Below are positions 1 to 64,000 of a stretch of 64,000 nt of DNA, piece after piece (within the stretch, counting starts at the first letter, position 1; each line of letters begins with the position of its first letter). The notes under the pieces were generated by a model. It ran no database searches and was not told the origin of the DNA. It saw nothing but the letters and a program-made list of their open reading frames with translations. This DNA comes from Stylophora pistillata. Its lineage: Eukaryota. The stretch lies in contig NW_019218054.1 in assembly GCF_002571385.2 (NCBI RefSeq), positions 14,012 through 78,011 of the forward strand. Reading direction: 5' to 3'. The position numbers and the translations under genes are program-made.

Positions 1-1405
1 TTTTTTTCTCGAATCCGGATATTATTTCCGCCTGCAATCTTTTGAGTTTGCGGTGAAACCAAAATGGAGGATCCGGTGCTAACATTGCTGGCGGTCTCCG
101 GTTGTCAGCCGGCGGTTGCCTAATCTTGCTGCAGGTTCAGGCGATAAATTTTATCATGTGTACCGCGGTTTTTCTGAGGAAACGCAAGTTATTACTGCAA
201 GGAAGTTTAACGTCAGCCACACTTAATCGCCGACGACGTAGATGGCTTGGCTTCTGTCCAACTCAAATTTGCCTCGGTGGCATCTGGATCTATTCTAGCC
301 TTTTTTGGGTGAGGCATTTTCACTTTGTCGATCGAACGACGAAACAACACTCGGCTTGGTAACCATTCCATTTGGAATGTTCCCGGAGTTTTCATTGTGT
401 GTAAACGGTCAGGAATCCGAATATCCTTTCAGCGTAAACGCCTACGAATCCGAATACTCCAAAATTGATGAATCCAGAAAAATTGACGAATCCGGAAAAA
501 TCTCCTCTAGTGTAAACTTAGTCTGAATGTGTTAGAGTATGACGTGATCATCGAAACAGCTATTAAAATCCTAAATAACTATGGTAAGAGTGTTACGTTA
601 GATATTTTTTCGCAAATTGTAGTGATTTATGCTAGTAAACGGTGGCGACAAGTAGGCATCATGTATATTTCATAGTCGCTGGCAAGTAAATATTGCCCGT
701 CTTTGAGTTCGTCTCACGTTAGAAGAACACAAATACACAATACTGTAACTTTATAACCATCCTTTTGTATTTTTAAAGCTAAAAGCTCCGTAGATTCTGT
801 CATATCTGTCATTGTTAAAACTGTCATTGTTAAATATTTCTTTGTGAGCTTCAGTAATGACAAGGGATTACGTTTAGGTGATATAACAAAGGATTATGTT
901 GTCATAATTACCGGAGGTCAAGTATATTGATTACAAGCCCACAACTCTGGTAACATTCACGGTGAAAATTTGCATATTCAAGCAGTCGAACTAAAAACAT
1001 CATTTCTCGAAAACAAAAATACATTTTCACAAACAAGCTACATCATAATCATTAAGACATATTTGGCTACAAAATATGAAAGTAGGAGTGAAAGAAAATT
1101 TTGGGTGACTTGCAGCTGTTTTTCTGATGCTTGTTGACATTAGCTCTTAAGGTTACCGTGCACCTTCAGGGGTGTCTCGCGTGCAAGCGATGTAGCGCGT
1201 CCGGCTTAAACTGTAGATATCTAAACCCTATATCAAATTAAAGCTTAAAGGACTGGCTATCAGACTATACCAAAAATTTTGAAAAACAATGAATTGTCGA
1301 ATTTTTCACGACTTCTAAATGCGAGCGCCCGAATCACCTTATAAGAGCTACAAGCCAAAGGGAGTTTGTTCGATTGCTCTCAATTGACAGTAGCTAGTTT
1401 TACAG

Positions 1406-2076
1406 NNNNNNNNNNNNNNNNNNNNNNNNNNNNNNNNNNNNNNNNNNNNNNNNNNNNNNNNNNNNNNNNNNNNNNNNNNNNNNNNNNNNNNNNNNNNNNN
1501 NNNNNNNNNNNNNNNNNNNNNNNNNNNNNNNNNNNNNNNNNNNNNNNNNNNNNNNNNNNNNNNNNNNNNNNNNNNNNNNNNNNNNNNNNNNNNNNNNNNN
1601 NNNNNNNNNNNNNNNNNNNNNNNNNNNNNNNNNNNNNNNNNNNNNNNNNNNNNNNNNNNNNNNNNNNNNNNNNNNNNNNNNNNNNNNNNNNNNNNNNNNN
1701 NNNNNNNNNNNNNNNNNNNNNNNNNNNNNNNNNNNNNNNNNNNNNNNNNNNNNNNNNNNNNNNNNNNNNNNNNNNNNNNNNNNNNNNNNNNNNNNNNNNN
1801 NNNNNNNNNNNNNNNNNNNNNNNNNNNNNNNNNNNNNNNNNNNNNNNNNNNNNNNNNNNNNNNNNNNNNNNNNNNNNNNNNNNNNNNNNNNNNNNNNNNN
1901 NNNNNNNNNNNNNNNNNNNNNNNNNNNNNNNNNNNNNNNNNNNNNNNNNNNNNNNNNNNNNNNNNNNNNNNNNNNNNNNNNNNNNNNNNNNNNNNNNNNN
2001 NNNNNNNNNNNNNNNNNNNNNNNNNNNNNNNNNNNNNNNNNNNNNNNNNNNNNNNNNNNNNNNNNNNNNNNNNNNN
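1406..2076. other. Assembly gap
   Basis: Run of N. Confidence 1.
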
Positions 2077-2499
2077 ATGTTCAGAAGACCGACATATCTT
2101 TATGCGATTCAAAGGTAACAAAGACAGAAAAGATGCAAATAACCTTTTCCGTTGGTTGATTTTAAGTAGAACATTTTCCAAATATTATCGTATACGCAAC
2201 CCTTAGCAGGTTAAGAATTTTAGCTCATAGGTACCAAATTTACATAAAGTCTAACTTAGCCCAATGGCCACTCCTAGCGCTTTATTATGACTTTACAAAG
2301 TAACTGTATTTGCCGTGTCTCCAAACTTGAAGCGAGCAACGACGAAATACAAAGTTAGAGAAGCTTTCTTGATGTAAAATAACAACACAAGCCGATAGAT
2401 GCAAAAATCCATCGTGTCAAAAGGTTTTTCCAAGCATTTTTTTTATCAAAATCAACTCAATTTCATGTTATGCTTTTCTCCACACTCTCTCCAGGATAC

Positions 2500-2750
2500 C
2501 TTTGTTGCATGATAGAGGAAGTCCTGCCGTGTGACCAAATCGTCTGGATCTCTGACACAATCAGAATCACTCAGCTCGCACACGTGATCACCATCCTTGT
2601 TTGGACCAAAGTTGTATGATTCACACGTGGCTTTAATGAAACATTGTATTTCACAAATCTCTGCTGTCTTTACCCTCGGTATGCTGATCACCTGATTTAG
2701 GAGAGCCTTGTTTGCAACTGGCTCCTTAAACTCTTTTGTTATGCATGGAA
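2500..2750 (-). CDS. Internal exon encoding a PAN/apple-like Cys domain (partial gene; other exons not identified, possibly in the gap or outside the window)
   Basis: Translates to VPCITKEF...CEIQCFIKATCESYNFGP...CELSDSD...FLYHATK, the same C-x3-C-x5-C-x-SYNF...C-x-LSDSD pattern as exon 1 of the FReD gene at 9458-9781. Donor AAG|GTATCC at 2500; candidate acceptor TAG at 2751-2753. Confidence 0.7.
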
Positions 2751-4334
2751 CTATTTGAATATTCACAACACCGAACAACTACATAATTAAAGATATATTT
2801 AACTAAAAACATCAAATTATGAATTATTAGGTACTAAAAACTGCGCAGATAAAATAAAGCCATATTCTTAACGCAGATCAAGCGAACTTCATGGGCAAAA
2901 GATTGATATGCATAGTGCAGCTTTGTACATATTCAAAAGAGTTTTAAATTGCATCAGGGATTATGAAATATTATCGAGCGCTTTCTTATAGCAAAATGCT
3001 TTAAGTTGTTTCTTAAAGGAAAGTAAGCTGCTATAGTCTCTGATTAATGAGGACAACGAGTTTCATAAGGCATAGGAAGCATGCCGGAGAAGAGCATTTG
3101 ACCCGTGGAACGAACAGAAGAGGTTGTGCTGAGAAACGAAGAGCAGGATTAGAAGCAGGTTTTAAGAGAAAAAAAATCATTAATGTGGGGCAGACTTGGA
3201 TTGTTAAACACATAAAAAAAAAAACAATTGTATTTAAATGAACTCTAAATGGTATATATAGGAAGCCAGTATAAGTCGATGAGAGCCGGTTGATGTGGTC
3301 AAATTCCGTAATCTGGAAAATCATTCATATATGGTTTCTTTAAAAATAAAAAGGCTTCACTTCATGACAGCGAGCAAATTGCGAAACGAGAAGACTGAAA
3401 AGCTCATAATGTCAGCTTCTTGACGTCTGGTGTAAGATTTCGTGAGGTAGTCTAAAAATTACATGTGGCAAAAAAAAGGCTGGACAGAACATGGAGCAAC
3501 AAGCCTTAACCTTTAGTTATTCAAATGAAAATATAACTAATTGAGGTGAAGGTTAAGTTTTCAAACCGAGTGTTTATTTGTATTGATAAGAAAATGATAC
3601 GTATCATCAGAGCCGTTAGAGATAGATGTTAAAGTTAAAACAGGCGACTAAAGACCTTATTCTTGGTAGAAATGGCTAAAGGAAAAGCTGCCATCCGGTT
3701 ACATGGAACTCGGAAACCAAAATCTATACTATTCTCTTCGATTGATAAGATGTTTTCGTGGACAGAATTTGACTCTGGAAGTAAATTATTCTAGTTGTGT
3801 AGGAATAACAAATCAGAATTCCCCTACCTTTTTCTGACAGGTCATTCCACGACAGCCTTCCCAAAACCACGGAAAGAAACGCTAAACATGACTGAGAACC
3901 ATTCATGAGATCCAGTAACCAAACGATACCTTCCCTTTGCGGCTTTACAGGTTCAATGATGTTTCTTTCTCTGCCGATAGGCTTTATATGATGATTAATC
4001 GACAGCGTTTGTCTTTGATATGACTGGCGGGTATATTAACACAGAATGTTTAGATTACAGTTGATTTCTCTTTTGTGTCAACAAACATAATTATGCCAAT
4101 TGATATTTGATCAGAGGACTTCTACGCCCCAATGGCAAACTTTACTCCGATACTGGGTCTCTGAAAAACCCTGGAGGTTTTCACCTTTTGTTGAGAGATG
4201 TGCATTCATTCACATCCATAACCAAATTAATACATATCTTTTAATGAAGTCTTTTCAAGAAAACTGCATTAAGCTTTAACGGGTGTCCCGTCTAAACTAT
4301 GAATCCCTCTTGCATAATATGTATCTTTAGACTT

Positions 4335-4620
4335 ATTTCTTGTTTTGCAGCTTTGTGTACGGCCTTAGCCGTATCTCAGAGCCAGACTTTAAGGCCTTCG
4401 ATTTTGCTGACAATGTGGATGGGCGAAAGTTAAACGGGAGCTGATAAAAGAAATGGAGTTAGGAAATTTGTTGTCAGTCCGAGTGCGTGGGTGCAGAGTG
4501 GTGGGTGCAGAGCTTGAGTACAGAGCGGTGTCAGTCTTACAACTTTAAAACCTTGAAGGGCAACTCAGGGAACTTCAAGTGTCAACTGAGTGACTGATTG
4601 ATTAGCTGGATTTGTTAACT
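4335..4620 (+). pseudogene. Degraded PAN/apple-like exon copy
   Basis: Frame-shifted pieces read DFKAFDFADNVDGRKLNGS / LIKEME / CQSECVGAE / RCQSYNFKTLKGNSGNFKCQLSD*, aligning to DLHALNFAAEIIGHKLIGRVIAETE...CQLKCVAKSRCLSYNFGSAEDGKRFKCQLSDSD of the 9.6-kb gene. Contains frameshifts, a small duplication (gtgggtgcagag x2) and a stop. Confidence 0.75.
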
Positions 4621-4879
4621 CCGGTTAGGATTTAGAGTTTTACTTAAATGAATGCTGAAAACAATAAAAATTTAAGACTCGTTCTCCATCTAAATAGTTT
4701 TAGGGATACTTATAATGCTTCGGTTTTGCAAAATCATGCTCAAAAGATGAGGGAAAATATCGTTTTAAAATGAAAGTTCCAGTTGACAGGTAATGTGACA
4801 GTATTCAGATAGCTCTATCAATAATATTTTCAAAACGATTACAAATGGCAATTTGCTACTTTACTCATTAAATATATAT

Positions 4880-5040
4880 GCGTTATTAACCAAGCGTGTG
4901 GTCGAGATGACTGAATATCGGCTGAGTTCTATTTTTGCATTTTTATGAACCGAGACGAAGTCGAGGTCCATCAAAATGCGAAAAAGAACGAGGCTAATAT
5001 CCAGACATCTTAACCGAAAAAGCTTGGTTGATAAAGTGTT
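4880..5040. repeat. Imperfect palindromic dispersed repeat (MITE-like)
   Basis: The gttattaaccaagc...gaacc arm is the approximate reverse complement of the ggtcc...gcttggttgataaag arm. A related partial copy lies at about 48665-48740. Confidence 0.55.
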
Positions 5041-6733
5041 TATTATAATTCAAAAAGATTTTGCTTTATTAAGAATTGAGGATGACTTTTTTATTCTTCG
5101 AGAGCCAAACTGTGTTTGTAGCACAACAAACTCACAAGAGTCGTTTCTATTTTCTTCGTTTTGACTATCTTCTGCCGCTTTTTGCGTTTCCATCGCCGAA
5201 ATTGTCCAAGAATTACGAACTTCGTTCTAATTCTATTCTATTCATGCGCGGGATCAATGTGGGCAATCCCGAGCGGGCAAGACGGACCCTTCTTGCTCGC
5301 TTGAGTAGCCAATCATACTCGCTTCATCTTGCCCACGAGTGCTGCGAGCGATGTAATAAACACAAATATTTTAACCTAATCTAGGATATTTAAAACACCA
5401 CAAAATTTAAGAATTCTTCCCCCAATGGGTAATGTTATGGAATGTTATAATGTTCCGGTTTTCCAAAGGGGCTCCAGAGGGTTTTTGATCGCGCGAGATC
5501 TGGATGTAAACATGGCGCGAGCTTTAAAAATGTCTACAAGTAAAACAAACATGGCAGCTCGATACGATTGTTATCTTAAAAGGTATGCTAAAACGTTATA
5601 AGACAATGCACGTTTTATTAAATGGACTCTAATGCCTCTAGAAACTATACCTATGACATCCAGAAGCCTTCTACAACTACAAAAAAAAAGTCGACAGAAA
5701 AGAAAACACCAGGGGAAAGATTGCACAAAGGTGACAGATTTGAACGTTTACGCATAATTAGATATCGATCTCGGCGAAGCGCTATTTTACGACGTAATGC
5801 TTTCGGAGTTATAGATTCATGTTCGTGATATTTCAAAACTCCTCAAATATAGCTCGCAGCTTTGCGGCTCGTGATATTTTGGGGAATTTTGAAACATCAC
5901 TCGCATTTAATACCAAACTGCTCACACTGCCACGCTATTTCCATTACTAATACTCTTGGAAACCACCGTGAGATAAAGGGACCAGCTGATGAGGAATGCG
6001 ACTGAGTGTAGACAGCTGTCATGCTTTCAATATACTTTAGAAATGCGTCTTTAACTTTGGCAAGCCGCTAGTTTACTGAGTAAATGTAAAAAAAAACTTT
6101 TGAACAGGTTAAGAATACTAAAAATGGTAGTACAATAGAAGTAACCAATCAATAAGGTATACCAATACCTCCCTTATTGTAGTTTTCCTTCATTCCTTCA
6201 TATTGACGAGCAATTTCTAGACGGCTTGCCAATCGCTGCAATAGTTAAAATTTAATGGAGCTTTGAAAATCCACAGGTGATGCATCATATTCTATTATAT
6301 AAGAGATCCTGTTGGTTGCAAGAAGTGATCATCTCAATGCACACCTCGGATCTTTCTCGTCGTGACATGACTTAAGGACCATATTGAAATACAATTGGAC
6401 ATTTTTAGGCGACATGCATGCTTCAGGCTCAGATTATAGTTTGAGTGTTTTGCAAAATCAAGGACCAATGCTATTGATATAATAGCTATTTCATTTACGT
6501 CTTTTACAAAATGGATCAAACGTTGTCGTTGATGGCTTTTTCTATCAAAAATGGCTTTTCATGATTCAGGCTCTCGAACTATAACCATGGAGCGAGCCAT
6601 TTTGCACTGAAAGGTCGTTTTGCTGATTTTAAGCCCTGAAATCGCGTATCCCCTGAAACGAATCTTGCACCCAGTTTCAACAAAAATGACTGTCTCAGTA
6701 CAAAGACTGTAGGACTGTAGGAAGACTGCGCAA

Positions 6734-9700
6734 CTAGTTTTCCATAATACGGGGTCGAAACTTCATCTCCGTGCGCTTAAGTGAGTATTGAAATCCTCTG
6801 AATTTTACCCAGCAAACACCATCGGCCTTTGAGCTATATGGCCCACTGTGATAGATACCGTTGAGATTTGAGCGATGGCAATTTTTGTACCACCAAGCAC
6901 CTTTGAACCTCGAAGCACAATGATCCCTGGAATGTTTGTCGTTTTCACTATCTTTTGTCGAAAACTGCATATCACTAGAAACATGATGAGAGTAAGAAAA
7001 CATTCACAACCATGAATCTCAGTTATGGGTTAGGGTTATCCCATGAATCTTATGGGTCACTCCAAGTAGCATTACCAGCAGCAATACCACCTCCTCCCAT
7101 TTAGCAAGGTTGGTTTCACTGGACCTCGTGTGCGTTTACAAGAGAGAAACACTATAAGGAAACTAAGGACAAGGGTTAGCCGTAATTAGAAAAATAATAT
7201 ATTTGAAGTCGATAATGTAGGAAATGGTTGCCCAGTCTTTCGAGCCAGCGGCTCATATCAAAAACACTCGACTTTAGGTCGAATTCGAATTTGTAATGTT
7301 TGTTTTTGCGGAGGGAGGAAAACCGGAGGACCTGGAGAAAAAAGCTCTGAGCAAGGACGAGAACCAACAACAAACTCATTCCACATGTGACGCCAGTTCG
7401 GGAATTCAACGCGGGTCACAGTAGTGAGAGGTGAGGGCTCTCACCACTGCGCCATCCCTGCTCCCCGAAAGTTAAAAGTATAACGAGAATCATCCTATTC
7501 CAATACTCCCTGTATTCAACGTTTCCCCTTTTTTCATCAGATGTTTTTTTTCCTCACCCCAGAACTTACAGAGCAGAATATTTGTGCAGTTTAAGTACCT
7601 ATCACTGACAGGCTCAGTCAGTTCAGCAAGTTCATATTCCATGGCATTTTATTGTCCACAATTCATTTACCTTAGCGAAAAGTCACCTGCCATAGAATCG
7701 CCAGCCGTGCCATTGTATCCTCCGATCAAAAGCCGGTACTTATCTGCCTCGTCTGCCACCTTAAAAGTCGTGTACTCCGCGTAGACGACGTTGCCATCAA
7801 AGTCTTCCAAGTCAACTCTTAACTTGACGTCATCAGCGGCTGTCAAACGGTGAAGATTGTCGTTTCCAAGCCAGAACTCGCCGCTCAAATTTCCAAACCC
7901 GTTTTTGTAGGATTCCCATCCAAGAAAGAAGTCAACAGAGCCGTCCAAACGTCTTTGAAAAACGGTCCAACCTCCACCGTCCGTTTTCATGTCACACAAC
8001 ACTTGGATTGGACTGTTGCCATCAGGATTGATGGTGTATAAGCCACTGGAATTCCAACCGGATTGAAGCAGTTCGGCACAGCTTTCTGCCGGCTTTATAG
8101 CTATGGAATGGTATAAAAACAAACAAGAAAACAAACAAACAAGAAAAATACATACGAACAAGCATACATACAAACTAGCATAGAAAAAAAAAATTGTCAA
8201 GTGACACGCACCGTACCGTAGGCGGTAAACGTTTGCCGAGTAGTAGGGCACATTACTCATGAACACAACCAGAGAATATGAATTGAGAGAACTTATAATT
8301 ATTCGCCATACGTACCATTCTTGAAAGAAATTTGTTTTCGTTTTAAATTTTAGTGCGGGTTCCTGCGATGCCATTATTTTGAGAACAACAGCTGATGGGA
8401 GGCCGAGAAATAAGAGCATTTTCCCAGCGTGGCGTAAAATTTGAAATAGATTTTTAAAAAAAATTACCATGGGTCACGGGGATACGTCTCTCAGTTTATG
8501 ATTTCTTATTAGTACATAAAACTTATAATGGTTGTTCTAAAGATTATCGTGAGGATCGAAGTTTCTTTCAAATGCTTACAAAGTAAATCGAGACTTGTGT
8601 CTTGCACCTGCTCCTGGTTGCAGCTATAGCTGCCAAGTTGGGCTGAAATTCAGCAGGGGGGGGGGGTCGTAAGAGTTATCCTTACTTTAGAAGAAATAGG
8701 TTCAACATTTGTCTGAGCCACTTTCCGATTTCTCGGATTGTGTTTGTGTCATTGCTAAAAATATTCCATCATTCCCCTCAATGTTTTAATAGAAGTTAGG
8801 CCAAACCATAATTATAAATATAACAGCTGCAACACGTACCGCAAGTTGGGCCTCTGTAGCCATCCTTACATTTGCATCTTACGCTGCCATCTTGATAGTT
8901 GGGGATGCAGATTCCTTTTTCGCCGCAAATGGAACCACCATTCTCACAAGGACTCTGTGTTTGAAAGATGCCAAATTTAATGTAAGTGCTAACTGTTTAC
9001 AGCTATTGCACTCAGCATGCATCGGAAAAATTTCTCGTGCTAGAGGACAACGATCAGATTTTGCATAACTTGGGCTTTTTCAACTAATGTGATTGGGTCA
9101 ACTTAATCGAGACTCGGTATAGCCACTTCACATTATCAACTCAGTTAATGAAACTAAATCATCCTGCAATAACCCACCGACGCAGAACCATAGTTTCCTT
9201 GGAAACGTATCCGCTTTAACAATTATTCATGCGGCTCTGTAAATTAAATTGTTAGAATTTCATAACGAACGGCCATGAAATTTTTTATCTCTAGATAGTT
9301 TGTCATCGTTATGTTTATGTCTTTTAATGAAAGCTGGGTGGCAAACTAATAAATTGGTTAAGTGTACATTGAATCAGAGAAGAAGTTTTACGAAAACAGT
9401 AATAATGATGAGTTTTCGAACTTGTCTTTTTCTACGTTGTGCCCAGTTACGCAATACCTGTATTCCCCTGTAAGAAAATTTGTCCTCTTGAGTGAAATTA
9501 TCTGCTGCAGCAAATCGATCGGAGTCGCTTAGCTGACATTTGAATCTTTTCCCGTCTTCCGCCGATCCAAAGTTGTAAGAAAGGCAACGGCTTTTAGCCA
9601 CACATTTCAGCTGGCATGCATCTTCTGAATCCTCTTCTGTCTCCGCAATAACCCTCCCAATAAGTTTATGTCCAATGATCTCTGCTGCAAAGTTTAAGGC

Positions 9701-9781
9701 ATGTAAATCATTTGTATTTACCCGACCAAGTCCTAATACCATCGTCGCTGGCAAACAGACTGAGAGCCAGAAGAAGAACAT
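6734..9781 (-). CDS. Secreted PAN-EGF-fibrinogen C-terminal (FReD; ficolin/MFAP4/ryncolin-like) protein, about 369 aa, 4 coding exons
   Basis: Exons 9781-9458 (hydrophobic signal MFFFWLSVCLPATMVLG plus PAN), 8954-8840 (EGF: SPCENGGSICGEKGICIPNYQDGSVRCKCKDGYRGPTC), 8100-7671 (CDMKTDGGGWTVFQRRLDGSVDF...EFWLGNDNLH) and 6974-6734 (FSTKD...GAWWYKNCHRSNLNG...TEMKFRP). All introns GT-AG; phases 0/1/2 are consistent; total 1110 nt. Confidence 0.92.
7205..7466 (-). mobile_element. tRNA-derived SINE in the last intron of the FReD gene
   Basis: Minus strand begins GGGGAGCAGGGATGGCGCAGTGGTGAGAG (A-box) followed by GTTGAATTCCC (B-box-like), then a body and an AT-rich tail. Confidence 0.75.
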
Positions 9782-10767
9782 GTCGAGTGTTCGTTGAGTT
9801 GGATGTTGATATAAAGTTCGACTTATGCACTGTGAATCTTACGCTTCGATTCCAAGTTGACTTACATGATTTATTCATTGTTATGCTTTCAATAACAGCA
9901 GGGTCATCAGTCATATACATATATTTATATTAAAAAACTATTCATTTCTCATCAACCTACAACAGTGTTTAAAGGTTTCTCAGAACTTTAATATAAGCGT
10001 GCTCTGTAAACGCGCCCTCCTGAAGACAACTGAAACAAATGCATTTAAAAAGAGGTGTGATTTTTACAAGATCTCTTTTCAAAATGCTCCTTTCATATTT
10101 AAAATGTCCAAAAGTTGTGAAGTGGTCACAAATTGAACTTGACAAGATGCTGATAAATTTTTGTGTGTGACTTCTGGAATCCTTCATCAGTTTAATAGTC
10201 TCAAACTAATAGAGTTGGCAAACTAAAGAACTCTTCATCCGGTCTTAAACTTAAACATAATAGATTGAGGATAGAAAGAGAAGTACTCATAATTGTAAAA
10301 TGAAATTCTGCAGTTCTTTCCATTCATCTAAAATTCTGGTCTTCATTTTTAGTCGTGGGTAGGCGAAGCGTACAAACGACTATTAGAATGAGGCGGAATA
10401 TGCAAATGTATCACTCACTCAGATGTAAACAAATCGGAAATTATACAGGACGCCTCTATCACATTTCCGAAGTAATGCTACGACGTTGAAATTTAACTCG
10501 ACCTTTCTTCGAAGGAATTTCGATTTTAATTAAAATACTCGTCGCAGTTAGCACACGTGTAGCCGAGTCAAAGCTCTTTGAAATACTAAAGGTGTAACTA
10601 TGAGGAGGGGGGCTTAGGGATTTTCGGTTATGCGGTTTTGACTGTCTTTTGGATCGGTTTTTCGGTTTTTGGGCCAAAAAGGTTTGGTTTTTCGGTTTTG
10701 ATGTTCAGAGCGGTTTGCGGATTTTATGTGTTTTTGCATTCGGTTTTCGGTGGCATTGGTTAAAATC

Positions 10768-10912
10768 TGGACTGGACTCTGGACTGGACTCTGGACTGGA
10801 CTGGACTCTGGACTCTGGACACTGGACACTGGACACTGGACACTAAACACTGGACTCTGGACTCTGGACTCTGGACTCTGGACTCTGGACCCTGGACCCT
10901 GGACTCTGGACT
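10768..10912 (+). repeat. (CTGGA/CTCTGGA/CTGGACA)n subterminal minisatellite
   Basis: Direct tandem 5-7 bp units. The preceding ggcattggttaaaatctggactggact resembles the reverse complement of agtccagtccatattttaccctatgcc at about 13800-13826. Confidence 0.85.
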
Positions 10913-11365
10913 CTAATTTTACTTTTACTGTTAATCTATGCATGCAGTTTTACCAGCGGTTTTACTAGCTTAAAAAACTGATAAATTTGTCACTGCTTGT
11001 GAAAACTCGATGAAACAATTCCGGTTACCGTAAGTACTCGAAGTGCTGGAAAAAAGATGAGTTTCGGTACTCGTTACTATATACGAGATGTATACGGTCT
11101 ACACGGTTTTTTTTTAATGAAATGTGACATTGTTAAATGGTATAAATGGCAATGTCCTTTCAAAGTCGCACAGGTTTGCTTTTCATTTCCTTGATAGAAA
11201 TATCTATGTGAGCACATAGCTCATTTCGATTTCGCAAAAAGTAGTTTTCTACAAGGTTTTGAATTTAAGGTTAAAAACGTGAGCCCCAAAAACACCTTAA
11301 AAAACCACTTTCTAGCAGAGAATGTTATCATATCCTGTGCGAAAATACTTGCGGGTGTTTTGTTG

Positions 11366-11552
11366 NNNNNNNNNNNNNNNNNNNNNNNNNNNNNNNNNNN
11401 NNNNNNNNNNNNNNNNNNNNNNNNNNNNNNNNNNNNNNNNNNNNNNNNNNNNNNNNNNNNNNNNNNNNNNNNNNNNNNNNNNNNNNNNNNNNNNNNNNNN
11501 NNNNNNNNNNNNNNNNNNNNNNNNNNNNNNNNNNNNNNNNNNNNNNNNNNNN
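11366..11552. other. Assembly gap
   Basis: Run of N. Confidence 1.
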
Positions 11553-11710
11553 CTTTTTGACCCTTTAAAGGTGAAAATGTAGCGGTTTTGTCAGGTTTGC
11601 ATGCGGTTTTCTGTTTTGCTGCCTTCTTTCGTCGATTTTTCGGTTTTGGAGGTTTTATTCCCCGGTTTTGCGGTTTCCCAGAGGCCCCTATACCCCCCTC
11701 TATGAGTGAA

Positions 11711-12038
11711 GACGCTTAATGCAATCGCTTTTCCGTGATCGTCTTTCGCTATCATTTACATTATTGTGGAATATTCCTCGCCGTTCCCGGGTGTATTTTG
11801 CTTTTAACAAAGCGTCCAAGCCACAATCGTTCATAAATACAATTTTAATCCTTCATTCTACTCACTGCGAGCCAAACACGCTTAATGCAATCGCTTTTCT
11901 GCGATCGTATTTCACCATCATTTGCATTATTGTGGAATATTCCTCGCCGTTCCGGCGTATATTTTGTTTTTGACAAAGCGTACAGGCTACAATCGTTCTT
12001 AAATACAATTTCAAGCCTACATTCTTCTCACTGCGAGC
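11711..12038 (+). repeat. Tandem duplication, about 166-bp unit x2
   Basis: gcttaatgcaatcgctttt...ctcactgcgagcc occurs twice, diverged. Confidence 0.85.
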
Positions 12039-12349
12039 CGTCAGTATTTATATCGTTAAATATCGCTGAAATGAGTGACCAGCGAATTTTTATAGGTGAA
12101 AGCGAAGCGTTGTTTTCGTGACTGGGCGATGGTTTTACCTCTCATCTGTTTGGTGACTACGCAAACATTAATTTGTGAAAATCATTGTGAACACCCCTAA
12201 ACGTTAAAAATAGATCAATTCGAAGGAAAAGTTTTGGTCTAAGTCCACATTTTTGTGGACAAAATGAAAATATACACATATCGGTTTAAAAGGTGAAGAG
12301 TTCGTACCACATACAAAAGCTGTCTTTTTTTTCAATACTGACATCTCGC

Positions 12350-13314
12350 NNNNNNNNNNNNNNNNNNNNNNNNNNNNNNNNNNNNNNNNNNNNNNNNNNN
12401 NNNNNNNNNNNNNNNNNNNNNNNNNNNNNNNNNNNNNNNNNNNNNNNNNNNNNNNNNNNNNNNNNNNNNNNNNNNNNNNNNNNNNNNNNNNNNNNNNNNN
12501 NNNNNNNNNNNNNNNNNNNNNNNNNNNNNNNNNNNNNNNNNNNNNNNNNNNNNNNNNNNNNNNNNNNNNNNNNNNNNNNNNNNNNNNNNNNNNNNNNNNN
12601 NNNNNNNNNNNNNNNNNNNNNNNNNNNNNNNNNNNNNNNNNNNNNNNNNNNNNNNNNNNNNNNNNNNNNNNNNNNNNNNNNNNNNNNNNNNNNNNNNNNN
12701 NNNNNNNNNNNNNNNNNNNNNNNNNNNNNNNNNNNNNNNNNNNNNNNNNNNNNNNNNNNNNNNNNNNNNNNNNNNNNNNNNNNNNNNNNNNNNNNNNNNN
12801 NNNNNNNNNNNNNNNNNNNNNNNNNNNNNNNNNNNNNNNNNNNNNNNNNNNNNNNNNNNNNNNNNNNNNNNNNNNNNNNNNNNNNNNNNNNNNNNNNNNN
12901 NNNNNNNNNNNNNNNNNNNNNNNNNNNNNNNNNNNNNNNNNNNNNNNNNNNNNNNNNNNNNNNNNNNNNNNNNNNNNNNNNNNNNNNNNNNNNNNNNNNN
13001 NNNNNNNNNNNNNNNNNNNNNNNNNNNNNNNNNNNNNNNNNNNNNNNNNNNNNNNNNNNNNNNNNNNNNNNNNNNNNNNNNNNNNNNNNNNNNNNNNNNN
13101 NNNNNNNNNNNNNNNNNNNNNNNNNNNNNNNNNNNNNNNNNNNNNNNNNNNNNNNNNNNNNNNNNNNNNNNNNNNNNNNNNNNNNNNNNNNNNNNNNNNN
13201 NNNNNNNNNNNNNNNNNNNNNNNNNNNNNNNNNNNNNNNNNNNNNNNNNNNNNNNNNNNNNNNNNNNNNNNNNNNNNNNNNNNNNNNNNNNNNNNNNNNN
13301 NNNNNNNNNNNNNN
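12350..13314. other. Assembly gap
   Basis: Run of N. Confidence 1.
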
Positions 13315-15095
13315 TCTGATAACGTCAATGACAAAAGAAAGATAGTTAAATCTGGTAATTACACAAAGGAAAACTGATGGTGCACAAGTCGACTCAAAAG
13401 GCACACGCATAACCTATGCCAGACTGGTAACTCAACCGTGGAGGATCGTAAACGCGATATTTTCAATATGAATTAAATTCCAGTGTTTACATGGCAGTTT
13501 CGCTTTCGCATGGCTAAAAAATTAAAGAAACGCAGCGGCCCAGCGTAAAATGTTGATGTAGGAGAAGTCAGTCGAAAAACCGATTAAAATAATTATTACG
13601 ATCGAGTAAAAGCTCCATTAACCGGTAGTGTTCACAATTACAACCACCTATCACCCCTCCCTGAGTAATAACACTCTTCCCCCACCTCTCCCTCAGTACT
13701 TGTCGACTGCACCCACCCCTCCCTGAGTACTAAAGGTGTGCCTCTCCTCTTATAAAATGGTCCAAAAAATCGTCCAAAAACTCGTCCAAAAAATAGTCCA
13801 GTCCAGTCCATATTTTACCCTATGCCAGAAAACCGAGTGTACTGGGCCTAAACCGAGCCTACTGAGCCTAATGAACAATGAACAATACAGAGATAATAGA
13901 ACAAAAAATATTCAGAACATGTATCTTTGAACGATTGGCTTTAACATAACGCGAGGCTAGAATTTCATAATCACAAAAACAGTTGGATGCGAACACCGCT
14001 TTCATAAGAATCCTGTAGTTTATAGCCTTTTTTTGAAGGAAGCAAGCCAATTAAAATGCTTACAACTGACTTCGTCATTGCATATTTACATGGTCATCAA
14101 GTGTCGTTTAAATGAAGAAAGAAAGAACGGAAGAACGCGATTTCAAGTACTTTTTTCTGACCATACGGTCTCCTATCTCGAGAAAAACTTTTACCAGTTA
14201 TGGTTGCTTCAGTGAAAAAGGAAAAAGTTACTTCCCACGCCAGGAGGTTAAAAATTGTTTGACCGTGAAGTGCACAGTGCAGAGACAAAAACCAGTTTAG
14301 TGCACCGGAGAGAGAACTTTTTTCAGGCTTTATTTTCACTACGACTATAGTAGAATTCATTACACTGAGTCAAAATCACTCCGTTGTCTTCATCTATAAC
14401 ATATGTGCCACATGTATCGTCCGCGTCAATCGCTATCATGTAATTAGCTTGCGTGAAAACCGGCATTTATACCAAAACCTAATTTCCGACCACGATTCTT
14501 ATCAAGAATTTGGACCTTAAATAACTTAGACCGCAACGTCCCTTTCTTTCGTCAAAAAAGCCTCAAAAAGTAATTAAAACACCCTCCCCCAAGGTAAAGA
14601 AAAACTGAACGGAATGTCCATGACTTAGCGGAAGCATAACACATGTAGAGTTCTAATTAAACCGTTCATAAAATGAGTCAGCTAATCATGTATTTGGTTC
14701 ATTGGCAGGGGAAATCTCTCGTTCCTATTACGTTTTTGGTCATCATCGTTCCTCGTTGAGTACTCAAACAGAAAATGTCCACCCCCCCTCAGAAAGAGGG
14801 GGGGGTGGACATTTTAAACTAATTAACACCTCAAAATTCATTGAAATTTACAAAAGAAAGAAACGTATGCCAGCCATCTTAATCGAGGAAATCTTTGAGG
14901 TTAGGATTCTCCATTACCCTGTTATAGAGTACAATAAAATTACAAGAATGAGATAGTAGTTTTGATCTTCAGAAAATGTTTGGTAGTTGCCATAGTTCTC
15001 CCACGAGTGAAACTGTTTCGTGGACATGAAATGCTCTTAATGGCCATATTCTTTATTAACTTTTGAAGTATCACTCTGCCAAGTCTTGGGGTCAG

Positions 15096-15588
15096 CCTGA
15101 CCACGAGACTACAAGACAAGGAACAACTTCCTTGAGGAAACATGACTTTTGACATGTTCCAGTATTTTCAAATGACGTAAGGGGTACACTCTCCTTTAAA
15201 AAATTAAAAATAAGACTATGACCGTACTTTTCACTGTACGGAAAATGGGTTAGTTCCAATGGCACATCGACTAGTAAAAGGAACCTGCCTTTACTAGAGA
15301 GATTACAAAACAATGTTGCGGTTATTTTTTAGGAAGCAGTCTTGTGATCAACCTGACCACAAGAACGCAAGACAAAGAACACCTTGCTTGAGGAAACATG
15401 ACTTTTGGCATGTTCCAGTATTTTCAAATGACGTAAGGGGTACCCTCTCCTTTGAGAAAAAATAAGACTATGTCAGCGTGCTTTCCATTGTGCGGAAAAT
15501 GGGGTAGTTCCAATGGAACATCGACTGGTAAAAGAAAACTGTTTTTACTAGTGAGATTACAAAACAACGTGGTTATTTTTTAGGAAAC
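15096..15588 (+). repeat. Tandem duplication, about 257-bp unit x2
   Basis: cctgaccac...ttgaggaaacatgactttt...atgacgtaaggggtac...gagattacaaaacaa...ttattttttaggaa occurs twice. Confidence 0.85.
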
Positions 15589-18500
15589 CGTCAGCTGTAT
15601 CGTTCCAGGAGAGCGATGGGCCTTTGATACATTTTTTTTTCGCTCAGGTTGTTACTATTTTTAAAAAAAATACGGTTTTGACTAAGGGAATAATTAATTA
15701 TCCGCTAAACTCACAGGCGTGTCCAGTTGATTTTTTAGTTATTAGGAGATAAATTCTAGTTCCTTTTGGTAACATTCTCCCAGGTCGTTTGATACAAATC
15801 AGGGAAAGACTCGCTTTTATTCACAAAACTCCGAGTATCTAGATCCATTTCCGTTACAGTTATCATGCTTTGTCCGCAAATGAGTCACCCACTTACTCAC
15901 TGAAATGTAGACTCTAGTAATTAGTCGTCCCGAACTCGCCTGAGCAGAAAAAAATTTATTGGATTAATAGCCACGCATAAAAACAACAGAGAGGCATTGA
16001 AACAGTTCACGACCAGAGTTAGCCATGGGTATTCTTTGATTCCATTAAGTAAAATTTTACTCTAATCCTTAATGCACTTAACCAGTTAAGCCTTCTGGCG
16101 TATTTAATTCCTTCCTTTAAGTGGCGGAAGAGCAAATCCACTTCAGAGAACACACCCTAGTAAAACAAACAGCCGAGTCAAAGGATTCTGGCTGTGGGAA
16201 CAACAGCCATTAAAATGCTAATGGTACGCTCAAAAATACTTCATTTATACATAAAACCTCAGACAACAGGTCAGGTATTTTTATTGATAAATCGCATTCA
16301 CACCAAAACTGGACGGATGTTTTCAAAAAATCTTTCTTCTTAGAAAGTAGCAAACAAAGATAGATTTTAGCCAAGCCGGAAAGAAATAAAACAACAAACA
16401 ATTTGAGATTGCAAACTTAGGCTCTTCTCATTTGGCTCATGGGCGGCAAAGTAGTGACGTGTTTGTGGGGGAGTTATGACATAATTCAAGTTGAGCTAGA
16501 CAAAAATTAAATTGGCCAACGAAACTGCAATTAGTCAAGTTCAGTGAGAGCTCACGACAGTGATGCGGCGAAGTATTGAAGGGACGTCCATTAATGAAAT
16601 TGATGGCAGAGGAGGTGTCAATTGTAACTACTGTCGTTTTCAAAAAAAAAATTGTAAATGATGATTTCTATGTCATTATAATGGTAATGAAACCATCACC
16701 TTTGTACCTCTTCTACTAATTACCCACACCAACTGAATTCAAAGGATCAGTTCTCCCATTTGTTTTGTCTCAAATCCATGTAGACGCCTCATATCGATAA
16801 CTGTTGAATGTTATCATGACCTCAGGAAACAGGGTCTTTAATCTTATTTTCATCAAATAGTTTTTAACAAACAATAACATTGGTAATGAAACAGCAGTGT
16901 TGATTTATTTTTGATTTTTCTAATCGTTGATTTTGTAAACTAATCCCTGACTCGTATAAAGTACTAGCTGACACAGAAACATCTCCTTAACGTGATGATA
17001 ACATGTATAAAGGTTCCAATGTTGTTTTGGAGTAAAATGCTTGGTGAAAACTCAGATATCTCTATTTTATTTCTTATTTTTGTTTCTATATTTCCCTCAA
17101 TGTTATCAGTAATAGGATCAAATGGCTAGCGAACATCAGTAGTCCTATGGACAAATTTCTTATGGTGCGAGCCACAGTTTCTAGACAAATAATAGTCCAT
17201 CCACAATGCAGTCGTGTTTAACAAACATAACATAGGGACACCGATCAATTCGTAAAGGATAGCTAAGTATCAGAAGAAAAGAAAAATACAATTAACTGTA
17301 AAAAGCCACACAAGAATCAACTGAAATGAGGGTATAGTCTACCTCATAAGAAAAAATTGCTAGCCGTCGAAACAAAATACAACGACATTGCTAAAAGTGA
17401 CTAAATCGTGAAGTTCATATCACCAAGTTTAAGCATTTTGTATTTTAATGAAGTTTTACAGGCGAATTGGCAATTTTGATGCACCTCAGTTATTGTTTAC
17501 ATGTCTCGAGTTAGCACATCAAGTCATGATTTTTAAAATCACCATTAAACTGCATTGTCATGTTATTCTCACTATTTGTTCGCGCCAATTTTTTATTTCA
17601 TGGGGCTGAATAATGAGTCACATGCTTCTGGTAATGGCAAATTAAAATTTCAAGTTAATATCGTCTTTGTGAAATAAAAATACTTTGTCATATACTACTG
17701 ATGACTTTAATTTTACTGAGTCAGCGAATCAAACTATACATAGCAACAGTTCAAGTAAACAACGAAAAAAATCCTCTGCGAAAATGAACTCTTGATAAAC
17801 AAACTTTGAAGCACAGGAATTATATTCATTAAAGTTGTGTATACTGTACGTTCCTCAGCATATCTTTATTACGTATGGAAAATACCTCAAGTCAGAGAAG
17901 CTCGTTTAGTTGCCAAAGTGGAAGAAAATTGTTTAAACCTTAGGTTCTAAGTAACCAGAACTCCACGGTAAAAGATTTATCTTGTTCAAAGTCATTGCGA
18001 TGGCCAGGTAATAATAAAAATTACCATAAACAGCGGCCAAAGTACATAACAATCAAATGTTCAAAGTTCCTCCCTTCCAAATAACTCACCGAGAAAAGGC
18101 TCTCAGAAAGTTGAGTAAATGAACAAAATGCCACCAGCCATTTCACTATTTATTATTTTTTACGATCCCTCTGCCGTAGATGCGAACAATTACAAAACAT
18201 TTGCATTACTCTCTAATTTGCCCACGCCTTATTCTATAACACAGGGAAAATATTAGTACTATGTCAAACGTGTAGGAAGGTGAAAATTGAAAAAGTAATT
18301 TTCTTGAAATCCTTGGGGAGACCTTTCTAAATTACTGAAAGCCACAGAACAACATTTCAAAATAGAAGGCAGAGAAATCTGCCACCTTTGAAAGCAAAGT
18401 GCTTTAAATTTTTGCACAAGAAACTTATCCTTTTGCATGAGAATACTCCTTGATCTAAATCGAACTCCATTCGCTCCGAATGAGGGAAATTTTTTATTAT

Positions 18501-21500
18501 TCTGGCGTTATAAATTTCGCCTAAACATTTTTAGAGTCTTGTAGATGCTTTATATACGTAATGCCACGTAAACACGCCTGCTCGGATACAGATGACGTCA
18601 AGCAAAATTACAGGAAAAAGCTTTCAAACTGCAAAGAATTATGAGTTGTAGCAAACTCCACTCGATTTCTTTCAGATAAAACAATTGATTGAATTTGTAA
18701 TTTTTCCTAACACTTAAGACTTTACCAGAAAGTTTTCCTTGTTGTGCACAATTCGGGAGCGATCTGGGTTGATGCAGTCGCCGGTTAACCAATATCATCA
18801 GCTGATCTAAATGATCAAACTTCTTACGTCCTCTGACCAGAGGTCAACAAACAAGACCCAGAGCTTGTTAACGGAATGGACAGTTTCTATTCTTATTATG
18901 CAGAAATCTGTTTCCTTATGTGACCAAGACTCGTACATGTAGCGCTTTTCCAGCGAGCTTAAACATCACGACCCTGTCTCTGGAAGAAACAACCATACCT
19001 CGAAAATTGCAATTGTACTCTTAGATCACATAGCATGTGAACAGCAACAGTCATGTGCATGCTCGGATCATTGGTTACACGTGGGCCCGCGTGCAAATGA
19101 GTATTTACAATCAAAACCGTGAAGATGACGAAATTTGTTTTTGCAGCGTAGATTACTGAACGATTGGGGAGGAACCATTATCAATAACACTGAAATAATA
19201 GTCTGACAGCTTTTTTTGCTTCCTTTTAAATATAATAAAGTGTAATTGAACTAGGGATAACTTACCTCGCCATAAACGTAAAATGATGGGTTCTTGACGG
19301 TTTCAATCATTTTAACCAACGATCAATCTATGAAACAAGAAACGCGGCCTTCCGAAGCAATATCAATAATTGATATCTGTTTGCTTATTTCATACAATTT
19401 CGCAATGAAAATAAATGATTGAAGTGAAGTTTGCCATTCTGACATCTAAATTATCAGTTTATGTAAATTGGACCAACTTTCCTTAATTCTTTTATGTTAC
19501 TTTTATTGACGTTATCATTGAAATCATTCTTCTCCATATTAGGTTTCCTTTTTTGGATTAACGTGAGAATGATAAAGCAGTTTTTTCCAGTTTTTTTTTT
19601 TTTTTTTTTATAATAAATTCCCTAATCGTTCAAGCGCCTCGTTGTCAATTCTTACCCGGGATTTCACATAAGAAGTACAAAATATTTTCCATATTTAAAT
19701 CAACAAAGGGTACTTTAAGCAAAATTTATTGTTCAATTGTAACAACACAGAGCAATTTTGTTGAATTTTGCCTCCCCTGTAATATTTACTTCACAATTCA
19801 GAACATCCCAGGTCTGTGCAAGAGGATATTCAGCAAATGGAAAAAGCAATAACGAACAAACAACAATAAACGTAAGTGAAAGGACTTGATGAGTACAAAA
19901 TCTTATTCATCAATTATATCGCCACATTTATTGATTTTCAAAATTTTGCCGCCATCATGTGAATCTGTCGAGGCAGAAAGTTGTATTGTTCATGTATTGT
20001 GGGCATGCAAGTTTCTTTCAATGCCTAGGCTGAGAGCGGATAATGAAAGTTGCGTATCATATATTTAACTATATGCGTATGAACGAGAGCTCTTTCCGTC
20101 ATGGACAATCGATTTTACAAATGTTTCATTAATCCTTTCTACACGACACCCGAAACAGCTATTCAAATGTAAATGAAGCTGAAAACAGTGACTAAGCAAA
20201 ATATCTCTTTGAAGGTCAGGTAAGCTTGAAAACTTATAAAAGGCGTACACCGTCCTTTCCTTTTTTCATTGAATTGTAAAAAGTTACCAAACAAAACTTT
20301 AAAAATTAGCCTAGATAACCCAATTGAATATTAAAAGAAAAACCTAATGGTTCATTTGGGGAATAGTTTTTGATACCTTATTGATGGAGTATGAAATTCT
20401 AACCAGTTTTGTTATTTAGTATAGACGTCACACATTTCCGTTGCCCCAAATGGTGAGAAAAAAGCAAGTTGTTTAATAAAATCTCCTTCCCTTATATCTC
20501 GATAGAATTCAAATTTGTTTTAGGTCCTTCAAAGTCCGATTACGTTGGCAATCTTGGACAATCTAACGTAACGCAGACGTCATATCCTCTAAGGGAAAGA
20601 CTGCAGCTTTTGAAATTATTGCGAGGAAAGAAAAATTATTCGATATCTTTCCCTGAACAAAAGGAACGAACAAAATCCACTTCATTTCAAGAAAGGCTTA
20701 CAAAATTGGAACGGCAGCTATGACCAACTAAAAAGGAAGCAACGAGTGACGATATCTAATTGCATGAGTCAGGAATTTTTTCTGCCTGTGACATTTTTGG
20801 AAAAATCTTAATTAGGGTCCATGTCAGAACTTCAGAAACCTGACTTTGTCTATTGAGATGGCATAAGCATTAATTGCAATGTTTTTCAATCAATTTCTCA
20901 TGATTTCCTAACGAATTAAGAGAGAAGCTACTTTGATTTTTTTCTGTTTTGAAATGGCGAGTGAATTTTTTCCTCATTGTTCTTCATAAATAATTTCCCT
21001 TTTAGAAACCACCATGAAGCGTCTATGGTTTTGGGGCTTAAGGTTGCGTGTCAAGTATTTTCCAGGCTTAAAGGTTATAGCTTCCACCAAAAGGCGAAGG
21101 TTCAGATGTTAGAAGGCCTTATAAGTAAAGATATTAATAAATAAAAAAAAAATGCTAAACAGGGATATACCTATCCCTTGGGTGGCCAAAATTCTCATAT
21201 AAAGAAGAAAATAAAAGAAGCAAATGGGAAAATTTCAAGTCAAACTTCGGATTCCAGAGCCGATGACGTCAATGTACTTGTCAAAAATATTTCCTGACTT
21301 TTTCACTCAACTAATTAAAGCCTCGAAAATCAACTTTCGAGTGACCCTCATCTGAGAGATCTTAAGAAAGTCATGAATTTGTTTTCCTTATAGAAGTTTC
21401 CTCTTGAGTTCTTTAAGTAACATTTGGCGTCTAAGCACTTCTCAGTGAGAGCCACGTGTTTAGGAGATGCTTATTAAAGCATAACACGTGAATCCAAGCG

Positions 21501-22279
21501 TCCAGCACGATCAGTCTAAAAATAAGCAGTATCTGTTCTGAAGGTGATCCTCTTAAAATAACACATTTTTATTTGCGAGAATAGGTCAGACAAATCCAAA
21601 GAACCAAAGAGTGACCTGTTCAACCACAATGCCCTTTACCCACGCAAAGGTTACATTTTCATTCTTCAGTGAAAGTTTGGCGCTCTGAGTGAAACTCCCG
21701 GTGAATGTCACTGACTTTGCATTTACTCTAACATCATGCTTAAAGTCATGAACAGTTCGCTAAAAATAGGTCATTTGTTTGATTCATTGCTCAATATTGT
21801 ATTTCAGAATGGGTAAACTATCGAGAAAAGAACCCAAACATCTAAAATGGCTCTAATTAACCACTGAGGAGCTTTCCCTAAGCATGCTCTTATGAGCGAA
21901 CGCCATTCTACGAAAAAAATCTCAGACCTTGAGCCACTACGACACTATTTTGGTCCTGAATCGAATATCGTCCACTTTTTAATCAAAACAGGACTTGAAT
22001 TGGCTTTTGCTCAACTATCAAAGTGTCCGCTCGAGATTTTTTTTTTTTATCTTTTTCATGCTTTTTATATAACTGAGCCGCACCGAATAATAACTATCTC
22101 ACGATGTGCGCAGTCGCTTGTTTACAGTTGATCGAAAAGAAAAGCATGATAGATAGTGATATTAATTCCCCAAAGGGATTGTTTGTTCCCTAGGGTTTAT
22201 TGAGCTCGACGAGAATAAAATCACTGGGTCCGCGTTTTGAGGTTTAGTGAAGCATTTGCGTGTTCGTAGTTAGAACGCG

Positions 22280-22330
22280 CCCGTTGTATGACGTCACACT
22301 CGAACAGGAAATGAGGGTAATTTAAAGCGC
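22280..22330 (+). promoter_or_regulatory. Candidate proximal promoter of the double-PX gene
   Basis: Full CRE TGACGTCA (22289-22296), ETS-like CAGGAAAT, TTTAAA and local CpG enrichment about 600 bp upstream of the ATG; a probable 5'UTR intron lies at about 22653-22781. Confidence 0.4.
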
Positions 22331-22889
22331 GCAAGGCAAAAGAGATCTATTCAGGGTTATACACCTTTTTCCGGTTTCTTTTTAGTTTAAAGTTTGTTTT
22401 ACTTTTACAGCTAGAAATTAAAAAATGAGAAAAACCACCACATTTTAGCGGACTAAAGAAAAAAACTTGTTTGGCGTAAACAACATGATATTTTATGCAT
22501 CAAAAATTCTTTTGTGAAAACCTAGTGAGTATTCTTTAGTACGACCACCTCATTCAGATAACTTTCAGTTTTCCAGCTCGAAAGATGGAAATCTATTCGA
22601 TGTCTTGCTTCTTCCTGAAATACATCTTGCCTCGACTAATATTCCACCGTAGGTAAACAATTCAGTTTATTCTCCCGTTATTCGCCGTGTGTCCTTTTTT
22701 TTTTCCTTTTTTTTTTTTGATATTCGTGTCTCTACGATTTTTGTCTCACACATCACGCAATTATGCAAATCAGACTTTTAGGAGCTGTAATTGTTCGTAG
22801 TGACGCAGACTCTGACACCTACGCCTGCTCGTGACGATAACATAAAAAGACGGCACATTGATCCTTTGAACCATTCGAATACTCACGCC

Positions 22890-25800
22890 ATGGCAGGCAA
22901 GACTGTTCTGACGGCTAATGTAAGTGGGACTATTGATCCAAAAGATGGTGGCAAGGAACCAGAGGTAAGCTGCTTACAATTCCTCCCCAAAATATTTGAT
23001 ACCGCAACAATGAAATTGAAATTCTGATACTTTACGACACAACATGTATTTGTCGTGGTACATTTGTTTACATAGTTTTTTGTCGAAAAGGTATGATCTT
23101 TAAGCCATAAAAGGACCATTCAATAAAAGCAAATAGTGTTCACATTTGAAACTAGAGAAGAGTTCGGCGGTTTAACGCATCGGTTATCGCTTTACGATGA
23201 ATTTCAGAAACTTTTCATAACTGCGATTTTGGGTTGCTGCAATTTTTCTATTAGTAAGTCGTTCTGAATTAAAGTAAAGCTTAAAAGTGAACAATTCTGC
23301 GGCAAACTACTCTCATATATTTTGAAAGGGAGCGTACACGCTAAGATAACAGCTACAATGATTCGCGGAAAACGGGAAGAAGATTTCAAAAGTTATTTAA
23401 AAATATTTGAAAATTTAAGGGTAGTTTGGTACGCCTGCATTTCAACTGAAACGGTACATGCTACGTTATTTGTAAATCTCCACAATTACTGGAAAAAGTT
23501 GTATTTGTGTAATTTTTCGTAAGAATAGTAGTGTTTTACCGTAGCCGTGCAGTAAAGCTGCTTACTCATGCTTCGGATCGAAAGTGGCTACTCACAAGCT
23601 AGTAGTTAATTACTGATTACTAATCAGGAAGTCCGTCACTAAATTGCTCCAACTTACTTACAAAGCGCTGTGATTTACTCACTATGTGAAATAAAGAGGC
23701 TGGCTTGAAAAAAATTAAGATTTCTAATGCTTAACGAACGACTAGCTCTGGGAAAAGGAAATTAGTATGCAAATATGCACACACACTCAAGTGGGCTTAA
23801 TATGGGTCTGATTTCTTCCTTTTGCAGGCCTATAAAATTACTGTTGTTTTCAGCGACGGTACGAAGACTGTTTTACGAAAGAAATACGAAGAATTTGTCG
23901 ACTTGCAGGTAAGTTTAATGATGTTTTCTTAGAATTGCCGGCCCACACACAAACAAACTAACAAAAGCTTCTTTAATTCCATTGTTCACCTAAACCGTGA
24001 AACGTGTACCAGATAGGATAACATTTGCATAGGCATTTGAAGCGAAACGACAAAACCGCTTTTTCGTCTAACCAAAAAAAAAACCGAATCTACTTTTAGT
24101 GACACAGGAAGTCCCAAGTAACCGCATAAGAAATACCGCACATCCGCGTTCATTGTAAGCGAATACGTGGCAGTATTTTTGGAGTTTTCCCTATTAGACT
24201 TGATAATGTTTGAGCGCAAAGGCACTCATCCATTTTATGTACATACATTGGATCAATAATGAATCGAGGCCTCTTTTAAGACCGTTTTTTCCTTGCTTTA
24301 TCGCAAAATAAATCTAACAAATAGCCATTTTAATTTCAAGAATGTAATTGCCCAGCTACCAAAACCACAATCAATCGTTGTTGACATTCGGTCCATAAAC
24401 AAACCCGACTAAGCCCAATACAAACCTCTGATACTCAAGGATTTTATTTGTAGGTTAAGGTGTACGATTTGCTCAAAAAGAAAGGTGGCTACTCTAGAAA
24501 AACATCGAGGACTCTTGTTTCTAGCTTGCCAGGTACGTATGAGTACTCCTTTAGACAAGATAATTGCCTACGTCTGCCGGCAACACATACTCCTGAAAAT
24601 GGTTTTTATCATCGACGAGTGCTTTTCTCATATCAACGGCTTGTTTTGCTGAAATGATGGAGAACAGAAATGTTAACCATTCAAAATCTTTTGCACGACA
24701 GAAAACAACTCAGCACTTTCCAGAATTCTTTTTAAAGACGACTCTTTGAAGAAGATGGGAAGAATCGATGATTTTATGAAGGTAACGATTTCAATTCATC
24801 ATCTTACAAATCTGATGTATTTTGATCATGAATTCCACTTAGTTCGAAACATTACAAAGCCAAGTTCAAAGTTTCACGGCTTATTTTTCTTTTTTTTAAG
24901 GAGCTGTTAACCCTTCCAACATCAGTGAGGGACTCAGAGGCTATAATGATTTTTTTCGGTTCCTTCGAGCAACAAGGAAAGGGAGACAGGTTAGTACCTC
25001 TGTACTGTGAAGCATAAAGTTGGAACGTTTAGAGATAACTATGGATCTTATTTCTTGCAGATCGCGTGAAGAAGAACTAAAGAAAGTGACAAAAGTTGCT
25101 GAAATACCTAGCGGTAAGGATAATAAAAAATTTCCATGGTCCTTTGAGCAAGGAATGTTTTACAACGCATTTACGATCATGAGGGTTTTGACAACTAGCC
25201 TTGTCGTTTTAAAAGAATGAGATATGTGATATTATTTCCGGTAGAGCAATGGATACCACTCCATGAAATCGTTGATTTTACACATAAAATAATTTCTGAT
25301 ATTTGCAGGACGAGATCCACTTTGGAATCTGCCTAATCAAAGTCCAGTGACAAAGCGAAAGTCAACTCAGAATGCCACCTGGATGCCAGAAGATTTGAGT
25401 ATGCTCAGCGAAGAGGCGAGAGCTCATCTTTATCAAAAGCTGAACAGACTTAGCGAAAGGCGACCAAGCAAAGATGTCCCATTACTACCTCTCAGTAAAA
25501 AAAGAGCGGACTCCGTTGATGATGCTGTTCTGGCCAAGCCAAAAGGATCTCCAAGACCAGGCCTGACAAGGAGGCCAATTAGCGTGCCAGTGGGATTGGC
25601 CAGTATGGTCAGGGAAAGCGATGAGATGAAGGAAAACCGTCCAAGCACCCCCAAGCCTTTAAGAGGTAAAGTTCCCTCGCTACAAACTCTCAGTGAATTG
25701 AATGGGCAACACTCTGGGAGTGAAAGCAGCATTTCAGCACTGACGGACACTTCAGCCATCGATTCTGAGTTTTCCGAAGTAGAAGAACCTCGATCAAGAA

Positions 25801-28800
25801 AGATATCAACCCACTCTAGTGTAAGGAGTACTCTGGGCAGAAAGAACCCAAGCAAGAAAAAATATGTTGCCACCTCAACATTCGTTGCTGAAGAAACTGG
25901 TGAAGTTTCACTGGAAGAGGGCGAAGAAATCGAGGTCGTGCAGAAAGAATCCAGTGGTTGGTGGTACGTTAAAAATGACTTTGTTGAAGGATGGGCTCCG
26001 GAGGCATTTCTTGCACCATCTCAAGGATCAAGGTCTTCATCTCCCGAGTCCCAGGTCCCATCCCAGAGTTGGGACACCCAAGATCAATCAATTGAAATTA
26101 GGCCAAGGATGGAATCCCTTACAGAGAGACCAGATGTAAAAGAAGAGGAGAAAGTTGTACCCCAAGCAAAAGTAAAAGTAAGTAAACGTCGAATTCACGA
26201 ATTTCAAAGGCTTCTGCTTATCATATCTTATTCAGGTTTTCTTTAGTATATCTTGTATAGCAAAACTGTCAAGCGAAAATACACATTTGATGTTTGTCAA
26301 AATTTTATTTCTATGCTAGTTCCTTTCTTCTCCTTCGTTTAGTGAAAAGAATGCGATTTAAAAAAGGCAAAGTTATGAGTCTATTTACCAAACAGACGTT
26401 TTTCCTGCTTTCCTGCTTGCACGAGAGTAGACGTAATTGAGTTGTCAATTATCACGCAGGATGCAAGTGTTCAGCTTCAGGCTTCATTGACTAACTTCAA
26501 TGAAAGAGAAAAGCCTGAGTATCGTACCAAATCATCGATCAATGATTGTCAGGACTTTGAAGTCATAATATAGAACACAATGGCTGCCATAACTTACTTG
26601 TAAAAGATAGATGTTTCCATGAAATACAGTCGTTAGAACTGATGCGTTTGAAGGTTATATGAACAAGAAGTTCATAAGACCGCTCAGTGATTAAAACAAA
26701 TTGAACACTCTAGTTGTGTTAGCTTTGAACTAGCAACGGTCGCGACGTCGGTAAATTAAACAATAAACATACTAAAAATGACTTAGCACTTGAGACGCGG
26801 TTAGTGGTCGTAGATTACATAACACCATTGACGCCATTTCCGTATCACTGCGAGGTGACGCTGTACAATGACAGCGCGGTCGACGCTCATTAAAAGCTTT
26901 TGTACTTTCCATTTTCTAGTCTTTGGAACGTCCCGAGGAAAGAGGTTCTCAAAAGAAGCACATAGAAATGAATCGACGACCCAAATTTCTAACTATTGAG
27001 GGAATCCAGAAACGGAAAAACCCAGACAAAAACTACGTAAGTGTCTGTTTTTGTCTTTCAGCTGTATTAGTTATTTTTCATCATTTTTAAACCAGAATTA
27101 TAAAATGATACCACAGATATCATAACAGACCGATGGGAATTCAAAAATAAATAACACTTTGCAAGATTTTGTTGTAATAAGAGGCAAGAAGTCTACCTGA
27201 GTATGATAGACTCAAAGACGGAAGTAAATCAATGTGAAAACTTCACTTACTACAAATTGCCTGTCGAGAATACCACTCTGGGTTTCAACCTGCATTTCAG
27301 AGATGACATACTTCTGTGATTTCAACTATACAGCATAATATCAAATGAAAATGTCTCAGATTTCTTAAACTTTTCTTTTTATCAACTGTTAACTACAAAA
27401 CTACCGAATACGAATACTACAATTAGAAACTCTCTAGAATCCCAGAAACCAAACATTTCCTACAATCAACGATATAACAATCTTGCGTGCAAAAATATGC
27501 CCAGGACAGACAGCGAAAAAACCCTCAGCTTCAGTGATGTTCAAAAACAATAACGAGACATGATAATAAATATGGATGTGGCTTTGGCGGTAACGCTAGA
27601 ACGTCGCTACTTTCTTTTACGGAAAAAATGAATAAACAAAGTAACACGCAATGTCTGCGGGCTTTCCTTGCCAGGTTTACATCCTCAAAGTGGTTTGGTC
27701 AGACGGAAACATCAATATCGTTTACAGAACTTGCAGCGATTTTTTCTTTCTTCAGGTAAGGCGACAAGGGATAAGGGCACCTTTACAGATTTGTTTTTTT
27801 TTTTTTTATTGTTTTCATTGTTACGGCTTATCTATATTGTTGGTGTGAGTCAATAAAGATATTGCCTCTGTGTGGGCTCTCTCGAACAAAACCTTTACGC
27901 AAGTCACTGTGTGGTTTTATAAACGAAGCGCGGACCAATATATCAACTACGTCGTTGAATTCTTTTAATACCTTGCTAGTAAACAAATTAAGTGAGTTGA
28001 AATATTGCCATGTCATCACACATGAGCCATCAACTCGACGTCAAATAATTGGTTAGCTTGGCAGGTCAAGACTCGCGTGTTGGGTAAGGCGGAGGGGCAC
28101 GTGATGGGCACGTGATGTCAGTCTAGAGGTTATACAGCTGTTCACTAAATAACATTCAGCGAAAAATCTGCGTTTGTAAACTCACGAGGAATCATTTGGA
28201 AACAAAAGAGAAAACAAACCATTCAGAACCTAAAGATCTTTTTTGTTTATTTGAGATAAAGGTGTTAACGTTTGGCGTCTTTTCAACAAAGCGTTGTATA
28301 ACAAGGAAAAAAAGATGACAAATAGAAAGAGCGAAAAGTGCATTAAGTGCTTTATTTGTATTTGTTTCAAAACACATCTCAAGATTGGCTTTCCAGTTTA
28401 TTGATCTACAGGGGGTCACTTGGAAAAATGAGTTTTGGCAACTTTTGTAATTCAATACTCTATGTTTTGCTTTTGAATTTTCTTAGGAAAATCTCAGAAA
28501 GGAATGTCCAAGTGCCATTGGAAAGGAAATTCCTGCTTTGAAAGGTAAACTTGAACTGTTTATAAAAATCCAAACTCCAATCCTTTCTGCATAACTATGA
28601 TAAAATCCAAAAAAATCCAAAAATCCAATCCTTTCTGGTGGTATACCAAGAGGCGAAGATCTTTTCACTGAATCATTTCCGTGGCCTGACTTCTATTCAA
28701 GTTAGCTCTTTCGACTCGAAGGTTATGCGCCTCGATGAAAATTTGGGGAGAATAATACGTAATGTTATCTACTCCTAACGTTTCAGAACAGTACATAAAA

Positions 28801-31800
28801 TTCATGTTTAAAAAAAAAATATAGGTTTACAAAGAAACGTTTTAAAACTCAAAAGTATTGCGTGCGTGAGATCTGAGGAATGTTTTATGATCTACTATGA
28901 AGCAAATACAAGTAATAAGTCCATCAGAGCATGACTGGAATTTTAATATATATCTAAATTTTTGTTGTTCTTTTTGTATGCATTGCAGGAAGAAAATTCA
29001 CCGAGAACTGCCAGTTCTGCTTCAAGGATGGAACATGCAAGAGACAAAAATTCATGAACCAGTTTTGCCATGTAAGTAAAAAGCTTTTCATTGCAATTAC
29101 CAATATCTTCTGAAAAGACCTTTGCCGCGTAAAACAGACACTGGATTGTTCTAACAATTTTTCTCTTGCCCTCTTTTAGGAACTGGTGAATGCACCCGAC
29201 CACATCTCTAGAAGCAAGGTTGTCATGGATTTTTGCAGGTCTCGACCTAGCGATGTGCTTCCTCATGGAGAGTGAGTAATATTTTTTGTTTCTTCTGGTG
29301 AAATGATTTTTATCATAGTTATGCAGAAATTAAAATAACTTGATAGATCAAATAAATCTGTTGTTTTTTAAACAGTTTTTCATTTTGAAAGTTTCGCTTG
29401 AATATTGAATTGGTAAATAACATTTCTTCCACCTTTTATCTACCATTAGGGTTGGAAAGAAGGATGGAAAGTCTACGGGCGGTAAGTAAAGTCAACTAAA
29501 TCTAATTTGTCAGAAATACGCAATTAATTGATTAGAAGTTAAATCACGCATTTGTTAATAATTTCAGATGACGACGAGAACGTCCAGATCTCTGGTCCAG
29601 TGGTTTTTGAACAATATGAAGTAATATGCGATTATAAGAAAAAGAACAAGAATGACATTTCCCTACCAGCTGGAGATGTCGTTGACGTCATAGAGAAGAA
29701 TGATTACGGTGAGTAACTTGGAATTTTGAAGACTTTTTTTTGCCCATTAACATCCTCGTTTTAGTAAATATTCTTCCAAACACTCTTGAAACCCTCTTCA
29801 AATCATACGCGAACCCGGCATCCGCATCTCTTCTTTTTTTCCAACGTTTTTGTCCAGTCTTTTACGCGTTCTCCTTCACCTTATTCTCTAACGGATCAAT
29901 TATTTGATCTCCTTTTCAAGGCTGGTGGCTTGTTGATCGTGATGGAGAGTTAGGGTGGGCTCCTGCTTCTCATCTTGAGCCCACAGATGATGGGGCTGAG
30001 GTAACCTCAGCAAAACACTTTGCACCAGGGAAAGGTAGGTTGAAATAGTTGGAATAGATCTCTTGCCATGAACATTTCTGAAATTTCGTGCATCAGAAGA
30101 ACAACGGAGATACCTTTTTCAGCTATCCAAACTGTTGTGATAACATTTTGAATACGTAAAGTTAAATTTTCATTTGTATAATGTGTGGATTCGAAGATTT
30201 TTATAAGGATTATAAAGCAATGTTAATAGAGTCATCAGATGCGAGCTATGATCCACGCCATAAACAATGCACATGTCATTCCACCCATAAACAATGTGCA
30301 GCTGTAGTAACATCTGAATAGGGACCTTAAGAAACCACGACGGCGACGGCAACGAGGACGTAGAAAAACAAGAGATCTAATTGGCAGAACAATAGCTCAG
30401 CAGTGAGTTTTGAAACTTTATACATTTCTTAGCCGTCCTATGCAAAACAACACCGTGAAATCGCCAAAATTTGCGTCGTCTGCAAACCGAAACCGCGACG
30501 GCAAATTATCTTAATTTCCATTTGGAACTCAACGGCTACTTTATACGTCATTCTGAAGTTGAGCTGTGGCGCTGTATGAGATAGTAAGCTCCTGCAGCCA
30601 TTTTTGAAATTCTAACTAAGAGTAGAAATTCATTTTTTAATCGAAGTCTTCCTTGGCGTCGCCGTCGTGGTTTCTTAAGGTCCCCATTAACTTAGCTCAA
30701 ACTCCGTCTAAACTCTCCACGACTATTAAGCTGTCTCCTTCAACGTGTAAGTGTTTGATTGTTAAGCCAACCCATGTTTTGTGCATCAGATGAGATGTTA
30801 ATCAGGAAATTCTTAGAATTCTGAAAAAGGAACGAAAAAAAAGGTAAAAATCCTAAGCTGAAATATACGTTTTTGTCCAACAGAGGAGATCTACGTGTCA
30901 ATTAAACGTTATCAAGCTACAGCTGCGGACGAATTGTCTTTTGATGCTGATGTTATGTTAAAGGTGGTTGAGAAGACCTTGGACGGATGGTGGCTCGTAA
31001 GGTATTCCACAAATAAGAATTTCTAAAGATCTTCTTTCAGCCCGTACAGTTGAATATTTTTTAATTTTTAACTTCAGTGGAACGGGTAATGAATTGTACA
31101 TTATAATAATTTGTGTTACCAGGTATCAGGGTGAAGAAGGATGGGCACCTGCCATGCATCTGAAAAGAGTGAACTCAGACGACTCAGTAAATGCAGAAGA
31201 CAGCACTTTGGATCAATTAAACATCGTCTCCAACGATGACGGTACAATTGAGTTACCAAGTGTTTTTCTTTAAGATATGATATATTTCAATTTACAAAGC
31301 AACCAGGTGGATAATCGAAAAGGGTTTGATGCTACTCTGATTTAATAAATGTAACCGAGGAATTATACTTCATTGACCCAACGTTTCGACACTCCTGTCT
31401 AGTACCTTCATCAGGGGTAATCTAATCGTTGCATTAAGAGGTCCTTTTTCTTTCATGTGATCGATGATTTTTTTTTCATTTTAAACGTCGTCGTAGAAAA
31501 ACAATTCTTCTAGGTTCCCAGAAAAAGGCAAATCAATGACCTTTCAGCTCGTGCTCGCTGGGATCGACCAGTGAGCCATGGGAGGTTGATAAAGCATTAT
31601 CTTAAAACATTAACTACAAACTGCCAGTTTAGAGAGAATAATACCAAAACCCGAGCTCATAAAACTTCATTTAGCCTGATGAAGTAGTTTCCATTCATTA
31701 AGATACTGTTTCCAGAAGTTTAAGCCTTGAAATAAATGCGAAAACCTTTCAACACGAGTTAATATGTCTGATGAAATTTTCATTTCTTTATAATAGAGTC

Positions 31801-33193
31801 TACCAATGACGAAGGCCCGGTAATCCCACGCGGCGCTCCTACACGGCGAAGTCAGGTGAGTCAGGCTTAAGATGATTGCTGTTGACTAAGAGCCTCTGCG
31901 AAAATCATTTTTATTATCACTATTTCAACTTTGCCGATAATAAAGAGCCTGACAGTCCCATAAGTGAGGGAAGCCAAGGAAAACTAATACTATCCGCGCT
32001 TCGCTTTGTTATGGAAAAAGCTTTTCACTCATCTTTACCAGGTTCTCCCGCATCAAAAATCTTTTCCTCCTTGCACGGAAAGTAATTAAATGAACAGACA
32101 GTGATATAACTAAAGTAAATATATGTTGGATAGCCTCTTCTTTGGTAACTATGCCCTTCAAGGGAAGAAAAACCTTTGATTTAAATACGACAAGGGTCGA
32201 AGTAAAAGAGAAAGGATGACGATTCCCAGTTTAAGAAAGACAAAATGTTTCAAAAGAAATGTAAGTAAATATTAGCCCAAAAAACATTCTAATCCCTATC
32301 TTTTGCAGGTCCAAAAAACAGGAAGATTTAGACAGAAGAAAAATTCCCATGACCTTAATGGAGTTCCAGAGGAAGACAACAGTGCCGAAAAAGCCACAGA
32401 AGAAAAGCCATCTCTGTCAGCACAAGTAAATCCCCCTCCTCTGACGAAAAGGATTTCGGGAAAAAACTTGTCTCTCCCAAGGTCACCCTCCAGACCACAC
32501 TCCGGCGAGCTTCCTCACGGAGACGTGACTCGCCAGTTCTCCATTTCAAGCAGTGGATACGAAAGTTCTCCAACTGGCAGCCTTACTTCCCTCGTGTCTG
32601 ACGTTTTTCCCGAGGATACTTCGTCGCCAAAGGGTGGTGTGAAGAGGTGCGCAACACTACCTCAGTTTGACCACATTCAAGCCCAGATTATGCCATCCAC
32701 GCAAAACTCTCCAGAGATACCACGATCTCGATCTGTAACTTCTATGGCACAATACAAAAAAGAATTAGAATTGAGTCTCAATGGTATCCAATCAAATGTC
32801 AGAAAGCCCAGCTCGGGAAGAAGCAGCCCTGTTTCCACCCCGAGAAAGATTTCTGCATCGAATAGATTGAGTCCACTAGCTTCTTCGCCCTCCAGAAATC
32901 GGGAGTTTGGATCTGCATCGCCTCAAAGGTTGTCTCCGAGAGACTCCATTTCTACGGTTGACGATGACGACTATCAAAGCAGCAATTCTGAACGTAAAAA
33001 TGGGGATCAAAGTGAATCAAGGGTATATAAAGCTATTTATACATACATCGCTCAAGAAGATGGCGAGGTTAGCCTTATCGAAGGAGATGACGTTGAAGTA
33101 ATTGAGATGAGTGAAAATGGTTGGTGGCTCGTTCGAACCTCCGAAGAACTTGGATGGGGACCTTCCAATTTTCTACAACTGACGGCATGTTGA
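22890..33193 (+). CDS. Double-PX, four-SH3 scaffold protein (NCF1/p47phox- and SH3PXD2/Tks-like NADPH oxidase organizer), about 1074 aa, 19 coding exons
   Basis: Exons: 22890-22964, 23828-23908, 24454-24532, 24702-24781, 24901-24989 (PX1); 25061-25113; 25309-26177 (Ser-rich + SH3); 26920-27036, 27675-27755, 28487-28544, 28989-29071, 29180-29271 (PX2); 29450-29481; 29568-29708, 29921-30034 (SH3A); 30884-31001, 31123-31241 (SH3B); 31797-31855; 32309-33193 (Ser/Pro-rich + SH3). All GT-AG, phase-consistent, total 3225 nt with no internal stop. Motifs: GIQKRKNPDKNYVYILKVVWSDG, ISGPVVFEQY, KNDYGWW, KTLDGWW. An in-frame TAA lies upstream of the ATG. Confidence 0.85.
30321..30684. mobile_element. MITE with about 27-bp TIRs in an intron of the double-PX gene
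   Basis: Left gggaccttaagaaaccacgacggcgac and right gtcgccgtcgtggtttcttaaggtccc are perfect reverse complements. Confidence 0.85.
31373..31421 (-). ncRNA. Minimal type I hammerhead ribozyme-like motif (Penelope-like element remnant)
   Basis: Minus strand reads ACCC-CUGAUGA-A-GGUACU-agacagg-AGUGUC-GAAACGUU-GGGU: core boxes CUGAUGA and GAAA, 6-bp stem II, ACCC/GGGU stem I, palindromic AACGUU in place of stem III. Confidence 0.6.
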
Positions 33194-35130
33194 GCTCTAG
33201 CAACTCAAGCGCAAAAAAAATGAACAGGAAGTGTTAGAACTTTACCAGCAAATGGGTCACACGCACAAACCGTCGTAAAAGAACTATAACTGGGTAAATT
33301 TCAAACATCTGTGCTCTTTGCTGGAACCTGGGTGTGTAATCTTGCACAAGGCTTATTGCCAAATACAGTACGCCATACCAAAAGTTAATAAGTTCTAATA
33401 AATTAACCTTGATCGGGGGCAAAGTGGAGGAAATAAGGCGCAAGCTTTTGACGCAGTTTTTCCTGAGTACTATTCTTATTTTCCCGTCTCCTATTGTTCC
33501 AATTGTTAAGTCTATTCTACATCTGACTTTGCTTCTAAAATTTAAAAATCATGCTAGTACACTAAAAGGTATTCTTAAGTATTTTGTAAAATATATGAGT
33601 AATCATTAAAAGTTCGCGTGTTAGATTTTAAGGTCATATATCACATAGAGAAACCAAAGTTATTCCAAAAAAAGGTTTTTTTGCCTATCTATTCTTTACA
33701 GATCACAGTTAGAGCGATAAATGTTGATTGAGAAACAGATTTAAACTGTAGGCTACGTCATTACTAGCTTTAGAATCTAGTTAATCGTCTAACGCGTCCA
33801 TTGTAAAGAAAAAAAGCACTAGAGCAGAGATATCAGCAAGTAAAGATTGTACAAAACATAAGTCGTAAATACCCATTTAATTTCAGCAACGCAAGCTTAA
33901 CAATATGCGTTTATAAAAATATTACTTGACGAATTACTTTTTTAAGGTAATTAACGGTCTTTTAACTGTTGTAACTTTTGATTAATAAAATGACATTGTA
34001 TTATGAAAGAAACTACCAAAACTTTTCTTGCTAGTTTGATTCTAGTTTGAAAAATTTTAGTGCTATAACACATCCGTTAAGTAACAAAGTCAACTGAAGG
34101 GAGGCCAAATTGAAATAGTCTTGATCTGTTTTTTCAATTACTTACTCCAGTTCCTGATAAGCGAAAATTAAGTCAATATATGAAACAAATGCTATCTTTG
34201 GTAGAACGCTTTATATACTAGCAGCTTTCATTCTCACCAAAAGAAGAAAAGAAAAAAATCTCTCTCTTCATTCCCTCCTATAATAGGAGAAAGAAACGAG
34301 AAGGAGAAAAATATGTACCGGAGAAGTGAAAGAAAACTACGATAGCGAATCCTCATTATATATTGTATTCCAAAGGCAACCTCCCTCAAGTTAATTTCGA
34401 CTCGAGATATTTTGCATCTCCAGAATAAAGTACTAGCAGCGTGCGTATTGCTGGAATGCTTCGGTGGAGAACAACCAGCCGCTGCATGAGATGCCCACAC
34501 GAGCGAACCATGCGACACGAAATTGGCCATTTCTAGATTTTCCTAGGATTTTTTGAAAAGCTGCTCTACTTATGTCAGATTTTACTTAAATGAGCAAAAA
34601 TCGCTCTTAGCTCAGGCCTGAATATGAGATCCACACATTCAGAGGATTAGAGAGAGGCAAACACACTGATGCTCGGAATAGCAACTCTGCAGCCTCCTCG
34701 CCTAAGGAATTGGCAGATAATCCTGATATGGGAATCGCTAGTTCTCGGGCTTTCCCAACTTGGTACTTTCAATATGTAATCGTTGTCGAAAAGTACTTTT
34801 TCAGTGATCAGTGAAATTTTTTTGCCTTACTGAGTCCCCCAACATTGACTTGAAACCTACGTTTTGGTGGACACTAGCAATGACATAAGGGTGAAACGTC
34901 GGTTCACTATAGGGAATCCTACCCGAAAATCCATTCTCTACCAAACTACAGACCCTCTCTCAAAAAAACTGTCTCGAACATTGAATAAAGAAACAAAAAA
35001 ATATAATTAGAATCAATAACAAAAACGCTATAGTTTAAGAACAGTCTACTATTCACAAGTGGTCTCTTCGTGTGTTTAAGATATACCAATGTTTGGCCTG
35101 AATAGGCAGTTCTTTTTTCGATCTGACTTT

Positions 35131-38100
35131 TCAACGTGAGAATTCGATATCTTCGTCATCGTTGAATTCTTCCAAGTAATTTGAGGGGGCCCAACCCACC
35201 TCGCCTTGCTCATTTTGTATAAACCACCATCCGCTTTCACTCTTGCGCAATATGGGTAAATATTCTCCACTCTGTAGGTCTATCTCTTGGCTGTCGAGAT
35301 CTCCTTTGTAATCTTCAACTGCACGACAAGACATCTGGAGTGTGCCTTCTTCTTCTTCTTCGAAATCTTTTTGTTGCAAAGTGCATTCTGTTTCTCCGTT
35401 GACTTGAGGAGCAGGACAAAGTACGCTGGACGATAACCAACCTTTCATTCCTCCTTTATTCTTGACCAACCAGAATCCTGTGGATGCTTTGTCTAAAACT
35501 TGGACATATTCACCTTTAGAGAGGCGCATTTCATCGTCAACTTCGCAGTCTTCAATCACAAGATAGATATTAATTGAAAGGTCATCCTCATCTCCTGTAA
35601 CGTTTACTTGGATTTCAAAGCTTTCTGTGGAGCGAATGCTACCATCAAGGCTCATTCTCTCATCGTGGTCAAGAACTTCTTCTGTTTCATCTCCTCTAAC
35701 GATTGGCTCTCCTGTTTCATCAACCACAATTGCAGGTGAGTGGCTGGTTTTATGATGCAGAACCACTGTGTTGAACGACATTTGCGCCAGCTCGGGATCT
35801 GATTCGTCGTCACTCGAGCTCCACTTCTGGATGTCATCATTAAGCTCCTCTGACTTCTCTTTGTCTATCCCCGCTTGACGCATGAGTTTTCCACTTGGTG
35901 AAGGAGGAACCCTTCTAGGAGCTGCAGTCCGAGGGGATTCGTATCCTGAGGGAACTGGCGGTGGCCTCATCGGTGAATTAAGTCTTGGAGAGTCTTCGCT
36001 TAAAGAAATTGTTTTGAAGTGCCTCGATGAATCAAGAGGTACCTCGAAATTTATCGGTGTATCGGACACACTTTCGGGACTCTCTGCATTTTCGGTGGTT
36101 GTAGCACTATCATTTCTTCCATCAGAATAGTTAATGTTGTTATCGTCACCGTTGAGGTCATGCTGCAAGTTACCGGTGTCATTCTCGTTCCCACTTGCGG
36201 AGTTTGAGTCTTGTGGAGACAGATCGTTGAGATCATTTTCTGACTCTTCTGTTTCTGTATTTTCAGTGCCATTTGGATTTGATTCTGGTATCTCGTTGAT
36301 CTCTGGCATTTCACTTGTCTCCACACTTCGACTCTGGGAAATCTCCATGGACCGGTCGTCATTGGTTGGTGGCTCGGGTGCCTCCTCAACGCTGTGCAAA
36401 GACGACATTAAGGACGAAAGTGATGTTTTCATACCTGATGTTTCTTCGCTTGCTTTCGCTTTCTGCTTTTTGTTTCGTTTATTCAATTGCAAAAAATCAG
36501 AACCCTCAACAACTGCACCATTAGAATCTCCATTGTCTTGTACACCAGCAAACCTCAGTTTAGTTTTCTGTCAACAACAAAAACAAAAAGGATATAGTCA
36601 CATTACATCACATGCAATCAGGCAAAAACATAAAAACCCTCTACCGAAATCAACATCAGCGCTTGTCATTCTGCTAAGTGTTCCTCAGCAATAACAAATT
36701 CTTTGCGTTTAAAGTTGTCTCTTTCCGTCTTATTTTAGTTCACTTTATCAATAATTGTCTTGACTCAATTTACCCCCCACCCCTCCCCCACTGCAGCTAT
36801 CCATAAATCAACATGTGAGAGCTATGATGGTTTTTGCCTTCCTTTTCCTTCATTTTACTTAAAGGTCCGGTAATACGGGCAACATTTTTCTTCAACTTGT
36901 CTTGCAACATTGTTGCATTGCAAGTTGAAACCCTATGTTGCGCGTATTACCACGTTCGTGACCAACTTGTCTCGCAGCATAATATAGTGTTGCAAATTCG
37001 CGGAATCCTGCCCGTATGATTGGTCAGTCGTATGTAAACAAAGATGGCGGCTGCTGAACTCTTTCTTTGTCGGAAGAGAGCGCTTGCAGCTCTCTCTGTT
37101 TGGGCCTTTTGCTCGGTGAAGACGAGGAATTGTCTCGAAAACGAAATCGGAAATTTTACATGCAACAATGGATTTCCCGGAGAGAGGAGAGAGGCGTCTT
37201 TCACCAGCTAATTAGAGAGCTTGAAGTGGGGGATGTCGTGGCGTACAGAGAGCTTTTCCGTATGACGAAGGAGCAATTTTCCTTTCTGTTGGGAAAAGTA
37301 TCCCCGCTGATCCAAAAGAAAGAGCAGCCATCACCCATCAATTCTGTCCGGGCGACAATACAGCCAGATGAACGCCTAGCTGTAACGCTACGGTATTTGG
37401 CAACGGGAGAAACTTACCATTCCTTCGAGTACTCGTTCAGAATTTCAAGCCAAACAATTTCTTCAATCGTGTCAGAAACAAGCCGTGCCCTGTACAAGGT
37501 AAGCAGGTCTTGAAATCGTTGGTTTATTTATATAACAGCGTCGAAATTAACATTCTTGACATACATTTTAATTTCCTATACTACAGGTACTTGCTCCAGA
37601 ATATCCAAAAGTACCAAACACAGAAAGTGAATGGGACGCAATGGCGGACAAACTGGAGGCAAGATGGAATTTTCCGAATGGTATTGGCGCTATAAACGGA
37701 AAACGTGTCATAGTTCAGCAGCCATCTAATTCTGGCTCTTATTATTACGATTACAAAGGGAACAACAGCATTGTTCTCCTTGCTGTGTTTGGGCCTGACT
37801 ACCAGTGCCTTTGGGCGAGTGCTGGAACAAATGGTCGTTCGCCAGACTCTGCCATATGGCAAAATTGTGACCTGAAAGAGGCACTGAGTTTAAGTCACAA
37901 CACTTTGAATTTACCAAAGCCTAGACCCTTGCCAGAGAGAGTAATGCCAGTACCATATGTCCTAACGGGAGACGATGTCTTTGCCTTGACAAGATTTATG
38001 ATGAAGCTTTTCCCACTGGCAGGATTGTCAAGAGCAGAGCAGATTTTCAATTACAGGTTGTCGCGCATGCGGAGAAGCTCAGAAAATTGTTTTGGTATCA

Positions 38101-41100
38101 TGCTGAACAGATGGAGGGTGTTTCGTGCTCCAATTCTCTTGTCTCCGGACACAGTCGTCGACTTGATTTTGGTAGCACTAGTGCTGCATAATTTTCTAAG
38201 GTAGGGCTATAAAATCAAGTGGTACAAACCATTATTCCTTCGTTGTGAATATCGGTAGCTAAAAATGAAAACAACTTAATGCTACCCAAAATAGCATTTA
38301 TAAACAGTGTATCAGTTTGCATTCATCTACTCTACCTAAAAGCAATAAGTACTATACCTAAAAACAATATGTTGTTTTTCTAGATGACCAGTATGTAGAA
38401 TCACAAGCTTTAAATGAAAGCCGCGACTCCACTGTATTAATCTGATGCAAAAAAAGGATTTTACTTGCACTTGGTGGCATCAAATCTCTTGCCACGCAGA
38501 CATTCAATTCAATCTAGACCCAATCATGCAGACTTCATCCTTGTGCAGTCTGGTTTTATCACACACACCATTTTTGTTATTTCTTAAAGCCTGCATTAAC
38601 ACGATTATCATTCCCTGCTAGCAGAGGCTCTTTTCCAGGAAAAAAGCCTCTACTAGCAGGGAAGATCATCGGATTTAGTTGACAAACAAAGAATCATGAG
38701 TGCTCCCTTACCTAAATATATCCTGGGGGATACTCAAAGTATACATGAAGGAGGGGTCTGACTTTTTTGGGGTGTTGAAAATTTACATTTTCAGTATTTT
38801 TGTTGGCTGAAGAGAACTGTCGCGTAATTTTTTAGATCCTAAAAAAATGTGTATTTTTTTGGGTCACATCTCTAAGAGAACTTTTCGTTGCGATCAGTGG
38901 ATCACAATAATATTCGTTTGAACTTTTTTTCAGCGACATTAACAGACATACCAATTTAATTAGCCTATTGATGCATAATCATGGATTAAATAGTTCTGTT
39001 TGAAAGTATAAATCAGTATTGAGGTATTTAAGTCTTGTATTTTTTGGGGTAGGATACTTTGATGCCAGGTATTTTTTTGGGTCTAAAATTTCAGTTTCAC
39101 GTATTTTTTTGGCTTTGCAATATGAATACTTCAAGAGTCCATTTTTTTAATTAACAGTAACTTATTACAAATAAGACCTTAAGGTCCTTATAAGCGTGTA
39201 CCTTTTCAATAAGGTACTTACTGAAATAGTGTAATCTTTATGCAAGAGTGTAGATTTGAAACTTTGTCTTACAGGAAATGGACTTTACATCATGCTATTT
39301 ATAAAGTTATTAAGATATAATAAATATGAGTATGGTCTGATAAAAAACCATAATGATTTATTTAAATAACTTTAACTTATTTGAAATGAGATTTTTAAGA
39401 TCCTCAAGTATCAGTGTACCATTTTAAAAAGGTACTTTAATTTTAATGAAATATTATATGTTTGTAAACCATTCATCTTACAAGAAATGGACATTTACAT
39501 CATTTAAATTATGAAGGAATAATACAAATATGTTTTGATAAAATGTCAGTAATAGCTTTATTACTAGAAATGACTTCATTTTGAAGGGTAATTTTAAATA
39601 AGATTTGCCAGCACATTTCCATTTCTTCAGTACTTAAATTTCTGGCTTATTAGCTACATGTAGGATACTAAACTTTGAAAACCTACTTAACAGACCCACA
39701 GGGATTGCTAAATTACTCTTACAACAGATGTTAACCTCCACGTTAATTCGTCCCAGGCAGTGCTGAAAAATTAAATTGACTGCAAAAGGTTAAAATTGAC
39801 AGTGGAGAAAATTGAAATTCAGTGACCACAGAAGGTTGAAATTTAGTGATTTTTTTCATATTTTGACAACTTAAAGGTAAATGAAAAAAATTTAAAGTAT
39901 TTGCAGGCTTGAAAGGCACAAAATAACATTTGAAATTAGGTTATAAATGTGTTACAAATGTATAATCAGGTTATAAAGGTGTAGTGTCAATGTAAATAAG
40001 TCCAGTTTAAGGTGTCTTTGTTGAAATTGAATGCTGATCGATGCTTGTGGGTTGTCTAAGAGGTCTGTAGACTGAGAACTGCTCGCAGATACAGGTGTGG
40101 ATTGTGGTGCAAAGCATACCATTTCCAAATCAAAAATAACATCGTTGATTCTTTTCTTAGCAATAGCCAGGTGGCGACCAATTAAACTGTCGTAATGAAG
40201 ACTCCAACGATTTTACAAAGGTACTGATGGAATCGTTACGATTTTCCACATTTGGCTGACCAATTGCAAGTGGCAGAGGGGTCTGCAGGCACTTAATAGC
40301 TTCTTTGTAAAGATCCAGTTTTACCTTATACAATAATAATAACAGTGATTGACAATTACTTACGAAAGTGACGGTGAATAGTGAACATCACTCTGCCTCG
40401 ATGCGTCACAAAAGTACAATAAATGAAACGCGTATAGCTACCTCTTCAATATCTTTCGCCTTCTCAGCTTTAATTTTCTTTGCCGGTCTCTCATTTTCCG
40501 TAGGATCAAGTGTTGAAATAGCAGGGTCGACGTCGTCACTCCCCTTGATAAACATCAAAGATTTCAAATATCTCCACTGCGATGTGTATACGCCGACCCT
40601 ACCGGTTCCACTGACCTTGCTGTCTTCTTTTTTAACCTCTCGGCTAAAAAAGGTCTTGAGCACATTCCACCGACTTTTAATGTCATCGTGGCTTCTACCA
40701 GAGAGAAGGTCGGATAGCTTTGTGTAGCTTAGTTCCTTCAAGTCTCTGTCCCGGTAGGATGAGAGGCTGTGATTCCATAGGATGTCATTTTGTTGATAGT
40801 ACTCTATCAACTGCTCTGTCTCGTTCTCCGTCCACTCATTTTCTTCTTTTGCCGCCCTTAGCGAAGGAAGAACGTCTTCTTTCATGTAACTTAACGAGTC
40901 GAAGAACTTCCACCTGGACTTCTGCCGGTCACTTTCCTTCTTAATTTCCCGTGCCAAGGCAGTCCGCACAGTATGAAGTTGTCGTTTTAGGTAACCTGGC
41001 GATAAGTTATACTTTTCTGACAGTTCCTCTAAGCCTTTCTCCTTTTGCTGCTTGTTTTGCTGCTTGTTTTTTGAATGGACATACGATGTGTCCCACATAC

Positions 41101-44100
41101 TACGATAACCCTCCAGGTCTTTGTATAGGGAAAATGTTTGGCTCTCGGAAAGTTTCTAGTCTACTTCAACAGCCTCAAGCTCATCTCCGTCCGCCATATT
41201 TGTTTTAAATTTGCCGCGTCGCCGCGCTTTGCGACAGCCAATCACAGGCGTCAAATTCAAATTTGTTGCAAGGCAAGTTGAAGCAAAACTAAAATTTGTT
41301 GCAGAAAGAAGAACTCGAGTCTACTTTGCGTAACACGTTGCCTCAACTTGCAACACTATATTTTGTTGCAAGACAAGTTGGCCACAAACGTGGTAATACG
41401 CGCAACAAAGGGTTTCAACGTGCAATGCAACAATGTTGCAAGACAAGTTGAAGAAAAATGTTGCCCGTATTACAGGACCTTAATTCTTAGAGAAAGATTT
41501 TCTGATTCAGCCACTTACCTTTTTGCTTTCTTTCCCAAACTCAGGAATTTCTGTAAAACGTAACAACAGGAAAAAAAATCGTCATGATTTTTTGAATAAG
41601 TGCACTAACATCAATCTGGAATTTTTGACTGCTCAGCACTAGAAAGGATACTCTGACCGAAAAATTATAATTTTAATTTTCTCTTTTTCAAGTTGCTTCT
41701 TTTGATACCTGTTACACAATTAAAATAAAAACCTCAACTGAGTTCAATGCAGGCTAAATCCAAATAGTTATGTTTGTGCTATGGGTACTAAAAATTAAAA
41801 ATAAATCGAAATCCAATCGGGTGTTTAAAATCCATCCGGGATTCCATCTGTTTTTTGCCGTTCTTCCCTATACTATGATTCACTAAGAAAACACTCACAA
41901 CCACTCCCCCACCACGCCTGAAAAAATAACTAGATGCGAAACTAAAGCCAACCATTAATCGGTCACTTGCTTTTAAAGGTGCTTCAAAAGGGCGGTTGTT
42001 TTTTGTTTTTTGTTTTTTGTCTTTTTTTTGGGGGGGGGGGAGGGGGGAAGTGAAATTAAGAAACGCTTTGAATGATTAACCAGACGATTGGCGGTTTACA
42101 ATGAGAAGAGTAAAGCAAATTTATCATCCTGGCCAGCGTGTGATTTCTACGCCACGTTAGCCTCTTACTATGACAGAACGAGGAATCCACCATTTTAAAC
42201 AACACATGACGTGATTTAATCAAAATTTCATACCTCTGATCATTCCTATGTTGTCGTCATCGCCATCATCAAAGTCACGGAGCTGATTTTTGGCAAACAG
42301 TCTGGATTTCCTTCTTCCATTTCTCGATTGCCTTCGATCGTATCCCAGCCGTTTCAGATACATTGCGGGCACCAATCCTTCTCTTCCAAGGTATCTGTCA
42401 AAAAATTATCACTGTTATAATTTTATATAATCCAGGAGACGTGGATAATAAAGGTCGGCTTATAAACATGTTGTATTCTTTAGGAAACAGAATAAGTAAA
42501 TGAATAAATGGGTCCCAAGGAAGCTTGATGAGAACGATTTTTTTGAGCAGAGGGGGAGCCTTAAATAGACTAACGTCTCACCCAGGAGAAATAACAACTT
42601 TCCTGGTCTCTTCGCGCTAAGGAAACTACGACATCCTCCACCAGTACGAGCGATGGTCCAAACAAAGTAAAGTTACACCTTTCATGATGCCAGAGAAATG
42701 TCAAACGGTGTTGTTATAAGGAGAAATCTCTTAGAATTTTCGATTGCCTTCTGGTTGATACCAAAAACATCATGGGCTGAATCAAAATTTCCTTTTTAAT
42801 TTCGCTCCAAGGAAGAGCGGCAATATGACGTAGATTTTCTAGTCTAGATGATGATTCACAACCGGTAACCTCGCCAACGGCTTGGTATCAAGTGATCTGC
42901 ATCGCTAATTGCTGATCGACGGGCTCAGTGTTTCCTTCTGGGTTACACTTTGATGAGTTTTTTTGGATACTGAGCAAAGAGAGAGATCTGATTAATCCGT
43001 TTCTAGGAACTTACGAGGCTTTCCACCATCCGTCATAGTTTTTCTCTAGGATTTGCAGGTTAACTCCAATTTCAAAACTCAGTTCATCATCTTCACTGGC
43101 AACATAACGCTTAGCTGTCACATAGAATTCACCTGCAGAAAAGAGCTGCATTAGCTGACGAGAAGAAGATTTACTCTATCAAAACCTAACATTGTGTAAT
43201 TAATTTGATATCTGGTTGACATTCAAATGATCTCACCTCTTCCAACTTGAAATGTTTGTATATTGCCATATTCTGTCATTTCGTCCGCGGGCTCAAGATA
43301 CAGTGCTGGAGCCCAGCCCACTTCCCCTTCAGACTCGACCAACCACCAGCCTGCACGAGCAATTGGTAAGGCCACAATTAACCACGTTTGATCATTTGTT
43401 GATTGTCTTTTCATTATACGATTAATGTAATTCACCCTCGATAACTTGAGCCTATCCTAAGGAGCCGGTTGTAGAATATCACTGAGGGGAGGGGGGTGGA
43501 GGGTTTTGCTAGTGTCATGATAGAATTTGCCTGATCTCCCATAAGGCTCTCTAATAATCCTATGATGGCCCCTCTTTGGAAGTTAATTGGCAGTCAGTGT
43601 TCTATAGTCTCACCTTTATACTCTGTTGGTGACTACTGAGAGTCCCCTCCGTGTCTCTGAAAACCACGTGATACCCCGCGAAACCCTCCAAACCCCCCAT
43701 CGGAGGGATTGTCCCGGGTTCAAAGCGGTTCTTTTCCCTTTCTTTCGAGGATTGTCGTTACAGTATGAACTCGTACCCCAGGACATTGTTTAACTCTCCA
43801 CAAATCCAATGTGCTGTTTTTAAAAGTTTAATAGCTGCTCTTTCCCGAAGCAAACCTAACAAAGAAGCTCTCTATGTGACAACTGACAGGACCTTTTATT
43901 TGCAAATTTCAGTTGTTTGTTTATTTGTTCGTTTGTCTGTTTTTTTGTTTTTGCTTTTGTGATTCCCGGATACATCGAAGCTTTTCAACAGTTATCCCCA
44001 AAGAGCCAGAGGTTATGTAAGCTACAATGATTGGTAAGTAACAAACATCGGTCATAAATTTTGTTTTTTGTGTACTCACCGCATTCTCTTTTCTCAATGA

Positions 44101-47100
44101 CGTCAACTACTTTTCCTTTCTTCAGGTTAATATCACTCTTAGCCATCTTCTTGTAATCATCCATGACCACAAAGTGTTCCAAAATTATAGGTGAACTGAT
44201 TTTATTACCCCCTGAATGAGAAATTCAGTAGATTCACAAACAAAAAAACTAACTTATAACTGGCAGCAAATAGTTGTGCCTTTTGTCGCAAATACAGGAC
44301 GAAGAGAAAATTCTGAACTTAATTTCCACCCCGAATCGTACCCTAGGCCTTCGGATTTTCCCTCTGGGGTTCGACCACTTAACTGCAGATGACTAGAAAG
44401 GAGACCTAGGAAATTTCTAAGTTCATGTATTTTCGTACGAAATGTTTCGGCCTAGGTAATTGTAAATACAGACAAACGTCTTCCCTGTTACTGAGATATA
44501 AGGTTTCGTTAGACACTCGAGGGTATCCACGTGTATTTTGAGGGACAAAAATTGACAGAAACAATTAAGGCATGACATGTTTAAATCATGAATTCAGGTT
44601 ATTAACAGAGAAACTGCCATTCCAAACATTATTCAACTCAGCCTTACCACCTCCTGCAAAGAACGTTTACAGCGGAATTACCTAATCGGTTATTGTAAAG
44701 TAGCACAAAAGGATTTAAGTCATAATTTATTTTTTCTTGCTATGGACAGAAACAAAACATCACTCACAAATCTTAGTCTTCTTTGTAAACCTTCCTCTCA
44801 CAGTCTGAGTGAAAGTACTACCTCTCCTACCACGGTTAGCTTTCTTGACCTTTATTTTTCTGAGTATTATGAGGGAATAAGATACAAAACAACATTTTTT
44901 AGAATACATTGATAAGTCCTTACGAGTCTCCCCTCTCAGAGAAGAAAACTCTAACACTCTTTTCAATCTTAAGCAGTGTACGTAATGCGGTACGACATTG
45001 ATACTGTTTAACAAATACAAGGATATTCTTTTCCACGAGGGTTTGAGGTTTTCTTTGCATTCTTTTGTCATTGCATATGTTTTGTCCCTTTACTATTCTT
45101 GGAGTTTCTTGATATCATGTTTAAGATAGCTCCATAACAACTTTTCCCAAAAGGCACTTTATACGAAACCGCCTCTACTCTATAAGAAGCCACCTTACCG
45201 TGGTTGGGATATCGGTTCAAGATCTTCTTGTGTGGGTGTTAAAAATTTTATGACGTGCTGTGATTGTGCCACGATGTAATCCATGGCAAGAATATCCTGT
45301 TGAGAAAATATCATTTATTGTTTGTTCTTCATCAATTGTACCAAGGCAGCTTGAAATAGAAATACACCCTTTCAACTAGACAGGGTCCAAAAGCCAGTGT
45401 TCCGTCCACCAAGGGCTTTAGGCCTCTCTTAGATTGTAATGCCTCAAGGTTACTTCCTAGTATGGTTTTAGGGACTGGTCATTATTTTTTGCCTATGGTG
45501 GGGCCGGAGGATTGTGATTGTAACGATGAAATTTACCTGATCCTTTGTATACGAGCCAAGTGGCCCATCAGGCTGGCGCTTAACTCCGGTTTCCGTAGCA
45601 TGGAGTGACTAGAAGTATTTCTACCCCCCCCTCGATGGAATGCCAGTCCAATGCAGGGTACCCATTTAAACACCTAGGTGAAGAGAAGCACTTTAAGAGT
45701 AAAGTGTCTTGTCTAAGAACACATCACAATGTCCCTAGCTAGGGCTCGAACCAGGACCACTCGATCTGGAGTCGAGCGCACTAACCATGAAGCCACCGCG
45801 CCTCGCTGTTTCGTCCTTTATAGTCTAATTCTCACACATCCTTCATCTCCCTTTCCCCCACCCCACCCCCCCTGCAATAAATAATTACTGTTCCTTCATT
45901 TCAGGAAGGGAGAAACGGTAAGATCCAGTAAAAAAATTATGTACCTTGATGAAGAAGCTCACTTGCTCCATTCTTGTAAATATTGACTCACCAACATTGA
46001 TCCTTGATGAGAATGAATCTAAAATAGGTAGGAACAAGCTAAACTTAGCTTCTAAATTTTCTGCGGGCATAGGTCTAAACTCCGCATAACATAGGGATCT
46101 TCTAGATCGCCTAACTTTGGACGAACTTTGCAAAGATCCAGGCGAGCAGGCTTAATCCTTTAGCATATAGCTTCTCCTTGCAACTCCAGTATATGTTATC
46201 TAGTGAACACGTTATCTAGCTTGCAGTAGAGCCGTCTTGTTATGGCGAGTCATCGTTATTAGCTCGTGATCGTTTATCCAAACGCCATGTTTGATCTGGA
46301 GTCAGAGTGGACGGTGAGGTTAGGGGGCGGTTTGCTCCCGCACACCAGCCCGTCTCTTTATTAATGACCATCACCTACTCCCTTGGTACAAATTTCTTTC
46401 TCTTCCAGCCTNTTATCTAGCTTGCAGTACAGCCGTCTTGTTATGACGAGTCAACGTTATTAGCTCGTGATCGTTTATCCAAACGCCATGTTTGATCTGG
46501 AGTCAGAGTGGACGGTGAGGTTAGGGGGCGGTTTGCTCCCGCACACCAGCCCGTCTCTTTATTAATGACCATCACCTACTCCCTTGGTACAAATTTCTTT
46601 CTCTTCCAGCCTCCTGAGAAAATACTGAGTATTCGCTCGCCCAAATTACACCCGCAGAGCAGGATCTTTACTACCCTTTCGAGGTTTTAGTCATATAAAA
46701 CATTAAACTGTCGTATGTACTTTCCGAGGAAATGAATTGCACTAAGTAGACGGAATATCGTAATAAATCTTGAGAGTTGAATGACTAAGAACTCTTGTGT
46801 TTACTTTTATGCAGATGATGTGATCGTCCTGATAGTTCAGACCAGTGGTGGGGCCCTCATTTTGGAATAATCGTGTTCTTTTGGGTCGAGCTGTCTGGGA
46901 AACCGAGGCAGTCATCAGGAAATAAAATGCGTTAGGGAAGAAACCGATTTAGAAAATGTATGGCAACTCAGAAGAAGAATGGCCCCTTGACGAATAGATT
47001 AAATTCAGTCCTCACGTAGTTCTTCAGAGTACGATCGATAAAGTAATAAAATGAAAAAGAAGACTTTCGATTTATGAAGGTTTACACTAAATACTAAGGT

Positions 47101-50100
47101 TTACTGTCTCACCGGGCAGTGGAGTGAAGGCCTGTCTCCTGGAACTTTTTTTGCTAAATGGGCCGGGAAATGCTTGAAATAGCATTGTCTAAAACACCAA
47201 AAGAAATTCAAATCATACATCTAAATCAACAAAAACAACGCAACTACTATTACGATACTTGGTCTATCCTAAATACAGCCCCTCATAAATATTGCGCGAT
47301 AGGGTGACCGGACGAAATTTCCCGAACGAAAAATTTTAAGGGACCGTTCATTTTTTACGAGGTGGGGGGGGTGGGGGTCTGGTGGGATTTTTTTAACTTT
47401 CATTAAAAAGTTGCATGACCCCCCCTCAGTCGTTTTAATTTTTTCCATGATCCCACCAATACAGGTAAATTTTAAGAATAGTAAAACATATCCCATCTTA
47501 AAGCATAACTAAAAAATATTTTACGTGACTCCCCCTTTTTGCCTTATTTTTTTTAGATGGCCCCCCCTTTGAGGCCATTTTTTTTTTTGGTGACACCCCC
47601 AGATCCCACCAGCCCCTCCCCCCCAGCCTTGTAAAAAATGAACGGTCCCTAAGGTTTTTTTGTCTGTGTTATAGGTATTTATACAATAATGCGGAAACAT
47701 TTGCTTTTTGAGTAAGGTAGATATTAATTGCCAATTTTGTGTTGGATCTCTGAAAGGATTGGGAGAAAGCAAACAGGGTAGTTGGTAGATTATTTTTTCC
47801 GCTCGCATTTGCCATCATTGACTTCCTTGACTCATGGTCGACTAAATGCAAATACGGAGTTCATTTTGATCAGCATGGAACATTAGAGAAACATTCAAAT
47901 ATTACAAAAAACCATTTGTATTTTAAGAAATGGAGAAACAAAAGCATGCATTGAACCGTAGACAAGACAAGACAAGAACTAAGCATATAGAAACATGGTA
48001 TTTTTAACGTAAAGAAAATTGGCAGGGCATCTCTGGTCACCAATTATGTTTTCGGATCGAGCCATAATCAAACCAAAAAAGGAGTGTTTAAGAGCTGAAA
48101 AGTTCAACAAAGTATGAAATTGGGTCAGACGTGTTTAGGTCGGTGACGTAAGAAGTTATGATGTCAGCTCAGCAACAGCGTCAGCGAGTTGAATAAAACT
48201 GATTTTTCAAAACAACTTGAACACGTCTCAAAGAAAGTTGTGCTGTGATTGTTTTTCAAGTTTTTGTTGATCCAGTGGCAAATAAATAAGGGTCTGAAAA
48301 GAGAAACTTAACCAAAAAAAGCTACAGAGTTTTTTGGCGTTCCTTCAGTTAATTGTTCAACGAAGTTTTGTTTATCCTAAACACCACCCGTTGCTCAGGA
48401 AGCTCAATGCAAAAGAACGTGATCTGAGTTGTCATTGACAATTCCTGTCCAAAACTCTTGCAGTAATCAATATCCTTAAACACAGCTTTTGGATTTTATC
48501 CTAAGATACGGCTGGCTAAGTCAAAATGACCTAAGGCCATTTGAATGTTTTGAAGTTACACGCGAGAAGGCAACAAGGGCTTTTGTGAAAGCTCAATATT
48601 GCCTGCCCAGTTCACGCAAGCAAAAAAAATCGCTTGAGGCTGGCTTTTGGCATATAGCAAATTTTTTTATCGATCAAGCTTGTTCATTTAAGGCGGTTAA
48701 AATGTGGCCTCGTTCTTTATTTTCGTATTTTGTACCATTTTTCCATCCATTACGGCGTTAAGGTTGACGATAATTCAAGCGACAAAGTCAGCCGATCCAA
48801 AGCGATCATGAATAGTAGGTGCTTGCTCTATTTAAGGAACTCAAGTGTCACCATAAAATGTTTTAAAATTCAAAGACTCTGGGCAGAAGTTATCAATGAA
48901 TATCTTTCGGCCAAAATTTGCTGCAACTGGTCTTCCTGCGAATTTGCGAAACGCGCAACTTGTGAGTTTTTTTTCGGCTTTGTTTTGCCTGCTTTATGGA
49001 TCAGGACCTAAAAGGTCGATGCCGATATTTATAGAGTAGGAAAATTGCACTGCAGCTTAACAGGACGGCAACTCTGCAGCCAGGTAAAAAAAAAAAAAGC
49101 TCATGTCATCTTATTTACACACGGGCGTGCGTAAATAAAGATTTGTCCCTGAGATAGCGGCTCAAAAGGATTTAAGCTTTGATTTTCTCCATTTTTCTCG
49201 TTAATTTTGCGCTTTTCATCCACAGTTATCGGTTAACTGTATCAAATGTTCTCCCTCAAACCAAAGTACAAAAATTGGCGTGTCTTTGACCAACCAATAG
49301 GGACGTTTGTTTACTTTTTTTGTGTGTTGCGAGAATTTTGCATTCTGTCACAATAAAAAATGCTTCTTCGCGCAGACCCTTGTTGTCGCTCAGTTATAAA
49401 AGAATTCGGTTCATGCTTTGACCTGTGCGTACAAATACTTGATTGGCGCTTTGGTCAATGACGCATAGACACGTGAGTTGGTGGTCACGCTATCTCTTTG
49501 ACTAAGAACAACTTGAATGCCCGCTGTCAAAGTTTCTAGGAAGGATCCAAGTGTCTCTCTCTTTAGTTCAATTCAAATTTTTTGCATCAATTGCTCGTGA
49601 AAATAGGAAAACATTCTTAGCAGACTTTTTCTTATTTTCATTACTGTCGTGATTATTTCTTCGGCTGTCAATTGCTTCCCTGCAAATATAAACCCACCAG
49701 GAGTACTACAATATCACAAAGCCCTTCCTATTTGACAGTATATCGTCATTTCCTACCACTGATTATCTGTAAGATAATGCCCTACGACGGTTTCCTTAAG
49801 AAAAGCCTCCAAGAAAGAAAAATAAAACCCATGCTCTATAAGCCTCTAAGTCAGAAAAATAAAACCCATGCACTGTAAGCCTCCAAGAAAGAAAAATAAA
49901 ACCCATGCACTGTAAGCCTCTAAGTCAGAAAAATAAAACCCATGCACTGTAAGCCTCCAAGAAAGAAAAATAAAACCCATGCACTGTAAGCCTCTAAGTC
50001 AGAAAAATAAAACCCATGCACTGTAAAGCCTCTAAGACAGAAAAATAAAAAACTATGCACTGTAAAAGTTGATGGTACACGATCTTCTTGTGCACGAAAG

Positions 50101-52702
50101 ATATTCCAGAAAATTTCCGCTGACATCGAACGGTTCAACTTTGAGGCCAGAATTTTGAGCACTCTTTCTCGTTTTTTTGGTAGTTAACAAAGTATGACGT
50201 TCTTTGCAGTGCGTGACTCTACGGGATCAGTATTGTCTCCTTCTTCCTAGTTAATAGGTCACGATAGATTTATCGGAACACAGAAGGCATTAAAAGAATA
50301 GATGCACTGAGGAAGAAAAACGCTGAGCTGTGCCGACATGAATTACGCAATGAACGTTCAGGACTCAGAGAGATAGCCTGTAAACTTTGGAGCATCCTAG
50401 TCTGTTGTTTTTACAACGAGGTGCTTCCGAAAACAGAATAATTCGACATTTAAAAAGAAATGTTTCAGAGGCAAGCCTTCAATCAAGTGACATGCCATGA
50501 CTTGCATCAAACCACGAAAAAAAAAATTAACTTGAATACTGCATGATAATTTACAAAAATTAGGTTCATTGTGCAAGAGATTCCCAGATTTCTGAGACTT
50601 CATCGCTCTAAGACACGAAAATGCAGCCTTTTAGGTTCAAAAACACATATTCTCTTTTAGACATAAAGCAGAAAAAAACTAAGGTCAAAACCTAAATCTG
50701 AGAGATTCAATATTCTATACATTTCCCTTTCCAGAGTCATATCTTGGTAAATTGTGAACTGCAGTTCATTGCGAGTCCAAGAAAACTTAATTAACTACAC
50801 AATGAACTATTCATTGTCCTTCAAACGATCTGCCACTGCAATTCATCAGGAACCTTTTAGTCGCTCAATATTTCAATTATGAATATACAATTAAGTTGGT
50901 GGGAATAGAACATTACATTTTTTTCATTGTTGAAAATTTCAAAGGATCGACCATAAAAGAAAATGTTGACTCCATTTCTAACACAAATTACCATTCAGAT
51001 GGGATTAAATACATGCACTAAGCAATGAACATGTCTATTGCGAACAAATCAACAAACCTGCAGGTGTAAGAATTCGCTGTATCTGCGATATACCAAGTTC
51101 ACTGTGCCATCTGACCATGAAACCTTGACACAAAACATCTGCAGAAACGGATGAGAAAGAACAGGATAAGTTTGGAAATATTAAAAACAGAGTTAGGCCA
51201 TTGAAGTATTTCGTAGTCATTAAATAAAGAGTTGCGATACATTAAACGTTATCTTCATTCAAAGAACCATTTAAAAGAGTTGCCTCATGGGTTCAAACGA
51301 TAATTTTGTCGTACCGACAGGAAAGTCTTAATTCAAGACTTAATCGATCTTTTTTTAAGTCCTTTGAACAGTTTAATCTCTTTTTTTTTCTATCGGTCTC
51401 TTTAAGCCACAAATATTCGAAAATGAATATTTGTGTTTATAGTCTACCAATGAAACTGAATTTCGAGGTACCTCTGCATGAAATGGTCCTCTAAAAAATT
51501 TATTTGTTACAAGTCACTAACACTTCGGAACTCTCTGGTAACACACATTAAAGTGTTTCCAGAAAGCACCTTGACGAATCCTTGAACAAAACAGATTTTT
51601 GACTTTCGATTTTAATGTGAATACTCCCAAATACATTATTTTAAAATCTACTTGTAGACACTTTTAGATTTACATATTGAAGTATCAAAACTGCACTAAT
51701 TTTTACAATTTCAAGCGTTTCTTAGAGCACAACCTGATCAGTGTTATCATTTTTCAATTGCGTTCATAAAATAATGCTAAAACTTCGAAGTGCACTTCAA
51801 TTATTTGACCCTTCACGTTTGCCCAAAGCTATCTTAAGAACGATCATTTCAAAGAGTTTTCTCAAGCGTTAAACACTTGGTTATGTTTATACACCAAATT
51901 CGATGAACAAGTTGTACGAAAACAAAAATACTCGCGTGCATAAAAGAATGCTACAACTCCGATGTCCACTAAAGCCCGAGTTCACTCTTCACTTTCAACC
52001 GAAGCTATCTTGAGAATGATTTTTACAAAGATATTTCTCAAGCGTTAAACACTTTGTGATGTTTATAAAGCAAATCCGATGAACACGTACAAAATTAAAA
52101 AATGCGAAGCGTAAGTAACTGTTGTTTTCTTTGTCTAAAAGCAGGAGTTACGCAAGGTAAGCTGTAGTAAGGGAATCCCGGGAGGGAAAGAAATGATACG
52201 AACCGGTTATTTTTTTGCTGAGGTTCCTCCCACTTGCATAAGCCGGATCACAAATTTGCATACGTAAGATATCTGTTTCAAGGTTAAAATTTAGGCGGAC
52301 TGTCTAACCAAACAGCTGAAATAGGCCATTTTGTCCTTCAGCAGCACGTAGATTCGTGCCAAGCAATGACTTACTTATTTAGGAATTGGTGTTTTTCTGA
52401 GCTACACTTATGCGTTTACAAATAAGACGCCAACAAAACTATTTAGCCAAGTACCTCTCATCGCTCCAATCACGCAAAGATTGTCACACACAAATTCCCT
52501 TACTGCTATCTTCCCTGGAACTTTCAAAACTGATAATTGCGTAACTAGTTTTGAACTGTTGATTGCCCAAAACAGGTTTCATCGTTACAGACATCGCTTA
52601 GCCACAATATGTTAATAAATGAAAACTTACGAAGTGTTTTTTAGGTTTGGTTCGCCGTTGCACCCCTTCAACAGATGCCTCTTTCACCGTTCGATTCTCC
52701 AT
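35131..52702 (-). CDS. PX-SH3-SH3-SH3-SH3 protein (SH3PXD2/Tks4-like architecture, NADPH oxidase organizer family), about 832 aa, 12 coding exons
   Basis: Exons: 52702-52631 (MENRTVKEASVEGVQRRTKPKKHF), 51138-51058 (MFCVKVSWSDGTVNLVYRRYSEFLHLQ), 47188-47113, 46890-46805, 45296-45199 (PX); 44859-44768 (basic insert); 44211-44080, 43350-43237 (SH3A); 43132-43015, 42394-42234 (SH3B); 41550-41519; 36567-35131 (acidic/Pro-rich linker plus two SH3). All GT-AG, phase-consistent, total 2499 nt. Confidence 0.87.
37044..38200 (+). pseudogene. Harbinger DDE transposase (HARBI1/DDE_Tnp_4-like), defective
   Basis: Exons 37044-37498 and 37587-38200 with FRMTKEQF, ERLAVTLRYLATG, WNFPNGIGAINGKRV, GDDVF, FNYRLSRMRRSSENCFG. 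Frameshift in the (CT)n near 37090 after the ATG; the first catalytic Asp of GAIDG reads Asn. Confidence 0.85.
38611..38663. repeat. Mini inverted repeat (hairpin) inside the Harbinger
   Basis: ttccctgctagcagaggc...gcctctactagcagggaa, 18-bp arms with one mismatch. Confidence 0.7.
39988..41197 (-). pseudogene. Harbinger second gene: two MADF/Myb-like domains plus BESS-like tail, defective
   Basis: ATG at 41197 with in-frame TAG at about 41156-41158; SRWKFFDSLSYM and WTENETEQLIEYYQQNDILWNHSLSSYRDRD...IKSRWNVLKTFFSRE...YTSQWRYLKSLMFI. A downstream exon at about 40325-39988 gives HLAIAKKRINDVIFDLEM after a frameshift. Confidence 0.8.
45470..45896. mobile_element. Degenerate MITE (agggactggtcattatt-type termini) containing a nested SINE
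   Basis: Left agggactggtcattatt, right aataattactgttcctt; a related terminus aaaaataatgaccggtccct lies at about 56064-56084. Confidence 0.5.
45550..45803 (-). mobile_element. tRNA-derived SINE (second family)
   Basis: Minus strand AGGCGCGGTGGCTTCATGGTTAG (A-box) and GGTTCGAGCCC (B-box), followed by a central gtgttcttagacaagacactttactc...aaatgggtacc block reminiscent of conserved SINE central domains. Confidence 0.75.
47340..47649. mobile_element. Tourist/Harbinger-type MITE
   Basis: TIRs gggaccgttcattttttac / gtaaaaaatgaacggtccc flanked by TAA on both sides (47337-47339, 47650-47652). Confidence 0.88.
49803..50064 (+). repeat. 37-bp minisatellite, about 7 copies
   Basis: aagcctc(caagaaa|taagtca)gaaaaataaaacccatgcactgt repeated in tandem. 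Confidence 0.9.
51780..52085 (+). repeat. Diverged tandem duplication, about 175-bp period
   Basis: aagctatctt.agaa.gat...ttctcaagcgttaaacact...gatgaaca at about 51826 and about 52002. Confidence 0.75.
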
Positions 52703-55700
52703 CGTAACCAGAACTTAGTTCAGTTCACGTTGTTTTCAGTTTCTACAAGCACAAATATTAACGCCTAATCTCTTCTGTCGCTTGCTCCAAAACCACTACA
52801 TTAATCAACAACAATGACGAAAATGTATTAGCATTTGGCACTTTCGCTCTAAGAAGCCCACTATTATTGCATATATTCCATGCTTCGTTTGTCAAATAGA
52901 ATTGAACACGTAATCCTTATCAGCGACGTAAGCTTTGCGGCGAATATTGAAGCGGTCAAACAAAAGTCCATGATCAGTATGTATATCGTAGGTAGAAGAC
53001 ATCGATGCCAGAACTCACTTTTCAAAGAAGGCAAATAAAAGAAAACGCCGAAGACTTTTCTTGATGTTCATTCCAAACAACCGGTATTCGTGCTAAAAAT
53101 TTTACAGCTCTCGTTCCTATCTACATTTTCTCACCCCTGTCTACTGAAGAAAGGGGCCTTGCGGTTATCTTCCAGGCATCAGGAATGAACAAAAAAGAAA
53201 TAGTTTTACACGTGCACGATGATATCAGGCACGTCTTCTCGGAGAATGGTTTCAGCAAAACACTTGAGATACGTGTTGTCTCTTGGATATTCGAATACAG
53301 TTCAACAATAGCTGTTAATGACAGATACAATGAGTGGGAATACTTAGGGCGATATTTATTATTTTATTCTTACGTAAATAATCGATAGATACTTCGTGAT
53401 AATGTGTTGCGAGCAAGTCTAATGTAAAAAAAATTCTTCAAAAAAGCAATGCTTCGGATTTATCTGACGCTCTTAAGATTCTAACTGATTGCACACCCTT
53501 CGATGAAAGTGAAACAAAGAATATTTAATGACGCATGAATTCGGTCAAAGCGAACCCTTGAGTGTCGTCCTTTGTTTCAGAGTTCCTCTTTCTAAAAATA
53601 GTATTGTTTAGAAGCCAGTTCATTTGGAATAAGTACGCTTTAAAATCTGTGTCTAGTATTTTTAAAATGGATCTAAGCCTTTCCGTGTAAAACAACAATC
53701 GATAAACTATTGGAACTCCGATGTTGTTTATCAGTCCTAAAGGCTTTGGAATTCCGCCAAGAGTGCCCATAATTTGACTCTCATTACCGAGCCCAAGTTT
53801 TTTCAGCATAGCGCATGATCGGCTCAGGGAAATGGGACGGTACCCAGCCTAGTTCATCGTGAATTTCCACGAGCCACCATCCACCTTTACTTTTCCGTAT
53901 CACCTGCACTATGTCTCCCTCGTACGAATCAATCATACCATTTTCTGTGGCCTGGTAGCTAGCAGTCGCTTGATAGACTTGTCTTCTGTGCCATTTGGAG
54001 TGGCTAATCGAGGTCTTGACTACAACCGAGTGCATGCGTTTTGAATGTATTCTTCTCTTTCTGCCCTAAGATGCAGATGTGTTAAACACCGATAGATCGT
54101 CACTGGAGGAATTTTCGTAAGTCGTGTGGTTTCTCATCACTGAAAACAAGTCGTCATCTGTAGATCCATAGGCATAGCGCCTGTATGAAGGTCCTTCCTG
54201 ATTGATTCTAAACTTACGGGGTAATTGTTCATGTTTTATTCGTTGTCTTAACATTCATTTACCACATTACGTCAAGTAAAAATTAGGTACTTAGGGTCAA
54301 GATCACAACTTTCAAAGTAAAATAAGCTGATAGAACCTGACACAGTATGTTGGAGGGAGAGCTTCTGATCTGACGAATGTCTCTTGGAATGCAAAATATA
54401 AGATGTAGATCTCGATGAAGATGAAGATGAAGATCTAGAGTGGGAACTCAATCCCCAATGATCCTGCGATCCTTACCATTAGGCTGTGCTCTTCCTTGCA
54501 GCTCTCCTTCGCGGATGTCATCCATTTCGTCATCTCTCAGCTGAAGACCCACTGCTGCCATCCGTCTTAAATTCTTTGCCGAGTTACCTGATGAAATCCT
54601 CTTAAGACTTAAGATAAACAGATGGCGCCCAACCTTCTTTGTTACCATATCTAGGAAACAATTTTTCATAGTACAGTTTTAGATGACACAAGCATGTGAG
54701 GTGTGAGGTAAGGCAGATATGAAAATCCAACCATTCACATGACTGTTTCCCTTAAAAAGGAAAATTTGCAGCGGTATTCTTGTTGGATATCACATGGCTG
54801 ACTTACCTAACCCTCCACCATCCGTCGAGAGTTTTCTCGATCACATAAAGATTCACACCGATTTCAAAATTGATTTCATCACAGTGCTTCGCCCGGTAAG
54901 AACTTGTGGTCATGTAAATCTCTTCTGTAAAAATAATAACAAAACAAAAAAGTTAATTATTTATTTACTCCGGATTTACATCCCACATTCACAAAGATGT
55001 TTAGAGCTACTGATTTGAAGCCGCTCAAACAAGGTTCAGAGACGCGGTGGCAAAAATTGTCAATGCAATATATTCCTGGTCCAAATTCAATTTCTTTTTT
55101 AGCCTGATTTGCAGTCATCTTTATTACTCTGTAATTAAAGACGCTCTCTCCACAGGAGTGGAAATAATTATCAGACACCTGCCAAGACATATGTGACGGA
55201 ATAACGTCCAACCTTGGTGAAGGTCAGACATTACCCATAGGTCATTAATCCCAGGGAAACTGGTAAAATCTCTGATAAAACCGGGTGGGCGGCCTGACTC
55301 GAGCACAGAATTCACCATTACCTTTCACACAAAAACGAATCAATAACACAAGTATCCACATTTTTTCCATTGTTATTTCTATGATTTTCATACATTCACC
55401 GTCAGTGCAATTTCTTTTTGTCAAGACTAGTCTGTTACTGGATTTTCAAGATCGAAAAATTTTCTGGAATCACATCTTTTTTGAGGAAAATCGCATACTA
55501 AAAGATAGGTTCAATTATTCCTTCCACCAATTTTTCTGTCTTGCGTCTCTTCTGTCTGTCTGTGTTCACCTCAGCGGCTAAAACTGTAACTGGATTCTTA
55601 CCTTGACCGGGGGCAAATATCTCTGTGACAATATCGTCGTCATCGTCGTCATCATTACCGCCATATAAAGGCTTTATGAAGGAGGCTGGTACCCAACCAA

Positions 55701-57147
55701 TTTCACCCTCACAATCTGCATGCCACCAGCCTGACATAAAACCAAGGGAAAAAGTTGGTTTGCTCACTGTATTCCCATAAGAACGCCATCCAAAATTTGA
55801 TCCATTTATTTCTCTAAAGTGAGCGCTGATTTTGCCACTCAATATTTGTCACCAGGGAGGGAGGTCGGGGGATTACTGGGGAGATCACATGGTTTCAGAG
55901 AAACAATGGGGGCATTAGTTGTCTCTAACACAGTATAAAGGGGAGGACTATAAAAAATTGACTGCAAATAATATCATTAGAATACTACAGAAGCCTAGCT
56001 AGGGAGGATAAGGTTAATATCAATGTGACAAAACTTCCGACCTTCCCTCCCCTCCCTCAAGGCAAAAAATAATGACCGGTCCCTTAGCGTTCTTTCAGGC
56101 TCTCACCGCTCTCGTGTTTTTTTATCACACCCACTGTGTATCCTTTGGTAAGGCCAATGTCACTGAGATATTTCTTCTGGTAATTCTCCAACGCAACAAA
56201 CTGCTCCAAAAGCACTGGTTCCCCGATAGAATTTGCTATTGAAACGAAAACATCGCAAAACGGTGAGCTACTGAATTACCAACTGAAGCTCCCGTAGAAA
56301 TATTCTATACTATCCTCACCAAAACTAAGATTTCGTCGCCTTAAGAATTGGATTTATTAATTCCTTCGCTTCTTAATTTTCCAATTTTGGACCAGCTGGC
56401 CAGGCTAACTTTGGAAGTCATTTGGAAAAACCTAATGACAAGAGCCATATACCTACTTTTTATTATTGCAAGACATTTTAATGAAGAGCATCAATCCTGG
56501 AATATAAGCGATTTTTTTTATCCAAAAACTGGAAGTCTTGTACTATTTTTTGGCGTCATTCATCGTTAAAATTGTGAAAAAAAAAGTTTAGTCTCTTACT
56601 CTTCTCTAATGAACCCACCTGTGAGAAATTTCGATGACAACCTCCTTAACAGAGATGATTTCATCGAAAATTTCGACTCTTTTTTTTCGAGGTGGTTTTC
56701 TGCAAGATGCACACACACACGTTCATTCATTGTCAGCCAGATAAATTACCTGAGCTCAAAATAGAAGTTTGATATTGTCTGAGTACATTTGATATTGATT
56801 TATTGAGTCAAGCAAGCACTAACTTTCTTTTGATCCTTTTGAAAACTTCCAGATCCTCAGGGCGCGGAGTAAAAAAACTTGTCACCAGCTCACACCCGGA
56901 TATGTGTTTGGGTAGTGTGATCAAATCCTAGACCATGAATACATTACTAAGGGTGAGTAATATCGTGTACAGGTGGCTTTATTGACATCTGTTTCACAAA
57001 AATTTTGGGTCCACATAAAAAAAAAAAAATTGAGATCTTGAAGGATTCGGTTGAAAATTCCATCACATAAAAATAGACTGTAGCTAGCTAACCTTCCAAA
57101 ACCGAACAGTCCGTTTCTTAGCGCCAAAAAGTGCAATACATGTTCCT

Positions 57148-57149
<2 letters not shown>

Positions 57150-57181
<32 letters not shown>

Positions 57182-57250
57182 GTTTATTGTCTAACGTGAG
57201 GCATGGTTGCCCAATTGCCCGAGCCAGAGGCTCATGTATAAAACGGTAGA
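57150..57250 (-). mobile_element. 3' terminus of a LINE/SINE-type retroposon ending in AATAAA and (TTGA)n
   Basis: Minus strand atgagcctctggctcgggcaattgggcaaccatgcc...aataaactttgattgattg; (aatc)n microsatellite at 57150-57180. Confidence 0.5.
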
Positions 57251-57530
57251 CTATAAATTAATTATAATTAAAGGTAAATTATTAGAAGTACTTAAAACTT
57301 TATAGATAAAAAATATATAAGTTCAGAGTATGAATGATAATTGTAAAATTGTAGGTGATTAATATTGATAATTAAAAGAGTCTAAACATTTTGTTCAGTG
57401 AAAGACATTGCAGTAGATGAATATGAATAAAAAATGACAATGTATGTGTATGTACAATTAAAGTCAACTACACGTATTACATTTACAGATTGGTCCTAGA
57501 GTGCTAAAATCGAAATTCTTAAGTTTTCTC

Positions 57531-57615
57531 AGTTAACTCTTATTAACCTTATTAATCTTATTAACTCTTATTAACCTTATTAATCTTATTAACTCTTATT
57601 AACCTCTTATTAACT
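57531..57615 (+). repeat. AT-rich short tandem repeat (TTATTAA-C/T-C units)
   Basis: ttattaacc / ttattaatc / ttattaactc units repeated about 8 times. Confidence 0.8.
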
Positions 57616-60600
57616 TACAAGGTAGACTCTTGTACTGTGCTAAACCTGCCATGTTACTCACCAGGACAAATTCTTGAATCCTCTCCACCTTCGCATGAAC
57701 AGTTGTTGGTAGGAAACTCATTTTCCCTGAAATATTGAACAGCGATTGTGAGTTTCAGAGTCTTTATTGTGTGTGGTAAACAACAATTTTGGAATATTCT
57801 CGCGATTAGTATTAAACAACTCTCTGGGCAGGGCTGTGATACTAGTTCCACGGGTTTTGATTTCTTCAGGCAAGATGGTTATTTTAATGAGCATACACTA
57901 GCCTCTAGTCACAGAAATTAAACTTGAAAGAAAGTTTCGAAAGGTGACGTTCAAACGATAAGCTAACACACGTGAGTGAGCGATGAAACTGAAGGAAAAG
58001 TTTTCCTTCACAGTCTTAAGATTGCTAATTTTTTCTCGTAATCGAAGCGCAAGAGCTCTAACCCTAGCTTCTTATCTGTATGACTACAACTGAGAAAGTT
58101 GTTTTGGTGAATTTCCTCCAGAGACCATGGCACCTTGGACTGACGGGATCTTGATTCTACTGCGTTTATTCAGTGGAAAAGATGCTCAAAGGTTGCTCTA
58201 AGAAAAAAGAATAAAAGACACCTTTAGTTAGATTAAATGGAAAGAATCTGCTTTCAATTTTGTTAATTGAGCATCACAATACAAATAGATAACTTTGCAT
58301 CTTAAGTGAGCTCTTGTAATGTCTTGATTGAATCTTTATTGCGTCTTTTAAACTACCCTTTCTCTACACCATTTGCAGCTGAATTAACTCCTCTCAACAT
58401 ATTTCTAGTCATGTTATACGAGTTCAAAGTTTTAAGTTTCCGGCTTTCCAAGCCGGTTAACCGTTATGAAGACGGCGCTCCCTCTATGATGAAAGGTCCC
58501 CCACATATTTGGGTTGGGCCGAGCAATGCCAAATCTAAAAGATCGTCTAGATGAACAACATAAATGACACCAAAAGTAGAAATAAAAGAGACAATTTCAA
58601 GTACTCACGCCCAAGAGTCGTAGAAAGTATCTACTGGGGATTAAGATTAACAGCAATAGACAATACACCATCAATTAATTTTTGCAACAGCTCCTATCCT
58701 AAAGAGGAATACGATTGTACAACTCTACTTACCTCAAGCTGCGTAATTTTTCTGAATCTCCGATATATAATGTTAACGGTGCCGTCCGACCATAAAACCT
58801 TTATAGAATAGACCTTTAAACCAGAAAAAATACACGAATGATATTAGCTGTCCGTTCTTTGCAAGGTATAACAGTAGATGGTAAAAATATCATGTACTTA
58901 CAACGTGATTGCTGGGTCTTTTTCGCTGAAAGCCTTCGACAGAAACTTCCCTTATCACTCTCCGAGGCGTCCCCACTGCTGGGGAATATCTGCTCATGTT
59001 TTACGCTGCTGTCGACGTACAGGTTTGCGATCGATCACTTTGAGAGTATACCACCAAAGGCAGTTACCTTTGTTTTGGGCGCAAAAAGGCACGCAATAGG
59101 TAACGAACCCACTGGAAACTAGGGAATTATTTCCAATAATTCCGATGAAAGAGGAAGAGGAAACACAGCTTTCTAGATCTAGAGTCAATTCCAAGGAGTT
59201 TTCACTGTTCTCTGTCAGGTCCTGAGTGTAGCGCAATTGAAATATTTTTCACTTTTGACTTCCAGTTCACAAAAGATATTAAAAAATAATTGATAAAAAT
59301 TAAATATGGGCTCTTTTGTTCAACCATGAAAGAAACCAAACAACAATGCACTAGAAAATTTCTGTCTTTTTTAAGCTTCGTAGTTCATCCTTCTCCGTAT
59401 ACAGTTAAAAATCTTCATGAGACTTGACCCAACGACTGTTTTCTGCGTGATTTTTAAACCGTGTCAGTTTATACCAGTTGGTGAACCTCAAATGGGTCAT
59501 CTCCAAACAGAAAGCTTTCGCTAACTACCGGAAAAAATACTTCAACTTGCATCCTCTGGAAAAAATTCCCTGGTACTAATTGTTTTAAATTGTACGTCCA
59601 TGCAGCAGCAGCATTGTGAGTCTCTTGTCCCAGGTGCCAAAACAGTTTTAGCGTCTTTTTAGTAAAAAGAACTCTTAATTGTAAAGAGATCCAAGTAGGA
59701 GGGGTCATTGGAATTGAAATATCAAGAAAGTGTTTCATAAAATTTCTATCCTCATTAAACAATGGTTATTTCTTCCCTCTTCTACTGTCAACCCAAGTTA
59801 TCCCAAAATAAAAAGAGGGGGCGAGCTTCCGAAGAAACTGTGGTTTTGCATCGGTGGGGGAGTGGGGAGGGGTATTACAAAATCAGAGTAGATTTTCCCT
59901 TTTGCTGTTCAGAAAGCTGCAGAACTCTTGAACAAGAATTTATCCTTCAAATCGGTGCTCTTATTAACCTCCATGGTATCGGCGGACGCTTTTCATTCAA
60001 CGAATTTTTTTATCGTGTTTTTCACGTTACCATGTTCCCGCTAATGACGTAATTCCATCTATAGCTTTCTTTAAAAAGGTCACTTTAATTATTACGACTT
60101 GAATGAAACAATTGTTCATTGCTTGAAAAGGGACGCGTACGAAAAACCGAACAGTCTTAGTACATCAGATCAAATTGCACCGTCGCGTTGGCTAACGATC
60201 GGCCACCGACATGCAGCCGACGCTCAACCGATCGAACTTTCGGTAAGCCGCAGTCGCCCGACATTTAGCCGACGATATGTCGACTGTATTAAATTCTTAT
60301 TCGATCCCTTCACTGCTACTGACCATCAAAATGAAAAAAAGGTGAACTGCGATTTAAAGAATTGCAGAAGAAGCGTGGAAAAAATATTCAGGCCTTAAAT
60401 GGGGAAAATAGGAAACGTTTTCTAAATTTTTTTTTTCTCTTCCGCACTTCGGTGCTGTAGCTAGTTACCACAATCAAGTTTCACAATGTTGTCCTTTCAT
60501 AGTCTTGTATCCAGATCTCCCTCCAACAGATTAAGGTAGACCTGTATCTTCAAGCTCTTCCCATTATCCTTTGAAGGCGCGGATGCATGCAATCTTTTCA

Positions 60601-61998
60601 AAGATTGGCCATTGTGGCCATTACTATGGCAACGATTAAAGGAAAAAAACTGGTTCGCCAACTGCTGAACCTATTTATATTTGGGAGAACAGTGAATTCC
60701 GAAGGTTAAGAAGCATACCAAGATTCGAAAGAAAGGAAAAAACTGCAATAAAAAGAGCATGACATCTTCATGAACGTGACCTGAATGACGCGATGCGTGA
60801 ATGCTCAGCGAAAAGAAAAGGCGGGGGTAGAACTGAAATAACCATGTACTCACAGTTACTCTTTCGAGATATTTTCTCGACTTTTAAGCTAAAACTGTAC
60901 GTGTTCAGAAATTAAGACAAATTTACCATTTCAAGGTCAATATGCAAAAACAGGATCAGCCTTTACAAATTTTTTGCTCAATTTTTTTCTTTGACTTAAC
61001 GCTCTCCTAATAAAACCTGCAGTAATTAAATATTGACAGATTATCGCAATTAAGTGACAGCGAGGTTGTCATTGCAAAACTCCATTTTATTGGCTGATTC
61101 TGCGATACGGACAAACAAAGGAATTTGCATTTAAATGCTGCAATATTTGATTATCATTAGTTCACACCATTCTCTCGGGATTGAAAGCAAACAAACTAAT
61201 TAATCTCACTAGCCATAAATCTTTAAGAGAGTAAGAGCGGACGGCAAGCTGGTCATTGTGTTTACGACAGAATGCCAACAATTATCTGGGAAACAACCGA
61301 AAATAGGACGCTAAAATCGTCGCGTGGCCAACTTGATACCTCAGGCATTTTTATATGTGTTATTTTCTAAAGTTAAACAAACAGTCTGAGTTGTTCTGAA
61401 ATAGAAAATTCATGTCTGACAGCCAAAAGACTTCCGTTTCCAAGGTCATTGCTGAAAACAGATGATAGCATTGTGAAGAAATCAACTTGATAATTTTGGG
61501 GGAAAAAGACACTGACAACTCCTTGAGCTGTTTTCTTAGCCAATTCTTGGTAATTCAGTGTTTAGCAGAGTAACTGGACCGGCAAAAGGCTCGTCACGGT
61601 GCAGTGAAGTTAAGTCACCTAAGTTAAACTTCAGCTTGGAAGCGTGGGATACAAGAAAGCTGGCCAGACCTGGCAACACAAAACTTACAGTCGATTTTAG
61701 TTTGAATTCATACAACGCCATTCACAAGAAAGGGCCTGAAAAGTCTCTGGGAAACTCTTTTGACTTGCACTAATTCACTTTGATCTGAACCCGGCGGCAA
61801 TCGTGAATAGTTATTAGATTAACAGCTTGTCTGAACAACAGCATATATTGTTTGGTCTCCAACGAGTAACTACAACATCAAGGAGAAAAAGTATTTGTAA
61901 CTCTTGAAGTCGTACCATATTTTCAATTATTTGGGTGGAATGACCTCAAAGAACTGCTTTTAGCAAAATCGCGGGATCTATCTGAACAGTTAATCAAA

Positions 61999-63069
61999 AT
62001 GATACAAATTCGGAGTACCTCACACCAAGACGGGGAAGCCACGGTGATAAAAGCAAATAGGAAACATCAGATTGTCTTAAACATGGAGGTGAAACGCATT
62101 GAAATGGAAAAGAAAATGCGAGAGAGATATTTCTTTTTTGAAATGTCGCTGATTAAAGCACGTCGACTCAAAATGATTGATCGTCAAAAATCCCTTGGAA
62201 TCTATCGGCCGCACACGATGGAACATGGAAGGGACCCGCGGAAAGAGAGGAGAATGAATTCCATTTTCTTTACACAATCGCTCATGCCCTTGGATTCCAA
62301 AGTTAAACTTCCACCCGTAGAGAGGAGTAGAGCTGTTCCTGAATATCCAGTGAAGTTGACGAATACTGGGAATTTTTTTAAAGCCACTGAGCTCTCCAAG
62401 AATATTAATCACAAGAAGTTATTTAACATGAAAAAACTGAAACAGTCAGAAGAGGGAAACGGGCAACCTCGGATAGGAGAACCTTTCAAATCGACGGAAA
62501 GAGAATCAATTGATGAAGGAACTTGGGAGAAATCTGAGAAAAACCGCAGGTCTACTGAAGTATCCAGTGAGAATTTATCTATTCCAAATGATCGATCACA
62601 CAACAAAAATTCGCAGGAAGATAGCATCAATCACCATGATAGTCGAAGCAAATGTTACGAAGCTAAAGAAAAGAAACACTGCATTGAAGAGAAAGGTTTC
62701 AGTCGTAAACAATCATCTCTCCCCTCACCAGAAGAGACAAATTTGTCACCAGAAGGAAATGTGACATTGCCTCAAAATACAAAGGATATTGCAAAAATGC
62801 AAACGCTATCGGAAACTACCGGCAAAATACAGACAGAAATATGTTCGCTCTCGATACATGACATTACTGAATTTCCAAGTTACCAGGAACTGCGAGCATG
62901 GCGTGACAACTTTGAAAGAGCGCGTTTTAACTTCGCACAAGGTAGCAGGGTATTTGGCAGATTGAAATCAGCTTCAGCAGCAGAAAATGGAAAACATATT
63001 AAGGTGAAACAAGCTCATGTGCACGAGGTTAGACCGCAGTCTGCACTTGCAAAACTGACGCAGGAATAA
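61999..63069 (+). CDS. Uncharacterised 356-aa protein, single coding exon (basic helical N-terminus, low-complexity charged middle)
   Basis: 1071-nt ATG-initiated ORF in AT-rich DNA, with AATAAA overlapping the stop and again at about 63167. No domain recognised. Confidence 0.7.
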   Translation: MIQIRSTSHQDGEATVIKANRKHQIVLNMEVKRIEMEKKMRERYFFFEMSLIKARRLKMIDRQKSLGIYRPHTMEHGRDPRKERRMNSIFFTQSLMPLDSKVKLPPVERSRAVPEYPVKLTNTGNFFKATELSKNINHKKLFNMKKLKQSEEGNGQPRIGEPFKSTERESIDEGTWEKSEKNRRSTEVSSENLSIPNDRSHNKNSQEDSINHHDSRSKCYEAKEKKHCIEEKGFSRKQSSLPSPEETNLSPEGNVTLPQNTKDIAKMQTLSETTGKIQTEICSLSIHDITEFPSYQELRAWRDNFERARFNFAQGSRVFGRLKSASAAENGKHIKVKQAHVHEVRPQSALAKLTQE

Positions 63070-63269
63070 ATAATGATTTTACGATGGAGTGGCGCCAATT
63101 CCCCTCAAGCGATGGCTTATCAATCAGTGTTCAGAGAACATATCTATCGAGATACGTTGAAAAATGAATAAAGGCAACTATTAAAGACAATCAGGGTAAA
63201 GAAAAAATATTTTGCAAACTCAGTTTAAGACCTCAGAATTAAAAGAGGTGCCCACGGCGGGGGAGTTAG

Positions 63270-63695
63270 AGCCCACTTTGATTGAGCTTCTTAAAACCAA
63301 AACAAAAGTAAGCAGAGGGGCCAATGAAAATAAAACAATGTACCCCTAAAGAGCCAATGGGAACTCAAGGTAAAAAAAACCAAACTGCTAAAAGTGCGGG
63401 AAAACGCGGGCTACCAAGTCATGATTGGTTTTAGTTTTGCATCTGATTGATTGAGAAAAAGGCGCGAACATTCTGGACCAATCACAGTGCGAAGTAATGC
63501 AAACCCAATGTAATTCCGGATTAATTTCGATACTCAATTGAAAATTGCTGTAATGCAAGTCGTGATTGGTTTTAGTTTTGCATTTGATTGGCTGAGAAAA
63601 AGGCGCGAGCATTCTGGACCAATTACAGTGCGAAGTAATGCAAACCCAATGTAATTCCGGATTAATTTCGATACTCAATTGAAAATTGCTGTAAT
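63270..63695. repeat. Dispersed repeat with a tandemly duplicated 3' part (about 140 bp x2)
   Basis: caagtc.tgattggttttagttttgcat.tgattg...ccaat.acagtgcgaagtaatgcaaacccaatgtaattccggattaatttcgatactcaattgaaaattgctgtaatg at 63415-63555 and 63556-63696. Confidence 0.8.
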
Positions 63696-64000
63696 GACCG
63701 TGTCATTATAATTAGTTTTAATTTTACACCCTATCGCTAGTTTTCTATAACAATCACTGAGGTGTGGGGCTTGGATCTCCATTTTGAAAAAAAAAAAAAA
63801 AATAATAATAATAATTAGGTCTCTCTCAGGGAGTGTCTCTTTTAAACCTTAACACTACAATAACAAATTTTTAATCGGTTAAAACCCTGAAAGTTTTCAT
63901 AAAAGTACTGAAATTAACTTCTCTAATAAGTGCAATACTCTTTCTTCTAACTGCAATGAATTTAAAAGATGTTACAGATACTTTTGAGTCAGGTTATCCA

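What the first reader, a model, noticed from the sequence alone, without database searches (positions are those of the whole stretch)
22890..33193. A two-PX-domain NADPH-oxidase-organizer-like protein apparently made by in-frame fusion of two tandem paralogues
Seen in sequence: the large SH3-bearing exon ends at a strong phase-0 donor (AAA|GTAAGT, 26177). The next exon (26920-27036, 117 nt, phase 0, no stop) reads SLERPEERGSQKKHIE-MNRRPKFLTIEGIQKRKNPDKNY, and its last 23 codons look like a complete first exon of a PX gene (compare MENRTVKEASVEGVQRRTKPKKHF of the neighbour). The result is PX-SH3-PX-SH3-SH3-SH3. Established knowledge: p47phox, NOXO1, Tks4 and Tks5 each have a single N-terminal PX. 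Inference: an upstream paralogue lost its tandem SH3 pair, kept its big terminal SH3 exon and became spliced into the former 5'UTR of the downstream gene. The first SH3 (GEVSLEEGEEIEVVQKESSGWW) most resembles the last SH3 (GEVSLIEGDDVEVIEMSENGWW), both in large exons after Ser-rich linkers, which fits this model.
Basis: partly seen in the sequence, partly recalled or inferred. Interest (0 to 1): 0.85.

Follow-up and report, generated by a model that had tools for sequence, protein, structure and literature searches.

The report
Coral two-PX p47phox/Tks-type adaptor gene
Two neighbouring copies of an NADPH-oxidase-organizer/Tks-type adaptor gene in this coral are really spliced into one messenger RNA that encodes a 1074-residue protein with two lipid-binding-type PX domains and four SH3 domains, an arrangement conserved in many corals but not described for this protein family.

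Summary

- **Splice junction.** RNA reads and contigs from three runs join the phase-0 donor after 26177 to the acceptor before 26920. A DNA run shows no such joint, and the stranded raw-read RNA run has zero depth in 26290-26856.
- **Product.** The open frame is 19 exons and 1074 aa: PX1, linker, SH3-A, linker, PX2, tandem SH3, an A-P-T-R-R-S motif, a long linker and a last SH3.
- **Same ORF in other transcriptomes.** A 1074-aa transcript-derived ORF from a close relative is 93.8% identical with no gaps (P0216). More distant full-length ORFs carry the same junction (P0215, P0217, P0218). So do two partial Orbicella faveolata RefSeq models.
- **Genomic conservation.** Nine other coral genomic loci keep the donor, the acceptor and an open stretch of 13-18 codons ahead of the old start codon. 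Its length is always a multiple of three.
- **PX1 is a real PX.** PX1 is divergent, but its predicted structure matches only PX domains.
- **Lost key residue.** Both PX domains lack the arginine that corresponds to p47phox R43.

Origin by tandem duplication plus read-through splicing is plausible but only partly tested. Function as a membrane-targeted, p47phox-like autoinhibited scaffold is inferred. I rate it a new variant of a known kind. The scan's only other notes here are this same stretch and the A-P-T-R-R-S exon.

The parts
22814..22964 (+). Exon 1: 5' UTR as far as it can be mapped, then the start codon at 22890 and the first strand of PX1
   Evidence: The relative's mRNA L011 aligns from 22814. 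Orthologous ORFs start at the same Met. The X1 contig starts 3 nt before the ATG.
23828..24989 (+). PX1 exons 2-5: 23828-23908, 24454-24532, 24702-24781, 24901-24989
   Evidence: GT..AG borders and phases were checked, and RNA joints are. PX1 passes the Pfam PX cut-off in orthologue P0163 (29.4 bits). The AlphaFold model of the PX1 of P0216 matches only PX domains.
25061..25113 (+). Exon 6, a 53-nt linker exon
   Evidence: RNA joints 24986>25058 and 25112>25308.
25309..26177 (+). Exon 7, the large exon. It holds a Ser/Pro/basic linker, SH3-A (about 25857-26027) and a 50-codon acidic tail that ends at the phase-0 donor AAA|GTAAGT.
   Evidence: Pfam SH3_1 scores 37.3 bits. The exon is single-copy in the genome. 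The donor is kept in 9 other coral loci.
26178..26919 (+). The intron removed in the fused mRNA. It holds the read-through stop at 26244-26246 and an AATAAA near 26762.
   Evidence: X23 has zero depth in 26290-26856. X1 has only a depth-5 contig at 26201-26636, against 130 for the spliced contig.
26920..27036 (+). Bridge exon: 16 codons of former 5' leader (26920-26967) followed by the former first coding exon of the downstream copy (ATG at 26968)
   Evidence: The joint 26177>26920 appears in three RNA runs. The same acceptor and an open frame of 13-18 codons are present in 9 other loci and in 7 transcript-derived ORF clusters.
27675..29271 (+). PX2 exons 2-5: 27675-27755, 28487-28544, 28989-29071, 29180-29271
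   Evidence: RNA joints are. Pfam PX matches residues 490-574 of P0216. These exons are 85-100% identical across corals.
29450..30034 (+). A 32-nt exon (29450-29481) and the two exons of the first tandem SH3 (29568-29708, 29921-30034)
   Evidence: Pfam SH3 hit on the exon and RNA joints.
30884..31241 (+). Second tandem SH3, exons 30884-31001 and 31123-31241
   Evidence: Pfam SH3 hit. The model of the tandem pair superposes on the p47phox tandem SH3 (7yxw_A: Z 16.4, rmsd 1.8 A, 127 residues).
31797..31855 (+). 59-nt exon carrying the A-P-T-R-R-S motif, which resembles the core of the p47phox autoinhibitory region
   Evidence: P and the first R are invariant in a 20-sequence family alignment. 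[AP]PTRR[ST] is present in all orthologues. There is a pLDDT peak of 83 between disordered flanks.
32309..33193 (+). Last coding exon: Ser/Pro-rich linker, C-terminal SH3 (about 33020-33190) and the stop codon at 33191-33193
   Evidence: Pfam SH3_1 scores 37.8 bits. The exon is colinear with P0216 and P0215.
33194..35053 (+). 3' UTR, as far as the relative's mRNA maps
   Evidence: The last L011 block aligns to 32306-35053 at 87.6% identity.

Best explanation
**What it is (shown).** One transcription unit, about 22814-35053 on the + strand, has 19 coding exons. It makes an mRNA whose 1074-aa product belongs to the p47phox-related organizer family (p47phox, NOXO1, Tks4/5). The domain order is PX1, a linker of about 190 aa, SH3-A, a linker of about 70 aa, PX2, a p47phox-type tandem SH3 pair, an A-P-T-R-R-S motif, a linker of about 230 aa and a C-terminal SH3.

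**How it arose (inferred).**
- A tandem duplicate sat head to tail upstream of the ancestral PX-SH3-SH3-SH3 gene.
- The upstream copy lost its tandem SH3 exons.
- Its last exon now reads 50 codons past its SH3 to a phase-0 donor.
- That donor is spliced to an acceptor 48 nt upstream of the downstream copy's start codon, so the old leader is translated as a linker.
- This happened before the sampled corals diverged.

**How it works (inferred).**
- It is a membrane-recruited scaffold.
- At rest the tandem SH3 pair is probably occupied by the internal P-x-R-R-S motif, as in p47phox.
- After release the pair would bind a proline-rich partner. p22phox is one candidate, and a p22phox gene is present in this genome.
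- The extra PX1-SH3-A module adds a second membrane or protein contact and a further SH3 site.
- Both PX domains lack the arginine equivalent to p47phox R43, so their ligands are probably not the canonical ones.
- A minor isoform of the upstream half alone may also be made by retaining the bridged intron.
For: **RNA in the window species**
- The joint 26177>26920 is present in three RNA runs and absent from the DNA run.
- In X23 it has 3 spanning reads plus 4 adapter-truncated reads. Neighbouring joints have 5-16 reads.
- X23 has no depth in 26290-26856.

**Gene model**
- The model is 1074 aa with no stop.
- P0216 is 1074 aa and 93.8% identical with no gaps. P0220 is 97.7% identical and has the window's exact junction residues.
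- L011 maps with identical exon borders.

**Domains**
- Pfam finds PX twice and SH3 four times in P0215 and P0217. In P0216 it finds SH3 four times and PX2.
- The PX1 model has mean pLDDT 71, and its Foldseek matches are all PX domains: Bem1p, p47phox, p40phox, NOXO1.
- The tandem SH3 model superposes on p47phox with Z 16.4.

**Conservation**
- Nine other coral loci keep the donor, the acceptor and the frame. The leader-derived stretch is 39-54 nt long, always a multiple of three, with no stop.
- PX1 and PX2 each form one clade with similar species groupings.

**Family and partner**
- The nearest solved relatives are p47phox chains.
- Database relatives are named SH3PXD2A-like or NCF1.
- A p22phox exon is present in the genome (53.6 bits).
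Against: **Signs that the halves may also be expressed separately**
- Scaled to exon length, depth in X23 is about 1.5-3.6x on the PX1 exons, 5-7x on the big exon and 6-12x on the second half.
- In X2 the 3' contig has depth 51, against 11.5 for the contig that spans the junction.
- Either pattern could come from 3' bias or from extra transcripts of the second half alone.
- The Met at 26968 is invariant and has a purine at -3.
- RNA contigs of two other species keep the bridged intron while upstream introns are spliced out (P0163, P0204).

**Limits of the data**
- Junction read counts are small.
- PX1 of the window's own lineage does not pass Pfam on its own.
- All functional statements are inferred. 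No binding or activity data exist.
- The species of most related loci are unknown.
Confidence: 0.85

Rival explanations
1. Two independent genes, a PX-SH3 gene and a PX-SH3-SH3-SH3 gene. The junction reads would come from occasional read-through (conjoined-gene) transcripts with no role of their own.
For: - The Met at 26968 is conserved in a fair Kozak context.
- Contigs P0163 and P0204 in other species retain the bridged intron.
- Depth is higher over the second half.
- An AATAAA lies in the intron near 26762.
Against: - Junction support is of the same order as the flanking junctions, and X23 has no reads in 26290-26856.
- The main contig of X1 (depth 130) runs through the junction, while the intron contig has depth 5.
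- Frame, acceptor and donor are kept in 9 other genomes, and indels occur only in threes.
- Every highly similar protein recovered with the second half as query also carries upstream-half sequence across the junction. No form of about 616 aa was found.
Confidence: 0.07
2. One locus with several regular products. The fused 1074-aa protein would be made alongside substantial amounts of an upstream-half protein (through intron retention or intronic polyadenylation) and a second-half protein (from an internal start site near 26900). The locus would then work as an isoform switch.
For: The same observations as for the first rival, plus the 5'-to-3' rise in depth in two runs.
Against: - No place where many reads begin or end was reported near 26920, and no intron reads were seen in X23.
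- No second-half-only ORFs appear in the transcript-derived proteins.
- The intron signal is about 4% of the spliced contig's depth in X1.
Confidence: 0.2
3. The fused protein is real, but PX1 is a relic: a PX-shaped spacer or protein-contact module that no longer binds lipid. Functionally the protein would then have a single PX domain.
For: - PX1 has K or T at the position of p47phox R43, N at the position of K79, and K at the position of R90 in five of six orthologues.
- PX1 is below the Pfam threshold in the window's lineage.
- PX1 sits on a very long stem in the tree.
Against: - PX1 is conserved among corals: 63-72% identity to the query in alignment A1, with many invariant positions.
- PX1 is predicted to fold as a PX domain.
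- Some PX domains bind lipid through non-canonical sites (established knowledge).
- PX2 also lacks the R43 equivalent, so the same argument would apply to both domains.
Confidence: 0.4
4. The tandem arrangement is an assembly or mis-join artefact of this genome.
For: None was found. The window does contain N runs elsewhere.
Against: - DNA contigs of run X17 tile the whole stretch.
- Nine independent assemblies show the same order.
Confidence: 0.01

Closest known systems
[quoted passage not shown]
   Same: - PX followed by a tandem SH3 pair. The modelled pair superposes on the p47phox pair at Z 16.4 and 38% identity.
- A P-x-R-R-S motif lies just after the second SH3, at the place of the core of the autoinhibitory region.
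- p47phox chains are the best solved matches of family members.
- A p22phox gene is present in the genome.
   Different: - It has a second PX and an extra SH3 upstream, and a further C-terminal SH3.
- It has no hit to the Pfam families of the vertebrate p47phox C-terminus, PF08944 and PF16621.
- The equivalents of R43/F44 are T/C in PX2 and K/Y in PX1.
Tks4 and Tks5 (SH3PXD2B and SH3PXD2A)
   Same: - PX plus several SH3 domains separated by long disordered linkers.
- RefSeq names the Orbicella models 'SH3 and PX domain-containing protein 2A-like'.
- Early-branching p47phox-like genes group nearer to SH3PXD2 than to vertebrate p47phox (PMC2121648).
   Different: - Tks proteins have one N-terminal PX and keep the R-R-Y motif (representatives).
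- Here a PX lies in the middle of the chain, between SH3 domains.
Nematostella vectensis p47phox-like protein (Kawahara and Lambeth 2007, PMC2121648)
   Same: A cnidarian member with PX, a bis-SH3 pair, further SH3 domains and a polybasic region proposed as a prototype of the autoinhibitory region.
   Different: It is described with a single PX. I did not test whether an anemone orthologue of the upstream half exists.
The neighbouring paralogues C and D in this window (minus strand)
   Same: - They belong to the same family and lie in tandem, head to tail, only 1.1 kb apart.
- D has the PX-SH3-SH3-linker-SH3 layout.
   Different: - They are not joined. D ends in a stop 17 codons after its SH3, and a stop lies 4 codons before the ATG of C.
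- Both keep the canonical Y-R-R-[YF] motif.
PX-PX proteins of Trypanosoma (PMC10380299)
   Same: Two differing PX domains in one chain.
   Different: They are unrelated in architecture: they have no SH3 domains and are not of the p47phox family.

Membership tests
p47phox-related organizer family (p47phox, NOXO1, Tks4, Tks5) | A PX domain at the N-terminus | tested here: met
   - PX1 is on its own below the E 0.001 limit used in the Pfam scan in the window's lineage (P0216).
- PX1 passes the Pfam cut-off in orthologue P0163 (29.4 bits).
- The PX1 model of P0216 matches only PX domains, with TM about 0.6 and probability 1.00.
p47phox-related organizer family (p47phox, NOXO1, Tks4, Tks5) | Two adjacent SH3 domains that form one joint binding groove | tested here: met
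   The predicted model aligns over both domains at once with p47phox in its p22phox complex: 7yxw_A, 127 residues, rmsd 1.8 A, Z 16.4. This is a prediction, not a solved structure.
p47phox-related organizer family (p47phox, NOXO1, Tks4, Tks5) | Exactly one PX domain per chain | tested here: not met
   Two PX domains are present: Pfam gives two PX stretches in P0215 and P0217, and there is fold evidence for PX1. This is the feature that makes it a variant.
p47phox proper (NCF1) | An autoinhibitory region after the second SH3 that fits the tandem-SH3 motif [PAVIL]PPR[PR] (PMC12730246) | tested here: inconclusive
   - A-P-T-R-R-S is a near match, with T in place of the second P, and no strict match exists.
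- The motif is conserved.
- It has a local pLDDT peak of 83.
- Docking in the groove was not verified.
p47phox proper (NCF1) | C-terminal p47phox region with the proline-rich site for p67phox (Pfam PF08944 and PF16621) | tested here: not met
   These families are listed for the vertebrate NCF1 hits but not for P0216, P0215, P0217 or P0218 at E 0.001.
p47phox proper (NCF1) | PX pocket residues R43, F44, K79 and R90 | tested here: not met
   - Positions were mapped through P0044 against chain 8wej_C and the alignment.
- PX2 has T or Q, C, R or K, and R at these four positions.
- PX1 has K or T, Y, N and K (R in P0217 at the R90 position).
Tks4/Tks5 (SH3PXD2) | Four or five SH3 domains after a single PX, with the canonical R-R-Y motif | tested here: not met
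   Four SH3 domains are present, but one lies before a second PX, and the R-R-Y motif is changed in both PX domains.
NADPH oxidase organizer (functional class) | Binds the proline-rich tail of p22phox and supports NOX activity | not testable with these tools
   Only the presence of a p22phox exon in the genome was shown.

The most novel reading that the evidence does not exclude
Corals have fixed a double-PX organizer in which both PX pockets were remodelled. The R43 equivalent is lost in both, and a conserved Cys cluster (C-x-x-C … C … C-H) is inserted in PX2. The protein would then act as a coincidence or redox sensor that targets a NOX/p22phox complex, or a Tks-like actin scaffold, to a coral-specific membrane such as the phagosome or symbiosome. 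Retention of the bridged intron would serve as a switch between the fused form and the upstream-half form.
Probability: 0.12. Interest if true: 0.75.

Novelty: new variant of a known kind. Interest (0 to 1): 0.55.

Why it matters
- **New layout.** Every characterised member of the p47phox/Tks family has one N-terminal PX. A conserved, expressed member with a second, internal PX and an extra SH3 is a new layout for this family.
- **A dated example of gene fusion.** It shows how read-through splicing between tandem duplicates makes a multi-domain protein. The unfused state is preserved next door in the same window.
- **Testable questions.** What do two non-canonical PX domains bind? Does the p47phox-type autoinhibition pre-date vertebrates?
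- **Annotation.** Public models are partial (Orbicella XP_020603739.1 and XP_020603693.1). Gene finders may split this locus in other corals.

Tried and rejected
- **Exon-by-exon Pfam scans of the short PX exons** gave nothing because the pieces are too short. The same was true of 27-aa exon queries against solved structures.
- **Apparent internal PX domains in P0034 and P0131** are chimeric gene models with one PX, or other proteins, not two-PX proteins.
- **The large representative search** returned mostly single-exon genomic ORFs and no full-length form. The full-length forms came from cluster members and a region search.
- **SH3 tree:**
- **PX tree:** PX1 and PX2 are not resolved as sisters.
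- **A second fusion between paralogues D and C** was checked and rejected.
- **Run and sample accessions** were sought in papers to name the species, and none was found.
- **One locus (P0003)** had no DNA on hand.
- **The joined window model was not sent to any search, fold or family tool.** It was built only inside sandbox scripts for local comparisons. All outside searches used single-exon references, database proteins or the transcript loci L010 and L011.
N runs were left as they are.
Full report
**Scope and rules**

The window is eukaryotic, about 38% G+C, with GT..AG introns. The RNA runs that hold the stretch are labelled coral.

I built the spliced model only inside sandbox scripts. I never sent the joined model to a search, family or fold tool. 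Outside searches used single-exon references, proteins returned by the databases, or the transcript loci L010 and L011. N runs (1406-2076, 11366-11552, 12350-13314, 46412) were left untouched.

**1. The observation**

- The upstream half has seven exons: 22890-22964, 23828-23908, 24454-24532, 24702-24781, 24901-24989, 25061-25113 and 25309-26177.
- The last of these ends AAA|GTAAGT in phase 0. Reading through reaches TAG at 26244-26246.
- Exon 26920-27036 follows a pyrimidine tract and AG. It is 117 nt, open in phase 0, and contains ATG at 26968.
- Eleven further exons end at the stop codon 33191-33193.
- With exon 4 starting at 24702, as RNA shows, the joined frame is 1074 aa with no stop.

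**2. Is the junction used?**

I laid four runs on 24400-30040.

| Run | Type | Result at 26177>26920 |
|---|---|---|
| X23 | stranded RNA, raw reads | 3 spanning reads, plus 4 reads that stop at 26177 and go on with TCTTTG (the start of the next exon) and then adapter |
| X1 | RNA contigs | a 3223-nt contig at depth 130 carries all exons, from 3 nt before the first ATG through the part laid |
| X2 | polyA RNA contigs | a 1431-nt contig crosses the junction |
| X17 | DNA | tiles the stretch evenly, no joint |

- In X23, flanking joints have 5-16 reads.
- X23 has zero depth in 26290-26856.
- In X1, only a depth-5 contig lies in the intron (26201-26636).

**3. Independent full-length evidence**

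- Cluster members and a region search gave transcript-derived ORFs that carry the same junction.
- P0216 is 1074 aa and 93.8% identical to the window model with no gap.
- P0220 is 792 aa and 97.7% identical, and has the window's exact junction residues.
- P0215 is 1054 aa and 59-62% identical. Its contig L010 has a 147-nt leader with in-frame stops.
- P0217 and P0218 are 1081 aa. P0206 and P0219 are partial.
- Two partial RefSeq models of Orbicella faveolata also cross the junction. XP_020603739.1 covers the PX1 tail, SH3-A, the bridge and PX2. XP_020603693.1 covers SH3-A, PX2 and three SH3 domains. Both are named SH3PXD2A-like.
- The mRNA contig L011 maps to the window in 20 blocks with my exon borders. 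This extends the unit from 22814 to 35053.

**4. Conservation in genomes**

Nine other coral genomic loci show the same order (L001, L003-L008, L012, L014).

- In each, the big exon ends at a phase-0 GT donor.
- The read-through tails differ in length and sequence, as expected of an intron.
- The bridge exon follows a pyrimidine tract and AG.
- The stretch between the acceptor and the Met is 13-18 codons (39-54 nt), always a multiple of three and never with a stop.
- An untranslated leader would not keep its frame through repeated indels.
- For L014, the predicted junction is the one found in transcript ORF P0218.

**5. Domains**

- SH3 hits on single exons confirm four SH3 domains.
- Pfam finds two PX and four SH3 stretches in P0215 and P0217. 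In P0216 it finds four SH3 and PX2.
- PX1 is divergent. It passes the Pfam cut-off in P0163 (29.4 bits) but not alone in the window's lineage.
- I therefore modelled residues 1-140 of P0216 with seven orthologues. The model has mean pLDDT 71, with three strands followed by helices.
- Its Foldseek matches are all PX domains: Bem1p, p47phox, PI3K-C2, p40phox, NOXO1.
- The architecture PX-SH3-PX-SH3-SH3-SH3 is confirmed.

**6. Family and mechanism**

- Family members match p47phox chains best among solved structures.
- Database relatives of the second half are named SH3PXD2A-like or NCF1.
- A model of residues 600-830 places the two SH3 domains as in p47phox bound to p22phox: 7yxw_A, 127 residues, rmsd 1.8 A, Z 16.4.
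- The motif A-P-T-R-R-S sits on its own 59-nt exon.
- It is conserved as [AP]PTRR[ST] in all orthologues. P and the first R are invariant across 20 family members. Its pLDDT is 83 between disordered flanks.
- It is a near match, not a strict match, to the published tandem-SH3 motif [PAVIL]PPR[PR] (PMC12730246).
- The genome has a p22phox exon.
- I infer a p47phox-like autoinhibited scaffold. No binding was tested.

**7. PX pockets**

I mapped positions through P0044 against p47phox chain 8wej_C and the alignment.

| p47phox position | Family representatives | PX2 | PX1 |
|---|---|---|---|
| Y41-R42-R43-[YF]44 | Y-R-R-Y | Y-R-[TQ]-C | R/Q-K-[KT]-Y |
| K79 equivalent | K | basic (R or K) | N |
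| R90 equivalent | R | R | K (R in P0217) |

- The window's neighbours C and D keep the canonical motif.
- PX2 also has a conserved Cys cluster and a six-residue deletion.
- Both PX domains form tight coral clades on long stems. That pattern suggests change of function followed by constraint.
- What they bind is unknown.

**8. Origin**

- The first six exons of each half have the same phase series.
- The exon sizes are similar: 75, 81, 79, 80, 89, 53 in the first half and 69, 81, 58, 83, 92, 32 in the second.
- The SH3-A exon is single-copy. Its nearest relative in the genome is the gene's own last SH3 exon (41 bits, 43% identity).
- Paralogues D and C lie head to tail, 1.1 kb apart, and are not joined. 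They show the presumed starting state.
- The trees do not resolve SH3-A with the last SH3, or PX1 with PX2.
- The duplication-plus-fusion history is therefore plausible but not shown.

**9. Other isoforms**

- Depth rises from 5' to 3' in X23 and X2.
- The old start Met is invariant.
- RNA contigs P0163 and P0204 keep the bridged intron.
- Against separate products, the search with the second half as query returned no second-half-only ORF.
- X23 has no reads in 26290-26856.
- I take the fused form as the main product and leave minor isoforms open.

**10. Novelty**

- Papers describe one PX per chain for this family. Cnidarian p47phox-like genes are described as nearer to SH3PXD2 (PMC2121648).
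- In my search, two-PX proteins are discussed mainly for Trypanosoma, and these are unrelated (PMC10380299).
- Partial models of the fused gene sit unremarked in RefSeq.
- I rate it a new variant of a known kind, of moderate interest.

Noticed in passing
window 28989-29071 (PX2 exon 4) and 27675-27755: PX2 carries a Cys cluster conserved in corals (N-C-x-F-C-x-K-D-G-T-C … Q-F-C-H), where other family members have a single Cys. It could be a metal or redox site.
   Followed up: no
window 26071, 26092, 26121: Three tri-allelic, non-synonymous variable sites lie within 50 nt of the linker after SH3-A (codons 407, 414, 424). DNA run X17 has two haplotypes, both unlike the reference, and the RNA shows both. 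P0151 and P0216 carry the alternative residues.
   Followed up: partly
window 30317-30371 and 30634-30688: 55-nt inverted-repeat arms, 84% complementary and 262 nt apart, lie in the intron between the two tandem-SH3 exon pairs. This looks like a small inverted-repeat transposon.
   Followed up: partly
window 35131-36492, minus strand: A large open exon (453 aa) with an acidic, Ser-rich linker and two C-terminal SH3 domains. Its stop lies only about 78 nt from the mapped 3' end (35053) of the fused gene, so the two 3' ends converge. It may be the last exon of paralogue C.
   Followed up: partly
window 42337-52702 and 53784-58813, minus strand: Two further paralogues of the family. C starts at 52702 and D ends at 53784. 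They lie head to tail and are not joined in frame. The linker of D shows an in-frame stop in one alignment, so D may be spliced differently or decaying.
   Followed up: partly
window 25440-25600 (first linker, residues about 200-245): The first linker holds two motifs conserved in all orthologues. One is a P-x-x-P site of class II type. The other is P-R-P-G-L-(basic)-R-P-[FI]-S-V, which fits a basophilic kinase site.
   Followed up: no
P0163 and P0204 (RNA contigs of two other corals): Both contigs have the upstream introns spliced out but keep the intron after the big SH3 exon. This gives 445-455-aa PX1-SH3-A ORFs, which may be an upstream-half isoform or may be pre-mRNA.
   Followed up: partly
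G000:C438:122800-122994 (locus L009): A p22phox (Cytochrom_B558a) exon is present in the same genome at 53.6 bits, over the Pfam cut-off.
   Followed up: no

What the first reader, a model, noticed from the sequence alone, without database searches (positions are those of the whole stretch)
22890..58997. Local birth-and-death expansion of p47phox/Tks-family organizer genes (four PX units in 36 kb)
Seen in sequence: four PX modules and eleven SH3 domains in three loci (one fused, one intact, one pseudogene) in convergent and tandem orientation, diverged at protein level. Established knowledge: PX plus tandem SH3 with GWW in both domains is the organizer module that binds the p22phox proline-rich tail to assemble NOX complexes; vertebrate members are dispersed. 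Inference: a lineage-specific, diversified toolkit for regulating ROS production or invadosome-like adhesion, potentially relevant to immunity, symbiosis or stress if this is a coral. No NOX, p22phox or p67phox gene is visible in the window, so the function rests on homology only.
Basis: partly seen in the sequence, partly recalled or inferred. Interest (0 to 1): 0.8.

Follow-up and report, generated by a model that had tools for sequence, protein, structure and literature searches.

The report
Coral cluster of PX-SH3 adaptor genes
A 36-kb stretch of the Stylophora pistillata coral genome holds three neighbouring genes of the p47phox/Tks adaptor family (one made of two gene units spliced into a single mRNA, one intact, one broken); the cluster is real but old and shared among corals, and its link to oxidant production is still only an inference.

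Summary
The window (Stylophora pistillata, G000:C270) carries four PX modules and eleven SH3 domains in three loci.

- **Locus A** (+, 22890-33193): polyA RNA contigs splice a PX+SH3 unit onto a PX+3xSH3 unit (joint 26177>26920). This gives a model of about 1074 aa.
- **Locus B** (-, 52702-35131): intact and already in RefSeq as LOC111335367, 828 aa.
- **Locus C** (-, 58997-53784): a pseudogene here, with two nonsense codons, a 7-bp duplication and a lost 3.9-kb exon block.

[quoted passage not shown] Evidence: the PX-SH3-SH3 match to human p47phox (E 1.8e-31), GWW in both tandem SH3s, an acidic linker, and an APTRRSQ autoregulatory-type motif in A.

"Lineage-specific birth and death" is only partly right. 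All four units fall in one hexacoral clade (97/99) that includes an Actinia gene. B has an Acropora orthologue and C an Oculina orthologue. The cluster is collinear in Pocillopora, and the two-PX fusion recurs in mRNAs of other, unidentified species. Only the death of C looks recent.

Whether the clade sits nearer Tks or p47phox/NOXO1 is unresolved (AU p 0.205; no NCF1 sequence was available).

A NOX-organizer role is inference. The genome has a p22phox homologue, and the docking test gave weak support (0.45 against 0.01 for the best control).

The scan also noted the fusion (s1-786191) and the motif exon (s1-786240) on this same stretch.

The parts
22890..33193 (+). Locus A: fused two-unit gene. 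The model has 19 exons and about 1074 aa (PX-SH3-PX-SH3-SH3-motif-SH3).
   Evidence: Exons up to 28545 come from RNA joints. Later exons come from GT-AG and frame continuity. The Pocillopora annotation gives 1072 aa for the collinear gene.
22890..26177 (+). Unit 1 of A. Exons: 22890-22964, 23828-23908, 24454-24532, 24702-24781, 24901-24989, 25061-25113, 25309-26177. It has a divergent PX (RKKYEEF), a long Ser/Pro linker and one SH3 (GWWYV).
   Evidence: All six internal joints are seen in RNA contigs. SH3 Pfam score 37.2 bits. The PX is seen as a second PX stretch in orthologues P0403 and P0425.
26178..26919 (+). Fusion intron between unit 1 and unit 2 (GTAAGT...TAG). If it is not spliced, unit 1 reads on to TAG at 26244-26246.
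   Evidence: The joint 26177>26920 is seen in all 4 RNA runs. Donor and acceptor are conserved in Pocillopora. Separate RNA contigs lie inside it at 26296-26646.
26920..27036 (+). Unit 2 first exon. It keeps its own ATG at 26968 (MNRRPKFLTIEGIQKRKNPDKNY), and the frame is open upstream to the acceptor.
   Evidence: The same junction peptide occurs in P0403 and P0425.
27675..29271 (+). Rest of the unit 2 PX domain. Exons: 27675-27755, 28487-28544, 28989-29071, 29180-29271. The lipid-site motif is degenerate (YRTCSDF).
   Evidence: Joints 27036>27675 and 27753>28485, plus a loose end that matches 28990. Frames.
29568..31241 (+). Unit 2 tandem SH3. SH3-1 is 29568-29708 with 29921-30034; SH3-2 is 30884-31001 with 31123-31241. 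GWW in both, an acidic linker, and DE in SH3-2.
   Evidence: Pfam on exons; models; signatures. The 3' end of the last exon (31241) is uncertain.
31797..31855 (+). 59-nt exon encoding ...PRGAPTRRSQ. APTRRSQ fits the weak tandem-SH3-binding motif and is followed by a basic stretch.
   Evidence: Motif definition from PMC12730246. PPTRRS is conserved in P0403 and P0425.
32309..33193 (+). Last exon of A: Ser/Pro-rich linker plus C-terminal SH3; stop TGA.
   Evidence: SH3 Pfam score 37.8 bits. 42% identical to P0403 residues 846-1077.
35131..52702 (-). Locus B: intact gene, PX plus 4 SH3, 828 aa. Exons: 52702-52631, 51138-51058, 47188-47113, 46018-45945, 45296-45199, 44859-44768, 44211-44080, 43350-43237, 43132-43015, about 42394-42229, about 36570-35134.
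   Evidence: Exact mapping of P0366 (XP_022796984.1) for 9 exons, and 96-99.8% identity for the last two. Orthologue of Pocillopora XP_027041938.1.
36800..41560 (.). PIF/Harbinger-type DNA transposon inside intron 10 of B. It has inverted ends, HTH_Tnp_4 and DDE_Tnp_4 ORFs (37067-38204, +) and a MADF ORF (40406-41098, -).
   Evidence: Inverted matches 36828-37016 against 41324-41479. Pfam. Absent from the collinear Pocillopora intron.
53784..58997 (-). Locus C: pseudogene, PX plus 3 remaining SH3. Exons: 58997-58902, 58813-58733, 58197-58134, 57726-57662, 56927-about 56824, an unclear linker exon, 56235-56107, about 55734-55603, 54925-about 54809, 54649-about 54480, about 54254-53787.
   Evidence: 73-74% identical to Oculina P0213 over the core.
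58186..58188 (-). In-frame TGA in PX exon 3 of C (SNL*ASFP). The Oculina orthologue has Leu here.
54601..54614 (-). 7-bp tandem duplication TCTTAAG/TCTTAAG just after SH3-2 of C. It shifts the frame and gives ...VYLKS*.
   Evidence: Pocillopora and Oculina read straight through.
54247..54340 (-). Deletion scar in C. About 93 bp stand here where Pocillopora has about 4.0 kb, including a 611-aa exon with an SH3.
   Evidence: No N run lies here. The Oculina protein has the homologous LRDALPNRGLSISELDL repeats.
54066..54068 (-). In-frame TAG in the last exon of C. Pocillopora has CAG within a 306-aa open frame.

Best explanation
The region is an old, conserved cluster of three paralogous genes. 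[quoted passage not shown]

**Shown.**
- A is transcribed as one spliced mRNA that joins two former gene units into a 2xPX/4xSH3 protein.
- B is an intact PX/4xSH3 gene.
- C has decayed in Stylophora but is open in Pocillopora at the three lesion sites that the fetched locus covers.

**Inferred mechanism.**
- The PX domains bring the proteins to phosphoinositide-bearing membranes.
- The first two SH3 domains pair through their GWW triplets into one composite groove that grips a short Pro-Arg motif.
- In A that groove is probably closed by its own APTRRSQ motif until nearby Ser residues are phosphorylated, as in p47phox and Tks4.
- The remaining SH3 domains recruit other proline-rich partners.
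- One candidate partner is the p22phox tail of a NOX complex. I put that step at roughly one in three.
For: **Family.**
- PDB best hits of the SH3s are p47phox, then Tks5.
- B aligns over residues 6-305 with human p47phox PX-SH3-SH3 (8WEJ_C, E 1.8e-31).
- Database relatives are named SH3PXD2A/B-like.
- Pfam finds PX plus 4 SH3 for P0202, the B cluster representative, and 2 PX plus 4 SH3 for the A orthologues.

**Tandem-SH3 signatures.** GWW twice, an acidic linker and DE in the second SH3 are present in unit 2, B and C. The criteria come from PMC12730246.

**Motif.** APTRRSQ fits the weak motif. PPTRRS is conserved in the orthologues.

**Fusion.** RNA joints, the Pocillopora 1072-aa gene, and uninterrupted 1081-aa ORFs on mRNA contigs of other species.

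**Age.** The tree clade has 97/99 support, B+C are sisters at 97/96, and Acropora, Oculina and Actinia members are present. Collinearity with Pocillopora.

**C decay.**

**Partner.** A p22phox homologue scores 53.6 bits and has the tail PPKQPPPRGPRS. NOX-type NAD-binding hits exist. The complex test scored 0.45 against a best control of 0.01, 'weak support'. The mark was reached by 51 of 78 solved complexes and 2 of 108 mismatches, but a score of 0.60 or less came from only 5 of the 78. Contact agreement was at least 51% and partner pLDDT at least 43.
Against: - No experiment or expression pattern links these genes to NOX.
- The coral p22phox tail has Gly where the published motif needs Pro or Arg, so it fits neither motif definition.
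- B and C have no internal tandem-SH3 motif.
- The unit 2 PX lacks the usual Arg-Tyr of the lipid site (RTC here, RQC in the orthologues), so its membrane binding is doubtful.
- The weak docking pass may simply recall the solved p47phox-p22phox complexes.
- Exons of A after 28545 and the linker exon of C rest on splice-site logic only.
- RNA evidence comes from assembled contigs, not single molecules. Contigs lying in the fusion intron (26296-26646) leave room for unit-1-only transcripts.
- The C lesions rest on one assembly.
Confidence: 0.75

Rival explanations
1. The genes are the coral's working NOX organizers, the functional counterparts of p47phox/NOXO1. Their tandem SH3 binds the p22phox tail and assembles a NOX2-like oxidase for immunity or symbiont control.
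For: - The p47phox-like core aligns with human p47phox.
- A carries the AIR-like RGAPTRRS followed by a basic run.
- The genome has p22phox with a Pro-rich tail and NOX-type hits.
- The docking test passed weakly, 0.45 against 0.01.
- The AU test does not reject a clade with NOXO1 (p 0.205).
- Nematostella is reported to have a multi-SH3 p47phox-like gene, p22phox and two Nox2 genes (PMC2121648).
Against: - The best tree puts them apart from the NOXO1 references (98/94 for the other group).
- They have 3-4 SH3 domains and no p47phox-type C-terminal region.
- The p22phox tail does not fit the motif.
- No p67phox partner was sought.
- There are no co-expression data.
Confidence: 0.3
2. They are Tks4/Tks5-like scaffolds for actin-rich adhesion or invasion structures or for receptor signalling, with no special tie to NOX.
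For: - The multi-SH3 architecture and long disordered linkers resemble Tks proteins.
- The best tree nests the clade among SH3PXD2 sequences (80/74).
- Public names are SH3PXD2A-like.
- Tks4 and Tks5 also carry a PPPRR motif between SH3-2 and SH3-3.
Against: - The one-to-one cnidarian Tks orthologue is a different gene (G000:C261, P0208, 6 SH3). The cluster genes are therefore extra copies with long branches.
- Backbone support is weak.
- Human Tks5 itself binds p22phox (PMC12730246), so this rival overlaps the first.
Confidence: 0.3
3. The 'fusion' is only read-through or conjoined transcription of two separate genes. The working products are a unit 1 protein and a unit 2 protein started at ATG 26968.
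For: - Unit 2 keeps its own first exon and ATG.
- A conserved non-coding block lies upstream at 26830-26875.
- RNA contigs lie inside the fusion intron.
- An open frame between acceptor and ATG, in the right phase, would arise by chance about 15% of the time (my estimate).
Against: - The joint is present in all four RNA runs on the main contigs.
- Donor, acceptor and the open frame are conserved in Pocillopora.
- Two clusters of mRNA-derived 1081-aa proteins from other species read straight through the junction.
Confidence: 0.15
4. Locus C is a working gene, and its apparent lesions are assembly errors or are bypassed by splicing.
For: - All splice sites of C are intact.
- The domain exons are still 73-74% identical to Oculina.
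- The TAG at 54068-54066 could serve as an acceptor.
Against: - There are four independent lesions of different kinds, including a 3.9-kb loss with no assembly gap.
- The TGA lies 9 nt inside an exon with a strong acceptor.
- A 7-bp duplication is not a typical sequencing error.
Confidence: 0.1

Closest known systems
p47phox (NCF1) and NOXO1, the NADPH-oxidase organizers
   Same: - N-terminal PX followed by tandem SH3 with GWW in both domains and an acidic linker.
- An Arg-rich autoregulatory motif after SH3-2: RGAPTRRS in A against RGAPPRRS recalled for human p47phox. Thr at the third motif position matches the NOXO1 weak motif.
- B aligns with human p47phox residues 6-286.
   Different: - They have 3-4 SH3 domains, long disordered linkers and no p47phox C-terminal region.
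- A has two PX domains.
- They are not placed with the NOXO1 references in the best tree, though that grouping is not rejected.
- No NCF1 sequence could be included.
Tks4/Tks5 (SH3PXD2B/SH3PXD2A) scaffolds
   Same: - PX plus several SH3 domains separated by long disordered linkers.
- A tandem first pair of SH3 domains, with a Pro-Arg motif before the third SH3.
- Public annotation names, and the best-tree position among SH3PXD2 sequences.
   Different: - The direct cnidarian Tks orthologue is another gene with 6 SH3 (P0208 on G000:C261; Nematostella P0244).
- The cluster genes form a separate long-branched hexacoral clade.
- Vertebrate members are dispersed, not clustered (from memory).
Nematostella 'p47phox-like' gene with multiple SH3 domains (Kawahara and Lambeth 2007, PMC2121648)
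   Same: A cnidarian PX plus bis-SH3 protein with further SH3 domains and a polybasic AIR-like stretch, found alongside p22phox and Nox2 genes.
   Different: Its sequence was not in hand, so orthology to A, B, C or to the canonical Tks-like gene was not tested. No cluster, fusion or pseudogene was described there.

Membership tests
p47phox-related organizer superfamily (NCF1 family: p47phox, NOXO1, Tks4, Tks5) | N-terminal PX domain | tested here: met
   - Pfam PX scores 31.4 bits on P0202, the representative of the cluster that holds the locus B protein P0366 (cut-off 21.6).
- Two PX stretches, 52-57 bits, in the A orthologues P0403 and P0425.
- The Oculina C orthologue scores 28.1 bits.
- Single window exons are too short to pass alone.
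p47phox-related organizer superfamily (NCF1 family: p47phox, NOXO1, Tks4, Tks5) | [quoted passage not shown] | tested here: met
   Unit 2, B and C all show GWW twice and acidic linkers of about 20-25 residues (sequences printed; criteria). Unit 1 has lost the tandem pair and keeps one SH3.
p47phox-related organizer superfamily (NCF1 family: p47phox, NOXO1, Tks4, Tks5) | Double-acidic signature in the second SH3 and Pxx(aromatic)L at the end of the first SH3 | tested here: met
   DE is present in all three (ADELSF, DDELSF, CDEINF). The first-SH3 signature is PALYL in B, and the variants PASFI in C and PASHL in unit 2.
p47phox-related organizer superfamily (NCF1 family: p47phox, NOXO1, Tks4, Tks5) | Internal autoregulatory tandem-SH3-binding motif | tested here: inconclusive
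   APTRRSQ in A fits the weak definition [PAVIL]P[PTAV]R[RP][^DE][^DE]. B and C have no match.
p47phox-related organizer superfamily (NCF1 family: p47phox, NOXO1, Tks4, Tks5) | Tandem SH3 binds the p22phox proline-rich tail | tested here: inconclusive
   - The complex test of B residues 165-310 with the coral p22phox tail scored 0.45 against a best control of 0.01, 'weak support'. A score of 0.60 or less was reached by only 5 of 78 solved complexes.
- The tail PPPRGP does not fit the motif.
p47phox/NOXO1 orthologue | Groups with NCF1/NOXO1 in a tree | tested here: inconclusive
   The best tree separates them, with the NOXO1 group at 98/94. The AU test does not reject a joint clade (p 0.205). 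No NCF1 sequence was available.
p47phox/NOXO1 orthologue | PX, two SH3 only, then a C-terminal proline-rich region that binds p67phox/NOXA1 | tested here: not met
   A unit 2 has 3 SH3, B has 4, and C has 3 (4 in Pocillopora).
Tks4/Tks5 (SH3PXD2) one-to-one orthologue | Is the cnidarian counterpart of bilaterian SH3PXD2A/B | tested here: not met
   The canonical cnidarian clade (Stylophora C261/P0208, Oculina P0245, Nematostella P0244, Actinia P0243) is separate from the clade of the window genes. The window genes are extra paralogues.
Unitary pseudogene (locus C) | Disabling changes relative to intact orthologues, with retained exon-intron structure | tested here: met
   TGA, TAG, a 7-bp duplication and a 3.9-kb exon loss, compared with Pocillopora and Oculina. 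Not verified in reads.

The most novel reading that the evidence does not exclude
Hexacorals evolved their own branch of organizer proteins. Its conserved two-PX member (A) pairs a lipid-site-degenerate PX with a second, different PX, so that the scaffold reads two membrane signals at once. It is switched by phosphorylation at the APTRRS motif and controls a p22phox-dependent oxidase at the phagosome or symbiosome.
Probability: 0.12. Interest if true: 0.7.

Novelty: new variant of a known kind. Interest (0 to 1): 0.45.

Why it matters
Corals rely on innate immunity and on controlled oxidant chemistry during symbiosis and bleaching. How their NOX enzymes are organised is unknown.

This cluster gives named, testable candidates:
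- An intact PX/4xSH3 gene.
- A conserved double-PX fusion with a p47phox-type switch motif.
- A natural knock-out (C) in Stylophora that is open, at the sites compared, in Pocillopora.

It also shows that the p47phox/Tks family diversified in cnidarians independently of the vertebrate split into p47phox, NOXO1, Tks4 and Tks5.

The genes themselves are already in public annotation. The value lies in the architecture and history, not in a new family.

Tried and rejected
- **No NCF1 reference.** All three word-index protein searches were swamped by vertebrate SH3PXD2A entries and returned no NCF1. The tree therefore has only NOXO1-type references (P0147, partial; P0074, a fish model with two halves).
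- **Acropora synteny.** Exact look-ups of the Acropora B orthologues gave no contig, so Acropora synteny is untested.
- **NOX domains in the genome.** The FAD_binding_8 search found nothing here or in any control, so it is uninformative. NAD_binding_6 gave two modest hits.
- **Search for a closer p47phox gene.** Searching the genome with the fish NOXO1-like protein found only weak SH3 hits and no clearer p47phox orthologue.
- **Complex test.** It gave only weak support and is not used as evidence of binding.
- **First guess for unit 2 PX exons.** My guess that exons 3-4 lay at 27849-27965 was wrong. RNA joints put exon 3 at 28487.
- **Linker exon of C.** It could not be fixed, because many frame-compatible options exist.
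- **Literature.** The word 'coral' in the Tks4 paper is a software name. No paper on these coral genes was found.
- **Rejected reading.** An unrelated PX family such as sorting nexins is rejected, because every relative found is PX plus tandem SH3.

Full report
**What the window is.** The window is eukaryotic and intron-rich. It is collinear at 70-83% nucleotide identity with Pocillopora damicornis scaffold RCHS01002416.1. A Stylophora pistillata RefSeq protein (P0208) matches another contig of the same assembly at 100%. The S. pistillata protein XP_022796984.1 (P0366) maps onto the window at 96-100% per exon. I therefore take the genome to be Stylophora pistillata; the window is G000:C270:14012-78011.

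**How spliced models were handled.**
- Joined exon models were built only inside local scripts, from window coordinates.
- They were used there for translation, local BLAST against sequences already fetched, alignment and trees.
Those tools received single exons by reference or public proteins.

**Check of the observation.**
- A six-frame self-comparison found four copies of the PX core exon and three to four copies of each SH3 exon.
- Pfam recognised the SH3 exons, and weakly one PX exon.
- HMMER against 1.8 billion proteins, followed by name look-ups, gave SH3PXD2A/B-like relatives.

**Locus A.**
- Contigs of four polyA RNA-Seq runs, filed under two studies, show GT..AG joints for every intron of unit 1 (X1 and X2 give identical figures and may be one data set).
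- They also show a joint from 26177 to 26920, which links the last coding exon of unit 1 to the first exon of unit 2.
- Further joints run 27036>27675 and 27753>28485.
- One 3617-nt contig runs from 22886 across all of these.
- Donor, acceptor and the open frame upstream of unit 2's own ATG (26968) are conserved in Pocillopora. There the collinear gene is annotated with 1072 aa.
- My model has 1074 aa. Exons after 28545 rest on splice sites and frame only.
- Two clusters of mRNA-derived proteins from other species (P0403 and P0425, 1081 aa; uninterrupted ORF on Logan contig SRR26945562_6294) align along both units. They read through the same junction and score as two PX plus four SH3 in Pfam.
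- The fusion is therefore a conserved transcript form, not an artefact of this assembly.
- RNA contigs inside the fusion intron (26296-26646) leave open an additional unit-1-only form ending at TAG 26244-26246.

**Locus B.** It has eleven exons from 52702 to 35131 and encodes the public 828-aa protein. Intron 10 holds a PIF/Harbinger transposon with a MADF ORF that Pocillopora lacks.

**Locus C.** Canonical splice sites are retained, but there are four lesions:
- A TGA nine bases into PX exon 3, where Oculina has Leu.
- A 7-bp tandem duplication right after SH3-2 that gives VYLKS-stop. Pocillopora and Oculina read through here.
- About 93 bp where Pocillopora has 4 kb, including a 611-aa exon with an SH3 whose repeats recur in the Oculina protein.
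- A TAG where Pocillopora has CAG inside a 306-aa open frame.

No assembly gap lies there. The fetched Pocillopora locus does not reach the TGA site, so that site is compared with Oculina only.

**Family.**
- B aligns from PX through both SH3s with human p47phox (E 1.8e-31).
- The tandem SH3s of unit 2, B and C carry the published signatures of the family.
- A has APTRRSQ, which fits the weak tandem-SH3-binding motif. Its orthologues have PPTRRS.

**Tree.**
- A careful ML tree of 35 PX-SH3-SH3 cores puts all four window units in one clade (97/99). That clade also holds the coral orthologues and an Actinia protein.
- B and C are sisters (97/96).
- The canonical cnidarian Tks-like gene (Stylophora C261, Nematostella SH3PXD2B) forms another clade.
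- The NOXO1 references lie elsewhere.
- The backbone is weak (80/74), and an AU test does not reject joining the clade to NOXO1 (p 0.205).
- No NCF1 sequence could be fetched, so only superfamily membership is claimed.

**History.** B exists in Acropora, C in Oculina and a clade member in Actinia, and the cluster is collinear in Pocillopora. The duplications therefore predate the stony-coral radiation. This is not a recent Stylophora expansion. Only the loss of C is recent among the genomes compared.

**Function (inference).**
- The genome has a p22phox homologue (53.6 bits) with the tail PPKQPPPRGPRS and NOX-type NAD-binding hits.
- Nematostella is reported to have p47phox-like, p22phox and Nox2 genes (PMC2121648).
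- The p22phox tail has Gly at motif position 5 and fits neither published definition.
- The complex test of B's tandem SH3 with that tail scored 0.45 against a best control of 0.01. The tool calls this weak support. The mark was reached by 51 of 78 solved complexes and 2 of 108 mismatches, but a score of 0.60 or less came from only 5 of the 78. Contact agreement was at least 51% and partner pLDDT at least 43. The pass may reflect memory of solved p47phox complexes.

**Verdict.** 'Lineage-specific birth' is overstated, and the NOX role is untested. It is a moderately interesting new variant of a known kind: a double-PX member and a clustered hexacoral subfamily.

Noticed in passing
window 36800-41560: PIF/Harbinger-type DNA transposon in intron 10 of locus B. 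It has inverted ends, HTH_Tnp_4 plus DDE_Tnp_4 ORFs and a MADF-domain ORF on the other strand. The collinear Pocillopora intron lacks it.
   Followed up: partly
window 26830-26875: A block of non-coding sequence just upstream of unit 2's first exon is nearly identical in Pocillopora and contains TGACGC-type motifs. It may be an internal promoter for a unit-2-only transcript.
   Followed up: no
window 26296-26646: Separate polyA-RNA contigs (runs X10, X13) lie inside the fusion intron of A. They could be a retained intron or the 3' end of a unit-1-only mRNA. AATAAA/ATTAAA signals lie at 26690, 26755 and 26762.
   Followed up: partly
window 2455-9838 (- strand): ORFs with two PAN domains (2455-2778, 9374-9781) and a fibrinogen C-terminal domain (7667-8470, 180 bits). 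This looks like a fibrinogen-related lectin-type gene next to the cluster.
   Followed up: partly
window 61999-63069 (+): A 356-aa open frame with no Pfam match, just beyond the start of locus C.
   Followed up: partly
window 46215-46690; 49621-50183; 63414-63679; 11720-12066; 14943-15580: Several short tandem duplications show up in the self-comparison. The one at 46215-46690 has a period of about 201 bp, is 93-100% identical, and brackets the single N at 46412 in an intron of B.
   Followed up: no
G000:C482:152771-155709 (L006) and G000:C622:148097-148279 (L007): Two further family members elsewhere in the genome. C482 has SH3-SH3...SH3 followed by PIRPPKSP. C622 has a PX exon with FPAEAG...IIPYLPG. 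Either could be the closest coral counterpart of p47phox.
   Followed up: partly
P0074 (Siganus canaliculatus KAM3591856.1, 793 aa): A fish gene model with two PX domains whose halves both resemble NOXO1/p47phox. It is probably a merged annotation of tandem NOXO1-like genes, and an independent example of local duplication in this family.
   Followed up: partly
L001:3684-5519 (Pocillopora damicornis): The Pocillopora orthologue of C has a 611-aa exon with an extra SH3 and LRDALPNRGLSISELDL repeats shared with Oculina. Its annotated product is 1300 aa and runs beyond the fetched locus.
   Followed up: partly

What the first reader, a model, noticed from the sequence alone, without database searches (positions are those of the whole stretch)
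31797..32350. p47phox-type autoinhibitory motif RGAPTRRS on its own 59-nt exon
Seen in sequence: right after SH3B a small exon encodes ESTNDEGPVIPRGAPTRRSQ, followed by basic VQKTGRFRQKKNS. Established knowledge: human p47phox has RGAPPRRSS followed by a polybasic stretch, the autoinhibitory region that fills the tandem-SH3 groove and is released by PKC phosphorylation of Ser303/304. Inference: a phospho-switch of the phagocyte-oxidase type is present in this invertebrate protein, even though it also carries an extra Tks-like C-terminal SH3. This bears on when p47phox autoinhibition evolved.
Basis: partly seen in the sequence, partly recalled or inferred. Interest (0 to 1): 0.75.

Follow-up and report, generated by a model that had tools for sequence, protein, structure and literature searches.

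The report
Coral organizer protein's SH3-lock mini-exon
A real, expressed 59-base exon of a stony-coral scaffold protein encodes the short proline-arginine motif that relatives such as human p47phox use to hold themselves shut, but this motif is a family-wide feature reported in invertebrates since 2007, so the find is solid yet ordinary.

Summary
Exon 31797-31855 has AG/GT borders. The gene is already annotated as Stylophora pistillata XP_022796983.1 (1074 aa). Its layout is PX-SH3-PX-SH3A-SH3B-[mini-exon]-SH3C.

The core P-T-R-R-S is invariant in 13 of 13 coral mini-exons compared, and is also present in annotated Acropora and Montipora proteins. It fits the published loose tandem-SH3-binding motif. 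SH3A and SH3B keep the GWW and D-E signatures needed to bind it.

The motif is not specific to p47phox. In 38 of 42 family members aligned, x-P-[PT]-R-[RKQ] sits at the same place after SH3B. These include choanoflagellates, a sponge, Hydra, jellyfish, hemichordates, Tks4/5 and manta p47phox. A 2007 paper already described AIR-like regions in Nematostella, Lottia, sea urchin and Monosiga. The finding therefore does not move the date of autoinhibition.

The match of "RGAP" to human is partly coincidence, because other corals read RT[PT]P. Pfam's NCF1 PBR/AIR model does not hit the coral proteins.

Binding and phospho-release remain inferred; the structure predictor was closed. I class this as a new member of a known kind, of modest interest.

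The parts
22890..26243 (+). Upstream half of the same gene: first PX domain exons and a large exon holding an extra SH3 (SH3-0)
   Evidence: Collinear with the public protein P0334 (XP_022796983.1, S. pistillata, 1074 aa) from residue 1 at 22890 and with cDNA contigs L013/L018. Pfam SH3 hit on 25293-26243.
26920..29271 (+). Second PX domain, exons ending about 27045, then 27675-27755, 28487-28544, 28989-29071, 29180-29271
   Evidence: Spliced joints. Exon translations. The loose end before 27675 matches the exon ending near 27045. Pfam PX hits on orthologues P0330 and L013/L018 at the matching residues.
29450..29481 (+). 32-nt linker exon
   Evidence: Joints 29271>29450 and 29481>29568; translation.
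29568..30034 (+). SH3A (exons 29568-29708 and 29921-30034) with the GWW triplet across the junction, PASHL at its end, and the acidic inter-SH3 linker
   Evidence: Pfam SH3 hits; joints; junction codon GGC = G followed by WW.
30884..31241 (+). SH3B (exons 30884-31001 and 31123-31241) with D-E in AADELSF, GWW, and the start of an acidic linker
   Evidence: Pfam SH3 hit; joints; translation.
31797..31855 (+). 59-nt mini-exon encoding (E)STNDEGPVIPRGAPTRRSQ
   Evidence: AG/GT borders. Spliced on both sides in 3 contig runs and in raw reads. A homologous mini-exon is present in 12 of 18 coral loci.
31835..31855 (+). Motif A-P-T-R-R-S-Q, the loose tandem-SH3-binding pattern; residues 774-780 of P0334
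   Evidence: Regex hit; motif definition; P, T, R, R, S invariant in 13 of 13 rows; position in P0334.
32309..32350 (+). Basic stretch VQKTGRFRQKKNSH at the start of the last exon, with a conserved Ser in [KR]NS
   Evidence: In alignment A3, all 11 rows that cover this part read V[QR]..., basic residues and [KR]NS. RNA polymorphism T>A at 32327 (F to I).
32309..33193 (+). Last exon: Ser/Pro-rich linker, C-terminal SH3C (about 33029-33178), stop codon
   Evidence: Pfam SH3 at residues 252-297 of ORF 32276-33190. 100% identical to P0334 residues 780-1074. 34 homologues found.

Best explanation
The 59-nt exon is a constitutive coding exon of a Stylophora pistillata gene for a p47phox-related organizer/scaffold protein with the layout PX1-SH3-PX2-SH3A-SH3B-[mini-exon]-SH3C. 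It encodes the coral version (A/P-P-T-R-R-S) of the proline-arginine motif that nearly every member of this family carries just after its tandem SH3 pair.

Shown here: the exon is transcribed and spliced. The motif core is invariant across stony corals. The motif sits at the homologous place in the family. The tandem SH3 pair keeps the residues known to hold such a motif.

Inferred: the motif folds back as a polyproline-II helix into the groove formed jointly by SH3A and SH3B, keeping the protein closed so that the groove, and probably a PX domain, are unavailable. Because position 3 is Thr rather than Pro, the lock is probably weak, like the VPTRP motif of NOXO1.

More weakly inferred: opening occurs by phosphorylation of the invariant Ser right after the core and of serines in the basic stretch that follows, as in p47phox.
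For: Exon and splicing. The public annotation XP_022796983.1 contains exactly this peptide.

Motif fit: A-P-T-R-R-S-Q matches [PAVIL]P[PTAV]R[RP][^DE][^DE] (section 3.2 of PMC12730246).

Conservation within corals:
- R, P, T, R, R and S are invariant in 13 of 13 rows (the window plus 12 metagenome or cDNA loci), while the preceding acidic part varies.
- The same core is present in the 3 Acropora and 2 Montipora RefSeq proteins looked at.
- The donor site lies at the same place, two codons after R-R, in all 10 genomic loci.

Family-wide homology:
- 38 of 42 aligned family members have x-P-[PT]-R-[RKQ] in these columns.
- The canonical Tks-like gene of the same genome carries VPPRKAS on its own 53-nt mini-exon with the same intron phases.

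Binding apparatus (signatures listed):
- GWW is present in both SH3 domains and D-E in SH3B.
- The coral SH3A-linker-SH3B aligns to human p47phox tandem SH3 (1UEC, 1NG2, 7YXW; E 4e-29 to 8e-27) with only a 2-residue difference in linker length.

Possible switch:
- Position 6 is Ser in 13 of 13 coral rows. Acid or phospho-Ser at this position weakens binding in p47phox.
- [KR]NS at the start of the last exon is conserved in the 11 of 15 A3 rows that cover it.

A p22phox gene exists in the same genome.
Against:
- The motif fails the strong definition: position 3 is Thr.
- The aromatic residue of the SH3A P-x-x-aromatic-L signature, which contacts motif position 3, is His in the coral clade (PASHL). 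In the 42-row alignment (A4) it is Tyr or Phe in 39 rows, His in the two coral rows and Cys in one.
- The linker from SH3B to the motif is about 37 residues, against about 10 in p47phox.
- In Tks4 the homologous motif binds, but a phosphomimic next to it changed nothing, so a phospho-switch does not follow from the motif.
- Pfam NCF1_PBR_AIR (PF16621) hits manta p47phox at 78 bits but none of the four coral proteins scanned: L013, L018, P0330 and P0332.
- The tail of the coral p22phox reads PPPRG, which fails position 5 of the motif, so the p47phox-type target is not evident.
- One relative (P0016, a cluster of 111 members) reads IPRTPATTQS, with both Arg lost.
- The minus-strand paralogues in the window show no such motif.
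- Four of 18 loci have upstream DNA but no detectable mini-exon.
Confidence: 0.6

Rival explanations
1. Tks4-type lock without a phospho-switch. The motif binds SH3A-SH3B, but the closed state also needs a further SH3 (SH3C or the upstream SH3) packed on a PX domain. It is opened by partner binding or lipid rather than by serine phosphorylation.
For: - The protein has SH3C after the motif, as Tks4 has its third SH3.
- In Tks4 both the proline-rich region and the third SH3 are needed for autoinhibition, and T353E had almost no effect (passages of PMC8348221).
- The 2007 paper places early-animal p47phox-like genes nearer to SH3PXD2 than to vertebrate p47phox.
- NCBI names the protein 'SH3 and PX domain-containing protein 2A-like'.
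Against: Vertebrate Tks4/5 carry an acid at position 6 (13 of the 14 vertebrate Tks rows). The corals carry an invariant Ser followed by a basic stretch, which is closer to the p47phox arrangement. Nothing here tests either mode.
Confidence: 0.25
2. The motif does not engage the tandem SH3 pair. It is a docking site for another SH3 domain (SH3C, the upstream SH3, or a partner protein), or simply a basophilic-kinase site in a disordered linker.
For: - The protein has four SH3 domains, and single SH3 domains also bind P-x-x-R-type ligands (general knowledge, recalled).
- Position 3 is Thr and the SH3A pocket residue is His, both departures from the strong tandem-SH3 pairing.
- The long 37-residue linker would allow other partners.
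Against: The motif position is homologous to one that is experimentally bound by the tandem SH3 in p47phox and Tks4. The GWW, GWW and D-E signatures specific to tandem SH3 binding are intact.
Confidence: 0.1
3. Chance resemblance: a basic, proline-containing patch in a low-complexity linker, with no function.
For: A single loose-motif match in the six-frame translation of the window is what shuffles give (mean 1.52). The 'RGA' part of the match to human is not shared by other corals, which read RT[PT]P.
Against: - Only 0.018 matches are expected in the linker itself.
- The core is invariant in 13 of 13 coral rows while its surroundings vary.
- The motif is kept in Acropora, Montipora and Stylophora, and 38 of 42 family members carry it at the same place.
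- The exon borders are conserved.
Confidence: 0.03

Closest known systems
Autoinhibitory region (AIR) of p47phox/NCF1: core RGAPPRRSS, residues 296-304; structures 1NG2 and 1UEC; Pfam PF16621 NCF1_PBR_AIR
   Same: - The motif lies just after SH3B.
- The core is x-P-x-R-R followed by Ser and then a basic stretch containing serines.
- The tandem SH3 pair has GWW twice and D-E.
- The inter-SH3 linker is of nearly the same length.
   Different: - Position 3 is Thr, not Pro.
- The linker from SH3B to the motif is about 37 residues rather than about 10.
- PF16621 does not hit.
- There is no p47_phox_C region. The protein has two PX domains, an upstream SH3 and a C-terminal SH3.
- The tree does not join it to manta p47phox; the backbone is unresolved.
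- Phosphorylation is untested.
Autoregulatory PPPRR motif (PTAM) of Tks4 (residues 346-350) and Tks5 (400-404), ahead of their third SH3
   Same: The order is the same: PX, SH3A, SH3B, motif, further SH3. The columns are homologous in the family alignment.
   Different: Vertebrate Tks4/5 have Pro at position 3 and an acid at position 6; the coral has Thr and Ser. Tks4/5 have one PX domain and 4-5 SH3 domains in a different arrangement.
C-terminal VPTRP autoregulatory motif of NOXO1 (weak binder, Kd about 50 uM)
   Same: Thr at motif position 3. It fits only the loose motif definition.
   Different: The NOXO1 motif lies at the far C-terminus and has Pro at position 5. The coral motif lies right after SH3B and has Arg.
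AIR-like / polybasic regions of invertebrate and choanoflagellate p47phox-like proteins (Kawahara and Lambeth 2007, PMC2121648)
   Same: The same inference was made there for Nematostella, Lottia, sea urchin and Monosiga: PX, bis-SH3, an AIR-like or polybasic region, and extra SH3 domains in the cnidarian protein.
   Different: That paper describes one-PX proteins. I could not see its figure 9C or additional files, so I cannot say whether the P-x-R-R core was pointed out. The coral gene here is a separate two-PX paralogue, distinct from the canonical Tks-like gene of the same genome.

Membership tests
p47phox-related organizer family (PX + tandem SH3) | PX domain N-terminal to two adjacent SH3 domains | tested here: met
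   Pfam PX and SH3 hits on P0330, P0332, L013 and L018. Window exons are 100% identical, within exon bounds, to P0334. The window's single PX exons alone were too short for Pfam.
p47phox-related organizer family (PX + tandem SH3) | GWW triplet in both SH3 domains (needed for tandem packing) | tested here: met
   SH3A reads ...DY-G-WWLV across the junction and SH3B reads LDGWWLV. The signature is defined.
p47phox-related organizer family (PX + tandem SH3) | Short acidic linker of preserved length between the two SH3 domains | tested here: met
   The coral orthologue aligns to human p47phox across SH3A-linker-SH3B with a single 2-residue gap.
p47phox-related organizer family (PX + tandem SH3) | Double acidic residues in the second SH3 (C-[DE][DE]) | tested here: met
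   AADELSF in the window. D-E is present in all 42 aligned rows.
p47phox-related organizer family (PX + tandem SH3) | [quoted passage not shown] | tested here: inconclusive
   The window and the coral clade read PASHL, with His at the aromatic position. Of the 42 A4 rows, 39 have Tyr or Phe, the two coral rows have His and one has Cys.
Tandem-SH3-binding motif, strong form [PAVIL]PPR[PR][^DE][^DE] | Pro at position 3 | tested here: not met
   Position 3 is Thr in 13 of 13 coral rows. Definition.
Tandem-SH3-binding motif, loose form [PAVIL]P[PTAV]R[RP][^DE][^DE] | Whole pattern | tested here: met
   APTRRSQ. PPTRRSM/K in most other corals. L013 reads TPTRRSM, which fails position 1.
Tandem-SH3-binding motif | Actual binding in the joint groove of SH3A and SH3B | not testable with these tools
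p47phox (NCF1) proper | Match to Pfam PF16621 NCF1_PBR_AIR | tested here: not met
   Manta NCF1 (P0169) scores 78.3 bits. There is no hit on L013 or L018 at E up to 0.01, or on P0330 or P0332 at E up to 0.1.
p47phox (NCF1) proper | Architecture PX-SH3-SH3-AIR-PRR/C-tail (PF08944), with no further SH3 | tested here: not met
   Two PX matches and four SH3 matches, and no PF08944 hit.
p47phox (NCF1) proper | Groups with vertebrate p47phox in a tree | tested here: inconclusive
   Quick tree on 136 tandem-SH3 columns. The coral pair sits on a long stem in an unresolved comb. Manta p47phox and amphioxus join as long branches with support 44.
p47phox (NCF1) proper | Release by phosphorylation of serines next to the core | not testable with these tools
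   Only the presence of an invariant Ser at position 6 and of [KR]NS is shown.
Tks4/Tks5 (SH3PXD2B/A) | PPPRR followed by an acidic residue, ahead of a third SH3; single PX; 4-5 SH3 domains | tested here: not met
   The coral has PTRRS with Ser at position 6 and two PX domains. 13 of the 14 vertebrate Tks rows have E or D at position 6. The order 'motif before a further SH3' is shared.

The most novel reading that the evidence does not exclude
In the stony-coral two-PX clade the lock may be a co-adapted weak variant. An invariant Thr sits inside the polyproline core (position 3), and His replaces the aromatic pocket residue of SH3A that contacts that position. The Thr itself, flanked by Arg-Arg, could be the phospho-acceptor, so the switch would act inside the core rather than beside it. 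With two PX domains, the one motif might gate two membrane-binding modules.
Probability: 0.12. Interest if true: 0.5.

Novelty: new member of a known kind. Interest (0 to 1): 0.3.

Why it matters
If the motif does lock the tandem SH3 pair, stony corals would regulate this scaffold as human phagocytes regulate p47phox. Coral superoxide production is linked to immunity and bleaching, so this regulation could matter there. However, the motif occurs throughout the family, down to choanoflagellates, and an AIR-like region in cnidarians was reported in 2007. This instance therefore confirms the ancient origin of the mechanism rather than re-dating it. Its main use is practical. It gives a well-defined, RNA-supported and conserved peptide (residues about 765-795 of XP_022796983.1) and a natural Thr-3 variant for binding studies. 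It also flags a scleractinian two-PX paralogue whose function is unknown.

Tried and rejected
1. The first protein search used a wrong frame (my slip). I corrected it at the same tool.

2. Alignment A1 placed the last exon under the N-terminus and SH3A. I dropped it for A2.

3. The search with A2 was flooded by vertebrate Tks5. It returned the canonical anthozoan Tks-like proteins but not the orthologues of the window's gene. Those came later from the metagenome scan and from the search with the L013 ORF.

4. The search of representatives with the last exon gave mostly generic SH3 proteins. It was useful only for the Hydra, jellyfish, hemichordate, amphioxus and choanoflagellate family members.

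5. I considered and rejected this idea: 'the ancestral state is p47phox-like (Ser/Thr at position 6), and vertebrate Tks4/5 fixed an acid there as a built-in phosphomimic'. The two Salpingoeca proteins also read PPPRRES, so the polarity cannot be called.

6. I considered and did not support a co-variation of Thr-3 with His in SH3A. One non-coral row (P0145) has Thr-3 with Tyr, and the coral clade counts as a single event.

7. The tree did not resolve where the coral clade sits.

8. The tail of p22phox did not give a clean partner motif (PPPRG).

9. The literature searches found no paper on a coral two-PX organizer or on this motif in corals. Figure 9C and additional files 7-8 of PMC2121648, and figures S1/S6 of PMC12730246, may bear on how much was already shown.


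Full report
**What is there**

The stretch 31797-32350 holds a 59-nt exon (31797-31855), an intron, and the start of the last exon (32309 onward). The exon is flanked by ...ataatAG| and |GTGAGT. I mapped 11 exons between 27675 and 33193. All have AG acceptors, and the ten internal donors are GT. Translated exon by exon, the frames run on without stops:
- SH3A is split over 29568-29708 and 29921-30034.
- SH3B is split over 30884-31001 and 31123-31241.
- The mini-exon gives STNDEGPVIPRGAPTRRSQ, preceded by the junction codon GAG = E.
- The last exon starts VQKTGRFRQKKNSHDLNG and ends in a third SH3 and a stop codon.

They were handled exon by exon, and natural cDNA contigs and public proteins stood in for the joined product.

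**Is it transcribed?**

Yes. One call of read laying on 27400-33300 (5,901 letters) used three poly-A RNA contig sets from three studies (X5, X6, X9) and raw stranded reads (X24). It gave ten GT..AG joints that match the exon map.
- The joint into the mini-exon (31241|31797) is carried by one contig in each of the three contig runs and by 106 raw reads starting at 48 places.
- The joint out of it (31855|32309) is carried by one contig each and by 58 reads at 34 starts.
- No joint that skips the mini-exon is listed (threshold 3 reads).
- X24 depth is 34 in the bin with the exon, against 1.6 and 0.8 in the neighbouring intron bins.

Contigs cannot show rare isoforms, so low-level skipping is not excluded.

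**Which gene and organism?**

- The last exon finds 34 coral ORFs, one of them named Desmophyllum pertusum.
- A contig of the window's own assembly encodes residues 333-758 of the protein named SH3 and PX domain-containing protein 2A-like isoform X2 [Stylophora pistillata] at 100% identity.
- The window's exons match XP_022796983.1, SH3 and PX domain-containing protein 2A-like [Stylophora pistillata], 1074 aa (P0334). Identity is 100% within exon bounds, from residue 1 at 22890 to residue 1074 at 33190.

The genome is therefore S. pistillata or something nearly identical, and the gene model, mini-exon included, is already in RefSeq.

Pfam on the close relative P0330 and on P0332 gives two PX matches and four SH3 matches. 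Two metatranscriptome contigs from other corals (L013, L018) carry the whole arrangement in one open reading frame. The protein is PX1-SH3-PX2-SH3A-SH3B-[mini-exon]-SH3C. It is a conserved single gene, not an assembly accident.

**Is the motif conserved?**

A scan of metagenome contigs with the last-exon alignment gave 18 coral loci.
- Twelve loci (L004-L010, L013-L016, L018) carry a homologous mini-exon. In the ten genomic loci it lies 257-713 nt upstream of the last exon and ends ...RRS-ATG|GTGAG. In the two cDNA contigs it is spliced straight onto VQR....
- Aligned with the window (13 rows, six distinct peptide variants), R11, P14, T15, R16, R17 and S18 are invariant, while the acidic N-terminal part varies.
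- RefSeq proteins of three Acropora and two Montipora species read KRTPPTRRS[MK]VQKSI[RK]RKPK. The motif therefore spans both major stony-coral lineages; that grouping is recalled, not tested.

Results against conservation:
- Two loci have no upstream DNA.
- Four loci (L002, L011, L012, L017, with 3,855, 3,637, 841 and 2,762 nt upstream) show no mini-exon and no SH3B exon either. I cannot tell whether these are longer introns or other paralogues.
- One relative (P0016, a cluster of 111 members) reads IPRTPATTQS, with both arginines gone.
- The paralogues on the minus strand of the window show no such motif by pattern search.
P0330 and P0331 share them, while other corals read R-T-P or R-T-T.

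**Chance**

One loose-motif match in the six-frame translation of the whole window is what base shuffles give (mean 1.52). In the 293-residue linker between SH3B and SH3C only 0.018 are expected. The argument rests on place and conservation.

**What the motif is, against published definitions**

I read sections 3.2-3.4 of PMC12730246 in full. [quoted passage not shown] The Thr variant at position 3 is known from the weakly binding NOXO1 motif VPTRP.

The window's A-P-T-R-R-S-Q fits the loose form only.

The same paper lists the domain signatures for joint binding. Their state in the window is:
- GWW in both SH3 domains: present.
- A double acid in the second SH3: present.
- P-x-x-aromatic-L at the end of the first SH3: reads PASHL, with His at the aromatic place, as in the other coral rows.

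The coral SH3A-linker-SH3B aligns to the human p47phox tandem SH3 structures (1UEC, 1WLP, 1NG2, 7YXW, 8WEJ; E 4e-29 to 2e-26) with a single 2-residue gap in the linker. The alignment stops before the motif, because the coral linker from SH3B to the motif is about 37 residues.

**Family-wide view**

I aligned 42 family members. In 38 of them x-P-[PT]-R-[RKQ] sits in the same columns after SH3B:

| Group | Motif |
|---|---|
| Jellyfish | PPRR[RK][ST] |
| Hydra | PPRR[TN]S |
| Anthozoan canonical Tks-like proteins | [VL]PPR[KQ][SA]S |
| Hemichordates | PPPRRG[TS] |
| A sponge | LPPRRQS |
| Manta p47phox | PPPRRST |
| Vertebrate Tks4/5 | PPPRR plus acid (13 of 14 rows) |
| Two Salpingoeca choanoflagellates | PPPRRES |

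The four exceptions are amphioxus P0036, Actinostola P0212 (a gap), and the Clytia-type proteins P0233 and P0044 (T-A-P-R-K).

In the same coral genome the canonical Tks-like gene has its VPPRKAS on a 53-nt mini-exon. It has the same intron phases, and its donor also lies two codons after the basic pair. The 'own small exon' is therefore an inherited feature of the family in this genome, not a peculiarity of this gene.

**What is already in print**

- PMC2121648 (2007; passages, and section 13 in full) reports that Ciona and sea-urchin p47phox proteins possess an AIR-like region. It also reports an AIR-like region in Lottia, a polybasic 'prototype of the AIR' in the Nematostella protein together with multiple SH3 domains, and an AIR-like region with a PKC-type serine in Monosiga. 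It places these genes nearer to SH3PXD2 than to vertebrate p47phox.
- PMC8348221 (passages only) gives the human AIR as RGAPPRRSSI (296-305). It shows that the PPPRR of Tks4 binds its tandem SH3, while T353E changes little.
- PMC7663256 (passages only) says the autoinhibitory elements are conserved in Tks4/5.
- PMC12730246 limits its conservation analysis to chordates.
- My three literature searches listed nothing on this coral gene.

The specific coral instance, its Thr-3 and its two-PX setting are not, as far as these searches reach.

**Membership**

- It is not p47phox proper. Pfam PF16621 (NCF1 PBR/AIR) hits manta NCF1 at 78 bits but none of four coral proteins. There is no p47phox C-tail, and the architecture differs.
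- A quick tree on 136 tandem-SH3 columns leaves the coral pair on a long stem in an unresolved comb.
- It is not a typical Tks4/5 either: position 6 is Ser, there are two PX domains, and the SH3 layout differs.

**Context**

The genome has a p22phox gene (Pfam PF05038, 53.6 bits against a cut-off of 25). Its tail reads ...KQPPPRGPRSQS.... It has the P-P-P-R core but Gly at position 5, so a p47phox-style target is possible but not evident.

**Mechanism and odds**

Most likely (0.6), the motif is the coral copy of the family's autoregulatory ligand and folds back into the SH3A/SH3B groove as a weak lock.
- The homology and the intact binding signatures are shown.
- The binding itself is inferred.
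- A phospho-switch on Ser779 and the [KR]NS serine is plausible by analogy with p47phox. That RRS-x-x-x-K and KKNS resemble basophilic-kinase sites is recalled, not tested. The Tks4 result warns against assuming it.

Rivals are a Tks4-type lock without a phospho-switch (0.25), a ligand for another SH3 domain or merely a kinase site (0.1), and chance (0.03).

**Limits**

- The look-up of encoding contigs and structure prediction were closed, so there is no structural model and fold search was not used.
- Supplements and figures were not available.
- The metagenome loci carry no species names, and several may be paralogues or alleles of one another. '13 of 13' counts sequences, not independent lineages. 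The named RefSeq proteins give six species in three genera: Stylophora, Acropora and Montipora.

**Verdict**

This is a new member of a known kind, of modest interest (0.3).

Noticed in passing
window 22890-33193 (+): The gene is a two-PX protein: PX1-SH3-PX2-SH3A-SH3B-motif-SH3C, 1074 aa. It is annotated as XP_022796983.1 and conserved as one ORF in cDNA contigs L013/L018 and in Acropora and Montipora RefSeq proteins of 1077-1081 aa. With the L013 ORF as query, no protein outside stony corals reached E 1e-30 (5 hits).
   Followed up: partly
window 58816-53787 (-) and 51141-42325 (-), plus SH3 exons at 35577-35134 (-): Two further paralogous PX/SH3A/SH3B gene copies lie on the opposite strand of the same window. 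Pattern searches found no P-x-R-R motif after their SH3B. Whether they are expressed or intact was not tested.
   Followed up: partly
window 30158-30748 (inside the intron 30035-30883): RNA contig depth jumps to thousands here (up to about 32,000 in X6), with reads on both strands, many loose ends at 30317-30320 and 30684, and fixed differences from the window. This looks like an abundant repeated element transcribed elsewhere in the genome.
   Followed up: no
window 32327: T>A in RNA (64 of 75 X24 reads; contigs of X5 and X6) changes F to I in the basic stretch (VQKTGRF/IRQK). The I form is also that of the relatives P0001 and P0330.
   Followed up: no
L021 8323-8271 (-) = own genome C261: The canonical Tks-like gene of the same genome (100% identical to the S. 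pistillata protein P0206 over residues 333-758) carries its VPPRKAS motif on a 53-nt mini-exon with the same intron phases as the window's 59-nt exon.
   Followed up: yes
L001 1695-1455 (-) = own genome C438:122800-122994: The last exon of p22phox is present. Its tail reads ...SEPPKQPPPRGPRSQSLDN..., that is a P-P-P-R core followed by Gly rather than Pro or Arg.
   Followed up: partly
window 31825-31839 and 31838-31852 (+): The same stretch of DNA spells P-T-R-R-S in two overlapping reading frames, a short near-repeat of ACGCGGCG / ACACGGCGA. Splicing fixes the frame that is used, so this is a curiosity only.
   Followed up: no
window 37058-38201 (+): Two long ORFs (151 and 210 aa) look to me like a PIF/Harbinger-type transposase. 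This is recalled from the look of the sequence and was not scanned against any library.
   Followed up: no
P0091, P0162 (Salpingoeca rosetta, S. infusionum): After PPPRRES the choanoflagellate proteins continue ...SIHG[ED]. This is much like manta p47phox (PPPRRSTIRNAKSIHGT), so more of the AIR than the core may predate animals.
   Followed up: no
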